64,000 bases of DNA from a virus: IMG/VR virus record IMGVR_UViG_3300020442_000013, positions 1 through 64,000 of that record. One strand, 5' to 3'. The notes below the pieces were generated by a model that worked only from the letters and a program-made list of their open reading frames with translations, ran no database searches and had not been told where the DNA came from. Shown one piece after another: positions 1 through 64,000 of the stretch. Within the stretch, counting starts at the first letter, position 1. Each line of letters opens with the position of its first letter. The translations under genes and the position numbers were made by a program.

Positions 1-348
1 CACAAATGTACTAGCGAATGCACTTAATACTAAAAAAGAAGTACTAACTGGTACTCCTATCCTTGTAAGTATTAATAATAGTCCTGGCGCCATTGCATGG
101 TACCATTGTATTTCTTGGAAGGGTATCTTGTTTAACCTGCCATAGCTGATGTCACCGCCATTGGTGTACCAACCATACCAAAGTGTATACAGTAGAACAG
201 CCGAAGCAGCTCCCCACATAACTTTCCAATTAAATTTATCGTTATTACTTGCGATCCATGTACCTAAAGTTTGTACGGAATCATTTGCGATAACTGAGTA
301 ACCTGCGAATAGGAAACCTACAGCCATCCATAAGGTGAGTGCGTCCAT
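1..348 (-). CDS. Multi-pass membrane protein, putative phosphate-permease-like transporter (5' part; runs off the window)
   Basis: Hand-translated, not in ORF track: MDALTLWMAVGFLFAGYSVIANDSVQTLGTWIASN...GVPVSTSFLVLS. ANDS and PVSTS motifs resemble PiT-family signatures; GAGGAG RBS upstream. Confidence 0.55.
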   Translation of the reverse strand, partial: MDALTLWMAVGFLFAGYSVIANDSVQTLGTWIASNNDKFNWKVMWGAASAVLLYTLWYGWYTNGGDISYGRLNKIPFQEIQWYHAMAPGLLLILTRIGVPVSTSFLVLSAFASTFV

Positions 349-420
349 TTTTTATCTCCTCTGCTTGCCGCTTTTACCACGGCGCTCACAAATTAAGACC
401 AGGCTCGACTACTGCCTGGC

Positions 421-472
421 TGTAACGGAATTGTTACAACTTTACTTATAAGATAAATGTTTGATTTTGTCA
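421..472 (-). promoter_or_regulatory. Sigma70-like promoter (TTGACA..TATAAG) with a downstream TGTAAC-N6-GTTACA palindrome
   Basis: tgtcaa near 468-473 on + strand; palindrome tgtaac ggaatt gttaca at 421-438 lies between the promoter and the transporter gene. Confidence 0.45.
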
Positions 473-497
473 AGGAAAAGATTAAAGTTTTGTTACA

Positions 498-827
498 CTA
501 GGGATTATGATGATATTCCCAAGTCACACCTTCTTGTTCATTTAAGGCTTTGCGTAGTTCTTCCATAACTATTGCCCTGTCCTTAGCTTGTTTGTGTTCT
601 TTACATATTTCTTTAGACATTAATATTCTATCCATTCTACAATCCATTTCAGTGACATCACTTAACACTCTATCATTGGTTGTCTTTTCACCTGATAGCA
701 TTAGAAGTCCATCAACGCCTGTCTTGATATTATTCACTGTGCCTACAAATGGAGGAAGTGTACAGCTTGTCATAGTTAGGAGGACAGAGCCAAAAAGAAT
801 AGTTTTATGAATATTAAGAAATCTCAT
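498..827 (-). CDS. Putative lipoprotein
   Basis: Signal-peptide-like N-terminus with lipobox-like MTSC. Confidence 0.5.
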   Translation of the reverse strand: MRFLNIHKTILFGSVLLTMTSCTLPPFVGTVNNIKTGVDGLLMLSGEKTTNDRVLSDVTEMDCRMDRILMSKEICKEHKQAKDRAIVMEELRKALNEQEGVTWEYHHNP

Positions 828-1360
828 AATTGTCTAATATACTACAAAAACTTTATAATGTCAATCCTTTTTGGTATTATGCAACTCAAATAATACTTTA
901 ACCTTTTCTTGCAATGTATGAATACTTGCATGCATTTTGGCGAGCACAATGACTAAGCCTACGAATGCAACTAATATTGGCCAGATAGTATTGACTACCG
1001 GTATTACTGTTTCCATATCTAAATTTCACGCCCTTCTCCCTGTGAACATTTTTGGGTATGACTATTTAACTTTTGTAGTCAGCAATTTAACTACACTTTT
1101 TATTCTCAGTGTTGCAAAAATAGCAAGACAGCCTTTACTCAGAAAAACTCCTAGTTTTCTTGTCACTTGTATAAATATAGGTGATAGACAAAAAAGTTCT
1201 TTTTTGCTTATACACATACAGACACTGGGATAGACCGGGGAGTTGAAAGCACTCCTTAAATAGCAATTGACGGTATCCAAAGGATATTGCACCGCCGGGG
1301 AAGTTCCGGGGTATTGCTTTCCTCAAGCATCCAAAAACATATCAGAAACAGGAGATTCAT

Positions 1361-1534
1361 ATGAAATATGTGACTAAAGTCCTACGGAAACTTTTTGGAT
1401 CAAGTTCCAATCAAGATCATAGTTTCCTAATATGGGCTAAAACAGAGTACGGTAAAGATTGGCGTTTTGCTTATCAGCACCTAAAAGACTTTGGCACTCC
1501 TCCAGAACATGGAGTACATTATAATGCTAGATAA
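1361..1534 (+). CDS. Small hypothetical protein (57 aa)
   Basis: Hand-translated MKYVTKVLRKLFG...WAKTEYGKDWRFAY; AGGAG RBS; first of an overlapping small-ORF operon. Confidence 0.6.
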   Translation: MKYVTKVLRKLFGSSSNQDHSFLIWAKTEYGKDWRFAYQHLKDFGTPPEHGVHYNAR

Positions 1535-1694
1535 AATTAAACAGTGGTTCAAAGATTTCGGAAAACCACTTGAACAAAAATATCTTGAACAAGCCAAAGA
1601 CCATTACGATCTTGAACAACGTATGAAAAGGATTGAACGCAGACAAGCACCTTTTCAACATAACACTATAACTTACAGCAGAGGATATTATTAA
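1524..1694 (+). CDS. DUF3563-like small protein
   Basis: EQKYLEQAKDHYDLEQRMKRIE resembles the DUF3563 pattern; GGAG RBS. Confidence 0.55.
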   Translation: MLDKIKQWFKDFGKPLEQKYLEQAKDHYDLEQRMKRIERRQAPFQHNTITYSRGYY

Positions 1695-1695
1695 A

Positions 1696-1869
1696 ATGAC
1701 AGCTTTAACACTAACTTATTGTGCCTTTTGCGATTTTGCATCAAAGGTATTTACAAACATGATCAAATCATTTGAAGCCATCGGAAATGCAAGAGCCGCC
1801 CATGAATTAGCAAGAATGGGATTACATAAAGAAGCCAAAGCATTAATGACTGGGAGAAAAGATGATTAA
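1696..1869 (+). CDS. Small protein, DUF1127-like/Rhodobacterales-type
   Basis: Hand-translated MTALTLTY...GNARAAHELARMGLHKEAKALM; GAGG RBS. Confidence 0.45.
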   Translation: MTALTLTYCAFCDFASKVFTNMIKSFEAIGNARAAHELARMGLHKEAKALMTGRKDD

Positions 1870-2018
1870 AGAAATTGCATATACAGTTTTACCGCTCATT
1901 ATAATGGTATCTATATTAGTAGGAGTATTTGCTCTTAATGCTATGAGATATGGAGGAATGTTTTAATGTGGCCTTACACAGATGATGAAGTTGATTTCAT
2001 AAATGGAAAAAGGAAGTA

Positions 2019-2207
2019 ATGAAAGTAAACCCAAACTTGATGGTAAAGGCAATAGTAAAACTAAGAATGTTTTACGCTGATATCAGAGGGCATCATGGGA
2101 AACATTGGAATTACGAACCTTCCAAACATTATTTAGGAATGAGACAATCAAAAAAATATAAGACAGGTAGAGTCCTCCGCCAAGAAGACTCTACCACTTC
2201 TTTCTAA
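2019..2207 (+). CDS. Hypothetical protein
   Basis: ORF with AGGA RBS, continues the small-ORF operon. Confidence 0.5.
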   Translation: MKVNPNLMVKAIVKLRMFYADIRGHHGKHWNYEPSKHYLGMRQSKKYKTGRVLRQEDSTTSF

Positions 2208-2219
2208 GTGTTATAAATT

Positions 2220-2453
2220 TTACTTGCGATTGTATATATGATATAACACCCATACAGCAACTAAGCCAACTAATCCTTGTGCTGACAACGCTGTCATCAT
2301 TGCAATAATATTGTCGACTATATTGATGTTAGGCCAGAACGGAATGCCCTGTCCGTTGAAAAGGATTTCTAGAACAATGCCAAGAGCGATAATAGATATT
2401 CCTACTTCGGTAATGGCACTCGCCCAACCTTTTATTTTAGTTAAGATTTCCAT
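2220..2453 (-). CDS. Small membrane protein
   Basis: Two hydrophobic helices; AGGGAG RBS. Confidence 0.65.
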   Translation of the reverse strand: MEILTKIKGWASAITEVGISIIALGIVLEILFNGQGIPFWPNINIVDNIIAMMTALSAQGLVGLVAVWVLYHIYNRK

Positions 2454-2634
2454 GTGGATCTCCCTTCTTATGTTGCTGAGTATTTCTACCCAGTCAATTA
2501 TTTAGAGTGATAGAAATATGAATTAAACTAGCATAAATGGTTTTTGATATCATAAAAGGCGATTTTTTTCTTGACAATATATAAATACTTTGTTAAATTA
2601 ATAACACTACACACATACACACAAGGAGAATAAA

Positions 2635-2955
2635 ATGAGCGTAGATACAAAATACGGCGAAGCTATCTTTAAACAGACCCAAGAGGTTGCAGAAATGTTT
2701 AAGGCGGCAATGCCAAAAATCACAACAAATAAAAATGGATATGAAATCCGTACAAAGGTTCTCGAGATGGCCCAAGGCAATGTCTGGAATGACTATCATG
2801 CTAAATTTGGTGGATGGGAACAATCTGTAAAACGTGATCCTAAAACTAATGAGATTGTAAGCACTATTACAATGCCAGAAGTACCAGGAACAGACGCAGT
2901 ATTAGAGGCGGCTGAAAAGTTTTACGAATTTGTAAGCGGTAAGACTAATAAGTAA
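2635..2955 (+). CDS. Conserved phage hypothetical protein
   Basis: AAGGAG RBS; TATAAATA late-promoter-like box at about 2580; NGYEIR..LEMA motif. Confidence 0.7.
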   Translation: MSVDTKYGEAIFKQTQEVAEMFKAAMPKITTNKNGYEIRTKVLEMAQGNVWNDYHAKFGGWEQSVKRDPKTNEIVSTITMPEVPGTDAVLEAAEKFYEFVSGKTNK

Positions 2956-3153
2956 AGTAATCGTAACAAGTATAATGGAGCATAGCTCCTAAGAACAATA
3001 TGAGATACAGAAGCCCCTAGTAGCAGAAATGTTGCTAGGGGTTAATCTATTTACAGTTGTCGCAACGACAACCTGTACAAACATCGTTCGCACATTGCTT
3101 GCATTCTTTATTGCAGTGGCTGTCGCATCCACATTTTTCACATTTACATTCAA

Positions 3154-3624
3154 TCATTTAGTATACCACAAATAACCTAAGAAAATAACGAAAGCACCAA
3201 TACAAATAACTAATCCTATAACGGCAATTATTTCTAGTATTTGTCTCCTACGTTCTTCTTGTGCATAGATCATTTGTTGCCTTTTCTTTCTAATATCCGC
3301 TTCTGTTTTAATTAACTCGTCCCAAGCAGATGGTCCTCTGGTAGCTACAATAATTTGTCTTAGTTGATCACGCATATCTTGTGCTTTTTTCTTAGCCATA
3401 AAGATTTGCATCGCTTCTTCCTCAACACTACCTGCTTGGAAAAGTTTTTTAAAAATAGGAGGCTTCTTATTCATCTCCTCAGATTTTTTTAGATCAGACA
3501 TGTGATTCATCCAACGGCCTAGATCTCCTGCCATTGATTCTATATCACGTCCTACACTAAATCCGGATTTAATTGCATTAAATGCGGCTGTTGCTCCTGC
3601 AATCGCTGTAATTGGATCTATCAA
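3154..3624 (-). CDS. Hypothetical protein with C-terminal TM helix
   Basis: [16 protein letters not shown]-terminus common in marine phage ORFs; C-terminal hydrophobic stretch. Confidence 0.65.
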
Positions 3625-3698
3625 TCATCTTACCTTCCTGGCTATGCCCTTGTCAAGAAGTTACCCTCTGTAGCAGTATTTATGTTAAATATAGTATA

Positions 3699-4901
3699 AT
3701 GATTGATCTCACCCCTTTTTCTAACACTATAAGTAATCTAAAAGACTCTGGCAACTATAGAGTGTTTAACGATATACTTAGAGAGCGTGGAGAATTTCCT
3801 AAATCAATATGGTACGGACCTTACAATATTAAAAATATTGTCAATTGGTGTAGCAATGATTATTTAGGCATGGGGCAGAGCAAAATTGTTATTGACGCTA
3901 TGCATACTGCATTGGATCAAACTGGCAGCGGATCTGGCGGTACGCGAAACATAAGTGGTACGTCACATTATCATGTGGCGTTAGAACATGAACTGGCAAG
4001 TTTACATAAGAAGCCAGGTGGATTGTTGTTTACAAGTGCTTATGTTGCAAATGAATGGACACTAATCGCATTAAGCAAAATCATTCCCGACATTGTATTT
4101 TTAAGTGATAGTAATAATCACGCCTCTATCATCGCAGGTATAAAACACAGTGGTGCTGACAAGATGATATGGAAGCACAATGATATAAGCGACTTAGAAG
4201 AGAAATTGAAGGAAAACCGATCATCAGGACGCACTCCTTGTATTGTGTTCGAGTCTGTGTATAGCATGGATGGTGACCACTCCCCAATTTCTCAAGTCTG
4301 TGACCTTGCTGAGCAATACGGTGCGATGACCTACATTGATGAAGTTCATGCTGTTGGTTTGTATGGACAAACGGGTGCAGGATACTGCGAAGCAGTAGGG
4401 GAAGACCGTGTTGATATAATCAACGGAACCCTTGGCAAGGCTTTTGGAGTTCAAGGGGGTTACATTGTGGGAGATAAGGTCGTCATAGACGCAATCCGAA
4501 GTGTAGCTAGTGGATTTATTTTCACCACCTCCATGTCACCCGTTATATGTGCAGGTGCTCTTGCTTCAATTAAATACCTTAAGGATCACAATGAGCTAAG
4601 AGAACGACATCAAGAACGTGCTATAAAACTTAAAAAAGATTTGACAGAAGTTGGCATAGAGGTGTTAGATTGTGCGTCAACTCATATTGTACCTGTGATG
4701 GTACGTGATCCAAAAAAATGCAAACTTATGAGCGACATGTTATTAGATGATTATAATATCTACATACAGCCTATAAACTATCCCACAGTTCAAAGAGGCA
4801 CAGAGAGATTAAGGATAGCACCTACTCCTTTACATACAGATGCAATGATGCATGATCTTGTTGAAGCATTAAGGAAAACATTTAAGCGAACGAAAGGATA
4901 G
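3699..4901 (+). CDS. hemA: 5-aminolevulinate synthase (PLP-dependent, Shemin pathway)
   Basis: [37 protein letters not shown] (PLP lysine), [14 protein letters not shown] motifs. Start placed at MIDL. Confidence 0.93.
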
Positions 4902-4902
4902 A

Positions 4903-5322
4903 ATGGAAAAAATAAAAAAATATATGTATATGAGTATAGGATTTCTATGTGTAGGATTAGCCTACATAGGATTCGTTACTCCCGGAATACCATTTAGCAT
5001 ATTTCTAGTCATAGCGGCTTGGGCATTTGCTAAAAGTTCTAAAAGAATGGAAGCATGGTTATATAACCATCCATGGTTTGGCAAGTTCTTAACCAACTGG
5101 ACAAAGAAAAGAGTATTTCCAACAAAAGGAAAGTATGCCATGGTATTAGTAATGGCATCTACGTTAGCATTTACATACTACATGACTGCAAATTTAAATG
5201 CGGTATTATGGAGCGGAGGCTTTATGGCAATGGTTGCTGTATGGGCTTGGAGATATCCTGGCTCACTAGAAGAACATGCTCGAAGAATTAAGGAAGGCAG
5301 GCGTATAGCTTGGCTAAAATAA
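4903..5322 (+). CDS. YbaN/DUF454 inner membrane protein
   Basis: IGFVTPGIP..FLVIAAWAFAKSS.R...WL.NHPWFG pattern. Confidence 0.8.
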   Translation: MEKIKKYMYMSIGFLCVGLAYIGFVTPGIPFSIFLVIAAWAFAKSSKRMEAWLYNHPWFGKFLTNWTKKRVFPTKGKYAMVLVMASTLAFTYYMTANLNAVLWSGGFMAMVAVWAWRYPGSLEEHARRIKEGRRIAWLK

Positions 5323-5323
5323 A

Positions 5324-5506
5324 ATGGAATGGGACGACCCCCAAATTCATACAGTTGAGGAATTCCTCACAGATGAGCGAGATGCTCTTATCGATCTTCT
5401 CGCTCAACTTAACAAAAATCCTGACATCGATAACGCAGAACAAATAACAAAAATACTGCATGTTATTGATTATCTTAACGAACGCCTAGCAGGCAAGTAC
5501 CAATAA
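5324..5506 (+). CDS. Hypothetical protein
   Basis: Tightly packed ORF in the operon. Confidence 0.5.
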   Translation: MEWDDPQIHTVEEFLTDERDALIDLLAQLNKNPDIDNAEQITKILHVIDYLNERLAGKYQ

Positions 5507-5546
5507 TAAATATTGGTATATACAAAAATAAATTACGGAGGACCTC

Positions 5547-5960
5547 ATGAGTAATAGATTTCACTTAGCCATAGAAGGTGGCGATTTATCTATAACTGTG
5601 CCTTGGTACGTAAATGTACTAGGTTGCACACTTGATATGGCAGAAGAAGGTAAATGGCAAGACATTGATTTTTGGGGTAACGAACTTACTCTACATGCTA
5701 CTGAACATAGGATAGCCAAAAGTCCAGAAAGGCAAAGGCATAGTGTAGATATGGGAGAAGTTTGCGTACCACATTTCGGAATTCATCTAGCATATGATGA
5801 CTATATAAAAGTAAAAGAAAGTGTTAAAATGCACACAGGATTTTTAGATAAACCTTACACTAGGTTTGCTGAAAGTGATTATCAACAAGAAACTTTCTTT
5901 GTAGAAGATCCAAATTTTAATGTGCTAGAAATTAAAAGTATGCAAAGAGATAATGAATAA
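5547..5960 (+). CDS. VOC/glyoxalase-family protein
   Basis: FHLAI, W.DIDFWGNELTLH, VPHFGI, QETFFVEDP.FN.LEIKS motifs. Confidence 0.85.
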   Translation: MSNRFHLAIEGGDLSITVPWYVNVLGCTLDMAEEGKWQDIDFWGNELTLHATEHRIAKSPERQRHSVDMGEVCVPHFGIHLAYDDYIKVKESVKMHTGFLDKPYTRFAESDYQQETFFVEDPNFNVLEIKSMQRDNE

Positions 5961-6519
5961 AGAAACTATTTTTAGAGTTACATTATTTAATTCAACATAT
6001 GATGGCGACTTAGAACCTATCATTAAAGGTTGTAAATTATTAGCCGAGAAAAACCAAGGTGTCAAAAAAACCAACAACCATGGCTATCAAAGCACAGATG
6101 ATCTGCACACAAAAATTTTTATGGATCCTTTAATGAGATGGATTTGTAATGAAAGTATAGATGCTTTCAACCATTTGAACTGCCCAAAACAACAAGTAGA
6201 AATAGAAGGATGCTGGTTTAATATTAATAAAAATTTAAATGCTCATAATCAAATACATATCCATTCGGGGATACTAAGCGGAGTATTTTATTTACAAGCA
6301 CCTGAAGGGTCTGGTGACATAAAATTTATAAACACCGGTTTCAATCAATTATGGACAGGGACAAAAGAATGTACTGCTCCTAATGTAGATAATGCATTTT
6401 CAATAAATGTCAAACCTACAGCTGGAAAATTGTTTTTATGGCCTAGTTACCTATACCATTGTGTAGACAGCAATTCTAAAGAAGTTGAAAGAATATCTAT
6501 CAGCTTTAATCTTAAATAA
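5953..6519 (+). CDS. 2OG-Fe(II) oxygenase (TIGR02466-like)
   Basis: HIH..LSGVFYL, LWPSYLYHCV, RISISFN. Confidence 0.8.
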   Translation: MNKETIFRVTLFNSTYDGDLEPIIKGCKLLAEKNQGVKKTNNHGYQSTDDLHTKIFMDPLMRWICNESIDAFNHLNCPKQQVEIEGCWFNINKNLNAHNQIHIHSGILSGVFYLQAPEGSGDIKFINTGFNQLWTGTKECTAPNVDNAFSINVKPTAGKLFLWPSYLYHCVDSNSKEVERISISFNLK

Positions 6520-6948
6520 TTATTTTTGTACAATATATTTTGGTTTAAGATCTATGTTGATCTTTTTAGACTGGCCTGGTGCTGGCGCAAACCCGTTTCC
6601 ACTTAATAGTAAACACGCATTTCTGTTAGGCAACACAGCATTTACAGTATAAGTTGCTGTTTCTGCATTTACTGTCAGAACTAATGTAGCAGGAACTGGT
6701 TGTCCGTTAGCTGATAACACAACCATGCCATTACCGATTGCAAATGGAGTTTCTCCCCATGTTTCACTCAATGCTTTACTAACGTTATCCATTGTATCGC
6801 ACCTTACTAGCAGATGTAATGCCATAGAAGGTTGCCATTCTTCAGTTTTTTTTGTATCGTTGTCTTGGGTGTTTGGTTTACTCTGTTCTGCAAATGCTGT
6901 TGGCACAAATAATGAACAGATAATAACCAACATAGCTATTAATCGCAT
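6520..6948 (-). CDS. Secreted hypothetical protein
   Basis: Signal peptide ending AFA; two cysteines. Confidence 0.6.
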   Translation of the reverse strand: MRLIAMLVIICSLFVPTAFAEQSKPNTQDNDTKKTEEWQPSMALHLLVRCDTMDNVSKALSETWGETPFAIGNGMVVLSANGQPVPATLVLTVNAETATYTVNAVLPNRNACLLLSGNGFAPAPGQSKKINIDLKPKYIVQK

Positions 6949-6978
6949 GTGTGTATCTCCTGTAATATTATTTATATG

Positions 6979-7551
6979 TTAAATGTATTGATTGAACACT
7001 TGTTGGCCGCACAATTCTAACGCACTTACATATTGCTCTTGTCCTTGCGAACCGAAGATAATATCATCGTTAGGATCTGCTAGTAGCCATGCAAGTTTTT
7101 CTGTGTAAGGACCATGTCCATTGACTTCTGCATGAAGTTGTCCTGGTTGCCATGCAGTGATGCCTGCAAATATTCTATAATACACAGGAATATCACCTTG
7201 CCCTAGTTTTTCAAACATAAGCATATCACTACTCACTGCAAGTTTATGAGCTGACTTTGTAGTGTGTTGTGAACTCCATTCATCACTATGCAACATCATT
7301 AATACACTTGGATTAATTGGTCCGCCTTTGAATAATTTAGGACGTCCGTCTGTAAAAAGTATACCTTTCTCATTGCAGATTTTTTTGACACTTGTGTTAC
7401 TATTTAAATTTAAAATCAAGCCTATTGTTGCATCGTCTGTGTCTTGCGTAACGTAGATAACAGTTTCTTTGAAAGGGTTTCCTACAGGTAACTTAGGATG
7501 AGCGATCAGAAGTTTTCCTTGATAGTTCTCTAGTAAACTTTGATTAGACAT
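6979..7551 (-). CDS. YqgE/AlgH (DUF179) family protein
   Basis: GKLLIAHP, GLILN, GGP, LHS, W.PGQL..E...W motifs. Confidence 0.8.
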   Translation of the reverse strand: MSNQSLLENYQGKLLIAHPKLPVGNPFKETVIYVTQDTDDATIGLILNLNSNTSVKKICNEKGILFTDGRPKLFKGGPINPSVLMMLHSDEWSSQHTTKSAHKLAVSSDMLMFEKLGQGDIPVYYRIFAGITAWQPGQLHAEVNGHGPYTEKLAWLLADPNDDIIFGSQGQEQYVSALELCGQQVFNQYI

Positions 7552-8444
7552 TATCCTATTGCCGTTCTTATGTTGCCTAGTGCGGCCATAGCCGTATCGT
7601 AATTAATACCGGCTTTGTTGCCGATTTTATCACCTGCATAATAACTTCTGCCTGACATATCTTTTGGCAAACCTGCCCAAGTTTTAGATAAACGTTTTAA
7701 AAAGTCTTCGTCTGATGTTTTTCCACGCATCCATCTGTCTAATCCATGGTTTAATCTTAAATGATATATAACAATCTTATCTTGTATCTCTGGAGTAAAC
7801 TTTGTTTTACGTGGGTCAAGCCCCATAGATTTTGCAACACCAATTAATGTTTTTCTTATGTATTGGTATCTACCGCTTGCACTGGATCCATGTTTTCTTG
7901 CTCTTTTACGCATGTCAGCATAAAGTTCTGCAAGGGTCATGTCTAGTATTTCTGGTTTGCGTCTGCCAGGATATACACTATCGTATCTACCACCTGATTC
8001 TGGTTTAGCAATTAAATCTAATAAGTCACCTATCTTACCAGGAGTTTCGCTTGGTGGTCCACTGAATGTTGGCATTGGTCCTATTTCTCCTCCGCCAGCG
8101 GCAGTTTTGTCAATCTTTACAGGTTCAACTTTTGGAGTCGTTCCTTTTTGTATTGAATCAATTTTCTCAGCCGCGGTAGTACCGAACTCTAATCCGCTAC
8201 CTGGAACATTATAGTCCTTCTTGAAAGCTCTTACAGCCCTTGTTGTTCTAGGACCATACTTGCCGTCTACGCCTGTAGAACCTACATCGTAACCTAGATC
8301 TTCTAAGGCTTGTTGTAACATTTTAACTTTTGGCACATCTTCCTTAGGATAAGGAGGACCAGCTTGTAACATACCATCTGCTGTGAGGTCGCGAATGGTA
8401 TCAAGTTCATCTGTGCCTACATTAAATATTTCACTGGTTATCAT
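7551..8444 (-). CDS. Peptidoglycan-binding domain plus lysozyme-like muramidase
   Basis: LQQAL..LGY..G..DGKYGPRT..AVRAF (PG-binding 1); ES.G.Y, SASGRYQ, TWAGLP (lambda-lysozyme-like). Confidence 0.8.
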   Translation of the reverse strand: MITSEIFNVGTDELDTIRDLTADGMLQAGPPYPKEDVPKVKMLQQALEDLGYDVGSTGVDGKYGPRTTRAVRAFKKDYNVPGSGLEFGTTAAEKIDSIQKGTTPKVEPVKIDKTAAGGGEIGPMPTFSGPPSETPGKIGDLLDLIAKPESGGRYDSVYPGRRKPEILDMTLAELYADMRKRARKHGSSASGRYQYIRKTLIGVAKSMGLDPRKTKFTPEIQDKIVIYHLRLNHGLDRWMRGKTSDEDFLKRLSKTWAGLPKDMSGRSYYAGDKIGNKAGINYDTAMAALGNIRTAIG

Positions 8445-8573
8445 TGTGTCCTGTCTCTACAAGGTAAAGCATTGCTTTAAGTTCTTTAACTTGTTTTTCC
8501 AATTCCTCTATTCTTTCGTGTGCCTTTTTTAGTTCTTCAAGGCCTCTATAGCCGTATTCTGTTGCACCATCTT

Positions 8574-8984
8574 CTACCATTTACGACAACTCCAGTATCT
8601 AGCCTTTGTTCTAGGTCCTGGGTTATCACAGTTGTGTCTAGCACGAAAACTTTTACGTCTTTTTGGATTAGACTTTTTAATCTTCATGTTAGGATCACCA
8701 AAGTTTACTTTCTTAATGTTTTTTGTCTTAGGGTCACGCACATATACTTTGAACTTCTTGACATCACCACGCATTGGTTTACCAAGTTTTACTTTACGTC
8801 CCTGATACTCTGCTTCGTCTAAGTCATCATCTTCGTTGAACCACATTACTCCATATGTTTCATAGAAACTATCCATTTCATGTGTCTCTTCGTCTTCGCT
8901 AACACGAATACAATTAATTGTAGGTCTTAGATTATCTTCTAAGTTTGCAATTTCATTTTCATGCATTATATTTTTAAACTTCAT
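8574..8984 (-). CDS. Basic phage protein, putative internal head protein
   Basis: Acidic N-terminus then EAEYQGRKVKL...SFRARHNC...ARYWSCRKW, a family known from marine T4-like phages. Confidence 0.65.
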   Translation of the reverse strand: MKFKNIMHENEIANLEDNLRPTINCIRVSEDEETHEMDSFYETYGVMWFNEDDDLDEAEYQGRKVKLGKPMRGDVKKFKVYVRDPKTKNIKKVNFGDPNMKIKKSNPKRRKSFRARHNCDNPGPRTKARYWSCRKW

Positions 8985-8986
8985 AA

Positions 8987-9388
8987 TTATGTCCTCACGT
9001 TTTTAGCTTTGCCGCTTCTGTTTTTATTTGGGTCTTTTCTACGTTTACGGCTAGCAGATTTTGCTCTTTTCTTTTTGCCCATTGCATAAGCCTTTGATGA
9101 AGGTAAACATTTAGGCTTGCCTTCAGATTTACTTCCTCTTGCACATTGTCCTCTTATTTTTCCATCAGGCCCAAAACGTACCCATTTGTCTTTGAACCAC
9201 TTACGCAAATCCTCATTTACTTCTTCTGAAAATACTAGATCTCCACAGTAAACGCAATAGTCTACATGTTCTTTTTTAACACAGTTAGGCACACGCTTTC
9301 CGAACATTGTTTTCATGCCCTTCTTTTCATAGCCTTTCCAGCAACGAGTACCCTTCTCAACGATGTTAATTAAATCACGCATTCTCAT
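8987..9388 (-). CDS. Basic phage protein, putative internal head protein
   Basis: CWKGY..KGMK...VPNCV and EDLRKWFKDKWV...KPKCLP motifs. Confidence 0.65.
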   Translation of the reverse strand: MRMRDLINIVEKGTRCWKGYEKKGMKTMFGKRVPNCVKKEHVDYCVYCGDLVFSEEVNEDLRKWFKDKWVRFGPDGKIRGQCARGSKSEGKPKCLPSSKAYAMGKKKRAKSASRKRRKDPNKNRSGKAKNVRT

Positions 9389-9591
9389 TTTTTACTTTTG
9401 TTCCCCCAGTTTTTGGCACCAACCTTGCGGCATCTTACTAGAGCTCCGCTGGCATAAGCACTAGGCCATACTTTGTATCTTGACTTTACTTTATGATAAC
9501 AAGCATCTTTCTTTTCAGCCAGCTTCTCAAACTCTTCTTCAGTCAAAGGTTCTGTGCTTTCACCTTCTTGTAACATATCTTTTACTTTCAT
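9385..9591 (-). CDS. Basic phage protein, putative internal head protein
   Basis: KKDACYHKVKSRYKVWPSAYASGALV.CRK motif. Confidence 0.65.
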   Translation of the reverse strand: MKVKDMLQEGESTEPLTEEEFEKLAEKKDACYHKVKSRYKVWPSAYASGALVRCRKVGAKNWGNKSKK

Positions 9592-9608
9592 AGTATCACC
9601 TTTCTATT

Positions 9609-10301
9609 TTAATCCAACCCTACTTGTTTCAATGCTCTAGCAGTTCTAGCTTTAATTCTTGCTTTATCTGCATCAGGATTTTTCTTGCCTGTGCGTTTAG
9701 CAATTGGATCAACACTAATATGTTTTTCATAATCTCTAAAGTCAGACATACTTCTGCCTCTATCTGCAGGATCATTACTAACTTTAAATCTCTTATAACC
9801 TACTGCATCACCTGGTAAGCCTCCTGCTCCGAATTCCATACTGCCGTAACCTGTGCTAGGATCTTGTGTCATTCTTACATCTCCTGCACTCACACTAACT
9901 TTACCTTTCTTGATATTTTTACCATCCATATTATAGGTCGCTGATTGATCAACAACAACTTCAAAAGGTTTACCGTCTGGACCTATTGATTGAACTCTTG
10001 TGTTTACAGGTAATCTAATTACATTGTTTTTAAGATCGTAAACTTCTTGATAACCTGCTATCTTAGGTGTTGCATATGCAATCAATTTGCCGTCTTTAAA
10101 TGTGTACTTACCTGCACCACTACTTACAGTTCTATTACCATTTTTATCTGTGCCTAAACGTACACCATCATCAGTTGTCTTATCTGGTCCTGTTGGTGCC
10201 TGTGGTATAGGTTTTGCTATACCAATTGGTTTTATAACGTCTGGTAAAGTATTTTTTGCCTTTGACTTTACTACAAATTCTGTTATTTCAGTTATCTTCA
10301 T
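9609..10301 (-). CDS. Hypothetical protein, possibly virion-internal
   Basis: N-terminal MKITEITE; long ORF in the same cluster. Confidence 0.55.
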   Translation of the reverse strand: MKITEITEFVVKSKAKNTLPDVIKPIGIAKPIPQAPTGPDKTTDDGVRLGTDKNGNRTVSSGAGKYTFKDGKLIAYATPKIAGYQEVYDLKNNVIRLPVNTRVQSIGPDGKPFEVVVDQSATYNMDGKNIKKGKVSVSAGDVRMTQDPSTGYGSMEFGAGGLPGDAVGYKRFKVSNDPADRGRSMSDFRDYEKHISVDPIAKRTGKKNPDADKARIKARTARALKQVGLD

Positions 10302-10550
10302 CTAACTATAATCCGGTAAAGGACCTCCATACTTTTTGCCTTTGATCTTTTTACCACCTACCTCAATACGTTTTTTTCCTACCTTGTGCGACTTTTTACC
10401 ATCACGTGACCTAAAACCTTGTGATTTGCAAGATGCAAGGTTACTTGCCCCTAATTTAGCACTAGGAGTAGAACTTTTGCATAGCTTGCGGCTAGCCTTT
10501 TCATCAACGACTGCTGAGTCGTTTTCATTTACTAAATCTAATATCTTCAT
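10302..10550 (-). CDS. Basic small protein, possibly virion-internal
   Basis: MKILDLVNE N-terminus; Lys-rich. Confidence 0.55.
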   Translation of the reverse strand: MKILDLVNENDSAVVDEKASRKLCKSSTPSAKLGASNLASCKSQGFRSRDGKKSHKVGKKRIEVGGKKIKGKKYGGPLPDYS

Positions 10551-10760
10551 CTATCTGTATTTATCTGCAGGGTTAATGTTTTCCTTATTTTCACATAGTT
10601 TAAATGTTAATGCTTTACGTGGTCCACGTGTTGTATTTAAAGAAACCTCTCCGCTCTTTTCATGAAACTCTATTTTAGTGATTGTTGCTTTATTATTGTT
10701 AGAACCTATCATGATTTCTTGTCCTACTTCAAGGTTGAGTGTTAATGCTTTCAAAGACAT
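10551..10760 (-). CDS. Hypothetical protein
   Basis: GGGAGG RBS; TAAATA late-like box upstream at about 10797-10802. Confidence 0.55.
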   Translation of the reverse strand: MSLKALTLNLEVGQEIMIGSNNNKATITKIEFHEKSGEVSLNTTRGPRKALTFKLCENKENINPADKYR

Positions 10761-10807
10761 GATGAATATCCTCCCATCTGCATCTGACTACATAGATATT
10801 TATGCGA

Positions 10808-10847
10808 CCCCGCTGCTAGGCCACCATTTATCGAAAGGCCCCGCTGC
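10808..10847 (+). repeat. CCCCGCTGC box pair (copy 1)
   Basis: ccccgctgc at 10808-10816 and 10839-10847; recurs at 23638, 23678 and 26236. Confidence 0.75.
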
Positions 10848-10994
10848 ACGGTCTGCGTATATGGAACAGTATTGTGCGTATTTTGTACAAAAGAAAGGCA
10901 CTATGCCTATGATTGAGCAAGTAGAGGTTGACAAACAAGTATAAAGGCAGTAATATGTGTACATAACTTAAAATTTGTAAAGAAAGAGAAGAGA

Positions 10995-11225
10995 TTGACT
11001 AGTTGGATAGATGTAAACGAAAGACTACCTAAAGTAGGCGAACCATGTTGGTATTATTTCGAGCCTGTTGGTAGGCATAGAGGCAAGTTCCACGGCTTGT
11101 ATGAAGATGAGAACGGAAAAACTTGGGAAGGTATGCATATATTTGCTACTGACTATGGCTGGTTAACTGGAGATGTCACTCATTGGCATCCTGATCAAGA
11201 GGAGAAACCTAATGTCCCTGAATAG
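10995..11225 (+). CDS. DUF551-like protein
   Basis: WIDVNERLP ... VTHWHP. Confidence 0.7.
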   Translation: MTSWIDVNERLPKVGEPCWYYFEPVGRHRGKFHGLYEDENGKTWEGMHIFATDYGWLTGDVTHWHPDQEEKPNVPE

Positions 11226-11574
11226 CTCTAATATATCTAAAACCTCTGAAGCTCGTAACAGCTCTGAAGCTCTACACCCTCTGAAGCTCTGCATTGCTCT
11301 GATTGCTCTGACGGCTCTTAGTGCCTGCGGGTCCTCTTATAGGGTGCCTGATTGGGCGGCCGGCGATCCAAAATGCCGGCAAATTGGTTGTGGCCAAGGT
11401 TTGGTTTTTTATCCAAATGAAAAATTTGGAGCCAAAAGACAAGCCAAAGATTTCTATGGTTGGGAAATGGGAAAAACCTCATCTGCCTATCCTCCTTCTG
11501 ATCCAAAACATTGGGAACTCAAAGCCAAAGAAGCGGCCGCAGGCCAAACTCCATGGCATTGGAACAATCAATAA
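11212..11574 (+). CDS. Putative lipoprotein; 5' end overlaps a CTCTG repeat array
   Basis: GAGGAG RBS; hydrophobic stretch with LSAC lipobox. Confidence 0.5.
   Translation: MSLNSSNISKTSEARNSSEALHPLKLCIALIALTALSACGSSYRVPDWAAGDPKCRQIGCGQGLVFYPNEKFGAKRQAKDFYGWEMGKTSSAYPPSDPKHWELKAKEAAAGQTPWHWNNQ
11214..11350 (+). repeat. Phased YCT (CTCTG-type) degenerate array 1
   Basis: ctctgaag x3, gctctg x4 and related units at about 9-nt spacing. Confidence 0.7.
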
Positions 11575-11578
11575 TTCG

Positions 11579-11607
11579 AATATAAAACCAAAATAATTTT
11601 TTGTCAA
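11579..11607 (-). promoter_or_regulatory. Leftward sigma70 promoter (TTGACA-17-TATATT), divergent from the 11642 promoter
   Basis: tgtcaacc at 11602-11609 on + strand; no convincing ORF downstream on the minus strand. Confidence 0.5.
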
Positions 11608-11705
11608 CCAAAATATTTTTCCTGTTTTGGCAAAATTCAGGTTGACTTCTGAGTCTAATGAGGTTATACTATTATTATAAAGTTAGAAAACAGAGAGAGG
11701 TAAAC

Positions 11706-12038
11706 ATGGCATTTTATATCTATGAAAAATCATCTACATATATTATAGGCAAGCCTGACCGCAATGGTGTGGCTCGTCCTGATCATAATCAGTCATATAA
11801 AACTATGGCGGCGGCGAAGGCAGGCCTAACAAGAATCGCAAAGGCAGAAGGGCTTTTACCTACTGATCCAAATTATGCAGAAGTTAGATATGCAATCTGC
11901 GAAACAGATAAATTCCACAAAGACATTGAGAAGTCCGTAAAGAAAACTTCTTACATGGATCCAACAAAGAGTTGGATGGAGCCAGTGAACACTCCATATT
12001 ATTGTTCACCATCATCAGAAACTTATTGGAGTATGTAA
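11706..12038 (+). CDS. Early hypothetical protein (C-terminal PYYCSPSSETYWSM)
   Basis: Own promoter and GAGG RBS; C-terminal motif recurrent in phage early proteins. Confidence 0.7.
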   Translation: MAFYIYEKSSTYIIGKPDRNGVARPDHNQSYKTMAAAKAGLTRIAKAEGLLPTDPNYAEVRYAICETDKFHKDIEKSVKKTSYMDPTKSWMEPVNTPYYCSPSSETYWSM

Positions 12039-12295
12039 TGGGATTAGAAACATTAGCAACGGTTGAGATACGTGAAAGATTTCACAAGTTAGGTCGTCCA
12101 GTGCCTTCCTTTAATTGGGAGTATGGTACGATGTGGATTGATACTGAAGACACAGATGATCTTCGGGTCATCAAAGAAGTCATGGAAGAAGAAGTATTAG
12201 CACCAGGATTAAGGGTGGACTTTAATTTATTAAAAGCCACAGAAACAGAACCATGGGACCAATGGGCCATGGATATAAAAGGAGAGCCAAATTGA
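12038..12295 (+). CDS. Early hypothetical protein
   Basis: TAATG overlap with the upstream gene. Confidence 0.6.
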   Translation: MGLETLATVEIRERFHKLGRPVPSFNWEYGTMWIDTEDTDDLRVIKEVMEEEVLAPGLRVDFNLLKATETEPWDQWAMDIKGEPN

Positions 12296-12535
12296 GTAGA
12301 GAACAAAGATCAACGGAAGAACAAAAGGCCATAGATGATTGGTTGAAAGCAGGTAATAAAATTACCATTTGTCCAAGAGGACAAACTTCTGATGGAGAAC
12401 TTCCAGGTTATGCTTGGGGTAAGAAGAAGAAAAAACCTGCCAAAAAGAAATTGGCAAAATAAAGGTTGACTTTTATAATTAAAGATCATATACTATTTTT
12501 ATAGTTAGAAACAAGGCAACAGAAAGAGGGATAAA

Positions 12536-12922
12536 ATGGCTTATGTATCACAGGCAGACAAGGCAAAATTAGCACCAGCGATTAAGGCGGTGTTGAAAAA
12601 ATATAATATGAAGGGCACTATTGCTGTCAGACATCATTCAACATTGGTTGTGAATATCAAATGCGGAGCAATTGACTTCGCTGGTAGTTATACCCACGGT
12701 GACAAATATATCCAAGTTAATACATATTGGATTCACGATCATTATGATGGTGTGGCAAAAGACTTCCTGCTTGAATTGAAAGATGCAATGGAAGGACCAG
12801 ACTTTTTTAACAACGATGATGCAATGACAGATTATTTTCATCGTTCACATTACATCGATATCAACATTGGTAGTTGGAATAAACCATATATCTGCTATGA
12901 TCAAGAAAAGGTAGCGGCTTGA
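12536..12922 (+). CDS. Early conserved phage protein
   Basis: Own promoter; DDAMTDYFH..HY.DINIG.WNKPY motif. Confidence 0.7.
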   Translation: MAYVSQADKAKLAPAIKAVLKKYNMKGTIAVRHHSTLVVNIKCGAIDFAGSYTHGDKYIQVNTYWIHDHYDGVAKDFLLELKDAMEGPDFFNNDDAMTDYFHRSHYIDINIGSWNKPYICYDQEKVAA

Positions 12923-13118
12923 TGGTAGACCTGTTGCATGATATCGAAGTATTGGAGAAGTCATTAGAACTCGATGACTTTGGTCGACAGATGCTTATCT
13001 GGGACCTAATCCAGAAGAAAAAGAAAGAGTTCACTGACTTTGAAGCAGAGATGTGTCCTAAAGGATATGAACCTGTGGAGGAATATTCAACAATATATAA
13101 ACAAAAGGAGACAGCATA

Positions 13119-13385
13119 ATGGCTGAGGTAACAAGAGTTGGTCATTCAGACGCAGGTCATGGATGGTTGGCAGTGAAACTTGCAGACTTGAAAATGTTAG
13201 GTATCGAATCTGATATTACAGACTTTTCATATGTGAAAGGCAAGACAGCATATCTTGAAGAAGACAAAGATGCAACGACCTACATCAATGCAATGAAGGC
13301 GAAAGGTATCAATGTCGTGGTTAGACATGGTCCACCAAGAGACCGTAGTCCTATCAGATCTTTCAAAAGATATGAGCCTGCATAA
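13119..13385 (+). CDS. Early hypothetical protein
   Basis: AGGAG RBS; D.GHGWLAV...YLEED.DA motif. Confidence 0.65.
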   Translation: MAEVTRVGHSDAGHGWLAVKLADLKMLGIESDITDFSYVKGKTAYLEEDKDATTYINAMKAKGINVVVRHGPPRDRSPIRSFKRYEPA

Positions 13386-13400
13386 TTTAGGAGGTAGCCT

Positions 13401-13604
13401 ATGATAATGGAACTTTGGATTTTGATAGCCTATGTTTTAGGATCAGCGGCTACCTATTTCCTTATGCGAAAACAAATCGCATTCAACATCACAGAATCAA
13501 TTATTGATCAGTTGATAGCCCAAGGATTTCTCCGTTCTAAAAAAGACAAGAACGGTGAGGTAGAAATTGTCAAATGGTATGCACCAGATGAAATTGGCAA
13601 ATAA
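13401..13604 (+). CDS. Small membrane-anchored protein
   Basis: AGGAGG RBS; N-terminal TM helix. Confidence 0.6.
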   Translation: MIMELWILIAYVLGSAATYFLMRKQIAFNITESIIDQLIAQGFLRSKKDKNGEVEIVKWYAPDEIGK

Positions 13605-13673
13605 GAGGTTGACTTTATTGTATTTAGATCATATACTATAAAGACAATTAAGATAAACCACTAGGAGTAAAGG

Positions 13674-13973
13674 ATGACAATGAGCAATTTAGTAACCAAA
13701 GCGGTAGAGAACATTTACCAAATGGATAGCGATCAACTCGAGCAAGTAATCGAGGCAATCAAACTGAAACGCCAGCATTTGGCTAGGCAGGCTACCCGTA
13801 ATATTATGAAGGGTGACATTGTATCTTTCACAGGGCGACGTGGACAAACGGTACAGGGCAAAGTAGAAAAGGTCAATCAAAAGACTATCGTTGTCCGTGA
13901 CTCAAAGTCTAATATCGTGTGGAGGGTGACGGCTTCAATGGTAACCAAATTAGGTATCGGTGAGGCGGCATAA
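13674..13973 (+). CDS. Early protein with a KOW/SH3-like C-terminus
   Basis: Own promoter; GDIVSF...G.V.KVNQKTIVV. Confidence 0.6.
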   Translation: MTMSNLVTKAVENIYQMDSDQLEQVIEAIKLKRQHLARQATRNIMKGDIVSFTGRRGQTVQGKVEKVNQKTIVVRDSKSNIVWRVTASMVTKLGIGEAA

Positions 13974-14365
13974 TGTCAGTTCACATAAAATACAGATTCC
14001 TCAATGAGACTGAGGACTATCAGAAAAATCCTGAGAGGACCAGAGGATATACATTGGTAGAAACCAACTATGAATATCCATTCGACAAAGTATTGAAAGA
14101 TTTCTATCAGGATATTCAAGGTAAGGCTGTTCAAATATTCAACATCTGGAGGGAGGCATAATGGGCCCCTATTCAGAGGACAGGCAATTTCAAAGGGCGA
14201 CCGCTATAAAGCGGTTGCTCGAAAACAATCCTGATTTAGATCCACTTTATCAAGCGATGTGGAAAAAACATCTTAACAATTTGGCTTTGAATGAAACCAC
14301 TTATAATTATAGAGTGAAACACGTCTATTCATGTTTGAAGCCGAGACATAAAAATTGGATTTCCT

Positions 14366-14788
14366 ATGAGTGAAATGCTTAAAGAAGGAGCCAATGTCAC
14401 TATCAAGGTAGAAAATGTAATGTGGCCCTACCGAGATAGATATGCACCAGGTGTCATAAGAGACGAATTCAATTATTACACGGGCAAGGTTGTATATGAG
14501 AAATGGTACAAGGCCAACGAAGTAGGGTTGACTACTGACCAGGATTGGTTTCCTGTCCGTGTAGTTCAAAGGGAAAGAATTGTAGAAGTAAATGACCTTC
14601 CAGTTGATTATTCGGAACCAGAAAGCGATAGAATAGAAGTCAAAGTGACTGGTTCGAAAGGGAACGAATATACGATAGTGAAAGAGCATGGCAAGACCAC
14701 TTGCACCTGTCCGGGATTTCAATTTAGAGGCAGATGCAGACATATTAAAGAATTTGAGCAAAAAGAGTTTGACAAAGTCGATGCTTGA
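14366..14788 (+). CDS. SWIM zinc-finger protein
   Basis: GSKGNEY.I......CTCPGFQFRGRCRH. Confidence 0.75.
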   Translation: MSEMLKEGANVTIKVENVMWPYRDRYAPGVIRDEFNYYTGKVVYEKWYKANEVGLTTDQDWFPVRVVQRERIVEVNDLPVDYSEPESDRIEVKVTGSKGNEYTIVKEHGKTTCTCPGFQFRGRCRHIKEFEQKEFDKVDA

Positions 14789-14970
14789 TGTTATTGTTAA
14801 TAAACTGAAGGAGGCATAAATGATTAAGGCAATTCTATTTTTTGTAATTGGAGCCGGTGCGGCATACCTATATATGAACCCAGGTGATGTTGATGGAATG
14901 CTTGAAATGGGTAAGCAAGGTATTCATAACGGTGCTCTAGTCATTCAAGAAGCAACCAAGGAGTAGGATA

Positions 14971-15249
14971 ATGGATATCCGAGATATTGAACCAGGCAAG
15001 TCTTATGCCTGTAAATTTAAGACAGAACAAGTTTTAGACATCTATGGTCGAATTCCAGGACTTTCTGATACACCTCTAAGAGGTTTGGGTATGTATGAAA
15101 GTTGGGGTCCTATCACGGTTCGTGATATGGCAAGTGAGCACGTTGAGGTTTTAGACCAGAAGAGTAAGAAGAAATTCGTTGTTCCATTTAAGAATATTTG
15201 GGACGTGGATACCGTTATATGGGAGGATAATGAGGATTTGGCAAAATAA
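14971..15249 (+). CDS. Hypothetical protein
   Basis: RBS and compact ORF. Confidence 0.6.
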   Translation: MDIRDIEPGKSYACKFKTEQVLDIYGRIPGLSDTPLRGLGMYESWGPITVRDMASEHVEVLDQKSKKKFVVPFKNIWDVDTVIWEDNEDLAK

Positions 15250-15342
15250 GCCATTGACTTTATTATGTATTCCTGTATAATGTTGAAGTTGATTAGGCAA
15301 AACCTAGTTAATATTTTTAATAAATCAGATAAGGATAATAAT

Positions 15343-15588
15343 ATGCCATTTACTACTATTAAAACTAACCAAAAGGCTTTCCTAGAGAACTACCTAAGAG
15401 GTACAGGAAAATCTTTAACAGCCGCTGACGCGAATGCTCGTTTTGGTATTCAAAAATTACCTGCGAGAATGAGTGAATTCAGAAGTGCTGGGTTGAATGT
15501 GAAAGTCACAAAGAGCTCAAAAGGTACTGCAAGATATTCAGTATCTGCTCGTGATGTCACAGGCAGTCGTGCAAAGATGTTTGCCTAA
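15343..15588 (+). CDS. Winged-helix/HTH DNA-binding protein
   Basis: YLRGTGKSLT...A.ARFGIQKLPARMSEFRSAG; own promoter; followed by a terminator. Confidence 0.6.
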   Translation: MPFTTIKTNQKAFLENYLRGTGKSLTAADANARFGIQKLPARMSEFRSAGLNVKVTKSSKGTARYSVSARDVTGSRAKMFA

Positions 15589-15614
15589 GAGCATCATCTA
15601 AACGAATTAAAAGA

Positions 15615-15641
15615 GGCTATGGAGACATAGCCTTTTTTTTT
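15615..15641 (+). terminator. Rho-independent terminator
   Basis: aggctatg gaga catagcct followed by a T-run. Confidence 0.7.
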
Positions 15642-15708
15642 GGCAAAATTTAGGTTGACATTCTCTCTAATAGATCATATACTATAAGAACAATAAGGGA
15701 GAAGGCTT

Positions 15709-15924
15709 ATGCTATTAAAATTGAAAGGCAAGACCAGACACGGTAAGAATAGGATACACCAACATGGTGATACTTGGGTTATCGAAAGTCATGGTAAGTT
15801 TCAAGGACAGCCTGCATGGTCACTTCGTTCATTGGAAAAGACAGAAGGGCCAAAAGGCAACAAAGGATTCGACGGTCGTTGGGTGTTAAAAGATAACGAC
15901 CCTAATTTTGAAGTGGTATGGTAA
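15709..15924 (+). CDS. Early hypothetical protein
   Basis: Own promoter; LKGKTRHGKNRIHQHG..W motif. Confidence 0.65.
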   Translation: MLLKLKGKTRHGKNRIHQHGDTWVIESHGKFQGQPAWSLRSLEKTEGPKGNKGFDGRWVLKDNDPNFEVVW

Positions 15925-16094
15925 GATGTCTAAAAAATACAGAAAGCCACAGGCACCGAAGGTAAGAAACTTCGTAGCCAAAGAGATGCTAGATCCGGAT
16001 AGTCCTTTTCATGAAAAGACTTTCCGCGATGTTTCAAAAGACGAACAATCGTTTCGCAAGGCGAAACATAAAAAGAAATTTTGGGAGATGCAAG

Positions 16095-16598
16095 ATGATA
16101 GATATAATTGAGAAAGCAGAAAAATTTGCCGTTCAGGCACATGGGCCACAGAAAAGGAAGTATTCTGATCAGCCATATATTGTTCACCCATTAGAGGTTG
16201 CAAAGATTGTTCAGAGTGTACCTCATACCAATGCAATGGTTGCCGCGGCTATCTTGCATGATGTAATCGAAGACACTGAGGCTTCTTACGAAGATGTGGC
16301 TGTGAACTTCGGTACTTTGGTAGCAGACTTGGTTGATGAGTTGACTGATGTGTCTAAGCCAGAAGATGGTAATAGGGCAGTAAGGAAGGCCTTAGATAGG
16401 GCTCACTTGGCAAAGGCAAGTGCTGATGCTCAAACTATCAAATTGGCTGACGTCATTAGCAATACCAAAGACATCAAAGAGAACGATCCTAAGTTCGCAA
16501 AGGTTTACATTCCTGAAATGAAAGCCTTGTTAGAAGTTTTAGACAAGGGTGATAAGACTTTGATGGCAGAGGCAGAAAAACAAGTTTTCGGCAAATAA
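16095..16598 (+). CDS. HD-domain hydrolase, small alarmone hydrolase (SpoT/Mesh1-like)
   Basis: A..AH..QKRK....PYIVHP.EVA, AAILHDVIEDT, V.ELTD, IKLAD.ISN motifs. Confidence 0.85.
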   Translation: MIDIIEKAEKFAVQAHGPQKRKYSDQPYIVHPLEVAKIVQSVPHTNAMVAAAILHDVIEDTEASYEDVAVNFGTLVADLVDELTDVSKPEDGNRAVRKALDRAHLAKASADAQTIKLADVISNTKDIKENDPKFAKVYIPEMKALLEVLDKGDKTLMAEAEKQVFGK

Positions 16599-16668
16599 AA
16601 GGTTGACACCTCCTTCGGGAGGTGTTATACTATAAGAACAATAAGAGATTAACTAGAAGAGGGCTTAT

Positions 16669-17031
16669 ATGGAAAAACAATTAGAATTATTCACAAGCGA
16701 ATGGGGTGTAAGAAACGATGTGAAACACCTTGTAGATCCGCTCAATGATTTATTACCGCCAATGGGCATGGTAAAGAATGCGAACAAGAACAAATGGCTT
16801 GAAAAATTTCGTAAGGCACAGAATGTTTCCTATGACATTTTCAATAATGGTCTTTGTAATAGAGGCAAAGAACTTAAGGTGTTAGGCCTTAAAAAATATG
16901 ATTTGCCATTACCAGAATACTATGGTAGAGATAGTTATTTTCCAGGGAACTGGGATAGGATTGAATTTATGGTAAGTGAGGCGATGGCGCCTATCATTCA
17001 AAAAGCGGCAACAGAACAGGGAGTATTATAA
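16669..17031 (+). CDS. Early hypothetical protein
   Basis: Own promoter; GAGGGC RBS; YDIFNNGLCN motif. Confidence 0.7.
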   Translation: MEKQLELFTSEWGVRNDVKHLVDPLNDLLPPMGMVKNANKNKWLEKFRKAQNVSYDIFNNGLCNRGKELKVLGLKKYDLPLPEYYGRDSYFPGNWDRIEFMVSEAMAPIIQKAATEQGVL

Positions 17032-17264
17032 TGGCAACAGAATTGAAATCCAAAGCACAGAACGTCTTTATTACAAGGTTCTGGGGTGGTAAGAACAAAG
17101 GATCCTGCGTTCAGGTGACACAACCTCGCAAGGACACAAATATGATAGAATTAGATGTGACTGACAAGTTCTTCACATCATTGCAATTAACCAGAGAGCA
17201 GGCCGCAGACTTGGCAACAGATTTGATGGCCTTTGCTATGAAGAGGGAGAAAGAATCGATATGA
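17031..17264 (+). CDS. Early hypothetical protein
   Basis: TRFWGG...G.CVQ.T motif; overlapping start/stop. Confidence 0.6.
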   Translation: MATELKSKAQNVFITRFWGGKNKGSCVQVTQPRKDTNMIELDVTDKFFTSLQLTREQAADLATDLMAFAMKREKESI

Positions 17265-17461
17265 GAAAATATATTAAAATTGGTACCAAGTGTGAGACCA
17301 AGTATGGCCAAGCCAAGGTGACCGGTATAGAATTCTGCGAAGCAGAAGGAATGAAAGAAGGAATTAATATGGACAAGGTGTTCGTAGGAGATAAAAACAG
17401 ATGCGTCTTTGACTTCGATAACGGTCATTGGCAGTATGGATATCAAGTGGAGGCAATATGA
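17261..17461 (+). CDS. Early hypothetical protein
   Basis: ATGA overlap; DFDNGHWQYG.Q. Confidence 0.6.
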   Translation: MRKYIKIGTKCETKYGQAKVTGIEFCEAEGMKEGINMDKVFVGDKNRCVFDFDNGHWQYGYQVEAI

Positions 17462-17718
17462 AATTTCAAGATATAAAATTTAATCACACACCACATAACA
17501 ACGGCGTTCAGGCATTGCTCAACTTTGGCAAATATCAAATGAGCATTGTTCAGCATGATTACTCATATGGAGGTAGCAAAGGTCTATATGAGATTGGAAT
17601 GTTTGAAGGCAAAACAATGGTAGAGATACCTGGTGTCACTGAAGAGGGCGATACGGTAAAAGGTTTTATGACAGAAGAAGATGTCGAAAATGCAATTAAA
17701 AAGATGGAGGATATCTGA
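17458..17718 (+). CDS. Early hypothetical protein
   Basis: GGAGG RBS; SYGG..GLYEI motif. Confidence 0.65.
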   Translation: MKFQDIKFNHTPHNNGVQALLNFGKYQMSIVQHDYSYGGSKGLYEIGMFEGKTMVEIPGVTEEGDTVKGFMTEEDVENAIKKMEDI

Positions 17719-18038
17719 AAGGACTATTAATCATTCTATTGTTTTCAGGTCAGGTTGAATTTAGAGAATTTGACTTCCAGCCCAAAGACTTTGATGGAAC
17801 AAAAGGTTTCACCGATACAGAAATTGTTCTATCATGTTCTGAAGAAGCAGAAAGACAATATGAAAAATTAGGTGCCCATAGTTGGGATGATCCTAGAGGT
17901 CAGTCTTGGTACCTATTTGATGGCACTGGAACGATACAAGGTCATATTTGCTAATTTTGGCAAATAAGAGGTTGACATTATATCTAGAAGGTGTTATAGT
18001 ATAAACATAATTAGAGCTTACATATAGGAGGGCCGCTC

Positions 18039-18413
18039 ATGCAAAATTTAGAAACACACAAAATGATTGACAATGAATATCCAGAGATTGCATTCTATGA
18101 CAAACTCAAAGCAGAACTTGGATACGACACGGTTTGGTCAATGAGCGGTTGTTTACCTTTGGATAAGGCTATTTTTACTGACAAGCCTAGAAAGGTCACT
18201 TATACAATAATTGACAGAATGGGAGACTCCTTTGACGATGTTGATTGGGTCACTTTCAAATCTGTTGCGGAGAATGGTACCGTAGGTGCTCTTTGGAAGG
18301 CGGCAGAAGATTGTTTTCAACAAGCCAAAGAGAACAACGGCGACTGGCATTACTTCATAGAAGACTTTGATATGCAAGAAGACGGTTCACTCAAACTTAT
18401 CACAGGATCTTAA
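18039..18413 (+). CDS. Early hypothetical protein
   Basis: Own promoter; GGAGGGC RBS; H.FIEDF...L.TGS C-terminus. Confidence 0.7.
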   Translation: MQNLETHKMIDNEYPEIAFYDKLKAELGYDTVWSMSGCLPLDKAIFTDKPRKVTYTIIDRMGDSFDDVDWVTFKSVAENGTVGALWKAAEDCFQQAKENNGDWHYFIEDFDMQEDGSLKLITGS

Positions 18414-18414
18414 T

Positions 18415-18723
18415 ATGGCATTCGCTCCGACTTCAACTTATTTTGACAAAGGTGACGGCTCCATTATTGGAAGTTTCGTTGAAAAGGACAATGGTCACCT
18501 TTTTGAGTATTCATCTAACAAAGGTGGCTTCGGTGCACTAGACGGTTGGCCACACAGAGTTTGGGTCACTACCCCGATTGAAAATATTGATAGTGGCTTT
18601 CGTTATGCAAGGGTCCTAAAGACCGTTGCCTACATTGTAGTAGACGAAGATGAATACGGCGATGCGATCGTCGAAAAATGGAACATTAAAAAACAAAGAA
18701 CCTATGAAAGGCGGTTAGCATAA
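18415..18723 (+). CDS. Early hypothetical protein
   Basis: RYARVLKTVAYIVVDEDE.G....EKW motif. Confidence 0.65.
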   Translation: MAFAPTSTYFDKGDGSIIGSFVEKDNGHLFEYSSNKGGFGALDGWPHRVWVTTPIENIDSGFRYARVLKTVAYIVVDEDEYGDAIVEKWNIKKQRTYERRLA

Positions 18724-18934
18724 TGAAAAAGGTATTAGCTCTTTTAATTGTCTGTATCTCTGTTTCAGGATGTAATCTTCATATCCAAGGACACGAGTTT
18801 CAGAAGATGGGATCAACCTACAAATATCTATCTGGTCCAAGCACCAGCAGAGCAGGGTTGAGCGAATCTTTTGTAAATTGTTTGACAGATGCATTTGATC
18901 CAATGAACAGAGGTAGTGGATGCAATTAAAACAC

Positions 18935-19011
18935 GGTCCCCTAGCTCAGCTGGATAGAGCATCGGTTTGCGGAACCGAAGGTCAGGAGTTCGAATCTCTT
19001 GGGGACCGCCA
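18935..19011 (+). tRNA. tRNA-Arg (anticodon GCG)
   Basis: Acceptor GGTCCCC/GGGGACC, D-arm AGCTCAGCTGGATAGAGC, anticodon arm TCGGT-TTGCGGA-ACCGA, TTCGAAT, encoded CCA. Confidence 0.9.
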
Positions 19012-19429
19012 AAAAGAAAGGACATATGAGAAGAAATAAGTTAGAAAGAAAACTTGATGAATATAATCATACGATGGAATTGATTAGAACTATTTTGCCT
19101 GTGATTATTATCGTTCTTCAAGTTATAATATTGATGAAAATTTTATGATAGGTTTATTCTTTTTAGGAATGATAGTCACTATCATATTTTTTATGATATT
19201 ATTTAGAGTAATGGAATGGGAAAAGAAACAAATGGAGGAAAATGAAGAAGACCAAAGATACTGAATACCATTTGTGTGATGATGGCACTATGGTAGAAAA
19301 GTCAGACTGGGAATGGTTACAGGACCACATGAAGAGAAGAAGACCAAAGAAAAAGAAAAAGAAAAAGATCGCTGGATATTATTATCCAGGCTATGGTAAA
19401 CTTAAAACCCTATATGAGGAGGACAAATA

Positions 19430-19639
19430 ATGGCAGACATTTATAGTGTCAGAAGTATGGCTACTAATAAGGTAGTCCAGTCCGGCTTCGATAAGAAGCA
19501 AGATGCCAAGGCAGTTCGAAACGAACTTTGCAAAGAGGCATGGGACAAATGGTCTCAAAAGGCAGAAGAAAAGAGAGGGCCTAAGCCTTTTCCTTTCACT
19601 GTCACTAGAGGCACTGAACATCCTTATTGGTTAAGTTGA
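19430..19639 (+). CDS. Hypothetical protein
   Basis: GAGGAGG RBS. Confidence 0.6.
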   Translation: MADIYSVRSMATNKVVQSGFDKKQDAKAVRNELCKEAWDKWSQKAEEKRGPKPFPFTVTRGTEHPYWLS

Positions 19640-19836
19640 GGTTGACTTTTACCGATAAAGGTGCTATTATATAAAGATAATGCAGAGGGCATTCGCGTCC
19701 TGGGAACGAGATCATAGATCGGCATTCAAAACTGAGGTTTCCGAATTGATGCAGTCCACATTTTACGGGGTGGGAGTTTTCGACTATAAAAATAAAACTC
19801 CCCCAACATAAAAATAATAATAAGCTGGAGGGCAAA

Positions 19837-20439
19837 ATGACTATTTCAAGAGAACAAATTAAAAAAGCATTCGTCAGTGACGTAAAGAACATTGGTGAAT
19901 ATGTCTATAATAATCAGGATTGGTATCAAGAAGACACTCAAAGAATGAGATACATCTTGGCTACCATAGAACTGTCACCAGGAGATAATTATTCAGAAAA
20001 GCCTAAGCAATATGAACTTGGACAAGAGGACAATAGGTTTTATAATTGCATAGAGTTTCTGGATCAGGGAATGTATAAGATCAATGACGAAAAGAGACTG
20101 CTCGAGCTTATGAACATGAAGCCTAGCCAAGTGGCAGACTATATTGCTGTCAATGAATATGATTGGATAGGCGATGACTACGATCATGCAAATGAATACC
20201 TATTCCAAATAATGAATAACTGGCAGGAAGAAGTTGAGTTCGATACAGAAGATTATGAAAACCCAGATCAGATGACAATAACTCGTAGGGCTAGACAATG
20301 GAATGTAGACCTTGAGACAGGATACAAGAGCGAAAATAAGCATGAAGTGGCCTACCATATCCTAATGGAGTATTGGGATAGTCTTCCAGATGATCACAAA
20401 GAATCAATCCACAAAAGGCTTGAGGCTATAGGTGTATAG
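19837..20439 (+). CDS. Early acidic hypothetical protein
   Basis: GGAGGGCAAA RBS; long leader from promoter 19642. Confidence 0.7.
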   Translation: MTISREQIKKAFVSDVKNIGEYVYNNQDWYQEDTQRMRYILATIELSPGDNYSEKPKQYELGQEDNRFYNCIEFLDQGMYKINDEKRLLELMNMKPSQVADYIAVNEYDWIGDDYDHANEYLFQIMNNWQEEVEFDTEDYENPDQMTITRRARQWNVDLETGYKSENKHEVAYHILMEYWDSLPDDHKESIHKRLEAIGV

Positions 20440-20508
20440 TTTTGGTAAAATAGAGGTTGACATTTCCACAAAAGGTTATATTATATAGATATAACAAAAA
20501 GGAGGAAT

Positions 20509-20970
20509 ATGTTAAAACCTGCAAGCCAAGAAATAAGAAATAAGATAATTGAACAATGCCCTTGGGCAAAAGGCAACAAGATAGAAAAGATTGTATCGCC
20601 TGTTGATTACATAGAGATCTATGCTGTCAGAAGGAAAGATGGTGACAATACCTACTTCTTGAAAGAAGACAAATATCTTAACACCTGTTTCGCAAGTGTC
20701 TATTGGAGACTAGACGACTTTAGATCATCATTAGATTATATGTCGAGATGTCCTGATAGTGTTCTCAGAGCAATGAACAAGGACAATGGTGGCGGCTACT
20801 GGACAAAGAGACAGGTCATAGACAAATTGCTAGAAATCAAAGCAGGATCTAAAACGGCACTGGACGAAGTGATGGATAGATTAAACTGGGAAGATGAAAA
20901 CGAAAAGAAATACAAGGTGTCTAAAGAAATCGCCGAACACGAAATCGGTAGAAAACTTTCGGCATATTAG
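20509..20970 (+). CDS. Early hypothetical protein
   Basis: Own promoter; GGAGG RBS. Confidence 0.7.
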   Translation: MLKPASQEIRNKIIEQCPWAKGNKIEKIVSPVDYIEIYAVRRKDGDNTYFLKEDKYLNTCFASVYWRLDDFRSSLDYMSRCPDSVLRAMNKDNGGGYWTKRQVIDKLLEIKAGSKTALDEVMDRLNWEDENEKKYKVSKEIAEHEIGRKLSAY

Positions 20971-21036
20971 AGGTTGCAATTATCTCTAATAGGTGTTATT
21001 ATATAAGAGTAAGTTAAAAAACAAAAGGAGGGCAAT

Positions 21037-21696
21037 ATGCCAAATTGGTGTAATAATCATATTAATATTCAAGGATCCACAGATACAATTAAAACCCTAT
21101 GGGAACAGGCACAGGCCAACTGGAAGAACGAAGACTACGGTTTGCTGAATGCAATGGTGCCTATGCCAGATGCATTAAAAGGCACTAGGTCACCATCACC
21201 GGACGACGGAAGTCAACCTTCGGTCGACGGCTATACGAACTGGTATGATTGGTGTGTGGCAAACTGGGGTACCAAATGGGATATCTCAGATGAGGGTTTA
21301 GAATTCACAGACAATGGCGATGGTACCGCACAGATATCAGGATGGTTTGAGAGTGCATGGGCACCACCTATCCATGCTTATGATACTTTTCTAGATGACA
21401 TGGATGGTTGTTCGCTTTATGCTACCTACGAAGAGGGTGGTATGGACTTTGCAGGCATCTATGACAATGGTGAAGATGAATACATGGAGAACCTATCAGA
21501 GGCTTGCGAAGAAGTGGTAAAAGGTGAAGTGCCACTAGAAGAGCAGAGTGAATTGTTTCGACGCCTAGATGATGAGTTTGAGCTCGTAGAGAACAGGCGT
21601 GAATACATCGAAGAGCAAATGGAAGAAGAAGCAGAACAGGCTCGTAAGGATGAGAAGCGAGGTGTTTATGCTGAACACGAAGACGTGGCTAACTAG
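21037..21696 (+). CDS. DUF1281/Api92-like (YubB ferredoxin-like) protein
   Basis: MPNWCNN, WYDWCVANWGTKWD, F.SAWAPP, YEE.GMDFAG. Confidence 0.8.
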   Translation: MPNWCNNHINIQGSTDTIKTLWEQAQANWKNEDYGLLNAMVPMPDALKGTRSPSPDDGSQPSVDGYTNWYDWCVANWGTKWDISDEGLEFTDNGDGTAQISGWFESAWAPPIHAYDTFLDDMDGCSLYATYEEGGMDFAGIYDNGEDEYMENLSEACEEVVKGEVPLEEQSELFRRLDDEFELVENRREYIEEQMEEEAEQARKDEKRGVYAEHEDVAN

Positions 21697-21911
21697 GAGG
21701 TGGCAATGGATAATCTAGCAAGAGCAAAGAAGGTAAAAAAACTTCTAGGCCTACGTGGCAATGACACCGACAGTGAATATTATAGGGTAGCAGACGCAGT
21801 CACCGACCTCATGCACTTCTGTGATAGCAAGGGCATTGATTTTGATCAGGAGATGCGAATGGCTGATACCTATTATGTGAGTGAACTAGAAGAACAAAAG
21901 GAGATAGCCTA

Positions 21912-22265
21912 ATGGCAACCGCGATAGACGATAAAATCATAGAAGATTCAGAAATAGTTATAGGAACTGACACCCGTGGTGACAGTCTTACACAGAGCAT
22001 CATTGCAGAACGATTGGTAGCATATGATCTCACAGACATGATGAGATGTGCCGCCCATGGTGACTTTGAATACATAGCAGACAAATTATCAGATGGCTGG
22101 AGAGGCTATCATCGAATGAGTCCAGGAGAATTATGGACCGAATACAAGGAAATAGAAGAAAGTTTCCTAGATGCAGTAGAAACAGGCAGTTTGGTTGTGG
22201 GTCTCAAGGAAGAAGATCCTTTGACCAAGCCAATCCACAATGGCAAGCCATTTAGGCAGGTATAG
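21912..22265 (+). CDS. Hypothetical protein
   Basis: AGGAG RBS; TAATG overlap. Confidence 0.6.
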   Translation: MATAIDDKIIEDSEIVIGTDTRGDSLTQSIIAERLVAYDLTDMMRCAAHGDFEYIADKLSDGWRGYHRMSPGELWTEYKEIEESFLDAVETGSLVVGLKEEDPLTKPIHNGKPFRQV

Positions 22266-22282
22266 TTAAGTATTAGCAGAGA

Positions 22283-22720
22283 GTGACTCGTAAATTCAAA
22301 AAAAGGTATATGATAGTGACAGATAGTGATAATACCCTACCACCCGAACCACCGGAGAGATACGTCTTGGACAAGCTCACCCTGGAGCAGTTGGCAGGGA
22401 TATTTACCTGGGCCCAGATTACCATTGACGCACAGATGGATGACGAAAGTGCTGATGATATGCAAGACGTCATGAGCGAAGTAGCAGAAAGACTGGGTCT
22501 GGAATACTACGACACAAAGACACGGATAGAAGAACTAGAGCCAGAACAAGAAGGCAGTAGAACCTTTAAGATCAGGGTAGATGTGGAAAAAACGCCACCC
22601 AAGCCCGCTCTTGTGTGGACCAACGATCAACCCGACAAAAAGGGGCTTAAAATTGTTGACAAGGACTATCAAGAACCTTCCAATGACGATAACGAGCCAG
22701 ATCCACCCAAGAAAGCATAA
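22283..22720 (+). CDS. Hypothetical protein
   Basis: Long ORF co-oriented with neighbours. Confidence 0.55.
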   Translation: MTRKFKKRYMIVTDSDNTLPPEPPERYVLDKLTLEQLAGIFTWAQITIDAQMDDESADDMQDVMSEVAERLGLEYYDTKTRIEELEPEQEGSRTFKIRVDVEKTPPKPALVWTNDQPDKKGLKIVDKDYQEPSNDDNEPDPPKKA

Positions 22721-22731
22721 AGGAGCAGTCT

Positions 22732-23154
22732 ATGATATCACCCAAAACCCTATCAGCCCTAGTCATAGTTGGTGCGATGGCCAGTTGTGCCCCAGCAGTG
22801 GCATTTACCTGTGACGACCCCCTGGCTACCAAAGAACAGATACAGAAATGCAATGACCTAGAAGAATTCCTACGTGTAGACCCCAAGATATTCCACGTGC
22901 CCATACCCAAGAGCCTAGGCACCACCCTTGGTGAAGCATGGACCAACAGACCTAGATGCTCAGACTCAGTAACCCCAGGAACGGTAATCCAAACAGACCC
23001 ACCCACTTATAATTGCGGAGATCTAGAAGTAAAAACACCCGAACAACAGGCCATAGACGAACTCGAACGCAGAATACAAGAACTAGAACGCCATGTGAAC
23101 AACCTTAGACGTGCAAGGATAAAAGCCGCGGGTAAATGTGGAGTTTTGGAATAA
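22732..23154 (+). CDS. Secreted hypothetical protein
   Basis: AAGGAG RBS; signal peptide; C-terminal coiled coil. Confidence 0.6.
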   Translation: MISPKTLSALVIVGAMASCAPAVAFTCDDPLATKEQIQKCNDLEEFLRVDPKIFHVPIPKSLGTTLGEAWTNRPRCSDSVTPGTVIQTDPPTYNCGDLEVKTPEQQAIDELERRIQELERHVNNLRRARIKAAGKCGVLE

Positions 23155-23178
23155 AAGAGGGGTGCGAAGAGCCTCTTG

Positions 23179-23210
23179 AGCCGCGAAGCGGTTGCGGCAG
23201 CAAAAATTTT
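23179..23210 (+). repeat. Left copy of an inverted element (AGCCGCGAAGCGGTT + GCGGCAGCAAAAATTTT)
   Basis: Reverse complements occur at 33972-33986 (15/15) and 33918-33934 (16/17). Confidence 0.75.
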
Positions 23211-23637
23211 TTCGCATAACGAAGGAGATTTTATGAATAGAATAGGAAACCTTGGAATACTACTAGCGGGAATTGGCTTTTTACTTTGGGGCCTGGGAAG
23301 TGCAGTAGATTCCTATATTATACTGGAAGACTATCGTTGGGAACAGGAAATGATGCAGAACGAGACTAGTATATACAGAGAAGACTGGTTAGGTACTCAA
23401 GAACTATTCAAAATGGGTGCTTAGAATGACAGCATTGGAATGGTTCTGTATAGCATTCGTAATCCAGGCAATCCATGTTGCTGTCACTGGTGATGTGGTA
23501 ATGATACCACTTAATTAGACTATGACTTGCTTTTTGATGTGTGATTCCTACTATACTGCCATTGGCTTGTACGGTGTAGGCATCATCCTATTTGCTCTGT
23601 TCGTAATGTGGCTGAGTAGGTAAGATAGACTAGATGG

Positions 23638-23686
23638 CCCCGCTGCTGGATCTGAGGTTGAACAGATTGGGTGCAGGCCCCGCTGC
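23638..23686 (+). repeat. CCCCGCTGC box pair (copy 2)
   Basis: ggccccgctgc twice, cores at 23638-23646 and 23678-23686. Confidence 0.75.
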
Positions 23687-24001
23687 GGTCTCCATGGTTC
23701 TAGAGGGGTCGATAAATATTGATATGGATAGAAGAGAACAGATAACACAGATGCTGAAGGATCGTATAGCACGGTTCAAGAGGGAGAATGCCCACATATG
23801 GGAGAAACCTAGTAGGCTGTTTAAGGATGAACCCAAAGAGCCTGAGAAGAGGGAACTCACACCCGCAGAGAAAATGAAACGTGATCTAGGGTTCTAAAAG
23901 TATTTGAACTATGCCTCTCGTCACCTCAGACGAACCAAAATTTTCTATAGTTGAAACCGTGGGAAAATGTGAATCTCACCGTGATTTCCATACGAGAGGG
24001 G

Positions 24002-24250
24002 CCTCTTAACCCTGATCTAAGGGCCCTGTACGGTGCCTTAAAACCCCCCTTATCCTGAACCACCCTGATCGGCCTGAAGGCCTCTATACGCTTCTCTTAC
24101 ACGCTCTAAGAAGGGGTCTGAACGGTCTGAACTCTTTACTATGTTCTTAACACGCTCTTAACGCTCTGAATCAACTCTGTGCCCTAACCTTTTGAAATTG
24201 TTGGATTTTTTGGCCTCGGGAGCTGTCTTTTCGCTCGCCCTCGCCTCTAC
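24002..24250 (+). repeat. Phased YCT degenerate array 2 (non-coding)
   Basis: cctga, tctgaa, ctctta, ctctga and cctct units every about 8-11 nt in an ORF-free region. Confidence 0.7.
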
Positions 24251-24549
24251 TATGTATTATCCAATAAAATCAATGTGTTAGCAGTCAAAGTTAATGTAAT
24301 GGATGAGGAGGGGTGTCACTAATATCGTTCTTTCACCTAAGTCATTGTTATTGTTGGCTTTTTCGGGGTCTACCTCGTTCTTTCCGTTCTTCTACGTAAC
24401 CTCTTGATTTTGTTGGATTTTTTTTGGAGACACACAAGTCAGAATTCGGCCAGCCTGTAGCCCTTTGCTTTTTTTCTGCCCCTTGCTGTTTTGCTTTATC
24501 CATTTTTTTGCGGACGGGGTCGCTTAAAGCAGTTTCTTATTATGTTTAT

Positions 24550-24578
24550 ACTATAGCACAAACAACCCACATTGTCAA
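24550..24578 (-). promoter_or_regulatory. Leftward early promoter (TTGACA-17-TATAGT), divergent from 24613
   Basis: Minus strand reads ttggcgaaaaagaggTTGACAatgtgggttgtttgtgcTATAGT; no ORF downstream. Confidence 0.75.
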
Positions 24579-24672
24579 CCTCTTTTTCGCCAAAAAAAAA
24601 ATAAATTAGGGGTTGACTTTTGGACAAAATGAGACTACTATGTATATAACAATTAAGCAATAGGAGGGCACA

Positions 24673-24810
24673 TTGCAAAACTTACTAAACAAAATTACAC
24701 TTTGGTTTTTGAACAGAGCATACGAGCAGATGGAGGCTAGTGGCGACTTGCAGAACGCAGACGATGTGGCTGAGCATATAGAAGATTATTTTACTAATTT
24801 TGTAAAATAA
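24673..24810 (+). CDS. 45-aa immediate-early protein, TC/CC-free
   Basis: Hand-translated from TTG: MQNLLNKITLWFLNRAYEQMEASGDLQNADDVAEHIEDYFTNFVK; own promoter; GGAGGGC RBS. Confidence 0.6.
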   Translation: MQNLLNKITLWFLNRAYEQMEASGDLQNADDVAEHIEDYFTNFVK

Positions 24811-24875
24811 CGGTTGACTTTTGAGCAAAATGAGGTTATTATAATATTAACAATTAACAATAAATGAGGGCAAAT

Positions 24876-25379
24876 ATGATAAACACAAAAAACTTAACAG
24901 CAGATTTTAACGTAGATTTACACGTAAACGATTGGACAAAAAACATAGTAAACACAATTAGGGTTGTTGAAGACAGAGATGTGTTTACACAAGTTGAAAA
25001 AGATTTTGTGATACAGTTTTTGGTAAACACGCTAGACGGCTTAACACACATTAACATTGAAAGCAGACAAGAAGGTGCAGGCTTTTACAGAATGTGTGAT
25101 GCACAGGAAGTTATGACGCACTTAACAACATTGTATGATAACAACAATGCTAATGAAAGCATAGATGATAGCAAAATAGGCTGGCAGTTTACACTTGCAG
25201 ATGCTGCAGATGCATTGTTAGGCTACGATACAGAATACAGGGATTGTATTACAGAAAATTTTGATGATGCTTGTAATGATGCTTGTGAGGACAAGTTTTG
25301 GCAACAACACGCAGACGCAGATTTTACTACACTTGCTGCAAGAATATTTGCTAAAAACGGTTACAGCTGCTACGAATAA
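24876..25379 (+). CDS. Acidic proline-free early protein, TC/CC-free
   Basis: Own promoter; GAGGGCAA RBS; no Pro, all Ser codons AGY. Confidence 0.75.
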   Translation: MINTKNLTADFNVDLHVNDWTKNIVNTIRVVEDRDVFTQVEKDFVIQFLVNTLDGLTHINIESRQEGAGFYRMCDAQEVMTHLTTLYDNNNANESIDDSKIGWQFTLADAADALLGYDTEYRDCITENFDDACNDACEDKFWQQHADADFTTLAARIFAKNGYSCYE

Positions 25380-25459
25380 AACGGTAAAAAAAAGGTTGAC
25401 ACTATAGCATTTGTGTGCTATAGTGTTACTATAATTACAAAAGCATACGGAGGGCAACT

Positions 25460-25885
25460 ATGCAAAACACACGTTATGAACTACTAAACAAACTACAAGC
25501 TAAACTTGGGGACGCGATTACTATTTACGACGAGTATGAAGGCGAGCACAGACTGAATTTTTATAGTGTAAGCATAAACTTGGGAACAGGTTTTGCTGGG
25601 AACTACAAAGGTGGTTACTGGGGCGATTGTAATATTAAGAATGACGAGCTTAAACTTGCATTTGTATATGGGGACGTATACGATGAAGGTGAAGAGTGTT
25701 TTGGTGAGGGTACGGTACAATTAGAATATGCTGACGGTAGCGGACTTGCATACACAGGCGAGTTAGATAAACTTGTAGAGCGTAAGGTTGAAGAGCTTAC
25801 AGGCGGACTTATAACTTGTAGCGGTAGCGAACAGGGAATGCAGGGAGACGATTACTTGAGTGTAGACGTAGACGAGGCTGCATAA
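25460..25885 (+). CDS. Acidic proline-free early protein, TC/CC-free
   Basis: Own promoter; GGAGGGCAA RBS; C-terminal SEQGMQGDDY.S.DV motif. Confidence 0.75.
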   Translation: MQNTRYELLNKLQAKLGDAITIYDEYEGEHRLNFYSVSINLGTGFAGNYKGGYWGDCNIKNDELKLAFVYGDVYDEGEECFGEGTVQLEYADGSGLAYTGELDKLVERKVEELTGGLITCSGSEQGMQGDDYLSVDVDEAA

Positions 25886-25949
25886 AACGGTTGACATATT
25901 GGATGTTGTGTGCTATATTAAAGCATAATAAAAATTAAGAGGGCAATAC

Positions 25950-26219
25950 ATGACACACTTAACAATTTATGCACTAGCACATGACAGCAATAGCACTGAG
26001 GACGTTTATATAAGTTTACATGACAAAGTAAAACTTTACATAAAACTAGCAGACAGCACAGGCAAAGCACTTGTGCAGCGTAGCGTCTCAAATTTTAAGC
26101 AGGCAATAACTGCATTGCAATGTTATAACATAACACACGTAGACATAAGCTACAACGTGGACGTAACAGACAGCATAAACAAACTAGCACACAAAATATA
26201 TTTGCACTATTTAAAATAG
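25950..26219 (+). CDS. Proline-free early protein, nearly TC/CC-free
   Basis: Own promoter; GAGGGCAA RBS; only two TC (26086, 26088). Confidence 0.7.
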   Translation: MTHLTIYALAHDSNSTEDVYISLHDKVKLYIKLADSTGKALVQRSVSNFKQAITALQCYNITHVDISYNVDVTDSINKLAHKIYLHYLK

Positions 26220-26235
26220 TGCTTATATAGTACGA

Positions 26236-26244
26236 CCCCGCTGC
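26236..26244 (+). repeat. CCCCGCTGC box (copy 3)
   Basis: cgaccccgctgcta identical over 14 bp to 10805-10818. Confidence 0.7.
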
Positions 26245-26335
26245 TAAGACACAGAATAAATGAGAAATTGGCAAATAAGAGGTTGACATTGTAAATAGAC
26301 TATGCTATAGTATAAACATAATAAGGAGATGGCAC

Positions 26336-26524
26336 ATGAAATGTTCGATTTGTAAGACGACTATTAAGAAGGATCCCCTAAGCGGTTGGGATGGTGGACA
26401 CAATGCAGAACCGGCAAGTCCGGGAAGATGTTGTGATGATTGTAATACGCACATTGTTATCCCTCTGCGTATTAACAATTTGTTTGCGGCTTCGAAGCCG
26501 ATTCCTAAAGAGGCACAATGCTAG
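26336..26524 (+). CDS. Small zinc-finger-like protein
   Basis: CSIC...GHNAEP...GRCCDDCN..IVIP.R; own promoter. Confidence 0.7.
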   Translation: MKCSICKTTIKKDPLSGWDGGHNAEPASPGRCCDDCNTHIVIPLRINNLFAASKPIPKEAQC

Positions 26525-26823
26525 ACAACTGGAGAACCGACTTTGACTGGACCGATCCTGAAGACGCTCCGGTCAGTTGGTCCGAGTTGGACGCTGAGTT
26601 AGAGAAGCAGAAAGCTCCTTGGGACCGGCCTGAAGCCCAGCAGACCCTGAAGGTCCGATTCGTCAATGGCGGCTCTGTAGGATGCCTTAGGACGGCCTCT
26701 GTAGTCAGACAGGAGCTCTGCGAACAGACTCTTATGCCGCTCTTAATAATCCAAGACCCTTGGAACCCACAGGAGACCCTAACCTGTCGTTGGTATGACA
26801 ACGAATGGGTCCATGAATCATAG
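26518..26823 (+). CDS. Hypothetical protein overlapping YCT array 3
   Basis: GAGG RBS; central part is dense in cctga/ctctg/ctctta units. Confidence 0.45.
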   Translation: MLDNWRTDFDWTDPEDAPVSWSELDAELEKQKAPWDRPEAQQTLKVRFVNGGSVGCLRTASVVRQELCEQTLMPLLIIQDPWNPQETLTCRWYDNEWVHES

Positions 26824-26889
26824 AATAACCTGGCGTCTTATTAGGTCGGGAGATGTTCGAAGTTCTTTCGAGGCCGAAAGGCGAGAGGC

Positions 26890-26918
26890 ATTATAGCACA
26901 TTTTATGCTATAATGCAA
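26890..26918 (-). promoter_or_regulatory. Leftward promoter (TTGCAT-17-TATAAT) embedded in an 11-bp inverted repeat
   Basis: gcattatagca (26888-26898) / tgctataatgc (26906-26916). Confidence 0.6.
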
Positions 26919-26926
26919 GTATTTTT

Positions 26927-27271
26927 TTAATTACTTAAATAAACGTAATTTTCTAAATTAATATTTTGCATTGCTGTATTTTCTACAACTTTATAAAATA
27001 AGCTGCTTTCATCGTAGTATGTAATGTTGTTAGCAAAAATTTCCATAATACTTTGTAAGCTAACATAATCGTTAGTTTCGTTTTGCACATATAAACATTG
27101 TAGTTGTGCAAAAATGTTAGCACTATTTAAAAAATAACTTGCACAAGTACAATCCATTTCCACAATTTGTAAATTATTGTAGCAATTTTCAATTACTTTG
27201 TACAATGTTTCCATGTGTACACTTTTAGTTTTAGTTGTAGTTGTTTTAGTTATTGTTTTTAATTGTTGCAT
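26927..27271 (-). CDS. Proline-free early protein; coding strand TC/CC-free
   Basis: MQQLKTITK...; leftward promoter TTGCAT (27334-27339)-17-TACATT; plus strand has no GA/GG over 26888-27372. Confidence 0.7.
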   Translation of the reverse strand: MQQLKTITKTTTTKTKSVHMETLYKVIENCYNNLQIVEMDCTCASYFLNSANIFAQLQCLYVQNETNDYVSLQSIMEIFANNITYYDESSLFYKVVENTAMQNINLENYVYLSN

Positions 27272-27446
27272 ATAATACTGCCTTTTTTTAGTTAATGTTT
27301 TATTGTGTTTAATGTAGCACATAATTTTCCAAAATGCAACCGTTTTTTTCCAAAATATTAAATTAAAAAATGGTAAAAAAAAGGTTGACAGTAGCAGAAA
27401 ATTGTGCTATTGTTAACTATAAAATAAAAAAGCGAAAGGGCAAAAG

Positions 27447-27647
27447 ATGGGAATGAGCAGTTATATTTTAGATTTAGAAGAGCAGTTTGACACAAAGGTG
27501 GTTGAAGCTATTAAAGAGAGCGAGCACGTGAGTGAGGCTATTGCTGGGGCTATGAAGCACAGAGACTTGGTTGCTAATTGGACAGACGACGAGATTGAAG
27601 ACTATGTGCATGACGGCTGGAACGAGGTTTGGAGAGATTATTTATAA
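27447..27647 (+). CDS. Acidic proline-free early protein, TC/CC-free
   Basis: Own promoter; AAGGGCAA RBS. Confidence 0.7.
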   Translation: MGMSSYILDLEEQFDTKVVEAIKESEHVSEAIAGAMKHRDLVANWTDDEIEDYVHDGWNEVWRDYL

Positions 27648-27945
27648 TTTGGTAAAAAAAAGGTTGACAATTGAATTTGTTTGTGCTATAGTATAAGCAC
27701 AATAAGAGAACGAGGGCAAAATGCAAATCATCAGATCAAAGAAATCATTGGCTACCCTAAACAACCGGAGGTTCTTCACCCCACCTACCTTGGCAGAGAT
27801 ATGCGAGAACCCAGAGTGGAAGCCGATCACCCTGCCAGACGAGCTAGACGAGCAATTTAACTTTTTTGACATTTTGGATAAAAAAAGGTTGACATCCGAA
27901 TAACGGTGTGCTATAGTATAAACATAATAAGAAAGCGAGGGCAAG

Positions 27946-28167
27946 ATGGCTAGACAAGAAACAAACAGACTTTTAGAAATGATCGACGAGGGGTTGCTAG
28001 ACCCTAAAGAGGTCGTCACCATGTGCGTGAAGTACATGAGCGAGGACGAGGTTGCGGACATGATGGACGCTAACGAATTGTCCGAAAGGTTCGAGGAGGA
28101 CTATGAGGACGATGGGCAGCCGGACTGGCACCAAGAGTGGGAAGACTTTGGGGAGTGCTACGAATGA
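27946..28167 (+). CDS. Acidic early protein
   Basis: Own promoter; GAGGGCAA RBS; C.KYMSEDEV.DM...NEL and DGQPDW.QEW.DFG motifs. Confidence 0.7.
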   Translation: MARQETNRLLEMIDEGLLDPKEVVTMCVKYMSEDEVADMMDANELSERFEEDYEDDGQPDWHQEWEDFGECYE

Positions 28168-28413
28168 GAGCACTCTGCATAGGATTGGCATTCTTCTGCG
28201 CCTTTGTAGGCGTAGGGGTGCTTGAGGATTGTGGCGGCGACTGTATTCCAGAAGACTACAATGCGGCCTGGAGATGGGTGGTCGCGATAGTGGCTGTGAT
28301 GGGTACGGCGTTCTTCGGCTTTGCCGGGGCTGTGATAAAAAGGTAAAAAAGAGGTTGACAAACGGTTTGAGAGACTGTATTATATAGGTAACAATTTAGA
28401 AAGAGAGGGCCAA

Positions 28414-28878
28414 ATGGGAACAAGATCAACGATAGCAATGAAGAAGCCAGAAGGTGGCGTGGTTGCGATATACTGTCACTGGGATGGATACCCTGCCCAC
28501 AATGGGGTGATCCTGAATAAGCATTGGACAGACACAGACAAGATAGCTCAACTGATTGGGCTAGGAGACTTGTCAAGCCTAGGTACAGAGCTAGGCGAGA
28601 AGCAGGACTTTGACAATAGGGAGACCCAATCGGATGGTTGGTGCTTGGCCTATGGCAGAGACCGTGGTGAGACGGATGTAGAAGCCCGTCACTATCCAGA
28701 CGTTGAGTCCTGGATTAAGTCTAAGGCAGAGAGCTGGTGCGAATGGGCGTACCTGTGGGATGGAGAAAATTGGCTAGTCCACCAAATCAAGGACGAGAGC
28801 ACGGAGTATCCTGTGTTCGACTTTGCTGATGTTGTATTATTGCAACACCAAAAAGAAATCGCAGAAATGGCAAAATAA
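28414..28878 (+). CDS. Conserved phage early protein
   Basis: MGTRSTIA...IYCHWDGYP...G..L, GDLSSL, YGRDRGE, EWAYLW motifs. Confidence 0.75.
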   Translation: MGTRSTIAMKKPEGGVVAIYCHWDGYPAHNGVILNKHWTDTDKIAQLIGLGDLSSLGTELGEKQDFDNRETQSDGWCLAYGRDRGETDVEARHYPDVESWIKSKAESWCEWAYLWDGENWLVHQIKDESTEYPVFDFADVVLLQHQKEIAEMAK

Positions 28879-28960
28879 TGGTTGACATTCGAGTCAACCG
28901 ATGCTATTATGTGTATAGTTAAGTTAAACAAACCAATCAGCCTAAGGAGGGCTAAACGAT

Positions 28961-29296
28961 ATGGCTACAAATAAAACTTTTACCGTTGCTGGTGTATCAA
29001 CTCTTAAAGGAGTGACGAAGGTTCGATTCGCGAACGACTTCGTAAGCAGAATCAAGGTTCTGGATAAGAACGGTCACACTGATGTGAACTTGAAGGAGTT
29101 CGATAAGGCGATGACCAAGGCAGAGATTTGCCAGACTTTGATCAACGATCCGGACTTCCAAGGTGAAGCCGCCCAAGGTGCCATCAGTGAGTTTGTGGTG
29201 AGAAACTGCAAAGACATGGCTCCTAAAAAGGCCACACCTGTGAGCGATACTGCTGACATGGAGACACAGGTTGACGTAGAGCTAGAGACAGCCTAA
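28961..29296 (+). CDS. Conserved phage protein
   Basis: FTVAGVS..G.TKVRFAND...RIKVL.KNGHTDV.L; own promoter. Confidence 0.7.
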   Translation: MATNKTFTVAGVSTLKGVTKVRFANDFVSRIKVLDKNGHTDVNLKEFDKAMTKAEICQTLINDPDFQGEAAQGAISEFVVRNCKDMAPKKATPVSDTADMETQVDVELETA

Positions 29297-29381
29297 ACAA
29301 CGTCAGGGGTGATGCCCAAATACATCCGACGGTGGCCAAGGTCAGCCACCACCCCCTTTAACAATATTCAATAGTGAGATA

Positions 29382-29468
29382 GCCGCCATGGTGGAATTGG
29401 TAGACACAACAGACTTAAAATCTGTCGGCCCTCGAGCTGTCCCGGTTCGAGTCCGGGTGGCGGCACCA
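29382..29468 (+). tRNA. tRNA-Leu (anticodon TAA)
   Basis: GCCGCCA/TGGCGGC acceptor, ACAGA-CTTAAAA-TCTGT, long variable arm, GTTCGAGTC, CCA. Confidence 0.93.
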
Positions 29469-29472
29469 CTCA

Positions 29473-29549
29473 CTGCCCTTAGCTCAGCTGGACAGAGCAA
29501 CGGCCTTCTAAGCCGTGGGTCCCGGGTTCGAATCCTGGAGGGCAGGCCA
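29473..29549 (+). tRNA. tRNA-Arg (anticodon TCT)
   Basis: CTGCCCT/AGGGCAG acceptor, ACGGC-CTTCTAA-GCCGT, GTTCGAATC, CCA. Confidence 0.93.
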
Positions 29550-30104
29550 ATGCAAAAAAAGATCCCCAATGGTATCAGCCAATTACCGGTAAACAACAGA
29601 TATCGTAGGGGATCTTTTTTCTTGTGTTCCCTAGGGTAGATGCTATTATATAAACATGATAAACAACACAGGAGACGATATGCAGACAGAGACCATTCAA
29701 GAGTTTTTGGCACGTGGCGGGAAGATCACCAGGCAACCGGAGACCAGGATACCTACCTGGAGCGAAGCATACGACGAGCTGGTGAAGTTGGCCTGGCATA
29801 CTTATGTCCCTCCACAACCTGAGGTAGTAGAGGAGGCCGAGTGATAGAGCTCGTGTTCATCAGTCAGGCCATCATGCTGGTGGCCTTAATCATCTTATCT
29901 CCATAATTGGCAAAAAAGAGGTTGACATCGACCGTAGGTTGTGCTACATTATAATTGAGGACCGGGGTGCTGGAACGGGAGGGCACGGAGCTCTGACTTT
30001 TTTAAGCCCAAAAAAAAAGATGACTTTTTGGCAAAATAAAGGTTGACCTTTAGATAAACTGGTGCTATAGTATAAACATAATAAGGAAACAGAAAGAGGG
30101 CAAA

Positions 30105-30455
30105 ATGACAAAATTCGCAATCCACACACAGGTTTTAGAGAACTATGGCGCACACGCAGAGGACGGCAAGTTTGCTTCCGGCAATGCGTATTGGAAGTTC
30201 AAGCCGGGTACCACTTACATTGTATCCGACTGTGAGCGGTTGCAGGATGCCGTTGCCTTTGTGATGGCGGCGTTTTCCGAGAACAGTATTGGCTGGAAAG
30301 AGTATCCATGCCATTACGAGACTGAGGGGGAGTGGTTAGCTGGCATGGCTGGCGACGACGAGGAGTACCAGCAGTTTCAGCAGGAGACTGCGATGAGGGT
30401 AAGTCCCAATTATGGGAAGAGTACCGTGAGGTACAAAGAGAAGGAGGCAGCGTGA
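30105..30455 (+). CDS. Conserved phage early protein
   Basis: TQ..ENYGAH....YWKFK.G..Y.V motif; own promoter; GAGGGCAA RBS. Confidence 0.75.
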   Translation: MTKFAIHTQVLENYGAHAEDGKFASGNAYWKFKPGTTYIVSDCERLQDAVAFVMAAFSENSIGWKEYPCHYETEGEWLAGMAGDDEEYQQFQQETAMRVSPNYGKSTVRYKEKEAA

Positions 30456-30623
30456 AGGGATTGATCATAGGGATCACTCTCGCGGTGGCGATGTATTGGA
30501 TATTGAGTATGTTCGCCACTTCGGTAGGATTATAATAAATTAGGGGTTGACATTGAGATCAACTGAGGCTATACTATAAAGACAATAAGGCATTAATTAA
30601 CACTTCAAATGAAAGAGGGCAAT

Positions 30624-31628
30624 ATGGAAAAGATTAGAATACTCGAAGGCACGTACAAGATCAGAGGGAACGACGTGGACCTCGCAGGCATGGTGTTCCC
30701 ACTAGTGGATCACTTCAAGGTAGGCGCCAAGGGCGGCTACGTTACGGTCGATGGTGCGGCTGTAGCTGGGTTCCCACAGAGGAACATCAAGATCGCTTGT
30801 GCTGGCGCTGACTCATATGAGGACGCAGGTTCAGCAAAGACAACCAAGCGAGAGGAGACGGACGAAGAGACGATCGAACGTTTACGTGAGCGATTCGAAA
30901 TGCTCGAGGACATGACCCGAGCAACCAAGAAGGGCGATGTGCGAGCAATGATCGTAAGTGGCCCTCCAGGAGTTGGCAAGAGCTTTGGTGTAGAGAAGGT
31001 GCTTGGCAAGCATGACTTGATCGCTACACTGGGTGACAAGCCTCCCAAGTATCAGGTTGTCAAGGGTGCTATGTCAGCAATAGGCCTCTACTGTAAATTG
31101 TACAACTATGCCGACAAGGACAATGTGTTGGTCTTTGATGACTGTGATTCGGTCTTCAGTGACGAACTCAGCCTTAACATATTGAAGGCGGCTCTTGATA
31201 GTAAGAAGAGCAGAACTATCCATTGGAACACAGATTCGTTCAAGTTGAGAAACGAAGGTGTGCCGGACAGTTTCGAATTCAAGGGTGGTGCGATATTCAT
31301 CACCAACATCAAGTTCGATAACGTTAAGTCGAAGAAGATGAGAGATCACCTAGAAGCTTTAGAGTCCAGGTGTCACTACATTGACTTGACTATCGATACT
31401 GATAGAGAGAAGATGCTGCGTATCAAGCAGATCACCAAAGACGGTATGCTTGATGAGTATCAATTGGGCAACGACGTGGTTGATGAGATCGTAGAGTTCT
31501 GCGAATCCAACAAGGCACGTCTAAGAGAATTGAGTTTGAGAACCGTGCTCAAGGTTGCTGACTTAGCTAAGGCATTCCCGGACAAGTGGGAAGCAATGGC
31601 TGAGAACACAGTGATGAAGCATGCATAG
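30624..31628 (+). CDS. P-loop AAA-like ATPase
   Basis: Walker A GPPGVGKS, Walker B VLVFDDCD, ALESR arginine-finger-like motif; own promoter. Confidence 0.85.
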   Translation: MEKIRILEGTYKIRGNDVDLAGMVFPLVDHFKVGAKGGYVTVDGAAVAGFPQRNIKIACAGADSYEDAGSAKTTKREETDEETIERLRERFEMLEDMTRATKKGDVRAMIVSGPPGVGKSFGVEKVLGKHDLIATLGDKPPKYQVVKGAMSAIGLYCKLYNYADKDNVLVFDDCDSVFSDELSLNILKAALDSKKSRTIHWNTDSFKLRNEGVPDSFEFKGGAIFITNIKFDNVKSKKMRDHLEALESRCHYIDLTIDTDREKMLRIKQITKDGMLDEYQLGNDVVDEIVEFCESNKARLRELSLRTVLKVADLAKAFPDKWEAMAENTVMKHA

Positions 31629-31640
31629 TTCGAACCGAAT

Positions 31641-31740
31641 GTGCTAGAGCCCAAGACTACGTGATTGCCCTCCGTAGCTGGCTCGCACAAGGTAGGGCGG
31701 AGCAGATGCCCTTAAGACTCCGCCCTACCATCCTTTTTAT
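31641..31740 (+). ncRNA. Candidate two-hairpin antisense sRNA / terminator with anti-GAGGGCA loops
   Basis: Hairpin 1 gtgc-gagcc-ctacg[tgattgccctc]cgtag-ggctc-gcac; hairpin 2 ggtagggcggag[cagatgcccttaaga]ctccgccctacc followed by a T-run. Confidence 0.55.
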
Positions 31741-31827
31741 CCCCGCATAGATATTGGTAAAATAAAGGTTGACCTTTAGGATTTTTGACTGTATACTCTT
31801 AGTATAACAATTAGGAAAGAGGGCAAT

Positions 31828-32154
31828 ATGAAGATAGAAGTAATCCACGCAGCGTTTGAAGACCAAGCAGAGACCGTAGCCACTGTAGAGTATGTGGGCA
31901 AGATCGATGCAGGACTTGAGTATGCATACAGATGGACGCAGAACATCATGGACAGCTGGAGCATGAAGATGCCACAAGACGGCAATGATGCTGTAACTGT
32001 AGTGAAGCCCCTGCATACAGATGAAGCTGGTAAACAGTGGGGACACAGATCAACATCAGTAGGAGACTATATGCGAGTAGGCGGAGAGCTGTTCCGTGTA
32101 GCTGGCATGGGCTTTGAGAACGCTGATGCAATCCAAACACGTCAAACTATATAA
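31828..32154 (+). CDS. Early hypothetical protein (RSTSVGD motif)
   Basis: LEYAYRWTQNI..SWS, HRSTSVGD..V..MGF; own promoter. Confidence 0.7.
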   Translation: MKIEVIHAAFEDQAETVATVEYVGKIDAGLEYAYRWTQNIMDSWSMKMPQDGNDAVTVVKPLHTDEAGKQWGHRSTSVGDYMRVGGELFRVAGMGFENADAIQTRQTI

Positions 32155-32166
32155 GGAGGACTTGAC

Positions 32167-32514
32167 ATGAATATAGAGCAATTACACATCGAAGCAACAC
32201 AGAACGCCAAGAATGCTGTGGGCAAGTTCCTAGCAGATTGGAACGCTAAGACAGGAGGCAACGAGTATGGTGAGCCTATGTACTGTGGCTTTGCTTGGGT
32301 AGATGTTAACGTGGGTAGAACTAACTCACAGTTGGCCAAACAACTAGCGGCGGTGGGCTTCCGTAAGAGCCATAGACCAAAGACTATGACACTATGGGAT
32401 CCAGCACAGCACAGAGGGCAGAGCATGGACTGCAAAGAGCAGGGTGCTTATGCATACGCTGACACACTAAGGGCCGCAGGCATTGATGCAAGTGCCGGCA
32501 GTCGAGCAGACTAG
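32167..32514 (+). CDS. Conserved phage protein
   Basis: CGFAWV...QSMDCKE.GA.AYA..L...GI; AGGAGG RBS. Confidence 0.7.
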   Translation: MNIEQLHIEATQNAKNAVGKFLADWNAKTGGNEYGEPMYCGFAWVDVNVGRTNSQLAKQLAAVGFRKSHRPKTMTLWDPAQHRGQSMDCKEQGAYAYADTLRAAGIDASAGSRAD

Positions 32515-32536
32515 AAAATAAAAAAAATCAAACGAG

Positions 32537-32565
32537 AAAAAGGTCCTTCGGGGCCTTTTTTTATT
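32537..32565 (+). terminator. Rho-independent terminator ending the early region
   Basis: aaaaaggtcc-ttcg-gggccttttttt. Confidence 0.8.
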
Positions 32566-33169
32566 TCTCACGGCTCGGGGGCACTCGGGGCTATATACGC
32601 AAAAATCAATTTGGGCTTAGTGGTCCTTAAGCCAAAAAAATGGGGTGAGTTAGAATCACCACCCAGAATCTGTAAGTACTTCCCTAGAAAAAAATACGCG
32701 GCAATTTTTTTGGGCTAAAAACCCATTTCGGATAAGTACTGTGTGAAGCACTTATCACTCAACCGTTTGATACGGGAAGTAGAACTCAACAACGATCGCA
32801 GACTTACAATAGCACAGAAGCTTGACCTCATGCGTTGCATACAGATAATCAAACGTTGTCGTAGGCTACGCAGACAGCAGTATGAAGCTCTAGTTGATTA
32901 TTTCACAAGACCTCCCGACTCAAGAGATCTCACTGTGCATGAACAGTGGCAAAAGACCATGACCATACTAGCACAAGGCTTGCATGATCGTCATGGCACG
33001 GTTGCTCGTCTTATGAACGCTCGTGTACTTACAGTTAAAAGTTGATGTGCCAGTATTCAATAACAGGATCGCATGTACAGCTTTTGCTTTCACGTTCGTA
33101 TATGTAAACACCTACAACGATCAATAGCACAAAGCTGATAACCAATAAACCACGTTCTGTAAACATAGC

Positions 33170-33373
33170 CTAAGTTTCTAGTGCGTTAAACATTCTACAC
33201 TTGTACTCAACAGAGTCCCATCGACTGTTCCTATCTCTAGGCATTTTTTGATATTCTGCTAGTACTGTTAAACATGTGCTTTGCTTGTCGTATAAATCTA
33301 TACGTTGGCTTACACACTCTCCTGAATTACATACTGTTAGGGTCAGTGCCCATAGTATCTGTAACATACGCAT
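33170..33373 (-). CDS. Small secreted Cys-containing protein
   Basis: WALTLTVC...C motif; TAAATA box adjacent. Confidence 0.45.
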   Translation of the reverse strand: MRMLQILWALTLTVCNSGECVSQRIDLYDKQSTCLTVLAEYQKMPRDRNSRWDSVEYKCRMFNALET

Positions 33374-33534
33374 ATTTATGCTATTTTAGGGTGGTTATGT
33401 GCTAGTATGGATAATTATATACAATAGCACTGACTAAATCATTATCGTGCTAGTAGTGTGTACAGACCTTGAGCAGTTCTAACAAATTTGCGATCATGAT
33501 ACTGTATAACAGTTAAATATATAAGAGAGAAACT

Positions 33535-33789
33535 ATGTATCAACTGTACACACTACGCCTTAACTTTGATGAGCCAGCTGTCTATATAGAAAAGTTTGAC
33601 AGGCTGGTATACACCAACGAACAGTACCAAGATGACATAACGTATGCATGTTGCATAGAGTTAGCCGCACGTGGTATATACTGCACACAGAGCAAACACA
33701 ATACTATTACGTTTGAGAACTCAAGGGACTACACATATGCTACGTTGTATCTAAGTGGCAGCACGGAATACACCGTAGAACACATCTAA
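33535..33789 (+). CDS. Hypothetical protein
   Basis: TAAATA box upstream; compact ORF. Confidence 0.5.
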   Translation: MYQLYTLRLNFDEPAVYIEKFDRLVYTNEQYQDDITYACCIELAARGIYCTQSKHNTITFENSRDYTYATLYLSGSTEYTVEHI

Positions 33790-33917
33790 AACCTTTTCTA
33801 AAGAGCCACGAAAACGGAATCCGCTATTTAAGACTATTTGCAGGGCTATGCTAGGGGTGTTGCGTACAGGTTGTCGCGAAACAGAATTTATATGTGTGAA
33901 TAGTAGTTGTGTACTGT

Positions 33918-33986
33918 AAAATTTTTGCTACCGCTTTTTTCTGCGAAAACACTTCGTGCTTTTTCTGCGTTAACCGCTTCGCGGCT
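33918..33986 (-). repeat. Right copy of the inverted element matching 23179-23210
   Basis: aaccgcttcgcggct (33972-33986) and aaaatttttgctaccgc (33918-33934). Confidence 0.75.
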
Positions 33987-34015
33987 GTTGCACACCCGCC
34001 CCGTGTAAATACAGT

Positions 34016-35026
34016 ATGAGATGTGGTTGGGCCGACAACATACTGGTAGTTGAAACAGATGGGTACACCAGAGCCTGTTGTACAGAACCAAGAGAAAGTG
34101 CAAGAATTGCACCCGTCAAAAATGGTATGTTGCAAGCATGGCAATCCATCAAACTACAACAACTTAGAAAAAATCTTGAAACAGGTTACAGTGATCAAAC
34201 TGAACCATACTGTTCACGTTGTAGGGAACTAGAAAATGCAGGTCAAGCAAGTCTGCGTACTGGGCAACCCATACTAGGTGATCCAGGAGAACTAAAAGCA
34301 ATACAGTTCAAACTTTCAAACGTATGTCAACTAGCATGTGCCCATTGTGGACCTGCCCTTAGCAGTCAACACAACAAATGGCGCAACGGTGGCTCAGGTG
34401 TTATTCGTTCAGTAGAAGACATACAACCAATCATACGAGATCTCAGAGAAGTATTACCACAACTTGAATGGATCAAGTTCACAGGTGGCGAACCTTGGCA
34501 TGACACGCAACATTGGCGTATACTAGAAGGTATCAAAGATTTAGATCGCAGTCATTTAGAATTACGTTACATTTCAAATGGTCTTGGCAAACCCTGGGAA
34601 CATCTTTGGGAAGGTTATAAAAACATTCGCATTGATATTAGTGTAGATGGACTTAGAAGTCGTTACGATTGGTTTCGTAGGAACAGTGATTATGAACGAG
34701 TGGTTCGTAAATTTGAATACTACAACATGAACTATGATGTTAAGATTGCTTGGTCTATGACACCGTGGACCGTAGAAGACTATGCGGAAGCAAGAGAAAT
34801 ATTTGACAACATGTATACCACGCCAGTTGTGTTTCCTATGTGGGCAAATCTAAAAATGGTACCCCAAGGACTTCTTGCACTACCAGCAGATACTCCAGGG
34901 CTAAACACAATGAAGGGTGATGCAACCAGTTTAGCAGTACTAAGAAATTGGAGTGAACGTTGGGATAAACGTTGGGGAACACTGGGTTGGGGTAAACAGT
35001 TGTATCCGTGGTTATATCATGTATAG
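34016..35026 (+). CDS. Radical SAM protein with N-terminal SPASM/twitch-like domain
   Basis: CQLACAHC, FTGGEP, ISVDG; N-terminal C..CC...C.RC. Confidence 0.85.
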   Translation: MRCGWADNILVVETDGYTRACCTEPRESARIAPVKNGMLQAWQSIKLQQLRKNLETGYSDQTEPYCSRCRELENAGQASLRTGQPILGDPGELKAIQFKLSNVCQLACAHCGPALSSQHNKWRNGGSGVIRSVEDIQPIIRDLREVLPQLEWIKFTGGEPWHDTQHWRILEGIKDLDRSHLELRYISNGLGKPWEHLWEGYKNIRIDISVDGLRSRYDWFRRNSDYERVVRKFEYYNMNYDVKIAWSMTPWTVEDYAEAREIFDNMYTTPVVFPMWANLKMVPQGLLALPADTPGLNTMKGDATSLAVLRNWSERWDKRWGTLGWGKQLYPWLYHV

Positions 35027-35056
35027 AGTAAATACAGTTATTAAGGATCAGCTACA

Positions 35057-35437
35057 ATGACAGCACTTGCAATATTCCTGTTGCTCACAGTAAAACACGC
35101 ACTATGCGATCTATTCCTGCAGAGTTATCTGCGTCTCAACAAAGGCCTATACACGGGTGGTTGGCCACACTATGCACAGCACGGAGTTGCCACACTTGCG
35201 GTACTGCTGCTGTTTGCTGATGTACAACTAGCAGTGGCTCTAGCTGTTGCAGACTTCCTAGCACATTGGCACATTGATTTTGCCAAGCACAGAATCATAC
35301 AAGCATATGAACGACACACTGGTGTTGACATGCAACGTTGGAATCGCAGTCTATATTGGTTTATACAAGCCGCAGATCAAATACTGCATTTTGTTACCTA
35401 CTATATATTGGCTGTAATTGTGCTTGGTGCTAGTTGA
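35057..35437 (+). CDS. DUF3307 membrane protein
   Basis: H.LCD.FLQ, H..HG, HWHID..K, DQILH. Confidence 0.8.
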   Translation: MTALAIFLLLTVKHALCDLFLQSYLRLNKGLYTGGWPHYAQHGVATLAVLLLFADVQLAVALAVADFLAHWHIDFAKHRIIQAYERHTGVDMQRWNRSLYWFIQAADQILHFVTYYILAVIVLGAS

Positions 35438-36174
35438 TCGGCCTGTTGTGTTTCAATGCTGAGGAACTCTCGTCGCCAACCCTGTAGAAAGTCAAGGCTT
35501 TCACCGTCCATGTGTTTGATGAACTTGTCCACGAATATGTCGTGGTTGTCACGACACATGTGATTCAGTCTTTGGTCTGGTAGGCTGTCCTGTGCGTACC
35601 ATGCTTCTCCGTGATCATGAGATATAAACTCATCCTTGCTTACATGTTGCATACAACCTATGATATCTCCACCAGGTACTGCTATAGGAAACTGCGATGG
35701 CTGATCAAAGCCTGGCAGTATGTACATGGTTATTTGATTGTGTCCCAGTACCCATCTCATAGTATTAAGATAGGCATAGTATGACTGTTGTCTAAGATTG
35801 TCTTTGGTGTCTGAGTGTATGTGTTTGATATAGGATTGCATGGCTTCTGATTCTTTGGCAGTTAGTATGCCTCTTTCAACCATGTTATCACGCATACCAA
35901 ACGGATTGCTTACAAAGGGTTTCTTTTCAAAGTACCAATAGCGATTGGCCTGTGTGGTCTGTACAATTACCACATCACCTGCTTGATAGTCCTGCATGTG
36001 CATGTTGAATTGGGTTAGTATCCAATCATTGCTTACACCAAACTCTCCTTTGCATTTCAGCGTGAGGTTCATGGCTTCGCTCAACTGCACACACCATTGC
36101 CAGTCTACCCAATTTTTGAAAATAGCTTCACTGGGTACACTAAAGCTATCTCCAAAGATCCATAAATTTTTCAT
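35401..36174 (-). CDS. SGNH/GDSL-like hypothetical protein
   Basis: IFGDSF, G.SN, late NH motif. Confidence 0.55.
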   Translation of the reverse strand: MKNLWIFGDSFSVPSEAIFKNWVDWQWCVQLSEAMNLTLKCKGEFGVSNDWILTQFNMHMQDYQAGDVVIVQTTQANRYWYFEKKPFVSNPFGMRDNMVERGILTAKESEAMQSYIKHIHSDTKDNLRQQSYYAYLNTMRWVLGHNQITMYILPGFDQPSQFPIAVPGGDIIGCMQHVSKDEFISHDHGEAWYAQDSLPDQRLNHMCRDNHDIFVDKFIKHMDGESLDFLQGWRREFLSIETQQADQLAPSTITANI

Positions 36175-36455
36175 TGTTGATACATAACCTTTTGTCCTAT
36201 TACTCTGGGTTGAGTTAGACTAGGACTTACTTCTACCATTGCACAGCTTAGGTATTCAACACCCACTGGCTCGCCAAACTTCTTTGTGCCATGATCAACA
36301 ACACCGTTTAGCAGTTTATCTCCATAGCCATCAAAAAACTGTTCGCATCTTTGATAGCTGTCAAAAGTTATTTGCCAACTGTATAGATTTTCTTTGTTGG
36401 CTGGTTCCGAAATGTAAAATAAGGTTGCTAAAAAAATAAATGTAATGTTTGTCAT
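36171..36455 (-). CDS. Hypothetical protein
   Basis: Operon context. Confidence 0.5.
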   Translation of the reverse strand: MTNITFIFLATLFYISEPANKENLYSWQITFDSYQRCEQFFDGYGDKLLNGVVDHGTKKFGEPVGVEYLSCAMVEVSPSLTQPRVIGQKVMYQQ

Positions 36456-36456
36456 A

Positions 36457-38106
36457 TCAATATTTATTTTGGCCTCTGTTACTCCAACTTGAAAAAGAAT
36501 GTACCTTGTGTGATCTGCTTTCTATGTAGTCTGAATTGTTCTGATGTTTTACCACACCCTGACCTGCAACTATGTCACCATCTCGATACCCTAGAGGTTT
36601 CTGTACAGTAACGTCTATGTATTCTCCATAGTTTGTACCAAGGGTCAAGAATGTAACCCATTTACCGTTCTTGCCTCTAAACACCCTACCATTGGCTATT
36701 ACTCCGGCGTAGCTTACATGATCCAACCACTGTTGCTTGACCCCCATGCCTTTGGGGAAACCCTGTGTCCACCAACCTGATTTTACCGTTAGACCCTTGC
36801 GATGACCTTCGCATTGATACACCCAGGGTCTGTATGACCCTTGGCAATGTTTGAGGTTAGCCCTCCAGAAGTCTTCGGGGTTGTGTGCTTTTTGATATGC
36901 CAAGGCCCATATAAGCCTACCTAAGTTTACTGCATGGGCTCTACATAAGCCAAACCCTGACAGTTCTTGTAGTGCGGCCATTGCTTCTGCTTTGCGAGGG
37001 TTGTTTCCTAAACGCTCTACAAACTCAAGTATTTTCTCATCATTCTTTTTTGCAAAAGCTCTTCGATACATGTCAGCTTCATACATGTCTACGCCTATGA
37101 TATTTGATATAATGTCAATAGCATCATCTTCGAATACAATCGAATCCTGTACTACTTCTTTTGACCAGTCTTGGAACATGGCCGCTTTTTGTCTGCCACT
37201 CATTGCAACCGGACGTATCATAGCAGTAGCGAACACACAGTCATATACTGACTTAGGTTTGATTGCTCTAAACAATCTACGCATTGCTGGTGATTCACCT
37301 TGTGTTACTCCTAGCACGTCTCCGCGACTCAACAAGTCGCTGGTGGCTTTGTCTTCTTTGGGATAGTGTCTCAGTTGTGTTACACCATCTATTTCTAGCA
37401 GTTGGCTCAGTCCTCTATTGGCTAGTATATCAACCTTTAGATGTTCTAAGTCTTCTACTTCATATTTGTCTAATAATATTTGATTGTCTTGTGATATTAG
37501 TGATTTTGGTAATTGCCTTGTAAACATTACTATGCCTCCACAATGTTTTGATATTGCTCTTTTCTTACCCATCAGTTTGCCTTCTATACGTTTGGCTTCT
37601 TTAGGGTCTACGCCTACTGAATCGTAGGTAAAGTTACGAGGAAGATTACCTGTGGCTCCAAGTCGCTTGGCAGCTTCTCGGCGGGCTGACTTTTCCTTAT
37701 AGGTCACATAGTTGCTTAACCTTGCCGTCATGCCTGGCCACTTTTTGAATATGCGTTCCATTACTTCTGTTTGACGCCAATGTTCAAAGTCTATATCAAC
37801 ATCGGGCAGGTCGTCCCTCAAAGGGTTCATAAACCGTGCCACAGGTATACTCCACTCTATAGGGTCTACATCTGTAATACCCAATAGGTAGCATACAAGA
37901 CTACTACCAGCAGAGCCTCTAGTCATATGAGTAAGGTCTGTAGTTAAGTCTATGATGTCGCAGATTTGTATGAAGTAATCAGTGAAACGCTGGTTAAGAA
38001 TTAATTCAAATTCTTCTGCCAACCGAGTTTGATATATGTTTCCGGGTGGGATAGGCCTTTTAAATCTATCTAATAGCCTTTGTATGTTTTCTAAATCTGT
38101 TGCCAT
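36457..38106 (-). CDS. dnaE: Family C DNA polymerase (DnaE-like), compact, lacking most of the PHP domain
   Basis: RGSAGSSLVCYLLGIT.VDP, RF.NP.R..LPDVDIDF, SKHCGGIV, KVDIL, IRP, F...RAHA; C-terminal OB-like region. Confidence 0.85.
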   Translation of the reverse strand: MATDLENIQRLLDRFKRPIPPGNIYQTRLAEEFELILNQRFTDYFIQICDIIDLTTDLTHMTRGSAGSSLVCYLLGITDVDPIEWSIPVARFMNPLRDDLPDVDIDFEHWRQTEVMERIFKKWPGMTARLSNYVTYKEKSARREAAKRLGATGNLPRNFTYDSVGVDPKEAKRIEGKLMGKKRAISKHCGGIVMFTRQLPKSLISQDNQILLDKYEVEDLEHLKVDILANRGLSQLLEIDGVTQLRHYPKEDKATSDLLSRGDVLGVTQGESPAMRRLFRAIKPKSVYDCVFATAMIRPVAMSGRQKAAMFQDWSKEVVQDSIVFEDDAIDIISNIIGVDMYEADMYRRAFAKKNDEKILEFVERLGNNPRKAEAMAALQELSGFGLCRAHAVNLGRLIWALAYQKAHNPEDFWRANLKHCQGSYRPWVYQCEGHRKGLTVKSGWWTQGFPKGMGVKQQWLDHVSYAGVIANGRVFRGKNGKWVTFLTLGTNYGEYIDVTVQKPLGYRDGDIVAGQGVVKHQNNSDYIESRSHKVHSFSSWSNRGQNKY

Positions 38107-38193
38107 TTTAGCCTCTTGCGTGTCTTGTTATGCCTAATGCACTCTTGTGCAAGAGTATTTATATTTTGGAAAACACCGACAACAGAAAAAAGA

Positions 38194-38724
38194 TTATAGA
38201 TAATTGACTACTAAGGTTATCCTTCTACCTGATGTTGGTGTTAAATGACAATGTTCTAGGTTGCCATCGAATATAATTGCATCATTGGGTTTAGGTTCAA
38301 AACTTTTCTGATCATCTTTGTACCTAACCATAGTTGCACCGCCTTCAAACATACTCATGTAAACCAGTAGATTAAAGTGAGGAAAACTTAAATCTTTATG
38401 CCAACTTGATTGCTTTAGTTCTCCGTCAAAGGTTGAATTTAAATTTATTCTGTATATTGTGTTTAGTTGGATATTGTTTGCTTGTAGTATTTCTTCTATT
38501 ACTTTGTAACTTAAATCAAACAAAGGACTAGTCACTGAACTATATGATTTCCCAGGCATAGGTCTACTCATAATCATATGACTGTAGTATGGTAATTCTT
38601 TCTCTCTATTTTCTCCTGGAAAGCTCATAGGATCATGATAGTTCCAAGTCATATCAGATTCAAATATTATATTTTGTAGTTGTTGATAATTTTGTGTACA
38701 AGGATTCTTTAATTGTTGTATCAA
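38194..38724 (-). CDS. 2OG-Fe(II) oxygenase-like protein
   Basis: WHKD...LLVY..G.T..FDG..EH...R..L..N. Confidence 0.65.
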   Translation of the reverse strand: MIQQLKNPCTQNYQQLQNIIFESDMTWNYHDPMSFPGENREKELPYYSHMIMSRPMPGKSYSSVTSPLFDLSYKVIEEILQANNIQLNTIYRINLNSTFDGELKQSSWHKDLSFPHFNLLVYMSMFEGGATMVRYKDDQKSFEPKPNDAIIFDGNLEHCHLTPTSGRRITLVVNYL

Positions 38725-40152
38725 CTATTCATCTCCTAGATTATTTAAAAATTGTCTTAGTTTTGTAGAATCTGTTTCAGCCCTTATTTTTCCTACAGTA
38801 TCTCCTTTGCTTGGATCAACATCTTCTTCGTTGGCAGGTTCTGCTGTAGATGATCTTTTCAAGCTATCATAAATTGTTGACTTGCGTTTGTTAAATTCTT
38901 GATAATCATCATCTTCTGCTAAATCTCTAATACGCAAACTGTCTACATCAAATTCAAGATCAACTTTTGCACCTACACCACTAGAACTTCTAGTTTTCAT
39001 TAACTGTATTTGATATCTACCACGTTCACGCATAGCTCTACTTGTAAAGATACCAATCACGTTATCAGCAGTTTGAATCTTACTAAGGCCACCACTAATA
39101 TGCGAATGATCAAATTCTATTTCTTCTACTGCACCTCTATTCAATTGTGCCGCAGTAACAAAGACTGTATTCAACTCCATTGCTAGATTACGTAGTTCTT
39201 CTGATACAAACTTATCTTTAATAAACAAGTTTTCTGCACTTACCCTTGCACCATTAGGCATAAGCAAATCAAGATAATCAATCAATAACACATCAATCTT
39301 GCGTCCTGTTTTAATTTCATATTCTTTGATATAACTTCTTACATCATTAGGAGTCTTACCACTAGGCATATACTTGACTTGGAATGCCCCAGACTTCTTA
39401 CCTATCATTTTTACTTTCATCTCAACATCATCTATTGATTTGAAAATATCACGAGTTGGAATATCTGTAACCATACTATCAACACGCATACTAACCAAGT
39501 TCTCAGAAAGTTCAAGAGTTAAGTATAAAACGTTCATACCTGCTAGTGCCCAGTTAACTCCTAAGTTTGCTAAGAACAAACTCTTACCTGCACCAGAACC
39601 ACCTGCAAATATATTCAGTTCTCCTCTATTGAAACCACCGAATAGTTTTTTATCTAAACTTGCCCAGCCAGTTGTAACCTGTCCGTTATTATCTTTAATT
39701 GCTGTTAGTCTAGCCTTAGGATCTTTCCAATAGTCTGTGCCTAAGTCTTTTTGCAATCCAATTTGTACTGCCTTCTTTACCAAGTCTTCTACTGGACCAT
39801 ACTCTCCCTTTTCAAGCAAGTCTGCACCTTTCAGTATCGCCGATTCTAGTGCTTTGTGTCTACTAAAAGTTTCAAACTCTGCTAGTAGCCAATCATAATG
39901 ATTTTCTGCTAACTCACCAGGATGTTTTAGATCTGCTTTGGTTGCGGCATTGATTATATCAAAAGTAGGAAGTGCGTTATGTTCACTTACGTAGTCATTT
40001 AAAAATTTTGCTGTTTCTTGTAGACGTCTATCAAACGCTCTATGATCAAATACACTTTGACATCTTACAAATGTTTCAGCATCAGTAAGCATCATTTCTA
40101 GATATACTTTTTGTATATCATATCCATAATCTGTATTTTGTCTAGTTGCCAT
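38725..40152 (-). CDS. Replicative DnaB/gp41-like helicase
   Basis: GGSGAGKS, LELSE, IDYLDL, TAAQLNR, KTR. Confidence 0.9.
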   Translation of the reverse strand: MATRQNTDYGYDIQKVYLEMMLTDAETFVRCQSVFDHRAFDRRLQETAKFLNDYVSEHNALPTFDIINAATKADLKHPGELAENHYDWLLAEFETFSRHKALESAILKGADLLEKGEYGPVEDLVKKAVQIGLQKDLGTDYWKDPKARLTAIKDNNGQVTTGWASLDKKLFGGFNRGELNIFAGGSGAGKSLFLANLGVNWALAGMNVLYLTLELSENLVSMRVDSMVTDIPTRDIFKSIDDVEMKVKMIGKKSGAFQVKYMPSGKTPNDVRSYIKEYEIKTGRKIDVLLIDYLDLLMPNGARVSAENLFIKDKFVSEELRNLAMELNTVFVTAAQLNRGAVEEIEFDHSHISGGLSKIQTADNVIGIFTSRAMRERGRYQIQLMKTRSSSGVGAKVDLEFDVDSLRIRDLAEDDDYQEFNKRKSTIYDSLKRSSTAEPANEEDVDPSKGDTVGKIRAETDSTKLRQFLNNLGDE

Positions 40153-40281
40153 TAAGTACCTTTTCTAATTCTTTTAATATATCTATATATTGATATACCA
40201 CCCTCTTCTTCTCCTCATCTGAAACATTGCTATAAACAACTTCCATCATTTTAGGAAATTCTTCTGTAAGTCTTTTGTTTA

Positions 40282-41253
40282 TTATAGCTTCTGATACCAT
40301 CGTTTGTCAAGTTCTATTTTGGTTTTTGTTTGTGCTAGTACAGCACCTATACAGCTACCAGGATCGCCTGGATTTGGTGGTACCCAACAGTTTTCCCATT
40401 CTTTTGCCACTAGCCCTATTGCTTCTTTGTTTAAGGCGCCGCCTCCTGCGAAAGCCACAGCCTTACCATGATTTGTTTTCCAGTGGGCATAGTTGCTTAA
40501 TATCTTTACACAATAATTAAATACTGCTTGTGTAGCGGCAGCAATATCATACATGTCTTGTTTTGAAGTAAGTTCAGGTCTCCACCACATGCAACCTCTA
40601 TGTAAGTTTTCACGCATGCGTATAGAGGGTTTATGTGCATCTTGATTTACCTTTATAATTTCTTGTAGCATGGTATGCATAAGTTTAATACCATCACCTT
40701 TCTTTGCCCATTCAGAGACAAGATACTCATCTCGTTGTGGCACTAATCCTATACGTTGTGTCATAGCACTATAAAAAAGTCCTAGGCTATGTGGATATCC
40801 TTGACTGTGAATCTTTTTTAATTTATTATCTTTTCCATGCCATATTGTAAGAGTTTCAAATTCACCTATACTATCTAAACATATTACTGCACAGTCATCA
40901 TGTGGCTGTGTGTAGTATGCATATGCGGCATGACTTAGATGATGTTTTGTATAGCTTACAGGCACATCTAAATCCCAACGTTTCAAGTAATTAGGAATAT
41001 TATTTTCTTTCAACAACCATCCTTGTCCGGCTCTCCATTGGCGAAGTGTTTTTAAGAAAGGCTTTTCATACCATTGTATAGACCAAGGCGGACCAAAACT
41101 TTGTTTTGCAACTTCTATCTGTGTCCAGTTAAAGTCTGGATCATTTGGAACTTTTGAAAAGTCTTTTGCTAGACTTGCCCATAAAAGTTTATCATCATCA
41201 AATACAGCAAGACTTGCATCATGGCTATTACCAACCATTCCCCATTGTATCAT
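40282..41253 (-). CDS. Carbamoyltransferase N-terminal (Kae1-like, NodU/CmcH family) domain only
   Basis: HDASLA, HHLSHAA.AYY, D.IGE.ET, HSLGLFYSA.T, AGG.ALN, PGD.G..IGA. Confidence 0.8.
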   Translation of the reverse strand: MIQWGMVGNSHDASLAVFDDDKLLWASLAKDFSKVPNDPDFNWTQIEVAKQSFGPPWSIQWYEKPFLKTLRQWRAGQGWLLKENNIPNYLKRWDLDVPVSYTKHHLSHAAYAYYTQPHDDCAVICLDSIGEFETLTIWHGKDNKLKKIHSQGYPHSLGLFYSAMTQRIGLVPQRDEYLVSEWAKKGDGIKLMHTMLQEIIKVNQDAHKPSIRMRENLHRGCMWWRPELTSKQDMYDIAAATQAVFNYCVKILSNYAHWKTNHGKAVAFAGGGALNKEAIGLVAKEWENCWVPPNPGDPGSCIGAVLAQTKTKIELDKRWYQKL

Positions 41254-41909
41254 ACTACTTCCTCCATAGCCCATTGTCTTTCTTTACACCACCAACATTC
41301 ACCACAAGGTACAGTAAAGTTTTGTGTTGATTCTATGGTGCCCTCACAACTCCAAGTCTTTTCAAACAAAGACATAATATCTAATTTTTTATACTGCTTC
41401 ATTATTGTTCTTTTGTCGTTTTGTGCAAACGGTCTGAATACTGGTACTAGTAACCATTCGTCTTCAATTTTTAAAGGCATAGGCTTATCTCTACGTTTGT
41501 CTCTGCCTTCATCTAATATTCCTTTTGGTGGATTCATCGTAACACCATTAAGCATAAGATCTAAATTATATTTCTTAGCAACATTGTGTAACATACTTTT
41601 TCTATATATTACATTTGGATCAGTACCAGCTTGTTCACCCCTCTTACGCTGACGTTTAAAAATATGATCTTTAATACTTTTTGTGCCTGTAAGTCTTATT
41701 ACCTCTTGCACTACATCTTTTGCATATTGTTCATTAAAATTATTTTCTGTGTTTAATGATCCGGTTATAACATATATGTCAGCTTCATTTATACACTTGA
41801 CTAAATTATAAAGCAATAGAGCACTATCTGCTCCACCACTAACTTGTACACCAACACGTTTTACGTTTGGAAAAATTGTCCATAAGTCTGCGTCTAGATA
41901 ATTTTCCAT
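41250..41909 (-). CDS. PP-loop ATPase, QueC-like
   Basis: SGGADS; P....K; TWSC...CGECWWCKER zinc motif. Confidence 0.7.
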   Translation of the reverse strand: MENYLDADLWTIFPNVKRVGVQVSGGADSALLLYNLVKCINEADIYVITGSLNTENNFNEQYAKDVVQEVIRLTGTKSIKDHIFKRQRKRGEQAGTDPNVIYRKSMLHNVAKKYNLDLMLNGVTMNPPKGILDEGRDKRRDKPMPLKIEDEWLLVPVFRPFAQNDKRTIMKQYKKLDIMSLFEKTWSCEGTIESTQNFTVPCGECWWCKERQWAMEEVV

Positions 41910-41917
41910 AGCATAAT

Positions 41918-42160
41918 CTAAGATTTAAATTTTTTCCATAATTTATGCAACACATAAAACCATACTGAGTTTATTGCAGGCTCTACGATTGCTACTGCCC
42001 CTGCTTCCCAAATACTTGCACCTGTAATAGCACTTACAACACACATAGCAATTAGTATGTGTCCTATAAAAAATATAATTGCTAGTGCTAGACTTTCATC
42101 CATTTTGTGTTTTACAGCATTAACTATACCTTTTGTAAATTCAGTCATCAATTGAACCAC
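41918..42160 (-). CDS. DUF2061-like membrane protein
   Basis: GHILIA...ITGA....AG..A.VEP.IN.VWFY.LH.LW. Confidence 0.6.
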   Translation of the reverse strand: MVQLMTEFTKGIVNAVKHKMDESLALAIIFFIGHILIAMCVVSAITGASIWEAGAVAIVEPAINSVWFYVLHKLWKKFKS

Positions 42161-42299
42161 TCTCCTTTCTATTTGTAGATATAAGGATCTTTTTTCTTCA
42201 TAGCCTTAATCTTTTTTTGATATTCTCTTTCTTCCTTCCAGTCATCATATCTTGCGATCCAATACTTGATAGGAAAGGTTACCATATCTATTATAGCTT

Positions 42300-43280
42300 T
42301 TAACCAAACCATTTTTTCTCCTTTAGTCTTATTTTTAAAGGACTTGTTTCTACAGCACTAACAATTTTATGTAGTGCATATAGACGTCCGTGTTTGTTAA
42401 CTGCTTCACCTATGTCGTTTATATTTTCACCCCAGTCGGGCATAGAAACTCCCCAACCTAAATCAATTGCTTCTTGAATTAATTTAGATCCTGCCTCATC
42501 TCTATCAGGTACGACAATAACATCTTTATTTAATCTGTTTATAAGCATCGCTTGTTGATCTTTGATTTCGCTTCCTAACAACGCAACTCCTTCTATGTGT
42601 ATTGCATCTAATGGACCTTCGCATACAATAGTAAAAACTTTGTTAGGACTTTGTTCATCTAAATTGAATACGTAACCTGGTTGTTGTTCTGACAAGTACT
42701 TAGGTTTCTTATCATTTAATACTGTTCTCGCAGTCCACCCAACAATACGTTTTTCAAAATAAAATGGAATAATCAATCTATCTCTATAGCCTAAGTTAGA
42801 TGACCAAAAATATTTTGTATCATCTAAGTTTAGATTTCTTGTAGCCATATAATTTAATACAGCCATACTATGTTTGTCAAAATCTTTTATACTTGAAATT
42901 TCAATAGAGTTATCAGGTAAGTCTACAGTATTAAACTTCGGTAGATCAACAATTTGTTTTTTAATCTGTACACCTTCATTTTCTTGCATGACTTGTAGTG
43001 CAAGTTTATTAATTACATCATCTGGTGCATTTAACCATTTCAACAAGTTTCTAAATTTGTAAGATATATTACGTCCTGGCTGCCAGCTGGCCTTGAATCC
43101 GCAATTGAAACAATGATAACTTAGAGCATCACCTTCTTGTATGATGCCGCCTCGTTGTCTTGTATCAACGGATTGGCCATTATGCTGACAACACGGAGCA
43201 TTGAAGGAGATCCAACCGCTAGGCGTTTTTTTACGCTTAGGCGGAAGATATGTCAGAACTGTCTCGGCTACAATACTCAT
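42300..43280 (-). CDS. DNA primase (zinc finger plus TOPRIM)
   Basis: N-terminal C..HCFNCG; RLIIP; GWTAR; CEGPLDA; PDRD.AG; D.GE. Confidence 0.88.
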   Translation of the reverse strand: MSIVAETVLTYLPPKRKKTPSGWISFNAPCCQHNGQSVDTRQRGGIIQEGDALSYHCFNCGFKASWQPGRNISYKFRNLLKWLNAPDDVINKLALQVMQENEGVQIKKQIVDLPKFNTVDLPDNSIEISSIKDFDKHSMAVLNYMATRNLNLDDTKYFWSSNLGYRDRLIIPFYFEKRIVGWTARTVLNDKKPKYLSEQQPGYVFNLDEQSPNKVFTIVCEGPLDAIHIEGVALLGSEIKDQQAMLINRLNKDVIVVPDRDEAGSKLIQEAIDLGWGVSMPDWGENINDIGEAVNKHGRLYALHKIVSAVETSPLKIRLKEKKWFG

Positions 43281-43315
43281 AGTGTTATTATAGCGCCTTA
43301 AATGGCAAAAGTCAA

Positions 43316-44107
43316 CTAGTTTCTAACAAGTATTTTTGAAATTTTATTGGTTGGTGACGCTGTAGTTTTAAATCTAATATAACTGTATACACCATTAAAG
43401 TTTACAGGAATTGGTGTAGTTTCTGTACCTGTGAATGTTACAGTAGCAATGTCTCCCCAATGTGTAGATTCTGTTACTACCGAATCCAAAGTAGCTTGAA
43501 CTACAACATCTCCAATATATGTATCTGTATATATAGCGGCTGTATGTAGTGCTTCATTTCCGTTTATTGCCGGCTCAGCTGATCTTGATTCACTGAAAAA
43601 TATTTCACTCTCTTCATCGTTTTGTTGAAATTGTGTAAAACTATATGAATCTCTTGGTCCAGGCATAGCATCAGATATTACTTTAATAGTACCAGAATTT
43701 CCAAAGAAGCTATCTGAGTATGTTATTGTTTTATCACTATTAGAATCTACTAGGTGTATGTTATATCTTAGATACTGATCTTTTACATTAAGTAAATCGT
43801 TTTCTGTAATGGTGACTGTACATAGTCCTCTTGTAGCGGCACTATCATCTCCTGTTACAGCAGTAGCATCGTGTTCAATTATTAAACTTTTGTTCTCATC
43901 AAATGCTGTAAATTTTACAGTATAACCACTTATTGATAATGGTTTTTGATCTGCATTTAAAATTCTAAATTGTAATTTGTTATCTATATTCTTATATATT
44001 TTTATTTGTCTTTGGTACACTGGTCTATACTCCGTTATGAATCCTGAGTCATTAGCGACAATTTGGATTCTGTTATTGACTAAATATCTAGGTATTAGCT
44101 GCGACAT
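43316..44107 (-). CDS. Hypothetical, probably structural beta-rich protein
   Basis: TAAATA late box immediately upstream (about 44112-44118). Confidence 0.55.
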   Translation of the reverse strand: MSQLIPRYLVNNRIQIVANDSGFITEYRPVYQRQIKIYKNIDNKLQFRILNADQKPLSISGYTVKFTAFDENKSLIIEHDATAVTGDDSAATRGLCTVTITENDLLNVKDQYLRYNIHLVDSNSDKTITYSDSFFGNSGTIKVISDAMPGPRDSYSFTQFQQNDEESEIFFSESRSAEPAINGNEALHTAAIYTDTYIGDVVVQATLDSVVTESTHWGDIATVTFTGTETTPIPVNFNGVYSYIRFKTTASPTNKISKILVRN

Positions 44108-44136
44108 GCTAGTATTTATCGGATAAAAAATTAATA

Positions 44137-44508
44137 ATGCTACTAAAAAATATAGAGAATGACTTCCCGTTTATAAGTGTAGCTACATATGGTGGTATAG
44201 AATATGTAGGTATAATTGTAAATCAAGATCAATACGTCACTACAATGTACGTATATAATGATCTTATAGATGACAAACACAAAAAACAATTTTTAGAATT
44301 AGGAGATATATGGTGGTGGGAATCAAACAGAATGATTCCGATCAATATATTCCTTAGAGCTGAGATGGAAAAGTTTCAGTACGCTTTGATGTCAATGAAT
44401 TCTAAAGATGTTAAAATTACTATAGGACCTGTTGTAAACTTAGGTAATTTATCTGTGAAGAGAATTAAGCGTAAATCTGTGCAATTAGTTAGGCGCCAGA
44501 AGAAGTAA
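44137..44508 (+). CDS. Conserved jumbo-phage protein
   Basis: FPF.S..Y.GII.N, FLELG..WWWESNR.IPINIFL. Confidence 0.7.
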   Translation: MLLKNIENDFPFISVATYGGIEYVGIIVNQDQYVTTMYVYNDLIDDKHKKQFLELGDIWWWESNRMIPINIFLRAEMEKFQYALMSMNSKDVKITIGPVVNLGNLSVKRIKRKSVQLVRRQKK

Positions 44509-44724
44509 CGTATTTTATATACCTGTAGTATATATAATCAAATAAAATAGTATTAAAAAGCAAACCAATTGCTGTAATCTGAAAACCGATCAAAAACGGT
44601 AAAAGCCAAAGCCAAAGAAACATTTTCACCAAATAATCTGTAACAAAGATTTTGGGCACTATATATGTTCGCCAAGGTCCTAGTTCTGGTTTTTTATTTG
44701 GTCTATAATCTTCAAATTCCCAAT

Positions 44725-45408
44725 TCATCTATTCTCCCACTCTTGTTTATCTAATATAATATACCAAGCTCGATACGGCTTGGCCATTGAGTTATTTCTT
44801 AATCTATCTTTGCCGGATCTATTTTTTTCAGGCCACCACAAAAAAGGTTGAACACTCTCTGGAAATACTTTTTTATTTGCTATACTACCCCAATTTGTTT
44901 TCCAAAATAGTCTACTTGTATATTTAAAAATCTCATTTATAAAATATTCATAGTCAAATAATTCGTCTGGATATTTGTTCTCGTAACCACCTGGTAGTTC
45001 TTCTCTATCAAAAACTGATCTTGTAATTGTAATCATATCATAATTTTTTGGTAATACAATAGGTTTTTTATTTTTTATTTCTAACAAGTGTCGAGGTGTT
45101 TTCATTTTTGCAAACATTTGTTGGTACAAACCACCGTCGAATGTTGATTTTACATCAGTTGCTTCTACTTCTATATCGTACCAATAATTTAAAAGCACAC
45201 CTAATAATCCTACACCTGCACCTATATCACATACAGTTTTAACATTCTCTATATCCATATGTTGTATGCAAAATTGTTTTTCATTATAGTAGTTCCAAAA
45301 GTTTTTGGAATACTTATAACCTTCTTCGTAGATAGTTTTGCCTGTTTCGTCTCTTTCTGATTTTACTTCAAGCTCGTCTAAAAATTTTCTAAACTTTTCT
45401 ATGTTCAT
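44725..45408 (-). CDS. Class I SAM-dependent methyltransferase-like protein
   Basis: VCDIGAGVG motif I. Confidence 0.65.
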   Translation of the reverse strand: MNIEKFRKFLDELEVKSERDETGKTIYEEGYKYSKNFWNYYNEKQFCIQHMDIENVKTVCDIGAGVGLLGVLLNYWYDIEVEATDVKSTFDGGLYQQMFAKMKTPRHLLEIKNKKPIVLPKNYDMITITRSVFDREELPGGYENKYPDELFDYEYFINEIFKYTSRLFWKTNWGSIANKKVFPESVQPFLWWPEKNRSGKDRLRNNSMAKPYRAWYIILDKQEWENR

Positions 45409-45961
45409 CTAATTGCTCGCATAGTAAATTCATATGAACAACACATGACATGGCGTAGGCTACTGCATGTGCTTTCTTAAAATAATATTCACCGTCTTTT
45501 GGTTTTGTCCAAACAGTTTTCATTATCGTTGGCCACGGCTGACTTGCTAGATGTCTCTTTGCTGGTCTTATTATTGCTAGTGTCGCCGCCAATTGTTCTA
45601 CCGAGGTAGGTTTCAAGCGTTTCAAGAGATCGCTGTGACCGCTTAGATGAAATACTTGATCTACGAAGTCTTTGTGCTCCAAAAGTTCCCATATTGGTTT
45701 CCTTTCCATTAATGTCTGTAAGTGGGCTTCGTCTTTAATGTCTTTGTATATGCTGACATTAAGAAAGTCTAACTTAAAGTATCCGCGATCTTCTGCGTCT
45801 TTATAGTCAATTGTCGATAAATTATCTACGGGATTGTGTGGAATTTCTGTTACATAAACACCCGTATTGTGTTTTTTGTTTGTATCTAATTTTGCTATTC
45901 TATGATCTATCAAAGAAAGAATTTGTTCTCTATCTGCAAAGTCTATATCTATATCAGGCAT
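45389..45961 (-). CDS. Minimal family C polymerase catalytic fragment (split DnaE)
   Basis: MPDIDIDF, HNTGVY, GYFKLDFL, LA.IRP, FKKAHAVAYA within 190 aa. Confidence 0.8.
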   Translation of the reverse strand: MPDIDIDFADREQILSLIDHRIAKLDTNKKHNTGVYVTEIPHNPVDNLSTIDYKDAEDRGYFKLDFLNVSIYKDIKDEAHLQTLMERKPIWELLEHKDFVDQVFHLSGHSDLLKRLKPTSVEQLAATLAIIRPAKRHLASQPWPTIMKTVWTKPKDGEYYFKKAHAVAYAMSCVVHMNLLCEQLDEHRKV

Positions 45962-46111
45962 TTATTTTTTCCTTGCATTTCTTTCCGTGTTCTTTATTAT
46001 AATCATATTCACTAACTTGTTTTTTGCATATTTCACAGGTATGATCTTTCCATTCCTTGCGTCTTCTTTTTAATTCAGCCCAATATTTAGGATGTCTAAA
46101 TTCATGCGCCA

Positions 46112-46603
46112 TTATTTTCTTTCAAGTTTTTTTGCTTTCTTCTTAGCCATATCCCATTTTAATTTTGATACTCTATCTTTAAATGTTATGCCTTGCAAAT
46201 GATCCCACTCGTGTAAAAAACATTTTGCTGAGTATCCTGATATCTTAGTACTTACCTCTTTCAAATTTTCATCGTACCATTTTGCGAGTATTTCTTTTGG
46301 TCTAGTTACTTTTACAAATACATTAGGAAAACTTAGACAGCCTTCAATGTCTTGTGTTGTTTCTTCGGTGTGTTGTAATACAACTGGATTAATTACAAGT
46401 ATAGCATTTTCTTTTGTGTCACCCATTACAAATACTTGTGCATCCATACCTATCTGACTTGCACTTAAACCTATGCCGTGATTTTCAAGCATAAAGTTTG
46501 TCATATTTTCTTTTAATTCTTTAGGATCAAAAGATGGATTCTTGATATCTACATCTTTTAATTTTTTTTCTAAAAACTCATCCGGGTGATATATTAGTTT
46601 CAT
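46112..46603 (-). CDS. def: Peptide deformylase
   Basis: GIGLSASQIG, EGCLS, HEWDHLQG. Confidence 0.93.
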   Translation of the reverse strand: MKLIYHPDEFLEKKLKDVDIKNPSFDPKELKENMTNFMLENHGIGLSASQIGMDAQVFVMGDTKENAILVINPVVLQHTEETTQDIEGCLSFPNVFVKVTRPKEILAKWYDENLKEVSTKISGYSAKCFLHEWDHLQGITFKDRVSKLKWDMAKKKAKKLERK

Positions 46604-47289
46604 AAATTACTTTCCCTTACTACTTCTTTAACAGTTTCAACATCGCTAATTTGGCGTTTGAATCTTCTAGCCCAATGCTGAGGATCCATAACATTGTAAA
46701 TAATACTTAATTGTTCATCATTAAACTTACTCATCATTTGCTTACCAGATTTACAATTAAGTATTAGCCAAGGACTTACCTTTCCATCTTTGATATGATA
46801 GATAGCCCGATTTAAACTTACATAATGGAAATAATGATTCCATACACTATTGTTTTCGTCAGCCCAGTCCATCATTGTAATGACCGAACGTTCTAATGCT
46901 GTTTGTACACCTTCCTTTTTAATTAGCTCTAAAGCATACTTTTCGTACATTTCCTCTCTGCACCAATGGTCTAATTTTACACCACTAGTAACAACATAGT
47001 CAACATATTTTTCTGGATACAAAGGACGCACATTGTTTACAAAACTTCCAAATTTTACAAATGCATTATAATAAGGACTCTTACAAAAATCATCATATGT
47101 TTTATCTTTTTTTGATCCTGCACTTAATTTATAAAATTGATTGAATGCATATAAACCCAATTGAACACGCTTTTCATTTTTTTGTAACGCTCTTCTTTTT
47201 TGTTCACACATATGTACTGCGAGAGTTTTTTCTCGTGTAAAGCCCGCTCCACAATATTGGCATACATATGGTTTTTCAGAACTTGGCAT
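46600..47289 (-). CDS. Zinc-finger-containing conserved jumbo-phage protein
   Basis: PYVCQYC...F.RE.TL..H.CE; YNAFVKFG; G.VSPW. Confidence 0.65.
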   Translation of the reverse strand: MPSSEKPYVCQYCGAGFTREKTLAVHMCEQKRRALQKNEKRVQLGLYAFNQFYKLSAGSKKDKTYDDFCKSPYYNAFVKFGSFVNNVRPLYPEKYVDYVVTSGVKLDHWCREEMYEKYALELIKKEGVQTALERSVITMMDWADENNSVWNHYFHYVSLNRAIYHIKDGKVSPWLILNCKSGKQMMSKFNDEQLSIIYNVMDPQHWARRFKRQISDVETVKEVVRESNL

Positions 47290-47746
47290 TCTCAATCCCG
47301 TGTTCTTCTGCAAGTTCTTTAAGTTCTTTTTTTGTAGATATTGTAGCAAGTAATTCAACCTCTTTTTGTTTCATGTTAGGGTAAATTTGTTCTAAAAATT
47401 TTATTACAGCATTATTATTGGCGCCTTTTTTCTTAAAGCCTATATACGGATGGAATTTTATTTTACCCCAAGCACCGCTCATACATAACAGTTGCCACAT
47501 AAGTTCTTGATGTCCATTTTCTCTACCTACACCTATTGTATTAAAGTGCTTATTGTAGTATTCATTTGTTTTGAATACTGCGAGCTCCATTTCTTCTCTA
47601 GACCCTTGTACGGCGCTTATATAGCGATTAAGAAGCCAAAAAGACACCTGTTTACGTTCTTCAATAGAAAGTTCTTTCCATACATTTTTGGCATTCATAT
47701 CAATTGCCGCTAGTATATCTTTTATTGGGAGTTTCTGCGATGCCAT
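47276..47746 (-). CDS. Putative clamp-loader small subunit (gp62-like)
   Basis: WLLNRYIS...N.Y.N, FH..I..KK motifs; replication-cluster context. Confidence 0.5.
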   Translation of the reverse strand: MASQKLPIKDILAAIDMNAKNVWKELSIEERKQVSFWLLNRYISAVQGSREEMELAVFKTNEYYNKHFNTIGVGRENGHQELMWQLLCMSGAWGKIKFHPYIGFKKKGANNNAVIKFLEQIYPNMKQKEVELLATISTKKELKELAEEHGIENAKF

Positions 47747-48414
47747 TCTTCAAGTTCCTCAGGAGTGTTTATTTCCATGCCATTAAAATCAACTTCAAAC
47801 ACAGACATACTGTATCCATTCTGTAACCATCTCAGTTGTTCTAATTTTTCAATTTGCTCTTCTGTATATTGCATCAAATTTTTGTAATTTGTTAGTGCTT
47901 CTTTTGTATATCCGTATACACCAAGATGATGTGAACCATACTCAAGACTAGATCTACAAAACCAATGTGCTTTGTTATCTGTATGTATAAGTTTAACACT
48001 ATTAGGATCTTTTTGCAAGTCCTTATTCATCTTTGTATACACGGTCACAACGTCCTCGCTCAAAGCAAGTCCATTTGCAATACTTTTAATTATTTCAACT
48101 GTTATGTCTGGCATGTCACCTTGAACATTGATAATACCATCGTAAGAATCTAGCATAGGAAAAGCAGAGCATCTTTCTGTGCCGTTATCATAATATTTCT
48201 CCATATAAAAGCAGTCGCCTTCAGGAAATAAACTATGCACACGTTTGCTATCTGTTAAAACATATACGGGAAATCCTGATTCCTTACATCTGTCATAAAC
48301 TCTTTTTACCATTGGTTTTCCGTTAAGTAAAGCAATAGGTTTTTCAGGAAATCTAGTACTACCCATTCTTGCAGGAATACAAATTGCATAATTTAAATTT
48401 TTATGTTTCATCAT
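47722..48414 (-). CDS. kdsB: CMP-KDO synthetase-like cytidylyltransferase
   Basis: IPARMGSTRFPEKP.A, GTER, INVQGD.P, H.GVYGY, EKLEQLRWL, INTPE. Confidence 0.85.
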   Translation of the reverse strand: MMKHKNLNYAICIPARMGSTRFPEKPIALLNGKPMVKRVYDRCKESGFPVYVLTDSKRVHSLFPEGDCFYMEKYYDNGTERCSAFPMLDSYDGIINVQGDMPDITVEIIKSIANGLALSEDVVTVYTKMNKDLQKDPNSVKLIHTDNKAHWFCRSSLEYGSHHLGVYGYTKEALTNYKNLMQYTEEQIEKLEQLRWLQNGYSMSVFEVDFNGMEINTPEELEEWHRRNSQ

Positions 48415-48746
48415 ACTGCTCCGAAATAATATTTAAATAAGCCCATTAATAAAATTGTTGCAAGTGTGCCGTTAAGCATTGTTAAAGCTCTATCATGCCA
48501 AAGCATTCCTACCCATAACCAGCCAAGTGTTCCTGCAAAACTAAACCATAAATCAATTAAAGGTATGCCAGCACTTCTTGCGGCTACGGCAATTAATATT
48601 AAAGCACTAGAGGCCCATTTAACATACCAACTTAAATCTCCTTTAGGTGTCACTTTTTTAAACACCCTTGTAGAATTAAGAGCTTTTATTTTATCATCTA
48701 ATTTTTCTTTTATAGGCTCTATCGTCATTTCTCCAATTCGTCCCAT
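48411..48746 (-). CDS. Small membrane protein (DUF6552-like)
   Basis: TPKGDLSWYVKW...GW..VG.LWHDRAL..LN. Confidence 0.6.
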   Translation of the reverse strand: MGRIGEMTIEPIKEKLDDKIKALNSTRVFKKVTPKGDLSWYVKWASSALILIAVAARSAGIPLIDLWFSFAGTLGWLWVGMLWHDRALTMLNGTLATILLMGLFKYYFGAV

Positions 48747-48926
48747 TCTTCATCATCCTTATAAAAATCTGGACATCCGTCATCTGTACAATAATTAGGA
48801 TCTACCTTTTCTATTTCCGATGTATCGCCCGATCCTAATGCTTCAAAAAATTTGGATAATGTAGAAGTTTGTTCTTTTACAGATTGGCAAGCGGTTAACA
48901 TTGCCAAACACATTAATATTAAAATT

Positions 48927-49202
48927 TTATTCTTTAAGCTCTTCTGCATCTTTTATAGTATAATACATTAACAGTATTCTGTCAAGTTGTTTTTTTAATA
49001 CTTTATGATTTTGAGCAAGTTTTAACATATGCCTCCATTCAGCATGGGAAAATAAATCACCAGTTTCTCTAGATATCGCGTTTGGATCTCCTCCAACTAT
49101 CCATCTAGGAATTGTATTGTGTGGGGGGTCTCGATAACGAGCGAACACAACACCGTTGGCCCGCTCGTATATCAAAGGTTGATTTGGAATCAATCTCGAC
49201 AA
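48927..49202 (-). CDS. Hypothetical protein
   Basis: LIYERANG.V.AR motif; AGGAG RBS. Confidence 0.6.
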   Translation of the reverse strand: MSRLIPNQPLIYERANGVVFARYRDPPHNTIPRWIVGGDPNAISRETGDLFSHAEWRHMLKLAQNHKVLKKQLDRILLMYYTIKDAEELKE

Positions 49203-49213
49203 CCATGTTCTCC

Positions 49214-50506
49214 TTACACGGCTACGAAATAAACTACACTTATTGCTGCTATAGCTAGGCTACCTGCATTAAGTTCATCATGCTTACCACTAAGTGCTTT
49301 GATAACTGCATAAGCAATAAAGCCTAATGCAATACCATGAGCAATACTAAAAGTCAACGGCATAAGCACAGCCGCTAATACTGCTGGTGCATACTCAGTA
49401 ACATCATCCCAATCAATGTCTGCAATGTTACGTAAAAAGTATGTGGCAATAAAGATTAATGCTGGTGCTGTTGCAAATGCTGGAATACTTTGTGCTAGTG
49501 GAGCAAAGAATAAGCAAGCCGCAAACAATACTGCTACTGTTACAGCCGTTAATCCTGTTTTACCACCTTCTTTGATTCCTGCACCGCTTTCAATATACGA
49601 TGTGGTATTCGATGTACCAACTAAGGCTCCTGCTGAAGTAGCTACAGAGTCTGCTAGTAAGGCTCTATCGATACCTTCTACTTCTCCATCATCATTAACT
49701 TTTCCTGTCAGATTAGCAACACTAGTAAGTGTTCCTGCCGTATCAAAAAAGTCAACAAACAAAAATGCAAAAGCAGTACCAATAAATCCTGCGGTAGCAA
49801 TCATACTAAAGTCTAAACTAAAAGCATGTTCTGGACTAGGAATAGCACCTGCAAATCCGTTTAGATCAGCAATACCAAAAATCCAAGCAATAATACTTAC
49901 TGCAAGAATACCAATAATAATTGCACCTGGTACTTTACGTTTGTCAAGCATTGCCATAATAACAAAACCAAGTCCTGTTAGTAACACAGGCCAACTTGCA
50001 ACATCGCCTAACCCTACAAGTGTTGCTGGATTGTCAACTACTACGCCTGCATTTTTCAAACCAATAATGGCTAGAAAAAGCCCAATACCTGCACCTACAC
50101 CCAATTTCATTGATTTGGGAATACTATTAATAATGTATTTACGAGCTGGTGTTACACTCAGTCCGATAAACACAATACCGGCTACAAATACTGCTGCCAA
50201 TGCTTGTTGGAATGTATAACCCATTCCAAAGATTACACCAAACGTAAAGAACGCATTAAGTCCCATACCTGGTGCTAGTGCTACAGGCCAATTAGCCCAT
50301 AACCCCATTATCAGGGTACCGATCACTGCGGCAATGATAGTTGCCGTAAAGACAGCGCCAAAGCCCATACCTGTTCCTTCTGTTGAAAGAATAGCTGGGT
50401 TGACTACAGTAATATAAGCCATCGTAAGAAAAGTTGCGATACCTGCCATTACTTCTGTCCTAACGGTAGTTTTGGCTTTTTCAAGCCCAAAGAGTTTTTC
50501 TAACAT
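49214..50506 (-). CDS. NCS2/AzgA-family purine permease
   Basis: TE..AG..TFLTMAYI..VNP.ILS, APGMGLNAFF, DFFDTAGTL, YIES.AG..GG.TGL, PLTFSIA.G. Confidence 0.92.
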   Translation of the reverse strand: MLEKLFGLEKAKTTVRTEVMAGIATFLTMAYITVVNPAILSTEGTGMGFGAVFTATIIAAVIGTLIMGLWANWPVALAPGMGLNAFFTFGVIFGMGYTFQQALAAVFVAGIVFIGLSVTPARKYIINSIPKSMKLGVGAGIGLFLAIIGLKNAGVVVDNPATLVGLGDVASWPVLLTGLGFVIMAMLDKRKVPGAIIIGILAVSIIAWIFGIADLNGFAGAIPSPEHAFSLDFSMIATAGFIGTAFAFLFVDFFDTAGTLTSVANLTGKVNDDGEVEGIDRALLADSVATSAGALVGTSNTTSYIESGAGIKEGGKTGLTAVTVAVLFAACLFFAPLAQSIPAFATAPALIFIATYFLRNIADIDWDDVTEYAPAVLAAVLMPLTFSIAHGIALGFIAYAVIKALSGKHDELNAGSLAIAAISVVYFVAV

Positions 50507-50517
50507 TTTTTTCTCCG

Positions 50518-50865
50518 TTATATTTTAGTGCCAACTGTTCGACGAACAATGTCGTCATGATTAAACTCAGCCCAATAAAGTTCAAAAGCGACACCGTCTT
50601 CTAAACCTTCAAATTGATGGACTTTGCCCGGCTTCACTTGAGTGAAGTCACCTGGACCAAGAATTGTTTCATCAACTAATCCTTCTTGGTCATCTTGCCA
50701 AACACGGACAATCATTTTGCCCGATTCAACAAAGAATCCGTTCCATTTAAATTTATGCTCATGTTCTGAACATTTAAAGCCAGCATTAAATTCAATACGG
50801 TGAAATTCTAGTACACCATTTGCATGAATTAATTCTGTCTGACCCCATATCTTTCCTGCTTTCAT
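50518..50865 (-). CDS. Cupin-domain protein
   Basis: KIWG, CSEH.H..K...F.V.SG, PG..HQF, E. Confidence 0.75.
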   Translation of the reverse strand: MKAGKIWGQTELIHANGVLEFHRIEFNAGFKCSEHEHKFKWNGFFVESGKMIVRVWQDDQEGLVDETILGPGDFTQVKPGKVHQFEGLEDGVAFELYWAEFNHDDIVRRTVGTKI

Positions 50866-50876
50866 CTTCGTCTCCT

Positions 50877-51383
50877 TTACAATATTAAACCATAATCTAT
50901 TATTTCTGATTGGCGTGATATTTCTTTGATAAAATATGCACAAAGCGGGTTGTCTCCTTCAGTAATAGGAACTGCTAATAATTGTCCGTTTTTTACTTTA
51001 GGAAAATACCATTTTACATCATTGTAAAAATTGGTAATTTTTATTTCTCCATAATCGATCTTGTAACTAGATATAGGATTGAATAAGAAAGCTTCGAATC
51101 CCCTATTGTTAATACTAGTTAAGGGAAGAACTTCTATATCATTTCCACTAGTACTATCGCCAACTGCAATAGACCAATCTAATGGCATCATTATTTCTTT
51201 ACCAGCTATTTCTAAAACCATTGCTGGTGCATTAAAACTTTCAAGAAAAATTAGCGGTATAAAAAAGAAATCAGGATCTTTTGGATCACTATTATCTAAT
51301 ACTGCAAATCTTATATCTTCTTCAAGTTCATCAGGTAAGTTGGTTAATGGAAAACACTTATCCTCTAATGTTAATATTCTCAT
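50877..51383 (-). CDS. Conserved jumbo-phage protein
   Basis: D.RF.VLDNSDP..PDFFFIPLIFLESF..PA; adjacent to UvsW. Confidence 0.65.
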   Translation of the reverse strand: MRILTLEDKCFPLTNLPDELEEDIRFAVLDNSDPKDPDFFFIPLIFLESFNAPAMVLEIAGKEIMMPLDWSIAVGDSTSGNDIEVLPLTSINNRGFEAFLFNPISSYKIDYGEIKITNFYNDVKWYFPKVKNGQLLAVPITEGDNPLCAYFIKEISRQSEIIDYGLIL

Positions 51384-51394
51384 ATATTATTCCT

Positions 51395-52852
51395 TTAATT
51401 CCATTCAACCTTTTCAATGCTGAAGGGATATTCTGCTTCTTTGTAAAATTTTTTACGTTGAGTTAAATGTCTTTTTGCAAATTTGCATGTAGATGTAAGA
51501 TCCCATATTTGCACAAAATCTTTGTCTTTAGCTTTTCTCACACCACGACCGATACTTTGGATTACACGAACGAATGACTTACCAGGCTCAATAAGCACGA
51601 GATTAAAAATACGTGGAATATTAATTCCCACCGACGCAACTCCATAGGTCGCGATAACCACGTGATTACTTCCTTCGTTAATTTCGTCATATGCCTCCTT
51701 TCGATCTTTTAGTTTGACATCGCCTTTAACAAAAACGCTATTAGGGATTAACTGCTGAAGTAATTCTCCAGCAGATATTCTGTCCACTAATATAAGGGTA
51801 TTGCCTGTTTGTGATATTGTATTTAACAGTTTGCCTAAATAATTTATCCTGTCTTTATTAGTGACAAGATATTTTAATTCTTCTTGATAATTTTTGTGTG
51901 CTACTGTATCTATAAGTTGCACAACATTTACATGACAGTTAGAAAGCACTCCTTTGTCTTGTAATTCTTTTGCTGTAACTTGACCTATCACAGGACCTAA
52001 ACTTGCATGTATGCTTTCAAATTCAAATTTTTCTTTTGGAATAGTGCCAGTTAGTCCCCATCGTATAGGTGCATTGCGTAAGTTTTGTGTTAATAATTTT
52101 TTCAGTACTTCAGCTTTTGCTTGATGTACTTCGTCAATAATTATTGTACTTACACCTTCAAGAAACTCTGCAAGACTCAATAATGCTTCGCCGTCTTTAG
52201 ATTTTTTGTCTAATATATTTAAAGACTGCCAAGTACATATTGTATGAGTTTTGCCTAGTTCTTTTCTGTCGCCAAAGTAAACACCTACGTCCAACCCACA
52301 GTTAATATAATCTTCCTCAGTCTGCGTGACTAGACTTTTATTAGGAACAATTACCAGACTACGTCCGTACGTGTCTGTGATGTTGCTTAAGGTGGCAGTA
52401 ATAATAGTTTTACCGGCTCCGGTTGCGACTTCTTGTAATGATTGAGGATTTTCTAAAAAGTTATTGATTACCTCTACTTGATAATCACGCAAACGAATTT
52501 TTTCACCCTCAGCAGGATGTCCCTTTGGCCATGTTTTATCACCCCAGTAGTCTGAAGCAATTGGATCAAACTTTAAGTCTACAGTTTCTCGTCTATCTTC
52601 AATATCTACAATTTCAACGTTAGACTTGTGTAACACATCTGTAATAACATCAAGATGATTAACATATCCTGTACCGCCGATACCAAAAAAAGCAACCTTT
52701 CCGTCCCATCTGCCTAGTTTATATTGTGGCATATAACGAGCATACGGAACTTCAAACTTTAAAGAATTTGCAATTCTTCTTCGGACATCGACTTCAAGTC
52801 CGACAAGTTTAATGTTTACTTCATCTTCAATTATTAATTTACATGTAGCCAT
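51395..52852 (-). CDS. uvsW: UvsW-like SF2 DNA helicase
   Basis: LRDYQ, ATGAGKT, DEVH, GLTGT, GINIP, QSIGRGVR. Confidence 0.88.
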   Translation of the reverse strand: MATCKLIIEDEVNIKLVGLEVDVRRRIANSLKFEVPYARYMPQYKLGRWDGKVAFFGIGGTGYVNHLDVITDVLHKSNVEIVDIEDRRETVDLKFDPIASDYWGDKTWPKGHPAEGEKIRLRDYQVEVINNFLENPQSLQEVATGAGKTIITATLSNITDTYGRSLVIVPNKSLVTQTEEDYINCGLDVGVYFGDRKELGKTHTICTWQSLNILDKKSKDGEALLSLAEFLEGVSTIIIDEVHQAKAEVLKKLLTQNLRNAPIRWGLTGTIPKEKFEFESIHASLGPVIGQVTAKELQDKGVLSNCHVNVVQLIDTVAHKNYQEELKYLVTNKDRINYLGKLLNTISQTGNTLILVDRISAGELLQQLIPNSVFVKGDVKLKDRKEAYDEINEGSNHVVIATYGVASVGINIPRIFNLVLIEPGKSFVRVIQSIGRGVRKAKDKDFVQIWDLTSTCKFAKRHLTQRKKFYKEAEYPFSIEKVEWN

Positions 52853-52853
52853 A

Positions 52854-54065
52854 TTATAAAGTTTGTACCTTTACACGGTTAAATGGACTAATATCAGTAT
52901 CATAATGTATTATCAAATCCAAAGGATTTACATAATCAGATACTTTGGCATGCATTCTTACACTACCAAAAGTTAAAACTGTATTAGGTCTCCATTCGCT
53001 CTTAAGTAACGGTTTAGGAAACTTATTGCTATTAATATACACTACTTTTGTGTTTGTGTCAAGTGGATTATTTAATTTGTTCAATTTAACATATTCATTA
53101 AATTCTCGATTTATTCCTTTGTCATTGTCTACCCTAAATAAAACACTCATATCTTGTTTAAAAATTATATTATTCAGACCTTTGTTAATTTTTACTAATC
53201 CTTCTAAGGGCGATTCTATTGGTAAAATTACTAATAAAGGAAATCTATTCAATTCTAATAAACTTTCTAAAACACGTTCTATAGGATATACATTTGGTGG
53301 TACTACTACATTGTATTCTTGCCGTGTTACAATTTTCTTACTCAAAACAGTTAAAGCATTTAAACTATCTTCTAGCTCTTGTTGGTCGAAATGATAAAGG
53401 CCAAGTTGATCTTTGCGGTCATTATATATTGCTAGATTATCTTTTGTAGGCTCGCCAATTGACGAGATCATAAAATTAATTGCTTTGTCAGAAAGATTTT
53501 TTAGTTTGAAAGAATAAATGCCTGGTATATAATCGTCTTCGTTATTACTCATTGCTTCTACCTTTTCATAAAAAGTTAACAACTCAGGTTGTATATCAAA
53601 GTTGCTATTTTTAAAATTTTGTATTACTTTAAATACATTCTGTTCATTAAAAGGAAAATAATGTATTTTATTTTTGCTATCATATATATGGCCCTGGGTG
53701 CCTGACTTTGCCTTTTCAATCGCGTTAATTAGTTTTTTGTTGAATATAAATTTTACTGCAATAACAAGTTCTTCAGCGTTGTTATATTGTAATGTTATGG
53801 ATTTTTCTCTGTCTAATTTTCTTAAAGGAATGCGTAGATTGTCTAACGAATCGTGTATGTTATGGTCATACATATCATTATAACAAACAAGTTTTGTCTT
53901 TAACAATGCATGTTGTCTATCAGTAAGACCTATACCTCTTACAGTTTGTCTACCTATGCTTGTAAGTATAGTATAATCTTCTTTCTTCATTGTAAATTTT
54001 CCAGGTTCTGCGTTCTGAAATCCTACAAGAAGTTCAAGACAATCCTCTATAGTTTTTGTATTCAT
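52854..54065 (-). CDS. Hypothetical protein
   Basis: Long ORF; leftward TTGACT promoter near 54095-54100. Confidence 0.65.
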   Translation of the reverse strand: MNTKTIEDCLELLVGFQNAEPGKFTMKKEDYTILTSIGRQTVRGIGLTDRQHALLKTKLVCYNDMYDHNIHDSLDNLRIPLRKLDREKSITLQYNNAEELVIAVKFIFNKKLINAIEKAKSGTQGHIYDSKNKIHYFPFNEQNVFKVIQNFKNSNFDIQPELLTFYEKVEAMSNNEDDYIPGIYSFKLKNLSDKAINFMISSIGEPTKDNLAIYNDRKDQLGLYHFDQQELEDSLNALTVLSKKIVTRQEYNVVVPPNVYPIERVLESLLELNRFPLLVILPIESPLEGLVKINKGLNNIIFKQDMSVLFRVDNDKGINREFNEYVKLNKLNNPLDTNTKVVYINSNKFPKPLLKSEWRPNTVLTFGSVRMHAKVSDYVNPLDLIIHYDTDISPFNRVKVQTL

Positions 54066-54082
54066 GTATACATTATACAAGA

Positions 54083-54916
54083 TTATAACTTAAAAGTCAA
54101 GTGTTTATGCGGTATTCCTGCAGATATTTCTTCGATAGTGTATTCTGTATGTGCGTAATCATTAAGCCATTGTTGTCTATCAGTAAGGTTAGGAGAATTA
54201 ATATCTTTCAAATCTTTGTTTGCAACTTCATATGCTAAACTACTAGGTCCTGTAAATGCAGGTACGCCTGCAAGTATACTATGTATGCCTGGATTGCTAG
54301 ACCAACTTACAGTTGCCCATGCACCTTTGAATGACATATCAAAATCATCATATGTGTTAGGAATTTTTTTTGGTTCTTGCCTGCGTACATTTTTCCATTC
54401 TCGCTCTATGTCTGGTAACCAACATCTTGGGTGTGGCCTAAATATTATTGGCAAATTACAATGAAGTTTAATTGTATCAATTGTCTTGATTACCCAATTT
54501 GCCATTGACCCCATATTTTTCCATTGTAGACTTTTGTCATGTTGACCACAAATTAAAATATGTTCTCCGCTAGTTCTCCAAGGTTGTAATTTAAGTCCTA
54601 GTTTTTCGGCTCTACTGCTATCATTTCCTTTAGGGCCAAAATACGCATCTCTGTTTATTCCGTTAAGTCCAACTTTCCAGGTTGTACCTCTTTTTATTCC
54701 ACCAACTTCTAATACAATCGTTGGTTTACCTTGCTCCCAGACTTCTTTGTTTCTCGCCATTCGACCATGAAACAATACGCTCCAAATAACATTAACATCG
54801 GCACTAGGATCATTATACACAACATCAATCCCGTGATGTACACAGCCGTCAGCAAAAGCACTGAAAACAGGCTGACTATTAAGTGCGCCATAGTCTGTCC
54901 ATAAACTAACTTTCAT
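54083..54916 (-). CDS. Glycosyltransferase-like (GT-B, capsule-biosynthesis-like)
   Basis: ILICGQ..S.QW, FRPHP, V..SS...I.S..AGVP, RQQW...A..E. Confidence 0.65.
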   Translation of the reverse strand: MKVSLWTDYGALNSQPVFSAFADGCVHHGIDVVYNDPSADVNVIWSVLFHGRMARNKEVWEQGKPTIVLEVGGIKRGTTWKVGLNGINRDAYFGPKGNDSSRAEKLGLKLQPWRTSGEHILICGQHDKSLQWKNMGSMANWVIKTIDTIKLHCNLPIIFRPHPRCWLPDIEREWKNVRRQEPKKIPNTYDDFDMSFKGAWATVSWSSNPGIHSILAGVPAFTGPSSLAYEVANKDLKDINSPNLTDRQQWLNDYAHTEYTIEEISAGIPHKHLTFKL

Positions 54917-55745
54917 TCCAGTATGATTCATTTCTTTGGTTAATTAAATCTTTTGTTAAACTTTTTCCAGTGTCTTTACGAGCACCTTTGAGATGGTCCA
55001 TCCATCTACCCAATTCACAGTTAATAAGTGGATGACCACCTCCACCTGTAATTGCGCCTTTCATTATCATATCTTCTGTATAATCTAAAACGTTAGAATA
55101 TTCTATTTTCATTTTATTTAGAATATGTCCAAAAACAAAACTATCATGCCATTCTTCTAATAAAAAAATTCCGTTTTCTGCATCTTCATATACTCTTTCA
55201 AATTCTGCCATAAATTTTTTACATATTTCATTCTTAACATTTAAACCGTAAAATCCACATTCTGGCCATGTTTGAGAACCTTTGCCTCTACCAACATATG
55301 TTATCCATTTATCATTTGGCAATAGTTCAGCAAACTGTTCATAAGTCCAAGCACTATGAATAAACGTATCTGCATCCATCCATATACACCAGTCCTTAGA
55401 GCGTCTTACAGCGTCATACACAGCATATGTTTTGTTAGCGAACCGTATGGCATCCCATTTAAATTCTTTATGATGATCCCTTGGTCTGCGTTCTGGCCAC
55501 GGGCATTTACCATTTGCCTTAGGAACATTTTTCCATTTGTTTTTAAAATTATTTAATTTTGGTAATGCTTCAAAAGAATCTAATATAGTTATTTGTTCAG
55601 GATCAGGATTTACTGGGTTACAAGATTCTGCATATACTAGTAGTTTGATACGTTTGTCAACCTGTTCTGCAAAACTATTTAAAAAACGCTGTCCATATTT
55701 GTCCAATCCTGGTTGGTGAAAAGTTGTCAGCACTAATATTTCCAT
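54906..55745 (-). CDS. Glycosyltransferase-like (GT-A, DxD)
   Basis: WDAIRF..K, W.DAD, ECGF, EWHDSFVF, DHLKG.RK. Confidence 0.7.
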   Translation of the reverse strand: MEILVLTTFHQPGLDKYGQRFLNSFAEQVDKRIKLLVYAESCNPVNPDPEQITILDSFEALPKLNNFKNKWKNVPKANGKCPWPERRPRDHHKEFKWDAIRFANKTYAVYDAVRRSKDWCIWMDADTFIHSAWTYEQFAELLPNDKWITYVGRGKGSQTWPECGFYGLNVKNEICKKFMAEFERVYEDAENGIFLLEEWHDSFVFGHILNKMKIEYSNVLDYTEDMIMKGAITGGGGHPLINCELGRWMDHLKGARKDTGKSLTKDLINQRNESYWNES

Positions 55746-55783
55746 TTCATTAAATCCTTGTGTTAATTGCCATGCATTAAATG

Positions 55784-56713
55784 TCAAATAAATTCTCTCA
55801 TATGTCGCCAGCATGAGCCATTTCTAAGTTCTTCAAAATTCCAATGGAACATACTAATTCTTTGCAACCATTTCAATCTATCAAAGTGATCAGGTCTTTC
55901 TATTTTACTAAAATCTGTATTTGCAACTTCTCTGCATTGACTGTCTATAGGATCTGTTAAGAATGCATGAAAACCTTTTGCAATTGGACCAACTGCTGCA
56001 CTACTATTATGATTTACTACAGCCCAAGCTCCTTGTAGATCTTGATCAAGAGTTCTTCCAGGCAAACTTAATTCAACATTAGAAAAATGCTCTAATGGAT
56101 GTCCTGGTCTTTTGGCAAGGTAATCAACTGCAAGTTTATCTCCAGGATGACTGCGGATAATTATTTTTCTATCTGTATATCTTTGTATTAATTGGATAGT
56201 ATCCTGCATCCATTGCACTACATCATAACCTTTCATACTCCAGCCACCTTGTCTTTGGCACATTAACACTATATGATTTCCTGTACGTGTATATTCAGAT
56301 ATTGGTAAACCTAAAGTTTTAGAAATAATACGCCAGCGTTTTTCGTTGATTGTTGTATCACAATACTTTCCTGTTGTTGGAAATATACCATCAAAGCTAT
56401 ATCTTAAATAGCCTTTAGTATTATTTGGATCATGAAATAAAAATAAATTTGCATCAGCTGTTATTGTATGTCGTCCGTATTCTTTTTGTGTTCTAATAAC
56501 ATTATGTCTTAAACGTAAATGTGGTGTAGTAATTTTATCATACACCCATCCTTGTATCATACCAGCATCACATTCGATCAAATTATCATGTGTATGAACA
56601 ATTCCTGTATCTCCGGCCTGACGAACACCCTCAGCAAAATCAAATAAAAGTTGCTCTTTTTGAGGGTTTATGTTCTTACCTGGAACAGTTTTTAAGTAAC
56701 TAACTACCTTCAT
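55784..56713 (-). CDS. Glycosyltransferase-like (GT-B)
   Basis: R.HPGD, AWAVV.HNSS.AV, R..W...I....W...E...G..W; paralogous to 54083. Confidence 0.65.
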   Translation of the reverse strand: MKVVSYLKTVPGKNINPQKEQLLFDFAEGVRQAGDTGIVHTHDNLIECDAGMIQGWVYDKITTPHLRLRHNVIRTQKEYGRHTITADANLFLFHDPNNTKGYLRYSFDGIFPTTGKYCDTTINEKRWRIISKTLGLPISEYTRTGNHIVLMCQRQGGWSMKGYDVVQWMQDTIQLIQRYTDRKIIIRSHPGDKLAVDYLAKRPGHPLEHFSNVELSLPGRTLDQDLQGAWAVVNHNSSAAVGPIAKGFHAFLTDPIDSQCREVANTDFSKIERPDHFDRLKWLQRISMFHWNFEELRNGSCWRHMREFI

Positions 56714-58403
56714 TGAGGATATCCCATGCGTAACCAGAACGAAGTTCATTTGCAGTAAATTGACAATATGATAAATGTCTTGCAAAAGCATGTACTTCAT
56801 CTATGCTTGGACGGTTCAAATTTTCAACCTCATTAAGATTTTTGTTACATAATACACTTGCCGCATTAGGAGCTAAAGCTATAGCTGGAGTGCCAACTAA
56901 TAATGCCTCTGTGGCTGCAATACTGTTAAATGTAACTAAACAATGTGCATCTTTCAGAGCGTCCCATATTGTATTTTGGGTTACTCTTTCTCGCCTTGAT
57001 GGTTTTAGCCTTACAACTAGTTTTCTATCTGTATGTTTTTTAAGTTCACTAAGTGTAGTTTCCATCCATTCGTCTACGTTTTGTCCATAGAACTTCATTA
57101 CTTTTGCACTAGGTGGACATATTAAAACATAGTCGCCTCTTTTAAATTTACTAGGTCTCCATCCTAATCGATGTAACCTATCGTCTGGTCGTTCTACTAT
57201 AGGCCCTAAGTTTTGTAAATTATTTTTTGTTACACGATGATAGTCTTTCCTTGTAGTCCATATAGGTTGCATATATCCTGTATCAATTGCATAAAAATCT
57301 CTTCCAGTTTCCCTACAAAATTTTATAGCTTTTTGTCCTCCGCCGCCTAAGCCTCTAATAACTAAGGCGTTTTTGGTTTTTGATTCTCTATCAAAATCAC
57401 TAATTACTCCTCCGCTACCAAGTATAAAGTCTTCGCAAAAAGGATCGTAGGCAAGTCCTTTAGACTTTTCGCTTAATGGGCTGAATTCAGGTTTGTTAAT
57501 AGCCGCAACTTTTATCCCCATTGTTTCCTCCTTTATTCTTTTTATTTCATCTTTTGTCTTATAAACGACTTCGTCTGGATCGGAGAGTTCATGCAAACAT
57601 AGTGTTAAGTATTTCTTTGCATTCCAATTTAATGTCAAGTCATCAATGTTTACTCTTTCCTGTTGTCTCCTCTCTTCTTTCTTCTCCATCTTTACAATTT
57701 TTTTTTGGTAGTAATCAGCTTGTACACTTATCCAATCTAATGCATATTCACATTCTTTACATTCCTCAAACCAAGGACCGCCTTCAGTATAATGTAATGC
57801 TTTGGGCTTTCCGTCTTTTGGTTCTTTGTACCATCCTACTAACCAATTCCATTCGTGTGTTATTTTACCAACAAACTTATCTGGTAACCAGCTAAATCTA
57901 TGCAAGTATGCTCCTGTAGTATCAGCATGATTAATCAAATCTAATGTTACTGCTTTATTCGATGCATGACCGCAGTTCCATAAAACCATACTTGACCAAT
58001 TTTTTCTTGGATAGGGTAATTGTGCTTTACCATCCATCTTTTCACCTTCTTTAGGAGTGTAGTCATGATGGGCACACATTACTGCATACTTGTCGTCAGC
58101 AAGAGCAAATAAATCTGCTACATCTTGCTTAAATATAAAATCACAATCAATGAACAATGCCCAACCTGAATAGTCAGTTAGGAAAGGCACAAGAAATCTT
58201 GTAAATGTAAACTCTGTAGAACCTAGCTTATCTTCATCACGCCAATACCAATTTTGACTGCGTAATTTGTCTTGTCTTAAAGGAATGACTTCAACAGGTA
58301 CTGATGCAGTATTGTAAATGCTTTGTTTACATACTTCAAAAGCAATATCTTCTCTACTGTCATATCCTACAAATATTTTTAATGGTTTAATCTCTTCGCT
58401 CAA
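56700..58403 (-). CDS. Fusion of a GT8-like (GT-A) domain and a GT-B-like domain
   Basis: N: IFVGYDSRE, STEFTFTRF, F.DCD, YPRKNWSS, HYTEGGPW. C: DTGY, VTFNS.AA.EA...G.P. TTG start with GGAGG RBS. Confidence 0.75.
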   Translation of the reverse strand: MSEEIKPLKIFVGYDSREDIAFEVCKQSIYNTASVPVEVIPLRQDKLRSQNWYWRDEDKLGSTEFTFTRFLVPFLTDYSGWALFIDCDFIFKQDVADLFALADDKYAVMCAHHDYTPKEGEKMDGKAQLPYPRKNWSSMVLWNCGHASNKAVTLDLINHADTTGAYLHRFSWLPDKFVGKITHEWNWLVGWYKEPKDGKPKALHYTEGGPWFEECKECEYALDWISVQADYYQKKIVKMEKKEERRQQERVNIDDLTLNWNAKKYLTLCLHELSDPDEVVYKTKDEIKRIKEETMGIKVAAINKPEFSPLSEKSKGLAYDPFCEDFILGSGGVISDFDRESKTKNALVIRGLGGGGQKAIKFCRETGRDFYAIDTGYMQPIWTTRKDYHRVTKNNLQNLGPIVERPDDRLHRLGWRPSKFKRGDYVLICPPSAKVMKFYGQNVDEWMETTLSELKKHTDRKLVVRLKPSRRERVTQNTIWDALKDAHCLVTFNSIAATEALLVGTPAIALAPNAASVLCNKNLNEVENLNRPSIDEVHAFARHLSYCQFTANELRSGYAWDILNEGS

Positions 58404-59160
58404 TATCTTCCTCCACACACTTCTCCCCATACTGTACTTCTAGTATATGACAATGCTCGTCAAAGGGGTTACTTGCCTTATGCCATACTTCACATCCTAT
58501 AGAATAACCATTTGTACATTCTGATAAAGTTACTGTATCTTTGTTAGAATTATATTCTGTATCTAAAACACATTTTCCTTTAAGTACATACCAGTGTTCT
58601 GATCTAAAATAATGTTTTTGATCAGATAATGATCGTCCAGGTGTTATTACTAATTCTTTAACTTTATATTTTATTTTATCATCTAAAACTCTGTACCATC
58701 CCCAATTACGGACAGTTTTTGGGTTTTTCCATTCTTCTAAAATCCAACTACTGCTGTTCTTTTTAGTTTTTCCTCCTACGCCATAAACAAAACTTACATT
58801 TGGGTAATCTCCATATGTAGCTTCTTCAGGCACATTACCTTGATTTCTGTCGCCACCGTTGGCAAATATTATATGTGTTTTACTACTATTTGTTGACAAT
58901 AATTTAAAAATAGCTCCACCCGCATCATCAAATTTGTCATCGTTCATTACTTCAATTACTTGATCAACCATTGAAAGATTTTCTATAATAGCACAACGTT
59001 CTTTGAAAGGCATAAAAGGTCTACCTTTTTTACGTGTTAGCCAATCATCACTGTTAACCCCTACTACTAACTTGTCACCTAATTTTTTTGCTTCACGGAA
59101 ATAATCAATGTGTCCAGAATGTAAAGGATCAAAGCCGCCAGTGACCAAAACTAATTTCAT
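58387..59160 (-). CDS. Cytidylyltransferase (HxGH) fused to a mannose-6-phosphate-isomerase-like cupin
   Basis: TGGFDPLHSGH, NSD.WL.RKKG, FANGGDR; R.WGWY, LS.Q.H..RSEHW, EVQYG....EEDI.R. Confidence 0.85.
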   Translation of the reverse strand: MKLVLVTGGFDPLHSGHIDYFREAKKLGDKLVVGVNSDDWLTRKKGRPFMPFKERCAIIENLSMVDQVIEVMNDDKFDDAGGAIFKLLSTNSSKTHIIFANGGDRNQGNVPEEATYGDYPNVSFVYGVGGKTKKNSSSWILEEWKNPKTVRNWGWYRVLDDKIKYKVKELVITPGRSLSDQKHYFRSEHWYVLKGKCVLDTEYNSNKDTVTLSECTNGYSIGCEVWHKASNPFDEHCHILEVQYGEKCVEEDIERRD

Positions 59161-59342
59161 CTACCTAACCATCTCCTTGCCGCGTCAATTGGATTGCGTA
59201 AGCCTTCATAAGTTTTATCAATAAAGTCTATATGTCTACTTAATTTTTCGTCTAATTTTTCTTGATTCTTTTCAATCTTATCAAGTTGTTTTTTTAACTT
59301 GTCTATTTTATCTAATATTAAAATTTCATGAGGTTGCATTTT
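59157..59342 (-). CDS. Small coiled-coil protein
   Basis: HIDFID..YE.L.NP motif. Confidence 0.5.
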   Translation of the reverse strand, partial: KMQPHEILILDKIDKLKKQLDKIEKNQEKLDEKLSRHIDFIDKTYEGLRNPIDAARRWLGR

Positions 59343-59967
59343 ACCATCCAAATATATAATCACGTCTTACATTAGTAATTTCTTTTGCACCGTGACGTTT
59401 TAAAAATTCTCCTGCACAATATTCTGTATCAGAATGTTGTTCTACTATTACTATAGGTTTGTATTTTAGAATTGTTTGTATACTGCCTTCTAGAATCGGA
59501 AGTTCATGTCTTTCGCAATCTATTTTAATTAAGCCAAATTTAGGCAAATCTAAATCATCTAACTTTTTAACTTCGAATGCACCTACACCAAATGTATTTT
59601 CATTTACATGACTGTTACCTGTGTTTATACTGTCATAAATCATATCAACAGTTGTAGCAGTTTTACCTAGTGCATATTTGTTTATAATCACTGGTAAATC
59701 TTTTACATTTAATTCTAAACATTCTAAAACTTGTGGCATTGGTTCGTATGCTATTACTTGTTTGAATTTTTCCGTTAATGGTTTTGCCCAAAATCCTACA
59801 TTTGCACCAACGTCAATAGCAAGGTCAAAATCAGTTATATATTTGTATGCTTCATCTCTAACATCATCTTGATATTCAGCAGGGCCGCCTTGGCTGATTC
59901 TTTTTGTAATCATTCTGTAAAAGTGATTGTCAGTATCAGGCATCCAATAATTATATACTTGCTTCAT
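59341..59967 (-). CDS. FkbM-family methyltransferase
   Basis: IDVGANVG, YEP, LDD, IKIDCE..E..IL.G, KP.V.VE. Confidence 0.85.
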   Translation of the reverse strand: MKQVYNYWMPDTDNHFYRMITKRISQGGPAEYQDDVRDEAYKYITDFDLAIDVGANVGFWAKPLTEKFKQVIAYEPMPQVLECLELNVKDLPVIINKYALGKTATTVDMIYDSINTGNSHVNENTFGVGAFEVKKLDDLDLPKFGLIKIDCERHELPILEGSIQTILKYKPIVIVEQHSDTEYCAGEFLKRHGAKEITNVRRDYIFGW

Positions 59968-59968
59968 G

Positions 59969-60520
59969 TTAAACTTTCTTTAAATATACAATATATTTTA
60001 CTACAAATATTTCAGGAGCCTTTTTCAACTTTACCCAACGTTCTGTTATATCTTCACTAATAAGTTCCCAACCATGTTCTTTATTTTTAGTTTCAATTAA
60101 AGATTTCCACCATTTAGGTTTTTCAATTATTAAATGTGCATTTCTACCATCACTTAGTTTTTTCTTTGCAGGATGGCAAGCAATAAGGTGATATTGATAC
60201 TTGTCTGCAATGCTATATAAATTGTTTAAAACACTTTCTAATTGATCTGGCTCGATATGTTCTAACACATCACTGCTATAAACTAAGTCTGCTTTTTTTG
60301 GTAAATCAATAGGAGATGTTACAGGGTCATAATTGTATACTTGATTTGATTCTTCTAATTGCTTAAAAGGCATGCCTTTACCGCAACCAAAATCTAATAT
60401 AGATTGCAGTTTTTCTTCAGAAATTAATTTTTGTACGCCTTGGGGAATATTTTTTGCAACTCCAAAACCTTTTCTACTGTGCAGTCTTTGAAGTTCTTTT
60501 AAGTATTTTTCTGAATGCAT
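59969..60520 (-). CDS. SAM-dependent methyltransferase
   Basis: ILDFGCGKG, YDP, DVLEHIEP, DGRNAHL. Confidence 0.8.
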   Translation of the reverse strand: MHSEKYLKELQRLHSRKGFGVAKNIPQGVQKLISEEKLQSILDFGCGKGMPFKQLEESNQVYNYDPVTSPIDLPKKADLVYSSDVLEHIEPDQLESVLNNLYSIADKYQYHLIACHPAKKKLSDGRNAHLIIEKPKWWKSLIETKNKEHGWELISEDITERWVKLKKAPEIFVVKYIVYLKKV

Positions 60521-60577
60521 AAGACCTCTTTCATATAATTATATATTACTTATCTCACGCATTTGAAGGAGGGTTAT

Positions 60578-61033
60578 TTATAGGCTTGCGTCTTCCATGC
60601 CAGCAACTCTTAATTTAACTACGTTTGTAATTTGCCACTGTTTCTGATCTAATCCTTTAAGTAGACCAAGCCATTTATTACGTAATAATGCAAATTCGTT
60701 TATGATTTTTTCATAGTCTACTACATCTGCTTCGCCATCTACGTACTTTTCAACGTCTCTGCTAGACAAAGCTCTTTGATAGTTTTCAAGATATTTTTTA
60801 AAGAATGAACTACGTAATCTTCTCAATTCAATATTTAAATAATTTAGGATTGCTTCGATTTCTTGTAGTTGATTAAATCTATGTTCAACTATTCCTGGCA
60901 TTTGTGATGCTTGTTTTTCAACACTACCTTTAAGTTTTACTTCTAATCTTGCATCTTGTAATTCACTTTCAAAAAACTTTATTGCTTCAGGAATTTTTGA
61001 AACATCTCTTGCTACTTCTGAATACCAACCCAT
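60578..61033 (-). CDS. uvsY: UvsY-like recombination mediator
   Basis: Coiled-coil, D..KY.DG, K.L..KQWQI.N..KLR..G; near the recombinase and SSB genes. Confidence 0.7.
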   Translation of the reverse strand: MGWYSEVARDVSKIPEAIKFFESELQDARLEVKLKGSVEKQASQMPGIVEHRFNQLQEIEAILNYLNIELRRLRSSFFKKYLENYQRALSSRDVEKYVDGEADVVDYEKIINEFALLRNKWLGLLKGLDQKQWQITNVVKLRVAGMEDASL

Positions 61034-61533
61034 TAATGTTTCTCCATAAATAATAGTTCTCGTTTTTGCACAATATCAACTTTATATCCAAACATACCTT
61101 TTAAACGGTTGTTTATTGTTCTCTGAACTTGAGTGATGGATCGTTCTCCAACAGTATCCCAATCGATTAAAGTCCATTTGCCTTTATGCTCAAGCACATT
61201 TGCCAATGTCCAATCACCATGCGAATAAGGAAAAGTTTCTTTTACATTGTCTATGCAGAATTTACGAAACTTTTCTATAAATTGCGGAGTATGACTGTAT
61301 TTCATTATAGACGTACCTGGTAAAAATTTATAATCAATAAAGTAACTGTGTTTGTTAAAATTGCCATAATCTAAAAGATATCCTGGAAAAATTTTGTGCA
61401 TAATATCAATGTGTTCTTGCACACTTGATGCGTATAAATGTTGTTCCCAATCAGCCCCAACCCAAATTTTTCTAATACGATCATTTAATTTGTAAGTATA
61501 TCTTCCTTTTGAAAGTTTTTTCCTTAGTAACAT
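61033..61533 (-). CDS. APH/kinase-like phosphotransferase
   Basis: HGDW...NV and LIDWD motifs. Confidence 0.6.
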   Translation of the reverse strand: MLLRKKLSKGRYTYKLNDRIRKIWVGADWEQHLYASSVQEHIDIMHKIFPGYLLDYGNFNKHSYFIDYKFLPGTSIMKYSHTPQFIEKFRKFCIDNVKETFPYSHGDWTLANVLEHKGKWTLIDWDTVGERSITQVQRTINNRLKGMFGYKVDIVQKRELLFMEKH

Positions 61534-61772
61534 TATTCATCATACATTTCGTCTTCGTCTTCTTCGTCAGCCTTATCCAAGTCTAAATAGTAATAAATTG
61601 CATCATCCAATTCATTATCAGCACCTAACATTTCGTTAAAAGTATGATCATCTACTCCCATGTCTGCAAGTAAATCAACATATCTTTCAGCGGCCGCATG
61701 TATAGATTTTTTATCTAAGTACTCCTTAAACATTGTCCAAACTTCGACAATATGAGTTTCATCCATTTCCAT
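61533..61772 (-). CDS. Small acidic protein
   Basis: Overlaps the recombinase stop; GAGGAGG RBS. Confidence 0.6.
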   Translation of the reverse strand: MEMDETHIVEVWTMFKEYLDKKSIHAAAERYVDLLADMGVDDHTFNEMLGADNELDDAIYYYLDLDKADEEDEDEMYDE

Positions 61773-62841
61773 TTGCCTCCTCGGTTACAGTTTCAGTATC
61801 GTCTACTTCTGCGATATTTACCTCCGAGGACGTCTTTTCATTGAATTCTGACATAACTAAATCTAACTTTTCGCCTGTCCAATTCTTTCTATACTCAAGA
61901 TGTTCTTCGCCTTTTATATCAACGTACTTTAGTCGATTGCCTGACTTTTCTATCAAGCCTTTCTTTTCAAAAAGTTCAACTAGACCACTATATGGATTCA
62001 TACCAGTTTCGTATGGAATCTTTACTTGTACACCTTCAAAAGGTTTACTGTATCTAGTTTTCATAACTTTACAGCCAGCACGTATACCACGTACTTCAGA
62101 AATCTTGTTACCTGCTTCATCTTCTTTCAGTTTTAGTTTTTTCATTGCAACAACAATACTTGATGCATAGATAAAACCTTGTCCACCTGATATCTTGTCA
62201 TCTGGATCAAACATATCTTGAGATGCATATGTATGGTTAGTACATACAAGACCTACGTTATGTGTACCAATCATGTTTACTGTATTTCTTACTAGAGCAG
62301 TAAGTTGTTTAGGCTTACGACCCATGTCGCCTTTCATATCACCTTTATCAAACTGATCAACATCTGTGGGTGTTAATAGCATACCTAAACTGTCAATTAC
62401 AAATAAAACTTTAGGGCGATCTTCTTCAGCCATTGCTTTGTAGTCTGCCATAAAAGTTGATACTGTTTTTGCAACATCATCAATCATGGACATATTTAAT
62501 TTTAATAACTTATCTTCACCAGTGTCAACACCTAGTGCCTGTAACCATGACTCGTCTAGAGCATTTTCTGAATCTATCAATACAACAAAGATTCCTTGTT
62601 CTTGTGCATGTTTTACAATATTACCACTACAAAAATAAGATTTTCCTGCGCCTGATTCTCCTGCAAACACAGTAACTTTTCCGAGTGGTACACCTTTTTT
62701 AAAGTCTCCACTTATAAGATAATTTAGTGCATAAGAGCCTGTACTGATCCAATCTGTAGGATCATTGAAGCCAGCACTCATGCCTGAGATGCTTTTTGTC
62801 AAGTCTTTACGAAACTTGCTTACGTCAAATGATTTAGCCAT
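61759..62841 (-). CDS. uvsX: RecA/UvsX-like recombinase
   Basis: ISTG.Y.LN..ISG, GESGAGKS, IDSE.A, VIDSLG, NHTY, SGG.G..YASS, KTR. Confidence 0.9.
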   Translation of the reverse strand: MAKSFDVSKFRKDLTKSISGMSAGFNDPTDWISTGSYALNYLISGDFKKGVPLGKVTVFAGESGAGKSYFCSGNIVKHAQEQGIFVVLIDSENALDESWLQALGVDTGEDKLLKLNMSMIDDVAKTVSTFMADYKAMAEEDRPKVLFVIDSLGMLLTPTDVDQFDKGDMKGDMGRKPKQLTALVRNTVNMIGTHNVGLVCTNHTYASQDMFDPDDKISGGQGFIYASSIVVAMKKLKLKEDEAGNKISEVRGIRAGCKVMKTRYSKPFEGVQVKIPYETGMNPYSGLVELFEKKGLIEKSGNRLKYVDIKGEEHLEYRKNWTGEKLDLVMSEFNEKTSSEVNIAEVDDTETVTEEANGNG

Positions 62842-62860
62842 AATTTCTCCTTATCAATTT

Positions 62861-62884
62861 GGGGGTAGCATTACTACTACCCCC
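62861..62884 (-). terminator. Intergenic hairpin between SSB and recombinase
   Basis: ggggtag cattacta ctacccc. Confidence 0.45.
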
Positions 62885-62890
62885 GATATA

Positions 62891-63889
62891 TTATTTTGCT
62901 TGTCGCTGTCTGATCATTGCAAGAATGTCAGCCGCATCACCTGTTGATGCTTCTGCTTCGGCTTTTTCAGCTTTAGGCTCTTCTACCTTTGGAGCCTCTT
63001 CTTGCTTTGGGGCAGTAGCCACCTGCTCTTCAGGAGCACTTTGACTTACTGCTGTCGCTTTCGGCGATGCCGCTACAGTTGGATCACCAGTACGTGCCGC
63101 CATACCTGCTGGACGGAAATAGTTACCCCAACGTTCTGAATCATATGCTTCACCGTCAACTGACGCTTCAAACATTTCTTTCATAACCTTTACTGCAACT
63201 TCGTCTGGTTTCTTCGGAAGGAAGTCACTAAAATTAAACAAGCCATGTGTATTGATTGCTTGCATTTCAGCATCTGCAAGTGGACGTTCTCTACGAGCCC
63301 AGTTAGATGTTGAATAGTCTGCATATCCGCCTTTACTTGTTTTGTTAAGACGAAAGTCTACACCAGCAGTATAATCTGTTGGTAATTCTTCCATATCTGG
63401 ATCCATAAGAGCCGCTTTGATAATTTGAAAAATTTGTGGACCAATAATAAACCTGCGAATTGGATTCTCAGGAGTACTATCTTCTTGTAGTGGATTGTCA
63501 GTAACAAATCCTTGGAAGATATATGAACGCTTCTTCCAATACTTACGACCCATGTCTTCTAGACTTGGATCTTTGAACCAACCACGTACCTCGTTCAAGA
63601 TATCACAAGTATCACCATACATTTCCATACATGGTACTTGAACTTGAACTGGACGAGAATCAGTTTCACCTTTTACACCGTTAAAAGGTAATTTAATCAT
63701 CAAACGTTCTTTCCAAAAGAAAGTGTTTGAATCGTCACCATCAGGAAGGAAACGGAGTGTTGCACTCTCGCCTTCTTTAATATTCCAAAATGGGTAAATT
63801 GCGTTGTCGCCGCCGCCACTTGATGAACCGCCGCCTGTGCGTGATTCTTGTTCTTTGAGCTTTGCTCGGATTTCTGCTAATGTTGCCAT
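62891..63889 (-). CDS. gp32-like single-stranded DNA-binding protein
   Basis: LRFLPD, V.VPC.EM, YWKKRSY, P...G.DF...KT.KGGYADY.TS.W; DILAMIR.RQ C-terminus. Confidence 0.85.
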   Translation of the reverse strand: MATLAEIRAKLKEQESRTGGGSSSGGGDNAIYPFWNIKEGESATLRFLPDGDDSNTFFWKERLMIKLPFNGVKGETDSRPVQVQVPCMEMYGDTCDILNEVRGWFKDPSLEDMGRKYWKKRSYIFQGFVTDNPLQEDSTPENPIRRFIIGPQIFQIIKAALMDPDMEELPTDYTAGVDFRLNKTSKGGYADYSTSNWARRERPLADAEMQAINTHGLFNFSDFLPKKPDEVAVKVMKEMFEASVDGEAYDSERWGNYFRPAGMAARTGDPTVAASPKATAVSQSAPEEQVATAPKQEEAPKVEEPKAEKAEAEASTGDAADILAMIRQRQAK

Positions 63890-64000
63890 AGTTAAGCCTC
63901 CTTTAGTTGCCTATGTTTTGTGCCTGTTTGTATAGCACATAATGTACACTATACAGTCTTATTTATCAGAAGTCAACCTGAAAATGCTTATTTTTGGAAA

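Follow-up and report, generated by a model that had tools for sequence, protein, structure and literature searches.

GC-rich boxes and short-unit arrays at three early-region sites of an uncultured jumbo phage, with a conserved non-coding region as a candidate replication-origin-type site

Results

The window is a 64,000-nt stretch (positions 1 to 64,000) of IMG/VR record IMGVR_UViG_3300020442_000013, a 101,244-bp fragment, ~29% complete, of an uncultured jumbo phage. Three sites in its early region are marked by a GC-rich box, CCCCGCTGC, and by dense arrays of a five-base unit. The box occurs five times, at 10808, 10839, 23638, 23678 and 26236, always on the plus strand and where the initial annotation had placed it. 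The 101,244-bp record contains no other copy with 0 or 1 mismatch, and reverse copies number zero (0.04 expected per window by shuffling). The set CTCTG/CTCTTA/CCTGA gives 11, 9 and 8 matches per 200 nt at 11148, 23976 and 26541, and the array unit can be written as YCT[G/T]A (YCTKA). The YCT enrichment noted earlier is borne out by a scan, in which these are the only three dense arrays and all other intervals, on either strand, have at most 3 matches (mean 0.31).

All three arrays are on the plus strand. Array A1 (11208-11351) contains 15 YCTKA units, mostly 9 nt apart, and A2 (24004-24190) contains 20 units at 9-12 nt and is non-coding. A3 (26557-26790) is looser, with 11 units separated by gaps of 11-19 nt and more, and lies within the gene of a 101-aa protein. 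The first unit of A1, A2 and A3 follows the nearest box by 369, 326 and 321 nt, respectively, a spacing that agrees with the earlier description. That description also placed the signal in the nucleic acid, and two observations agree. A 35-nt internal duplication in A1 sets the unit in different reading frames, and the A3 units occupy all three frames and are kept in the 85%-identical relative L185 despite amino-acid changes.

At site 1, two boxes (10808-10816 and 10839-10847, plus strand) lie in a divergent intergenic region, to the right of a conserved 69-aa minus-strand gene; the same position is occupied by a box in relatives G008, G009 and L203. A rightward sigma-70 promoter (10928-10956, TTGACA-17-TAATAT) precedes two plus-strand genes, a 76-aa DUF551 gene (10995-11225; Pfam PF04448, E = 4.8e-5) and a lipoprotein gene with lipobox LSAC (11212-11574). 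Array A1 makes up the first ~45 codons of the lipoprotein gene, where the relatives' counterparts have an ordinary signal peptide. At site 3, the box (26236-26244, plus strand) is a YC island in a YC-free block, 47 nt before the -35 element of a promoter at 26283-26311. The YC-free transcription units (24591-26345, plus strand) have a sense strand without TC or CC, except for GTCTC at 26086 and the box at 26236. They are followed by a 62-aa Cys-rich protein gene (26336-26524) and the 101-aa protein gene (26518-26823), both on the plus strand and both real genes, conserved in L185 with changes at third positions.

Three leftward promoters facing the arrays had been annotated, of which two are near-consensus sigma-70 promoters. 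P1 (11607-11579, minus strand; TTGACA-17-TATATT, 11/12) is back to back with a rightward promoter at 11642 and is missing from G008, G009 and L203. P2 (24578-24550, minus strand; TTGACA-17-TATAGT, 11/12) belongs fully to the early-promoter family of this phage, to which it is 83% identical across 58 nt. Its -35 element is 35 nt from that of a rightward promoter at 24613, and it is kept at this edge of the region in L185, L188, L191, G008, G009 and G006. The third candidate (26888-26916) did not score as a promoter and is an intrinsic terminator: a perfect 11-bp hairpin with a plus-strand T-run between convergent genes. The predicted leftward RNA is rich in AGAG/CAGG, as had been proposed, with 10, 8 and 5 AGAG copies compared with 0.5-0.8 expected. 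The predicted RNA from P2 also contains a G6 run ~490 nt from its start, just before the most conserved DNA and near the 29-mer described below.

Module 2 (23.6-24.6 kb) includes two plus-strand boxes (23638-23646 and 23678-23686) within an 87-aa ORF (23634-23897) that is lineage-specific and fast-evolving. Next is a 29-mer, AAAGTATTTGAACTATGCCTCTCGTCACC (23897-23925, plus strand), identical in 8 aligned lineages that are otherwise ~70% identical. Array A2 contains a conserved CCTTAAAACC motif and a GC hairpin, GGCCTGAAGGCC (24071-24082). From 23897 to 24097 the sequence is 99-100% identical to L185, and the flanks are 70-85% identical. A 27-nt IHF-like repeat preceded by A-tracts occurs three times (24185, 24338 and 24397; span 24185-24423), and exact WATCAANNNNTTR matches are found at 24268 (plus) and 24397 (minus). 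Module 2 adjoins the YC-free genes.

The relatives of the window form a clade of uncultured jumbo phages, and a probe consisting of the 23-nt core of the 29-mer recovered 11 viral contigs. The 29-mer, boxes, hairpin, arrays and non-coding state are common to these 11 contigs and to several metagenome contigs. In the relatives, the region is 0.7-1 kb long and non-coding, and it comprises GGCCCCGCTGY boxes, the invariant 29-mer, the GC hairpin, phage-specific short-unit arrays, IHF-like sites and usually an inward-facing early promoter. By sequence comparison, module 2 is the window's copy of this conserved non-coding control region of the clade. Of the three modules, only module 2 passes the conservation check in relatives that was proposed at the outset; the arrays of sites 1 and 3 are confined to the window's own lineage. 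The description of the sites as three copies of one composite module did not survive: the modules are not homologous, and beyond the box and the type of unit they have no extended similarity.

The homologous region of some relatives contains sites for host proteins. There are seven perfect DnaA boxes in ~130 bp in G009, and three perfect and one near-perfect in G006. XerCD dif sites are also found, with arms identical to those of E. coli dif in G006 and near-identical in G001.

Discussion

We consider the best reading to be that module 2 is a replication-origin-type nucleoprotein site with arrays of iteron-like protein sites, and we give it a probability of roughly 40%. An origin with iteron-like sites and an inward promoter had been suggested for all three modules. 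The comparative evidence (DnaA boxes, dif, IHF-like sites and promoter) speaks for module 2 only, and the idea of three equivalent copies is dropped. Host and phage DNA-binding proteins would assemble at module 2, around a probable core of GGCCCCGCTGY boxes and the invariant 29-mer. We infer that the phased YCTKA units would be bound by a phage-specific protein and that the three IHF-like sites would bend the DNA. The inward early promoter would transcribe across the region, and its purine-rich RNA may activate or prime replication. In other lineages, the homologous region may recruit DnaA through the box clusters and XerCD through the dif sites. Secondary iteron clusters titrate initiators in plasmids such as P1, and the arrays at sites 1 and 3 may be comparable, as lineage-specific extra unit clusters beside conserved boxes.

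Several observations favor this origin reading. Boxes and arrays are confined to three sites and are strand-specific, and substitutions between the window and L185 spare the YCTKA core in A2 and A3. The identity of 23897-24097 to L185 is on par with that of tRNA genes. Two of the 15 exact IHF-consensus sites of the genome fall within 130 bp here, together with two one-mismatch copies with A-tracts. An inward-facing early promoter is present in 7 of 11 lineages, and in G006, G007 and G010 the region is where minus- and plus-strand gene blocks diverge. Around the 29-mer, the relatives have arrays in both orientations, in keeping with duplex-DNA sites. Other observations count against an origin. 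Neither a DnaA box nor a dif site occurs in the window itself, the inward promoter is absent from four lineages, and no initiator gene was recognized next to module 2. The units (5-7 nt at 9-10 nt spacing) are far below the classical 17-22 bp iterons, their sequence varies between phages with no co-varying protein identified, and A1 and A3, both within translated genes, are missing in relatives. No clearly distinct AT-rich unwinding element was seen, the GC skew merely follows gene orientation, and this reading does not explain what the box does.

The main rival, possible but less probable, is punctuation of transcription by Rho, which was not among the readings of the initial annotation. The arrays in the rightward early RNA would be idealized Rho-loading (rut) sites, and the YC-free genes would be invisible to Rho. 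A2 may end a 12-kb early operon before the YC-free block, and A1 and A3 may couple transcription of two genes to translation, or the arrays may soak up Rho. Rho contacts 5 nt per subunit, with YC seated in the primary-site cleft and linkers of 4-5 nt in between, and a rut site spans 60-90 nt, lacks structure and has more C than G (PMC12360218). The 9-10 nt YC phasing matches this RNA-binding geometry: A1 and A2 consist of 5-nt YC units every 9-10(-12) nt across 140-190 nt, and every unit in the three arrays is on the sense strand of early transcription. The A2 RNA is untranslated, has a C>G skew (78 C versus 47 G in 250 nt) and gives no stronger fold than shuffled controls (z = +0.84), and only a weak 5-bp terminator-like hairpin lies downstream (24364-24377). 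The YC-free neighbors also favor Rho. The 1.5 kb next to module 2 has 0 YC among ~180 C, and such blocks follow the region in the window and eight relatives (G001, G006, G007, G008, G010, L185, L188 and L191), most relatives having a C>G, YC-rich zone after the 29-mer. However, the units are over-specific, with T and A conserved at positions 3 and 5, and a rut site would not need 99-100% conservation across 200 nt. The arrays of G007, G010 and G011 (CTACTAC units) are poor in YC, and in G006 the C-rich strand is the opposite one. Rho is disfavored at A1 and A3, which are translated and so would be shielded by ribosomes. Finally, box, DnaA, dif and IHF sites would go unexplained, and complete absence of YC looks stronger than avoidance of Rho should need.

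It is unlikely that module 2 is instead a DNA-entry, genome-end or packaging site like T5 iss, a terminal-repeat or a pac region, in which case the YC-free genes would be the first expressed after DNA entry. The 0.7-kb untranslated repeat-rich tract, the DnaA boxes of relatives, the boxes at three sites 12.8 and 2.6 kb apart, the distinctive adjoining gene block and the end of contig G001 25 nt from a box all fit such a site. However, the records are all fragments that do not fix the distance to genome ends, no terminal repeat was detected, and the key has an internal position in G004, G005, G012 and G013 as well as in two large contigs, G006 (at 61 kb) and G007 (boxes at 82-84 kb). Moreover, dif sites are foreign to the T5 iss region, and the role of the T5 DnaA boxes is itself a hypothesis (bioRxiv 10.1101/866236). 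By analogy with CsrB/RsmZ, a non-coding RNA from the leftward promoters, with ~20 purine-rich repeats (UCAGAG, UAAGAG, UCAGG), might bind or titrate an RNA-binding protein; we regard this as improbable. P1 and P2 do face the arrays with no conserved ORF downstream, the leftward sense shows a 10- to 50-fold excess of AGAG and CAGRG, and the leftward transcript is conserved from ~+50 to +140 in the window, L185, L188 and L191. However, the CsrA core GGA is not enriched, Rfam gives no match, the leftward promoter is missing at A3 and in four lineages, and neither HMM nor fold comparison links the neighboring 69-aa protein to CsrA. The absence of a fold signal on either strand (z = +0.84, and -0.49 for the 653-nt leftward RNA) argues against a structured RNA gene. 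The least probable reading holds that the arrays are modification-dense roadblocks, or slippage-expanded repeats without a function of their own. GA and GG are frequent on the minus strand of the arrays, a context reported for 7-deazaguanine insertion in some phages, and among the products of the record are a radical-SAM enzyme and an aminotransferase, together with a weak QueC-like piece. The 101 kb yielded no DpdA/TGT gene, however, and the roadblock idea, which dates from the initial annotation, gained no support. The duplication in A1 would suit slippage, but the same unit type recurs at three loci, each beside a conserved box, and retention of units under substitution between the window and L185 argues against neutrality.

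Comparison with known systems

Compared with rut sites, the arrays are similar in C>G bias, unstructured RNA and YC 5-nt units at 9-10 nt, and A2 is untranslated and at an operon end; they exceed natural rut sites 2-3 times in length and by far in regularity, with a unit conserved beyond YC and two arrays inside ORFs. The T5 iss region is large and untranslated, contains numerous repeats and paired DnaA boxes, and occurs in duplicate at a distance of a few kb; its neighbors are pre-early genes that have strong host promoters (bioRxiv 10.1101/866236). Similarly, module 2 is untranslated, repeat-rich and more conserved than neighboring genes, with related repeat regions a few kb apart, strong host-type promoters adjoining and DnaA boxes in relatives. 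It differs in having IHF-like sites, dif in relatives, no terminal repeat and, in the window, no DnaA boxes, and the two have no sequence relation.

Origins that are primed or activated by transcription include T4 oriF/oriG, ColE1 RNA II and the T7 primary origin. Module 2 resembles them in its strong promoter into a non-coding region, its purine-rich RNA and the G6 run, and differs in that four related lineages are without the promoter and no R-loop, RNase H site or unwinding element has been shown. Iteron-type origins include P1 oriR with incC/incA, F oriS, RK2 oriV, lambda ori and T4 oriE. These have iterons of 17-22 bp rather than units of 5-7 nt at 9-10 nt, and here, unlike in those origins, no adjacent initiator gene was found, two arrays are in translated genes and the unit differs between sister phages. 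The conserved box and 29-mer of module 2 have no counterpart in them. What module 2 has in common with iteron origins is same-strand direct repeats, IHF sites, a promoter reading in and extra repeat clusters elsewhere and, through its relatives, DnaA boxes and a nearby multimer-resolution site (dif in G006 and G001).

Arrays and boxes at three sites

The window contains three dense clusters of the units CTCTG, CTCTTA and CCTGA, peaking at 11, 9, and 8 matches per 200 nt at positions 11148, 23976, and 26541, respectively, compared with at most 3 matches in all remaining 200-nt intervals on either strand. The arrays proposed in the initial annotation are therefore real. The array unit is YCT[G/T]A (YCTKA). 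Array A1, at module 1, contains 15 units spaced mostly by 9 nt, A2, at module 2, contains 20 units spaced by 9-12 nt, and A3, at module 3, contains 11 units with looser spacing. A2 is untranslated and A1 and A3 lie inside ORFs, where the A1 units fall in different frames (35-nt period) and the A3 units in all three, so the signal resides in the nucleic acid rather than in the protein, as had been suggested.

The entire record contains just five copies of the box CCCCGCTGC (10808, 10839, 23638, 23678, and 26236), always on the plus strand, with no copies on the other strand and no one-mismatch copies in the record, which confirms that it is rare and confined to three sites. The distances from A1, A2, and A3 to the nearest upstream box are 369, 326, and 321 nt, respectively. 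The box is also scarce and strand-specific in every relative examined, with two copies in the 262-kb contig G006, three in the 237-kb contig G007, and five at three sites in the related contig G008, and relatives carry several same-strand boxes with the extended consensus RGGCCCCGCTGYWARG. The G008 sites are 11.8 and 2.3 kb apart, which agrees with 12.8 and 2.6 kb in the window, and sites 1 and 2 are merged beside a conserved 69-aa minus-strand gene in G006, G007, and G010.

The likeness among the modules is limited to the box and the unit type, and only the lineage of the window has arrays at sites 1 and 3. The description of three copies of one module is thus not upheld. The related contigs G008, G009, and L203 have neither A1 nor the leftward promoter of site 1, and their lipoprotein genes encode ordinary signal peptides. 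At site 1 of G009 (L168, 3700-4100), a gene for a small entericidin-like lipoprotein lies ahead of the counterpart of the window's lipoprotein gene, and the normal signal peptides of both G009 lipoproteins show that A1 replaced the N-terminus in the lineage of the window. A search with an A1-derived pattern returned no matches, and the relatives' own units are clustered solely at the module-2 homolog. Overall, the array finding is real and non-random and was partly misdescribed.

Several further properties of the box were considered and discarded. A role as part of a promoter was dropped because the box coincides with or lies close to the start of a promoter-like sequence in some cases (site 3 of the window, G007, and G009), but not consistently. 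Co-variation of its 3′ half with the array unit, judged by eye, was discarded because contig L159 departs from it. Searching viral contigs for box pairs with a 15-45 nt separation lacked specificity, with chance matches in GC-rich phages.

The 69-aa gene beside the site-1 box (10551-10760, minus strand) is kept in at least 10 relatives with 52-71% identity. AlphaFold models its product as a small SH3/Tudor-like beta-barrel (pLDDT 76), for which Foldseek gives only weak matches, and a CsrA-like protein was rejected given this fold and the absence of an HMM match. Left of site 1, positions 3612-8444 encode a class I/II aminotransferase, a DUF454 protein, a 2OG-Fe(II) oxygenase, an AlgH-like protein, and a peptidoglycan-binding protein, and this block may possibly have DNA- or cell-wall-modifying functions.

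A conserved hub around module 2

The site-2 boxes lie within an 87-aa ORF (ORF87, 23634-23897), and the 30 nt just past it (23896-23925) are identical in a contig of 70% identity. With a 23-nt core of this stretch as probe, we retrieved 11 viral contigs, and a metagenome protein search added 19 further loci. All contigs covering this region, termed the hub, share same-strand boxes, an invariant 29-mer (23897-23925), a C-rich CCNTAAAACC zone, a GC hairpin with compensated stems (GGCC-UGAA-GGCC, GGGCC-UUCG-GCCC, and others), and 0.5-0.9 kb of non-coding DNA carrying short-unit arrays. The array unit is phage-specific, being of the CTCTGA type in the window, CTCACTGT in G001, CTACTACAC in G007, G010, and G011, and CTCTACTGT in G009; in some relatives, units are present on both sides of the 29-mer and in both orientations.

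The related contig L185 is colinear with positions 18.8-34 kb of the window at ~85% identity. Identity between the two is ~72% in ORF87, 99-100% at 23897-24097, the same as in the tRNA genes, and ~95% across the entire non-coding block, whose edges at 23858 and 24592 are sharp. Substitutions in A2 and A3 preserve the YCTKA core (TTCTTAAC to TTCTGAAC, CCCTGA to CTCTGA, CCTTAGG to CCTGAAG), even where the peptide shifts from GSVGCLRTAS to GYGSDEGLKEVS. RNA folding of module 2 was no better than that of shuffled sequence on either strand, and Rfam searches at gathering and permissive thresholds returned only tRNAs. No homolog of ORF87 was found by tblastn in any of the retrieved relatives, and the syntenic DNA of L185 is the only one that aligns. 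No Pfam or PHROG replication match was found for an initiator gene among the ORFs neighboring the hub.

Host-factor sites in the hub homologs

The hub homolog of G009 contains seven tandem perfect DnaA boxes (TGTGGATAA) within ~130 bp (L168, ~15.85-16.0 kb), and that of G006 contains three perfect boxes and one near-perfect box. G006 also carries one dif site that matches E. coli dif exactly in its XerC and XerD arms, and a second with two mismatches; G001 has two dif sites with 2-3 mismatches (positions 881 and 955 of G001rc). At 61.5-61.7 kb of G006 (L170/L091), dif is flanked by pairs of DnaA boxes. The window has no DnaA box with one mismatch or fewer and no dif site. It does contain exact IHF-consensus sites at 24268 and 24397, within 130 bp of each other (15 exact sites in the genome), as well as two one-mismatch copies within a 27-nt repeat preceded by A-tracts. 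The dif sites and DnaA boxes of the relatives point to a gammaproteobacterial host, whose DnaA and XerCD may be used or titrated by the jumbo phage.

Early region, promoters and YC-free genes

The window covers the opening 64 kb of an IMG/VR virus record of 101,244 bp with a CheckV completeness of ~29%. By its DnaB-type helicase, the phage is closest among cultured phages to the PA5oct-like jumbo phages of Pseudomonas (~50% identity). A DNA polymerase, a UvsX-like recombinase, and three tRNAs are also encoded. At the DNA level, megablast and blastn with modules 1-3 found no match to the early region among cultured phages. ParB and tyrosine integrase are both absent from five records, and a plasmid-like or temperate lifestyle was set aside. 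The product of 49214-50506 (minus strand) has a PHROG match (E = 6e-136) that carries the label 'tail protein', but its tblastn matches are annotated as YieG-type inorganic anion or nucleobase permeases (54% identity); it is probably an auxiliary transporter and not a tail protein.

Genes run rightward from 10.9 to ~34 kb behind a near-consensus sigma-70 promoter family, TTGGCAAA..AGGTTGACA-N17-TATAGTATAA, which recurs every 1-2 kb. Among these early genes, 16011-16598 (plus strand) encodes an HD_4 (RelA/SpoT-type HD) domain and is possibly a (p)ppGpp hydrolase gene. The initial annotation placed a leftward promoter at each site, and two of the three are credible, with 11/12 consensus matches each (11607-11579 and 24578-24550); the latter shows 83% identity over 58 nt with the phage's own early promoters. 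The third (26888-26916) is a perfect 11-bp hairpin followed by a T-run on the plus strand between convergent genes, and is therefore an intrinsic terminator. Each credible promoter is paired with a divergent, rightward early promoter (11570-11670 and 24540-24650), with a -35 to -35 gap of 35 nt in both cases. An inward-facing early promoter bounds the hub in seven lineages (the window, L185, L188, L191, G008, G009, and G006) and is missing in G001, G007, G010, and G011. Transcription-primed origins such as T4 oriF/G and ColE1 have a promoter that reads into the origin and an RNA that stays hybridized to the DNA; the leftward hub RNA would be rich in purines, contains a run of six G, and might form such a hybrid.

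To the right of the hub, positions 24591-26086 contain no YC dinucleotide (TC or CC) among ~180 cytosines, and 26089-26236 and 26239-26345 are likewise YC-free. The opposite strand lacks YC at 26888-27372, as does the plus strand once more at 27351-27728. A sense strand without TC and CC has no proline codons. The GGCCCCGCTG box is the sole YC element inside the YC-free blocks of the window, G008, and G007. YC-free blocks adjoin the module-2 homolog, always to its right, in nine lineages (the window, G001, G006, G007, G008, G010, L185, L188, and L191).

Discussion

At the DNA level, the evidence points to module 2 as a nucleoprotein assembly site, of which an iteron-type replication origin would be the most economical reading, with a probability of roughly 40%. 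This evidence consists of the DnaA, dif, and IHF sites of the homologous region, its nearly perfect conservation, the occurrence of relatives' arrays in either orientation, and the conserved inward promoter. The origin idea of the initial annotation thus stands as the best-supported reading for module 2 and does not extend to modules 1 and 3. Against it, no initiator gene was found, the units are very short (5-7 nt), two arrays lie inside genes, the box is unexplained, and the window has no DnaA box. GC skew, tried as an origin marker, simply follows the direction of the genes in both the window and the 262-kb relative. In T5, the injection stop (iss) is an untranslated repeat region set at a fixed distance from the genome end that enters first, within a terminal repeat, and has paired DnaA boxes in inverted repeats. 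A similar function in DNA entry, or one at a genome end, is improbable here. Such box pairs are absent from the window, the boxes of relatives are tandem, and the key hub sequence is internal in other contigs, which are fragments, as is the ~29% complete record. No end repeat was found in the 101,244-bp record, and contig ends were dismissed as genome-end evidence, as G001 alone ends at a box.

A rather unlikely reading, not exclusive of an origin, is that the arrays act as Rho-loading sites. Rho primary sites bind YC, with each subunit holding 5 nt and linkers of 4-5 nt (PMC12360218); the sum of the two equals the 9-10 nt period seen in A1 and A2, and the binding of YC makes the YC-free genes relevant for interpretation. 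Rho loading would account for the phasing, strand, and C>G bias of the arrays and for their YC-free neighbors, and the features of a rut site (C>G, unstructured, 60-90 nt or longer, spaced YC) are seen in A2, with 78 C versus 47 G, z = +0.84 and its 20 phased units; the 15 units of A1 are spaced by ~9 nt. A rut site is also expected to be untranslated and to cause Rho-dependent release downstream, and of the three arrays A2 alone lies outside ORFs. Rho loading would account neither for the box and the host-factor sites nor for the additional conservation of sequence and the YC-poor arrays of some relatives. A bolder and somewhat less likely version is that the phage programs host Rho by dinucleotide design, in which clade-wide immediate-early genes without YC, a design that forgoes proline codons altogether, adjoin YC units phased at the 9-10 nt subunit spacing of Rho that serve as engineered Rho-loading or Rho-titrating arrays, and selection retains the box as the single YC element in the block.

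The boxA antitermination consensus is CGCTCTTA or GCTCTTTAACAA, located beside a boxB hairpin in lambda nut and rrn. A2 holds CGCTCTTAA and CTCTTACAC with a GGCCTGAAGGCC hairpin upstream, and we rejected a boxA/nut reading of A2 because relatives retain the hairpin without a boxA-like unit. Sponge RNAs of the CsrB/RsmZ type are stable, structured small RNAs with many GGA motifs. A leftward RNA of this type finds little support and is quite improbable, as GGA is not enriched and there is no fold signal or Rfam match. Modification roadblocks or neutral repeats are slightly more improbable still. The modification-dense roadblocks suggested in the initial annotation find no support as deazaguanine, since the 101 kb contain no recognized TGT/DpdA gene and just a weak QueC-like fragment.

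Next to nothing is known about where jumbo phages start replication or about their other cis-acting control regions, and no phage of this clade has been cultured. The hub can be recognized by sequence alone through its box, 29-mer, hairpin, and arrays, with DnaA, XerCD, and IHF sites in different lineages, and it offers a concrete DNA segment for testing an origin, entry, or packaging function. Its location beside genes lacking TC and CC, together with arrays phased like the RNA-binding crown of Rho, raises the testable idea that the phage might evade or exploit Rho.

Follow-up and report, generated by a model that had tools for sequence, protein, structure and literature searches.

Strand-specific absence of 5'-pyrimidine-C dinucleotides from discrete transcription units of an uncultured marine giant phage

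Introduction

What could lead a virus to purge a set of its genes, on the message strand only, of the dinucleotides TC and CC (5'-YC), at the price of every proline in the encoded proteins? This question is raised by a 64,000-nt stretch (here, the window) of the IMG/VR record IMGVR_UViG_3300020442_000013, which stems from an uncultured marine giant phage and, at 101,244 nt, holds only about 29% of its genome. An earlier note, made from the letters of the window, had described the absence of TC and CC from early genes and had proposed two causes, i.e., modification of the virion DNA or escape from a sequence-specific reader of single-stranded RNA or DNA. Here, the extent, the borders and the conservation of the YC ban are described, and candidate readers are weighed against each other.

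The YC-free islands and their genes

Three YC-free islands are found in the window, for whose genes, g1 to g6, the coordinates are slightly refined relative to the earlier note. Island 1 (24591..26235, + strand) carries four tandem σ70-type promoters and the genes g1 to g4, is interrupted by a single exception, GTCTC, and contains no + strand intrinsic terminator. The last YC upstream of its first promoter, P1 (24613..24641, +; TTGACT and TACTAT with 17 nt between them), is located at 24589-24590. Starting with TTG, g1 (24673..24810, +) encodes an acidic 45-aa protein; g2 (24876..25379, +) encodes an acidic, mostly helical protein of 167 aa, and g3 (25460..25885, +) an acidic α/β protein of 141 aa with an invariant SEQGMQG motif. 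All three are devoid of YC, and the single GTCTC is the only YC of g4 (25950..26219, +; 89 aa). The CCCCGCTG box (26236..26243, +), 17 nt past the g4 stop, marks the 3' edge of the island.

Island 2 (26888..27371) lies on the - strand and comprises the promoter P5 (-35 at 27339-27334, extended -10 at 27321-27311, -), the gene g5 (26927..27271, -; 114 aa), whose coding strand has no YC, and a 3' palindromic hairpin (26888..26916) with an 11-bp stem, which is free of both YC and GR (GA or GG) and looks like a terminator for converging transcripts. Island 3 (27351..27727, +) contains the promoter P6 (27385-27413, +) and g6 (27447..27647, +; an acidic 66-aa protein, 0 YC), followed by promoter and leader sequences that belong to the adjoining gene, an ordinary one. 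Between the islands, at 26336..26823 (+), two genes with the same promoter type and with 16 and 43 YC provide internal controls.

Extent of the YC ban

Dinucleotide counts on the + strand gave TC = 0 and CC = 0 over the 1495 nt from 24591 to 26085, where AC (136), GC (81), TT (135) and CT (61) are all present; the earlier remark that TT and CT are common in this region is thus borne out. A recount also agrees that GTCTC (26085-26090) is the sole YC between 24591 and the box at 26236, whose CCCC supplies the next one. At the minus-strand gene the pattern is inverted, with GA = 0 and GG = 0 on the + strand over 26888-27372, and TC and CC are again at zero on the + strand over 27351-27727. Elsewhere in the 101,244-nt record, the next-longest runs are 157 nt (YC-free) and 217 nt (GR-free), and no other single dinucleotide produces a comparable run anywhere in the record.

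Codon choice could in principle be the level at which such a pattern arises, but when codon order was shuffled (5000 shuffles, minimum 22), 35.2±3.9 YC were predicted across codon junctions, vs 0 observed. Likewise, re-encoding the six proteins with the ordinary codon usage of the genome (2000 draws, minimum 44) predicted 67.4±7.5 YC within the genes, vs 2 observed. The ban works on dinucleotides in every frame, codon junctions included, as the earlier note had read it. Because TC and CC are absent from the message strand, proline is absent from the six proteins (0 of 622 residues, compared to 4.1% in ordinary genes; P about 4e-12), and serine is encoded by 30 AGY codons and one TCN codon.

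Conservation in related phages

The avoidance is kept despite divergence: about 100 loci from marine metagenomes and IMG/VR carry YC-free homologues, at nucleotide identities as low as 46%. For g3, 398 homologues were found at E <= 0.001, several of them with Tara Oceans labels, and amino-acid identity across the marine phage clade ranges from 36 to 95%. The homologues of g2 in relatives are likewise YC-free, as are those of g5 in three loci (L066, L070 and L071) and of g6 in one (L071), while the GTCTC of g4 recurs at the same place in L071 and L077. In other lineages, the trait sits in a neighboring gene instead. YC density is bimodal among ORFs, of which 58 contain no YC, 2 have 0-5 per kb and most others have 30-150 per kb, and one family retains YC at conserved Pro codons only. 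The ban is maintained by selection.

Transcript borders, promoters and neighboring genes

In 11 related loci, which represent about 7 lineages, the last YC sits in the spacer between -35 and -10, and no YC was found downstream of the -10 in any island start inspected. Island 2 extends through its 3' hairpin, and the purged strand flips with gene direction. Since the 5' edge is near the transcription start and YC is allowed in the -35/-10 spacer, the constrained unit is the transcript and not DNA as such, with the qualification that a reader of the template strand or of the transcription bubble predicts the same borders. The promoter cores of this window alone were underpowered for distinguishing DNA- from RNA-level constraint, because ordinary promoters average only ~1 YC; the wider locus set resolved the question. 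Selection, action at the dinucleotide level and the flip with gene direction, as previously proposed, are all supported, and the bounds of transcription units can be added to them.

The neighbors with ordinary YC content (26336-26823 and 27721 onward) share consensus σ70-type promoters and the GAGGGCAA leader with the islands, which leaves the earlier designation of the YC-free genes as "first-transcribed" unestablished. Genome-wide, coding strands consist of 56.5% purine, with 59 YC vs 116 GR per kb, and the codon-junction odds ratios of ordinary genes are 0.86 for TC, 0.81 for CC, 1.10 for AC and 1.28 for GC. Untranslated DNA with C>G immediately upstream of the islands is rich in YC on the strand that is purged within them (78 YC per 500 nt at 24001-24500), and similar peaks occur in relatives. 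By their appearance, these stretches could be Rho entry sites, which would shield the islands, and they count in favor of Rho as the reader.

The encoded proteins

Neither g1 to g6 nor four neighboring genes gave a usable match in Pfam or PHROGs, and no match to cultured phages was obtained for the region (megablast and blastn) or for g3 (tblastn). The structure model of g3 reaches a pLDDT of 92, and the best Foldseek matches in PDB and BFVD (E of 0.11 and 1.2e-3) are to unnamed viral proteins; a VIA-align comparison with 48,161 chains (best Z 4.7) revealed no known fold, and the g3 alignment profile retrieved nothing among PDB sequences. For g2, the model is weak (pLDDT 66) and without a fold match, and the ESM Atlas gave no leads for either protein. 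On the host side, the GTDB species genomes contain no relatives of g3, and a KdsB query matched only large MAG contigs from disparate phyla, which are probably mis-binned phage. We infer that the products of g1 to g6 are first-wave host-takeover or counter-defense proteins. One of the six may neutralize the YC reader, letting ordinary early and late genes follow.

Candidate readers of 5'-YC

The six genes may constitute a discrete class of early transcription units. Their RNA is purged of 5'-pyrimidine-C, roughly between the transcription start and the 3' terminus, and would thereby escape any factor that reads 5'-YC on single-stranded RNA. Such a reader, we infer, acts on RNA. The best known candidate, put forward tentatively, is the termination factor Rho, to which the transcripts would be invisible. 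The primary binding site of Rho consists of 5'-YC clefts (PMC12360218), and up to six CC or UC dinucleotides are bound on nascent RNA (PMC13323073). Each of the six clefts grips one 5'-YC of the nascent RNA. A YC-free transcript would offer Rho no loading point, and host RNA polymerase could complete these genes even on naked RNA, when infection has only just begun. The second proposal of the earlier note, that a sequence-specific reader of single-stranded RNA or DNA is evaded, is still viable, and what had been overlooked is the primary cleft of Rho, the one known factor whose specificity is exactly 5'-YC.

Several observations argue for Rho. The sense RNA is depleted of its 5'-YC ligand and not of RC, the constraint is bounded by the transcript, and the genome-wide purine bias and the junction shortage of TC and CC run in the same direction. 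Rho avoidance shapes coding-strand composition and silences foreign genes (PMC13323073), and phages counter Rho with Psu, N, Q and put RNA (PMC12360218). Moreover, a host factor that is present almost everywhere accounts better than a patchily distributed defense for a trait that is kept across a wide clade.

Other observations argue against it. Loading of Rho is cooperative and involves several YC within about 60-80 nt, and therefore one or two YC should cost almost nothing. This tolerance is not seen, as the ORFs are zero-inflated (58 vs 2, see above); instead, the strict zero, the total removal of proline and the one family in which YC persists at no codons other than conserved Pro look like a cost per site, although weak selection is enforceable in very large phage populations. 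Rho alone also leaves unexplained why only these genes need the ban while neighbors with the same promoters carry normal YC. Furthermore, no Rof-like or Rho-like RNA-binding domain was found in the clade, the YC-free proteins have no recognizable fold, and the 5'-proximal YC gradient that was sought in ordinary genes as a Rho signature is absent past the first 30 nt. Nor is Rho known from every bacterial group, cyanobacteria being without it.

An undescribed RNase or RNA modifier with YC specificity comes close to Rho in likelihood and must itself be called rather unlikely. It would be a single-hit enzyme for single-stranded RNA, such as an endoribonuclease, an mRNA ADP-ribosyltransferase or a cytidine deaminase, and could originate from the host, as an immune or abortive-infection effector, or from the phage, as its own shut-off enzyme. 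Any single YC would expose an mRNA to inactivation, and the first-wave genes, which have to be expressed during its activity, would hence be written without the motif. A cost per site accounts for the strict zero, the bimodal ORFs, the YC retained only at conserved Pro codons and the total loss of proline, and an enzyme also accounts for a ban that affects some but not all of the genes behind identical promoters. The six products are small and acidic, as many anti-defense proteins are. Some Cas13b and Csx1 RNases favor UC or CC, APOBEC/DddA-type deaminases favor a 5' pyrimidine, and mRNAs without ACA are spared by MazF. Dinucleotide-specific attack on mRNA has a precedent in CmdT, which ADP-ribosylates GA in single-stranded RNA (bioRxiv 10.1101/2024.02.24.581662). 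However, no YC-specific bacterial or phage enzyme is described in the searchable literature, and no RNase, ADP-ribosyltransferase or deaminase was identified among the minority of ORFs scanned. In addition, defense systems are patchy, whereas the trait is kept across a broad clade, and an enzyme of the phage itself would also attack the late mRNAs (59 YC per kb). In a broader form, in which an undescribed enzyme acts at every 5'-YC on single-stranded RNA or on the displaced DNA strand and the YC-free genes are an attack-proof first-wave arsenal, this explanation is a possible, if on balance doubtful, one. It is with the same reserve that this enzyme, be it a nuclease, an ADP-ribosyltransferase or a deaminase, can be pictured as widespread among the hosts of a large clade of marine giant phages or as carried by the phages.

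Modification of the virion DNA, the first proposal of the earlier note, has become improbable. It states that G is modified at GA and GG (7-deazaguanine-type or other), that host RNA polymerase reads such a template poorly, and that genes which have to be transcribed off virion DNA have therefore retained template strands without GR. Motif-specific G modification does exist, namely dPreQ0 at GA and GGC in CAjan (PMC7544227) and a modification at strict GA in iggy (PMC10484667). The record carries a PP-loop ATPase, a carbamoyltransferase, a twitch radical-SAM enzyme and an aminotransferase, kinds that occur in DNA or glycan hypermodification, and a modified-G lesion would likewise act one site at a time. 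With regard to the preQ0 pathway, a distant island-bearing relative (G002) encodes FolE and QueD, while the record has only the PP-loop ATPase: the "QueC-like" ORF scores 21.7 bits vs a cut-off of 150, is nearer to TilS and is a generic PP-loop ATPase only. TGT/DpdA was not detected via Pfam PF01702 in the record (~29% of the genome), nor in five relatives, two of which are 93% and 100% complete, and a CAjan DpdA query, in a search without positive control, returned no homologue. CAjan itself has no islands, since its longest runs (GR-free 97 nt, YC-free 111 nt) are at the chance level of about 85-87 nt. Every GG is avoided in the islands, not GGC alone, and GGTTGAC, which is present in every early promoter, would put a modified G into the -35 box. 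Finally, no phage RNA polymerase was found, be it multi-subunit or single-subunit T7-type (the latter searched without a working positive control), so that the host polymerase probably also reads the late genes, from templates with normal GR density.

Still less probable is a single-stranded DNA cytosine deaminase, or another modifier of single-stranded DNA that prefers a 5' pyrimidine, attacking the displaced non-template strand in the transcription bubbles of heavily transcribed early genes. The avoided context is the classic context of APOBEC/DddA, and the constraint starts near the -10, where DNA melts, and follows the non-template strand. However, YC is at normal levels in neighbors whose consensus promoters are just as strong, the current mRNA is left unchanged when the non-template strand is damaged, and the islands are enriched in neither TT nor CT, and therefore YC was not simply converted to YT. 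A non-functional origin, be it a quirk of composition, the import of a cassette or faulty assembly, for which no supporting point was found, is effectively refuted by recurrence in about 100 independent assemblies, by persistence across up to 54% nucleotide divergence, by the use of the genome's own promoter and leader consensus in the islands, and by the length of the island 1 run, ~10x that of any other in the record.

Implications

The locus provides a natural experiment, in which genes with and without the ban are adjacent and share their promoter type, and the gene that carries the trait differs among relatives. If Rho is the reader, phages would be able to overcome termination solely through the sequence that they transcribe, and in the sea Rho would rank among the first barriers that giant phages meet. 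If the reader is other than Rho, the islands would be the footprint of an undescribed RNA-targeting immune or shut-off enzyme with two-letter specificity, and this would be the first virus to have recoded whole genes and proteins to drop a two-letter target. Under either reading, coding without YC emerges as a simple rule for designing expression that is proof against Rho or against attack.

Comparison with known systems

The avoidance of sequences that are read by the host is already known, for restriction sites, for MazF motifs and as a graded purine bias against Rho. Restriction-site avoidance resembles the present case in that a short recognition sequence is wholly lost under selection. 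It is symmetric on duplex DNA and usually genome-wide, and is rejected as an explanation here, where a single strand is purged, set by gene direction, and the purge ends at transcript borders.

For ACA-less mRNAs and MazF, for T4 RegB at GGAG and for CmdT at GA, a short motif on single-stranded RNA is read and motif-free transcripts are spared, likewise; their motifs differ from YC, for which no enzyme is known. Targeting of the CmdT type is excluded, because mRNA should then lack GA and the coding strands are full of it (110 GA in the 1495 nt of island 1). The CmdT authors appear to deem escape by removal of so short a motif implausible (bioRxiv 10.1101/2024.02.24.581662), yet some genes of this phage have lost a motif of just that length. 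The target motifs of DpdA in CAjan (PMC7544227) and iggy (PMC10484667) overlap GA/GG, the complement of the avoided step; no DpdA was found in the record or in the relatives searched, all GG is avoided and not GGC alone, and CAjan lacks islands.

P4 Psu, lambda N and Q, HK022 put RNA and host Rof/YaeO (PMC12360218) have in common with the candidate Rho escape the goal that early phage transcription evades Rho, but act as protein or RNA on Rho or on RNA polymerase, whereas here the escape would lie in the sequence of the message. Rho avoidance by purine bias (Nat Microbiol 2026, PMC13323073) is similar in that selection on the sense strand removes UC and CC, constrains codons and affects foreign genes, and the phage also shows the graded form, with 56.5% purine and YC at half of the GR density. 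That system is graded and genome-wide, in Bacillota with runaway transcription, whereas in the phage the ban is absolute and limited to few genes, and the link to Rho is a candidate one. Searches of the literature for this signature, or for a YC-specific RNase, deaminase or defense, revealed no described case, in agreement with the earlier statement that no phage system with this signature was known. New, relative to the literature searched, is a dinucleotide ban that is absolute and strand-specific, is restricted to a discrete set of transcription units and goes as far as depriving the encoded proteins of proline.

The Ban on TC and CC

Direct counts bear out the observation in the earlier note that TC and CC (together, YC) are missing from the coding strand of a set of early genes and that this absence flips with gene direction. 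On the + strand, positions 24591–26085 (1495 nt) contain neither TC nor CC, while AC occurs 136 times, GC 81 times, TT 135 times and CT 61 times; the sole YC occurrence between 24591 and 26236 is a GTCTC at 26085–26090. Over 26888–27371, where a minus-strand gene lies, the + strand has no GA or GG (together, GR, the complement of YC), and at 27351–27727 it is again free of YC. The runner-up runs in the whole 101,244-nt record measure 157 nt (YC-free) and 217 nt (GR-free), and no other dinucleotide has a comparable run in this record.

Codon-order shuffling of the six genes concerned, the type of comparison proposed in the earlier note, predicts 35.2±3.9 YC at codon junctions, where none is observed. 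When the same proteins are re-encoded with the ordinary codon usage of the genome, 67.4±7.5 YC are predicted versus 2 observed. Proline is absent from all 622 residues (4.1% in ordinary genes), and serine is encoded 30 times by AGY and once by TCN. The empty junctions, the re-encoding deficit and the lack of proline therefore define a dinucleotide rule that applies whatever the reading frame and far exceeds chance expectation. The general inference of the earlier note, that YC is selected against on the message or GR on the template, holds.

Genes, Promoters and Borders

The genes are arranged in three YC-free islands: g1 (24673–24810), g2 (24876–25379), g3 (25460–25885) and g4 (25950–26219) on the + strand in island 1, g5 (26927–27271, minus strand) in island 2, and g6 (27447–27647, + strand) in island 3. 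Each of the six is preceded by a sigma70-type promoter of its own (GGTTGAC, 17 nt, extended -10), and a GAGGGCAA leader is present in most. No + strand intrinsic terminator was found inside island 1, so that g1–g4 can be read as a single unit from four tandem promoters. Genes between the islands (26336–26823) and after them (27721 onward) have identical promoters and leaders, yet contain 16 to 43 YC each; “early,” rather than “first-transcribed,” is a fair label for the island genes.

A promoter coincides with, or lies just downstream of, the beginning of the YC-free run in 47 distinct island starts. At 11 loci from about seven lineages, the final YC falls within the -35/-10 spacer, and no YC lies downstream of the -10 in any island start read. 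Island 2 continues through its 3′ hairpin (26888–26916), an 11-bp palindrome with two back-to-back extended -10-like sequences; it contains neither YC nor GR, and the genes on its two sides converge. Island 1 ends at a CCCCGCTG box at 26236 (CCCC), 17 nt past the g4 stop. The positions of these borders imply that the constraint acts on the transcription unit, which could mean its RNA, its template strand starting at +1, or the strand that the bubble displaces. Duplex DNA as such is thereby excluded as the target, and restriction-type explanations with it.

The record is an IMG/VR fragment with a CheckV completeness of about 29%, corresponding to a genome of roughly 350 kb, and encodes DnaB-type and other helicases, a primase, a DNA polymerase, and UvsX-like and gp32-like proteins elsewhere. 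Searches of the record and of four relatives revealed no phage RNA polymerase, although a working positive control was lacking for the T7-type search; late genes are therefore probably transcribed by the host polymerase as well.

Relatives and Maintenance of the Trait

For g3, a large protein collection contains 398 homologues at E ≤ 0.001, several of them labeled Tara Oceans; 28 IMG/VR and 80 metagenome loci encoding relatives were retrieved. All g3 relatives at 69–95% amino-acid identity, and many at 47–53%, have no YC in the gene, and their islands are up to 1.6 kb long. Avoidance is kept in diverged homologues, a check that the earlier note had proposed: ten YC-free g3 genes span 86% to 46% nucleotide identity to that of the window. 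In other lineages, the g3 homologue contains 7–25 YC, but YC is absent from another gene next to it. Altogether, 84 ORFs with at most one YC form 22 sequence clusters, the g2, g3, g5 and g6 clusters among them, although a few are probably out-of-frame artefacts. YC density is bimodal over 1629 non-overlapping ORFs, a set that includes near-identical loci: 58 ORFs lie at zero and 2 at 0–5 per kb, followed by a thin tail and then the bulk at 30–150 per kb. The trait thus behaves as though every site costs. In a 513-nt ORF family (MKKATQT..., in L104, L107, L111, L127 and L138), a core of about 330 nt is YC-free; the YC that remain lie toward the two ends, exclusively at conserved positions and some of them in a conserved STPTISVP segment. 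Here the ban is traded off against protein function.

A 93%-complete, 331-kb relative has one island only, of 742 nt. G005, a complete 169-kb relative with terminal repeats, has no YC-free island anywhere and a g3 homologue with normal YC; its lineage has lost the trait or never gained it, and the phage is thereby useful as a natural comparison. Judged from these sequence comparisons, the trait is old, selected, and mobile between genes.

Arrays, Boxes and Encoded Proteins

YCTGA-like arrays, e.g., GCTCTGAAGC, lie on the + strand at 23990–24290, 11180–11400 and 26540–26830, with a repeat about every 9–10 nt and a YC density of about 15%. The array at 23990–24290 is non-coding, has more C than G (84 against 58) and is directly upstream of island 1; the one at 26540–26830 falls within a 101-aa ORF (26518–26823). 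Rho may enter at these arrays, or a protein may bind along them; alternatively, they may be antisense to a purine-rich RNA. A consensus early promoter (24578–24550, minus strand) faces leftward into the first of these arrays. Downstream of it, there is no convincing gene, just a 51-aa basic ORF (24503–24348) with no ribosome-binding site, and the promoter may drive a non-coding purine-rich RNA.

CCCCGCTG occurs five times in the window (10808, 10839, 23638, 23678, 26236), always on the + strand, versus 0.36 expected. Its CCCCGCTGTAAGG form is found near early promoters in relatives (L070, L073, L086, L092) down to 50% g3 identity, and it is a conserved cis element. The lone GTCTC of g4 (Val-Ser) is kept at the same position in the related loci L071 and L077, with GTA AGC as a synonymous alternative, and may be a functional site.

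The g3 protein is confidently modeled as an alpha/beta domain (pLDDT 92), with invariant W, E and Y and an SEQGMQG motif, and no invariant His, Lys or Arg; its model resembles no solved structure or predicted viral structure. The g2 protein is helical and poorly modeled. Most of the six proteins are small and acidic, and we infer roles in binding or mimicry, not catalysis.

The record also encodes LPS sugar enzymes and, at 49214–50506 (minus strand), an ORF whose PHROG match is labeled “tail protein” and whose best tblastn matches are annotated as yieG or sulfate-permease-family anion transporters. We interpret it as a homologue of purine permeases, and the PHROG label appears mistaken; a phage-encoded transporter would be unusual. 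Putative modification-enzyme genes lie at 40282–41909, 34016–35026, 3612–4901 and 47722–48414. A PP-loop ATPase with a weak QueC/TilS-like match adjoins a NodU/Nol-like carbamoyltransferase, and a twitch-domain radical-SAM enzyme, a class I/II aminotransferase and KdsB are encoded elsewhere; these enzymes could serve DNA or glycan modification. Two MAG contigs labeled Neomarinimicrobiota (L153 and L154; 153 and 335 kb) encode KdsB 51% identical to that of the phage. They probably come from related giant phages and ended up in a bacterial MAG through binning, so that the label provides no host evidence.

Candidate Readers of YC

Rho, overlooked among the candidates of the earlier note, is our tentative choice: island RNAs would be Rho-proof transcripts, which evade a factor that reads 5′-YC on nascent RNA. 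5′-YC is the exact ligand of the Rho primary binding clefts (PMC12360218, PMC13323073), and Rho acts on nascent RNA and silences foreign DNA; recent work shows that it pushes coding strands toward purines (PMC13323073). Directly upstream of islands, in the window and in relatives, lie YC-rich untranslated stretches with more C than G. However, Rho loading is cooperative, so that an isolated YC should be nearly free and the strictly zero class is not expected. Moreover, the neighboring genes need no ban despite sharing the same expression signals, and searches of the clade for Rof and the Rho RNA-binding domain revealed no anti-Rho homologue among the relatives or in the record.

A putative single-hit enzyme, either a YC-specific RNase or an RNA modifier, is almost as probable as Rho. 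It matches both the per-site behavior and the limitation of the ban to a subset of genes, and the GA-specific mRNA ADP-ribosyltransferase CmdT provides a precedent (bioRxiv 10.1101/2024.02.24.581662). The broader proposal in the earlier note, escape from a sequence-specific reader of ssDNA or RNA, is still a candidate. Against the single-hit enzyme, such broad conservation fits a patchily distributed defense system poorly, and no enzyme with YC specificity was found described in the literature.

Modification of template G at GR, which the earlier note had suggested as a block to host polymerase on virion DNA, is unlikely. Although the distant relative G002 encodes FolE and QueD, no DpdA/TGT match was obtained in six records (that of the window and five relatives) by Pfam, or with a CAjan DpdA query for which a positive control was lacking, and the “QueC-like” ORF of the record proves to be a generic PP-loop ATPase. 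Phage CAjan, with proven dPreQ0 at GA/GGC (PMC7544227), has no GR-free or YC-free run above chance in its genome. In addition, islands avoid every GG rather than GGC alone, the -35 boxes themselves hold GG and GA, and the same host polymerase probably reads the late genes. A displaced-strand deaminase is highly improbable, as TT and CT are not enriched in islands and the neighbors with normal YC would be left unexplained. The remaining probability falls to some other explanation.

No description of YC-free transcription units was found in the literature. The phage genome as a whole has a graded bias, with 56.5% purine on its coding strands, 59 YC versus 116 GR per kb, and under-representation of YC at codon junctions genome-wide, and in this graded form it resembles the coding-strand purine bias driven by Rho (PMC13323073).

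Follow-up and report, generated by a model that had tools for sequence, protein, structure and literature searches.

A hairpin array in the 3' UTR of an ATPase gene of marine giant phages with loops complementary to a ribosome-binding tag of the phages' own early genes

The 3' UTR of an AAA+ ATPase gene in a group of uncultured marine giant phages carries a conserved array of RNA hairpins, encoded on the plus strand, whose loops are complementary to a short tag at the ribosome-binding sites of the phages' own early genes, and tag and loop change together between phage lineages. This joint change makes base-pairing between the loops and the tagged leaders very likely as judged from the compared genomes, since a protein site or a mere terminator would not need to change complementarily with a leader and pairing is the economical reading. 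Our preferred interpretation, which we consider reasonably probable, is that the array pairs with the tagged early leaders and would shut them down as a class.

The window, that is, the whole stretch of 64,000 nucleotides analyzed here, is the first 64 kb of a 101-kb virus contig of IMG/VR (IMGVR_UViG_3300020442_000013) with a CheckV completeness of 29%. Related contigs reach up to 357 kb, therefore the window is attributed to an uncultured giant phage. More than half of its sampled words are present in 14 DNA runs, all of them marine, seawater or estuary metagenomes, and nucleotide searches of the INPHARED phage collection for near and distant relatives gave no match. The ATPase has 334 amino acid residues and its reading frame ends with TAG at 31626-31628. 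Searches with Pfam, PHROGs, NCBIfam, PDB sequences and Foldseek showed a generic AAA+ fold with an N-terminal beta domain, with fold matches to ORC/Cdc6, RuvB, RFC, Rpt and NorQ, and no RNA-specific match was obtained with any of them. Its relatives are the proteins of PHROG 1250 and T4 NrdC.11 type, which have no assigned function. The nearest cultured homologue comes from Pseudomonas phage PA5oct (49% identity over 72% of the protein), where only a plain hairpin is found behind the gene. A gene start at 30624 appears more likely than one at 30609, because the gene shows its own tag, GAGGGCAAU, at 30615. The predicted promoter upstream of the gene would drive a transcript that contains both the ATPase and the array.

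Two stable hairpins begin 12 bases past the ATPase stop codon and are followed by a run of U (Table 1). The inner stem of hairpin 1 is formed by CTACG (31657-31661) and CGTAG (31673-31677), and the hairpin presents the anti-tag AUUGCCCUCC at 31664-31673. Hairpin 2 is formed by GGTAGGGCGGAG (31691-31702) and CTCCGCCCTACC (31718-31729), which enclose the 15-nt loop CAGAUGCCCUUAAGA. The hairpins, loops and U-run are as an earlier note made from the sequence alone had described them, and AUUGCCCUCC is, as it stated, the exact complement of GGAGGGCAAU in front of gene 21037. The same note considered both loops antisense to the tag, which is correct for loop 1 and needs adjusting for loop 2, whose GCCCUU core pairs fully with AAGGGC and with GAGGGC only via a G-U wobble. 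RNAfold gave the element a folding energy of -50.6 kcal/mol (z = -5.3), and none of 200 shuffled sequences folded as well. The array is part of the ATPase 3' UTR and lacks a promoter of its own, as none was found between the stop codon and the hairpins. Hairpin 2 and the U-run at 31734-31738 probably constitute an intrinsic terminator, judging by their form, although termination may be leaky because the U-run is separated from the stem by 4 nt. This candidate is not among the terminators listed by a consensus scan of the window; many relatives have arrays with a canonical terminator stem followed by U7-8. Scanning of the window did not find the clade-typical terminator hairpin (TGTGCCCTCG...T5). 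The window carries instead the rarer AUUGCCCUCC loop type, in a hairpin of type GUGAUUGCCCUCCG, which is common to the related loci L002 and L044.

Six RNA runs of marine metatranscriptomes were listed for these phages. Metatranscriptome contigs from four studies cover the region, and RNA-library contigs of relatives continue from the 3' end of the ATPase gene into the array of the same phage, with DNA carry-over possible in both cases. Abundance, ends and strand are not readable from such assembled contigs, their depth and uncovered stretches are uninterpretable, and no joints, starts or ends are supported by them. A 151-nt RNA-library contig ends at 31743, where a contig of another study begins, which is a weak hint at best.

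Table 1. Position in the window of the ATPase gene, the hairpin array, the predicted promoters and the tagged leaders
Feature	Position	Strand	Remarks
GAGGGC tag	16659..16664	+	gene start 16669
GAGGGC tag	18028..18033	+	gene start 18039
GAGGGCAA tag	19828..19835	+	gene start 19837
GGAGGGCAAU leader of gene 21037	21027..21036	+	10-nt complement of loop 1
GAGGGC tag	24664..24669	+	possible TTG start 24673; gene call uncertain
GAGGGCAA tag	24866..24873	+	gene start 24876
UACGGAGGGCAA leader of gene 25460	25446..25457	+	12-nt complement of 31665-31676, longest match in the contig
GAGGGCAA tag	25939..25946	+	gene start 25950
GAGGGCAA tag	27712..27719	+	gene start 27721
GAGGGCAA tag	27937..27944	+	gene start 27946
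GAGGGC tag	28405..28410	+	gene start 28414
GAGGGC tag	28947..28952	+	gene start 28961
GAGGGCAA tag	30096..30103	+	gene start 30105
Predicted sigma70-type early promoter (TTGACA-17-TATACT)	30547..30575	+	consensus scan, 11/12 matches
ATPase gene's own GAGGGCAAU tag (ribosome-binding site)	30615..30623	+	9-nt complement of loop 1
AAA+ ATPase gene	30624..31628	+	T4 NrdC.11-like, PHROG 1250; the hairpin array is its 3' UTR
Hairpin 1, nested stems	31640..31689	+	loop UGAUUGCCCUC (31662-31672) presents the anti-tag
Hairpin 2, 12-bp stem	31691..31729	+	loop includes AUGCCCUU (31706-31713)
U-run after hairpin 2	31734..31738	+	5 U, 4-nt spacer from the stem
Predicted promoter of the next early gene	31769..31797	+	consensus scan; right-hand bound of the element
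GAGGGCAA tag	31819..31826	+	next gene after the array, start 31828

The ATPase protein was used as query in IMG/VR, which gave 80 related loci and 80 more in a second scan. More than 60 distinct relatives show one to four loop-motif hairpins directly behind the same ATPase gene; the first set contains 55 distinct arrays, each with one to four motif hairpins. Away from the stop codon, the motif lies in the terminal loop of a hairpin at 109 of 119 sites, and 37 arrays have an extra, unpaired copy that abuts or overlaps the ATPase stop codon. Throughout the main clade, the loops of all relatives retain GCCCUC, whereas the stems show no sequence relationship. One recurrent hairpin type shows the hexaloop UGCCCU closed by a G-C pair and a U-G wobble and is often the terminator; further recurrent types have the loop ...AGCCCUCAC or the form GGA-CCGCCCUCA-UCC. 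In L002, whose ATPase is 96% identical to that of the window, both window loops are kept and the stems show compensatory changes.

Alignment of 39 hairpins of the commonest type from clade 1 (alignment A1) showed 84% pairing over the inner eight pairs compared with 58% in shuffles, and a covariation of 0.68 compared with 0.19, a value reached by none of 500 shuffles; sliding the partner strand destroyed the signal. The corresponding alignment of clade 2 (A2) showed 87% pairing versus 55%, and a covariation of 0.89 versus 0.24. Both the stem covariation and the invariant loops that the earlier note had anticipated in related phages are found, the loops being invariant within a clade. Furthermore, the commonest hairpin keeps a U-G wobble in 35 of the 39 sequences, and this wobble, further G-U pairs and the downstream U-runs show that the folded RNA corresponds to the plus strand.

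The 101-kb contig has a single locus with strong GCCCU-loop hairpins, as does a complete relative of 357 kb. The exact 16-mer of the commonest hairpin was found in 35 contigs across all of IMG/VR, in 25 of which it lies 40-190 nt behind this ATPase gene and on the same strand. The other 10 are chance occurrences in GC-rich coding DNA of unrelated phages. The single locus per genome and the fixed position behind the ATPase gene rule out a generic repeat. In locus L056, the array persists downstream of a gene for a Seg-like GIY-YIG homing endonuclease that was inserted after the ATPase stop codon. The array always stays with the ATPase gene, a linkage that a freely trans-acting sRNA would not require. 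At gathering score, Rfam matched only tRNAs in the window and 20 related loci and left the element unmatched; at E<=10, the region 31560-31830 gave only meaningless sub-threshold rows. On the evidence of alignment and fold, the array is a structured-RNA family missing from Rfam and abundant in marine giant phages.

The tag is concentrated where the early genes start. GAGGGC is found 23 times on the plus strand of the 101-kb contig and six times on the minus strand, and about 15 copies precede the ATG of plus-strand genes at 16.6-31.9 kb by 3-9 nt. With few exceptions, a tagged gene is the first to follow a sigma70-type promoter (TTGAC-N17-TAnnnT), mostly at a distance of 30-50 nt; internal genes and the replication and structural genes of the minus strand show AGGAG or GGAG(G) leaders. 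The word GAGGGCAA occurs 10 times on the plus strand versus 1.4 times expected, a count that none of 100 shuffles reaches. In five large relatives the tagged genes are gathered on a single strand in one block of 8-15 kb, and the array is located close to the distal end of this block.

The uninterrupted match between loop 1 and the leaders is 6-12 bases long. Between 16 and 33 kb, 14 of the 16 scanned GAGGGC-N2-8-ATG sites match the element over 7-12 nt, two or three of the 16 sites not being true leaders, so the pairing of 7-9 nt that had been claimed for many early leaders holds. In predicted duplexes with loops 1 and 2, the 12 best of 182 start regions all belong to tagged genes, in agreement with the pairing expected against the phage's start regions. 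The tagged start regions have predicted duplex scores of -15 to -22 kcal/mol compared with about -10 kcal/mol for GGAGG leaders with loop 1, which is consistent with the earlier proposal that GGAGG messages would be largely spared. A standard anti-Shine-Dalgarno tail scores -6 to -12 kcal/mol on the same tagged leaders, the usual 16S tail being assumed for the host.

Comparison across the loci shows that array and tag occur together. Array-bearing loci have 1-12 GAGGGC-N-ATG leaders per 4-7 kb, with at least two in all but three loci. A clade without the array shows no or one GAGGGC leader and generally weak Shine-Dalgarno sequences; it is nested within the clade-1 radiation in the ATPase tree, which points to a joint loss of array and tag. 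In clade 2 (L163-L175) the array is in the same place, with one to three hairpins and covarying stems, and has the invariant 9-nt loop AUUCGCUCC, whose complement is GGAGCGAAU. The leaders of this clade show GGAGCGAA and read (A)GGAGCG(A/U)A, and no GAGGGC was found among them. We then expressed the match as a matrix of leaders by arrays, in which each value is the proportion of leaders that are complementary to unpaired segments of the arrays over 7 nt or more. The own-clade values are 0.29 (clade 1) and 0.18 (clade 2), versus 0.05 and 0.06 across clades.

Two further cases concern single loci or pairs. Locus L058 (contig G008, clade 1) has GAGGGA(A) in 7 of 11 leaders, that of the ATPase included, and the hexaloop of its terminator reads UUCCCU in place of UGCCCU, so that the loop UUCCCUC is the complement of GAGGGAA. 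Considering all loci, GAGGGA leaders are 8 of 24 where a UCCCUC loop exists versus 17 of 316 elsewhere; IMG/VR contained no close relative of L058 in which the pairing of GAGGGA with UUCCCUC could be replicated. L154 and L157 are a sister pair whose ATPase genes share 79% nucleotide identity. L157 has nine GGAGCG leaders and the loop AUUCGCUCCU, and L154 has six AGCGAGG leaders and no GGAGCG-matching loop; the two share an unpaired tail, ACCCUCGCUC, which is complementary to AGCGAGG. In all, the joint changes of tag and loop amount to about four independent events on the tree, all in the same direction, and clade 2, L058 and L157 provide the compensatory loop change that had been foreseen for phages with a different leader motif. 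The resulting tag/anti-tag dialects are GAGGGC/GCCCUC, GAGGGA/UCCCUC, GGAGCG/CGCUCC and AGCGAGG/CCUCGCU.

The correspondence is confined to the core. The bases that flank it do not co-vary from genome to genome, with a match of 7.20 nt at the own locus and 7.26 nt at other loci (p = 0.38). CCCCUC loops are present in seven loci, and none of their 45 leaders shows GAGGGG. The conserved CGCUCCGC tail of clade-1 arrays is not associated with GGAGCG leaders, and no leaders matching it were found. The conserved U-G wobble has no cognate counterpart in the leaders. In addition, the pairing core is only 6-7 nt long, and a U that would allow pairing to reach the A before GAGGGC, the commonest leader base, is almost always missing from the loops.

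Each tag combines GAGG or GGAG, a 4-nt Shine-Dalgarno core, with a lineage-specific extension that 16S rRNA cannot read; a loop duplex over such a site would therefore hide the ribosome-binding site and should out-compete the ribosome. Based on these features, we propose that the ATPase 3' UTR acts as a conserved structured RNA, an array of anti-tag hairpins, whose loops, together with the unpaired stretch at the stop codon in many relatives, would pair with a phage-private extension of the Shine-Dalgarno sequence, here GAGGGC(A). The tag would mark the first gene behind each early promoter, the ATPase gene included. Pairing would cover the ribosome-binding site and most likely keep ribosomes off the early messages, possibly with cleavage of the duplex, and ordinary AGGAG or GGAGG messages should be much less affected. 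Repression of the first cistron of the early transcripts is the most likely function. Being compact, the hairpin RNA is expected to be longer-lived than the mRNAs and to remain as a stable residue of an early message; it would thereby accumulate and close early translation once early transcription stops. Since an early promoter would drive the array at the same time as its presumed targets, such a switch would need a hypothetical difference in stability or processing. We also infer that the array may act in trans across the whole class within the cell, and that it may be released as a separate small RNA of about 100 nt that would bring about an early-to-late switch. In T4, RegB cuts the Shine-Dalgarno sequences of early mRNAs and RegA represses translation; by analogy, the array would play in early shut-off the part of these two proteins. 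Searches for RegB (PF10715) and RegA (PF01818) in five genomes gave no match, but the controls were equally silent.

The strict linkage to the ATPase gene makes control in cis of that mRNA a serious alternative. On this account the 3' UTR folds onto the ribosome-binding site of its own ATPase message and tunes just that gene, and the other tagged genes are promoter-leader cassettes that were copied and homogenized, as in the PeSL cassettes known in T4-like phages (PMC4122927). It agrees with the constant position of the array directly behind the ATPase gene, in 25 of the 25 true occurrences of the 16-mer and even past the insertion in L056, with an ATPase leader that carries the clade's tag in nearly every locus and in the window matches loop 1 over 9 nt, and with the precedent of icaR in S. 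aureus (PMC3868564). Nevertheless, one loop would suffice for such control, yet the arrays have one to four motif hairpins and an unpaired copy; the variant loop of L058 fits the majority tag of the whole gene class, although the ATPase's own leader is part of that majority; and the longest matches in the window are with other genes, 25460 and 21037. As the sole explanation, cis control therefore seems to us unlikely, if a real alternative; the cis and trans models are not exclusive, and cis control may be an additional layer.

The pairing could also be real and its effect positive, the tagged leaders being shielded from nuclease or held in reserve. The same complementarity and co-variation would fit this, as would the co-expression of the array with its targets and the absence of a RegB or RegA homologue in the five genomes, as far as searches without a positive control can tell. 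We consider it very unlikely, because a duplex over the Shine-Dalgarno core (GAGG/GGAG) blocks 30S binding in all characterized cases of this geometry and we see no second element by which the site could be freed. More improbable still is that the loops are a platform or decoy for a phage or host protein that reads GCCCUC-type loops, with leader complementarity being secondary: a protein site had no need to follow the tag, yet it did in clade 2, L058 and L157, and the 101-kb contig and the 357-kb relative lack any other such hairpin for a protein to regulate. What speaks for a protein is that the commonest hairpin keeps a 10-nt module (the U-G wobble, the G-C closing pair and the hexaloop UGCCCU), which exceeds what pairing with the consensus leader needs, that the flanking bases do not track the leaders, and that several identical loops recall sponges of the CsrB type. 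Finally, hairpin 2 with its U-run resembles an intrinsic terminator, and modules of terminator, promoter and leader are typical of early regions of T4-like phages, so the hairpins might be mere terminators or 3'-end stabilizers and the leader match chance or the relic of an inverted cassette. This is the least credible of the readings and we disfavor it, as conservation of the loops would not be expected, yet the loops are invariant while the stems turn over, 109 of the 119 motif sites lie in loops, and each clade keeps different loops that match its own leaders.

The proposed repression of the tagged class by the array finds its closest logic in the c4 antisense RNA and the icaR 3' UTR. The c4 RNA of the P1/P7 immI region (Rfam RF01695) is a phage RNA from the same transcription unit as its target, whose loops pair at the ribosome-binding site, and related phages differ matchingly in loop and target, which gives different specificities. 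It lies upstream of one operon (icd-ant) of a temperate phage and controls that operon. The array, in contrast, is located in a 3' UTR, corresponds to a tag on about 10-20 early genes and belongs to a lytic-type giant phage, so the likeness to c4 is in working principle only, namely loops complementary to ribosome-binding sites and matching differences between related phages; neither a sequence match nor a match of the RF01695 covariance model to the element was obtained. In the icaR 3' UTR of S. aureus, base-pairing of the C-rich motif UCCCCUG with the Shine-Dalgarno region prevents initiation and yields a substrate for RNase III (PMC3868564). This motif is single and acts on its own mRNA only, whereas the array has several loops and a target common to a gene class.

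In architecture, the array is closest to the cuckoo/CcsR (alpha-r14) sRNAs of Alphaproteobacteria, which have two to four adjacent hairpins with variable stems and a shared C-rich, anti-Shine-Dalgarno-like loop motif (PMC4615179). The array likewise shows adjacent hairpins, two in the window and one to four with the motif in relatives, with variable stems and a shared loop, but the motif is CCUCCUCCC in cuckoo/CcsR, compared with UUGCCCUCC and AUGCCCUU in the window loops, GCCCUC in clade 1 and AUUCGCUCC in clade 2. Furthermore, the cuckoo/CcsR RNAs are free-standing genes of bacterial chromosomes and the array is the 3' UTR of a phage gene, with a motif that, unlike theirs, corresponds to a tag private to the early genes of the same phage. 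Their Rfam models left the element unmatched, at gathering score in the window and the 20 related loci and at E<=10 on 31560-31830. The Gram-positive sRNAs with C-rich loops, such as 6C (PMC6486639), LhrC (PMC4132741) and the RsaA/RNAIII type (PMC3961350), resemble the array in their use of several C-rich loops or single-stranded motifs, which bind the G-rich ribosome-binding sites of many mRNAs via short seeds; they are host regulators of ordinary G-rich Shine-Dalgarno sequences, with no private extension, co-evolving dialects or phage context. Judged from its loops, the element belongs with these anti-Shine-Dalgarno loop RNAs, yet it forms a new RNA family.

On the side of the tag, the start-associated sequences (SAS) of cluster K mycobacteriophages are a private 13-bp word that contains the Shine-Dalgarno core, lies 3-7 bp before many non-structural gene starts and exceeds the pairing reach of 16S rRNA; the authors left open a phage RNA or protein as binder, and a partner has never been identified (PMC3203893). 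In the present phage, an RNA complementary to the tag is encoded beside the tagged genes, and both the sequences and the phage groups are unrelated to the SAS. The PeSL cassettes of T4-like phages contain a stem-loop or terminator, a sigma70-type early promoter, a Shine-Dalgarno sequence and a start codon, and are repeated (PMC2839356, PMC4122927). The same order is found in hairpin 2, the promoter that follows it, the tag at 31819 and the ATG at 31828, and similar promoter-leader modules recur at 16.6-31.9 kb. However, PeSLs are recombination or regulatory cassettes that are defined by their stems, complementarity of loop and Shine-Dalgarno sequence being outside the definition, and there are many per genome, whereas the array occurs once. 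In the literature searched, no phage RNA has been described that corresponds to a private ribosome-binding tag of an entire class of early genes.

A more far-reaching and, in our opinion, unlikely idea is that tag and anti-tag constitute a translational address code, private to the phage and able to evolve, which would also have a role in competition between phages. The anti-tag RNA accumulated late in infection would then silence the early genes of a superinfecting phage of the same dialect, and such RNA-based superinfection exclusion would select for divergence into dialects. Such exclusion would resemble the immI immunity of P1/P7. If the pairing works in the proposed way, it would be an RNA-only solution to the problem that T4 handles with the proteins RegB and RegA, and it would offer a concrete type of partner for the long-unexplained start-associated sequences of other phages, as well as natural orthogonal pairs of ribosome-binding tag and anti-tag for synthetic biology. 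A whole temporal gene class would be addressed by one short RNA via a private extension of its ribosome-binding sites, and the virus would have written for itself an orthogonal code of translation that would drift into lineage-specific dialects.

The tRNA cluster, the ATPase gene and the hairpin array follow one another in a conserved order: the window and many relatives alike have two to three clustered tRNA genes at 1-2.5 kb before the ATPase gene. By happenstance, the window's tRNA-Arg(UCU) also contains the motif GAGGGCA, in its 3' acceptor strand. In the structure model of the window ATPase (pLDDT 87), residues 1-67 form an N-terminal beta domain, which is followed by a generic AAA+ module. 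Some homologues in GenBank phage records are labelled 'thioredoxin', in labels that vary between records; this looks like a mis-annotation taken from the name of the neighbouring T4 gene nrdC.

Many arrays of clade 1, the main array-bearing clade, open with a conserved unpaired (GCCCUCA)CGCUCCGC in the first 10-25 nt past the ATPase stop. Genomes carrying the CGCUCCGC part of this start show no matching GGAGCG leaders. In many related loci the first array motif overlaps the ATPase stop codon, and therefore a terminating ribosome would cover it. L056, one of the related loci from IMG/VR, carries an inserted Seg-like GIY-YIG homing-endonuclease gene at the exact boundary between ATPase stop codon and array, and about 20 nt of ATPase 3'-terminal sequence recur on the far side of the insert. 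The sister contig of L056, L052, does not contain the insertion.

The array loops also include divergent types. One hairpin type shows a single large loop with two motifs, ACCCCUC and AGCCCUC, and in the loci with this hairpin GAGGGG leaders were 0/45. Furthermore, the array of L053 presents CCCUCCC and CUCCCU in its loops instead of GCCCUC, on a contig of only 10 kb, too short for a comparison of its leaders. On the leader side, two tagged genes of the window hold the tag in the loop of a small hairpin whose 3' arm contains the start codon, an arrangement in which leader loop and array loops could form a kissing interaction. Most other leaders show no such hairpin.

Location of features around the ATPase gene and in tagged leaders
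Feature	Genome or loci	Position	Strand
ATPase gene	window	30624-31628	+
tRNA cluster	window	29382-29549	
tRNA cluster upstream of ATPase	L013, L017, L020, L029, L030, L041, L044, L046, L048, L054, L058, L060, L062		
Leader hairpin gcaua-CGGAGGGCAAC-uaugc	window	25441-25465	
Leader hairpin gcaaua-GGAGGGCA-cauugc	window	24658-24678	
Unpaired array start (examples)	L034, L046, L013, L060		
Two-motif loop hairpin	L042-L045, L049, L065, L019		
Divergent array	L053	4011-4150	
GIY-YIG gene (PF19835, NUMOD3)	L056	2189-2794	-

The + strand of the 357-kb relative G001 (L083-L100) contains about 23 copies of GAGGGC, 13 of them in the first 30 kb, and about 19 of GCCCTC, seven of them in the first 30 kb. 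Both motifs are rare outside the early block, a scarcity in raw counts which may reflect avoidance of off-target sites. In the clade without the array (L066-L081), the Shine-Dalgarno sequence is weak or missing in the leaders, e.g., ..AGGCAAAAnATG before the ATPase, which suggests that the host of these phages relies little on Shine-Dalgarno pairing and that tag and array were lost jointly.
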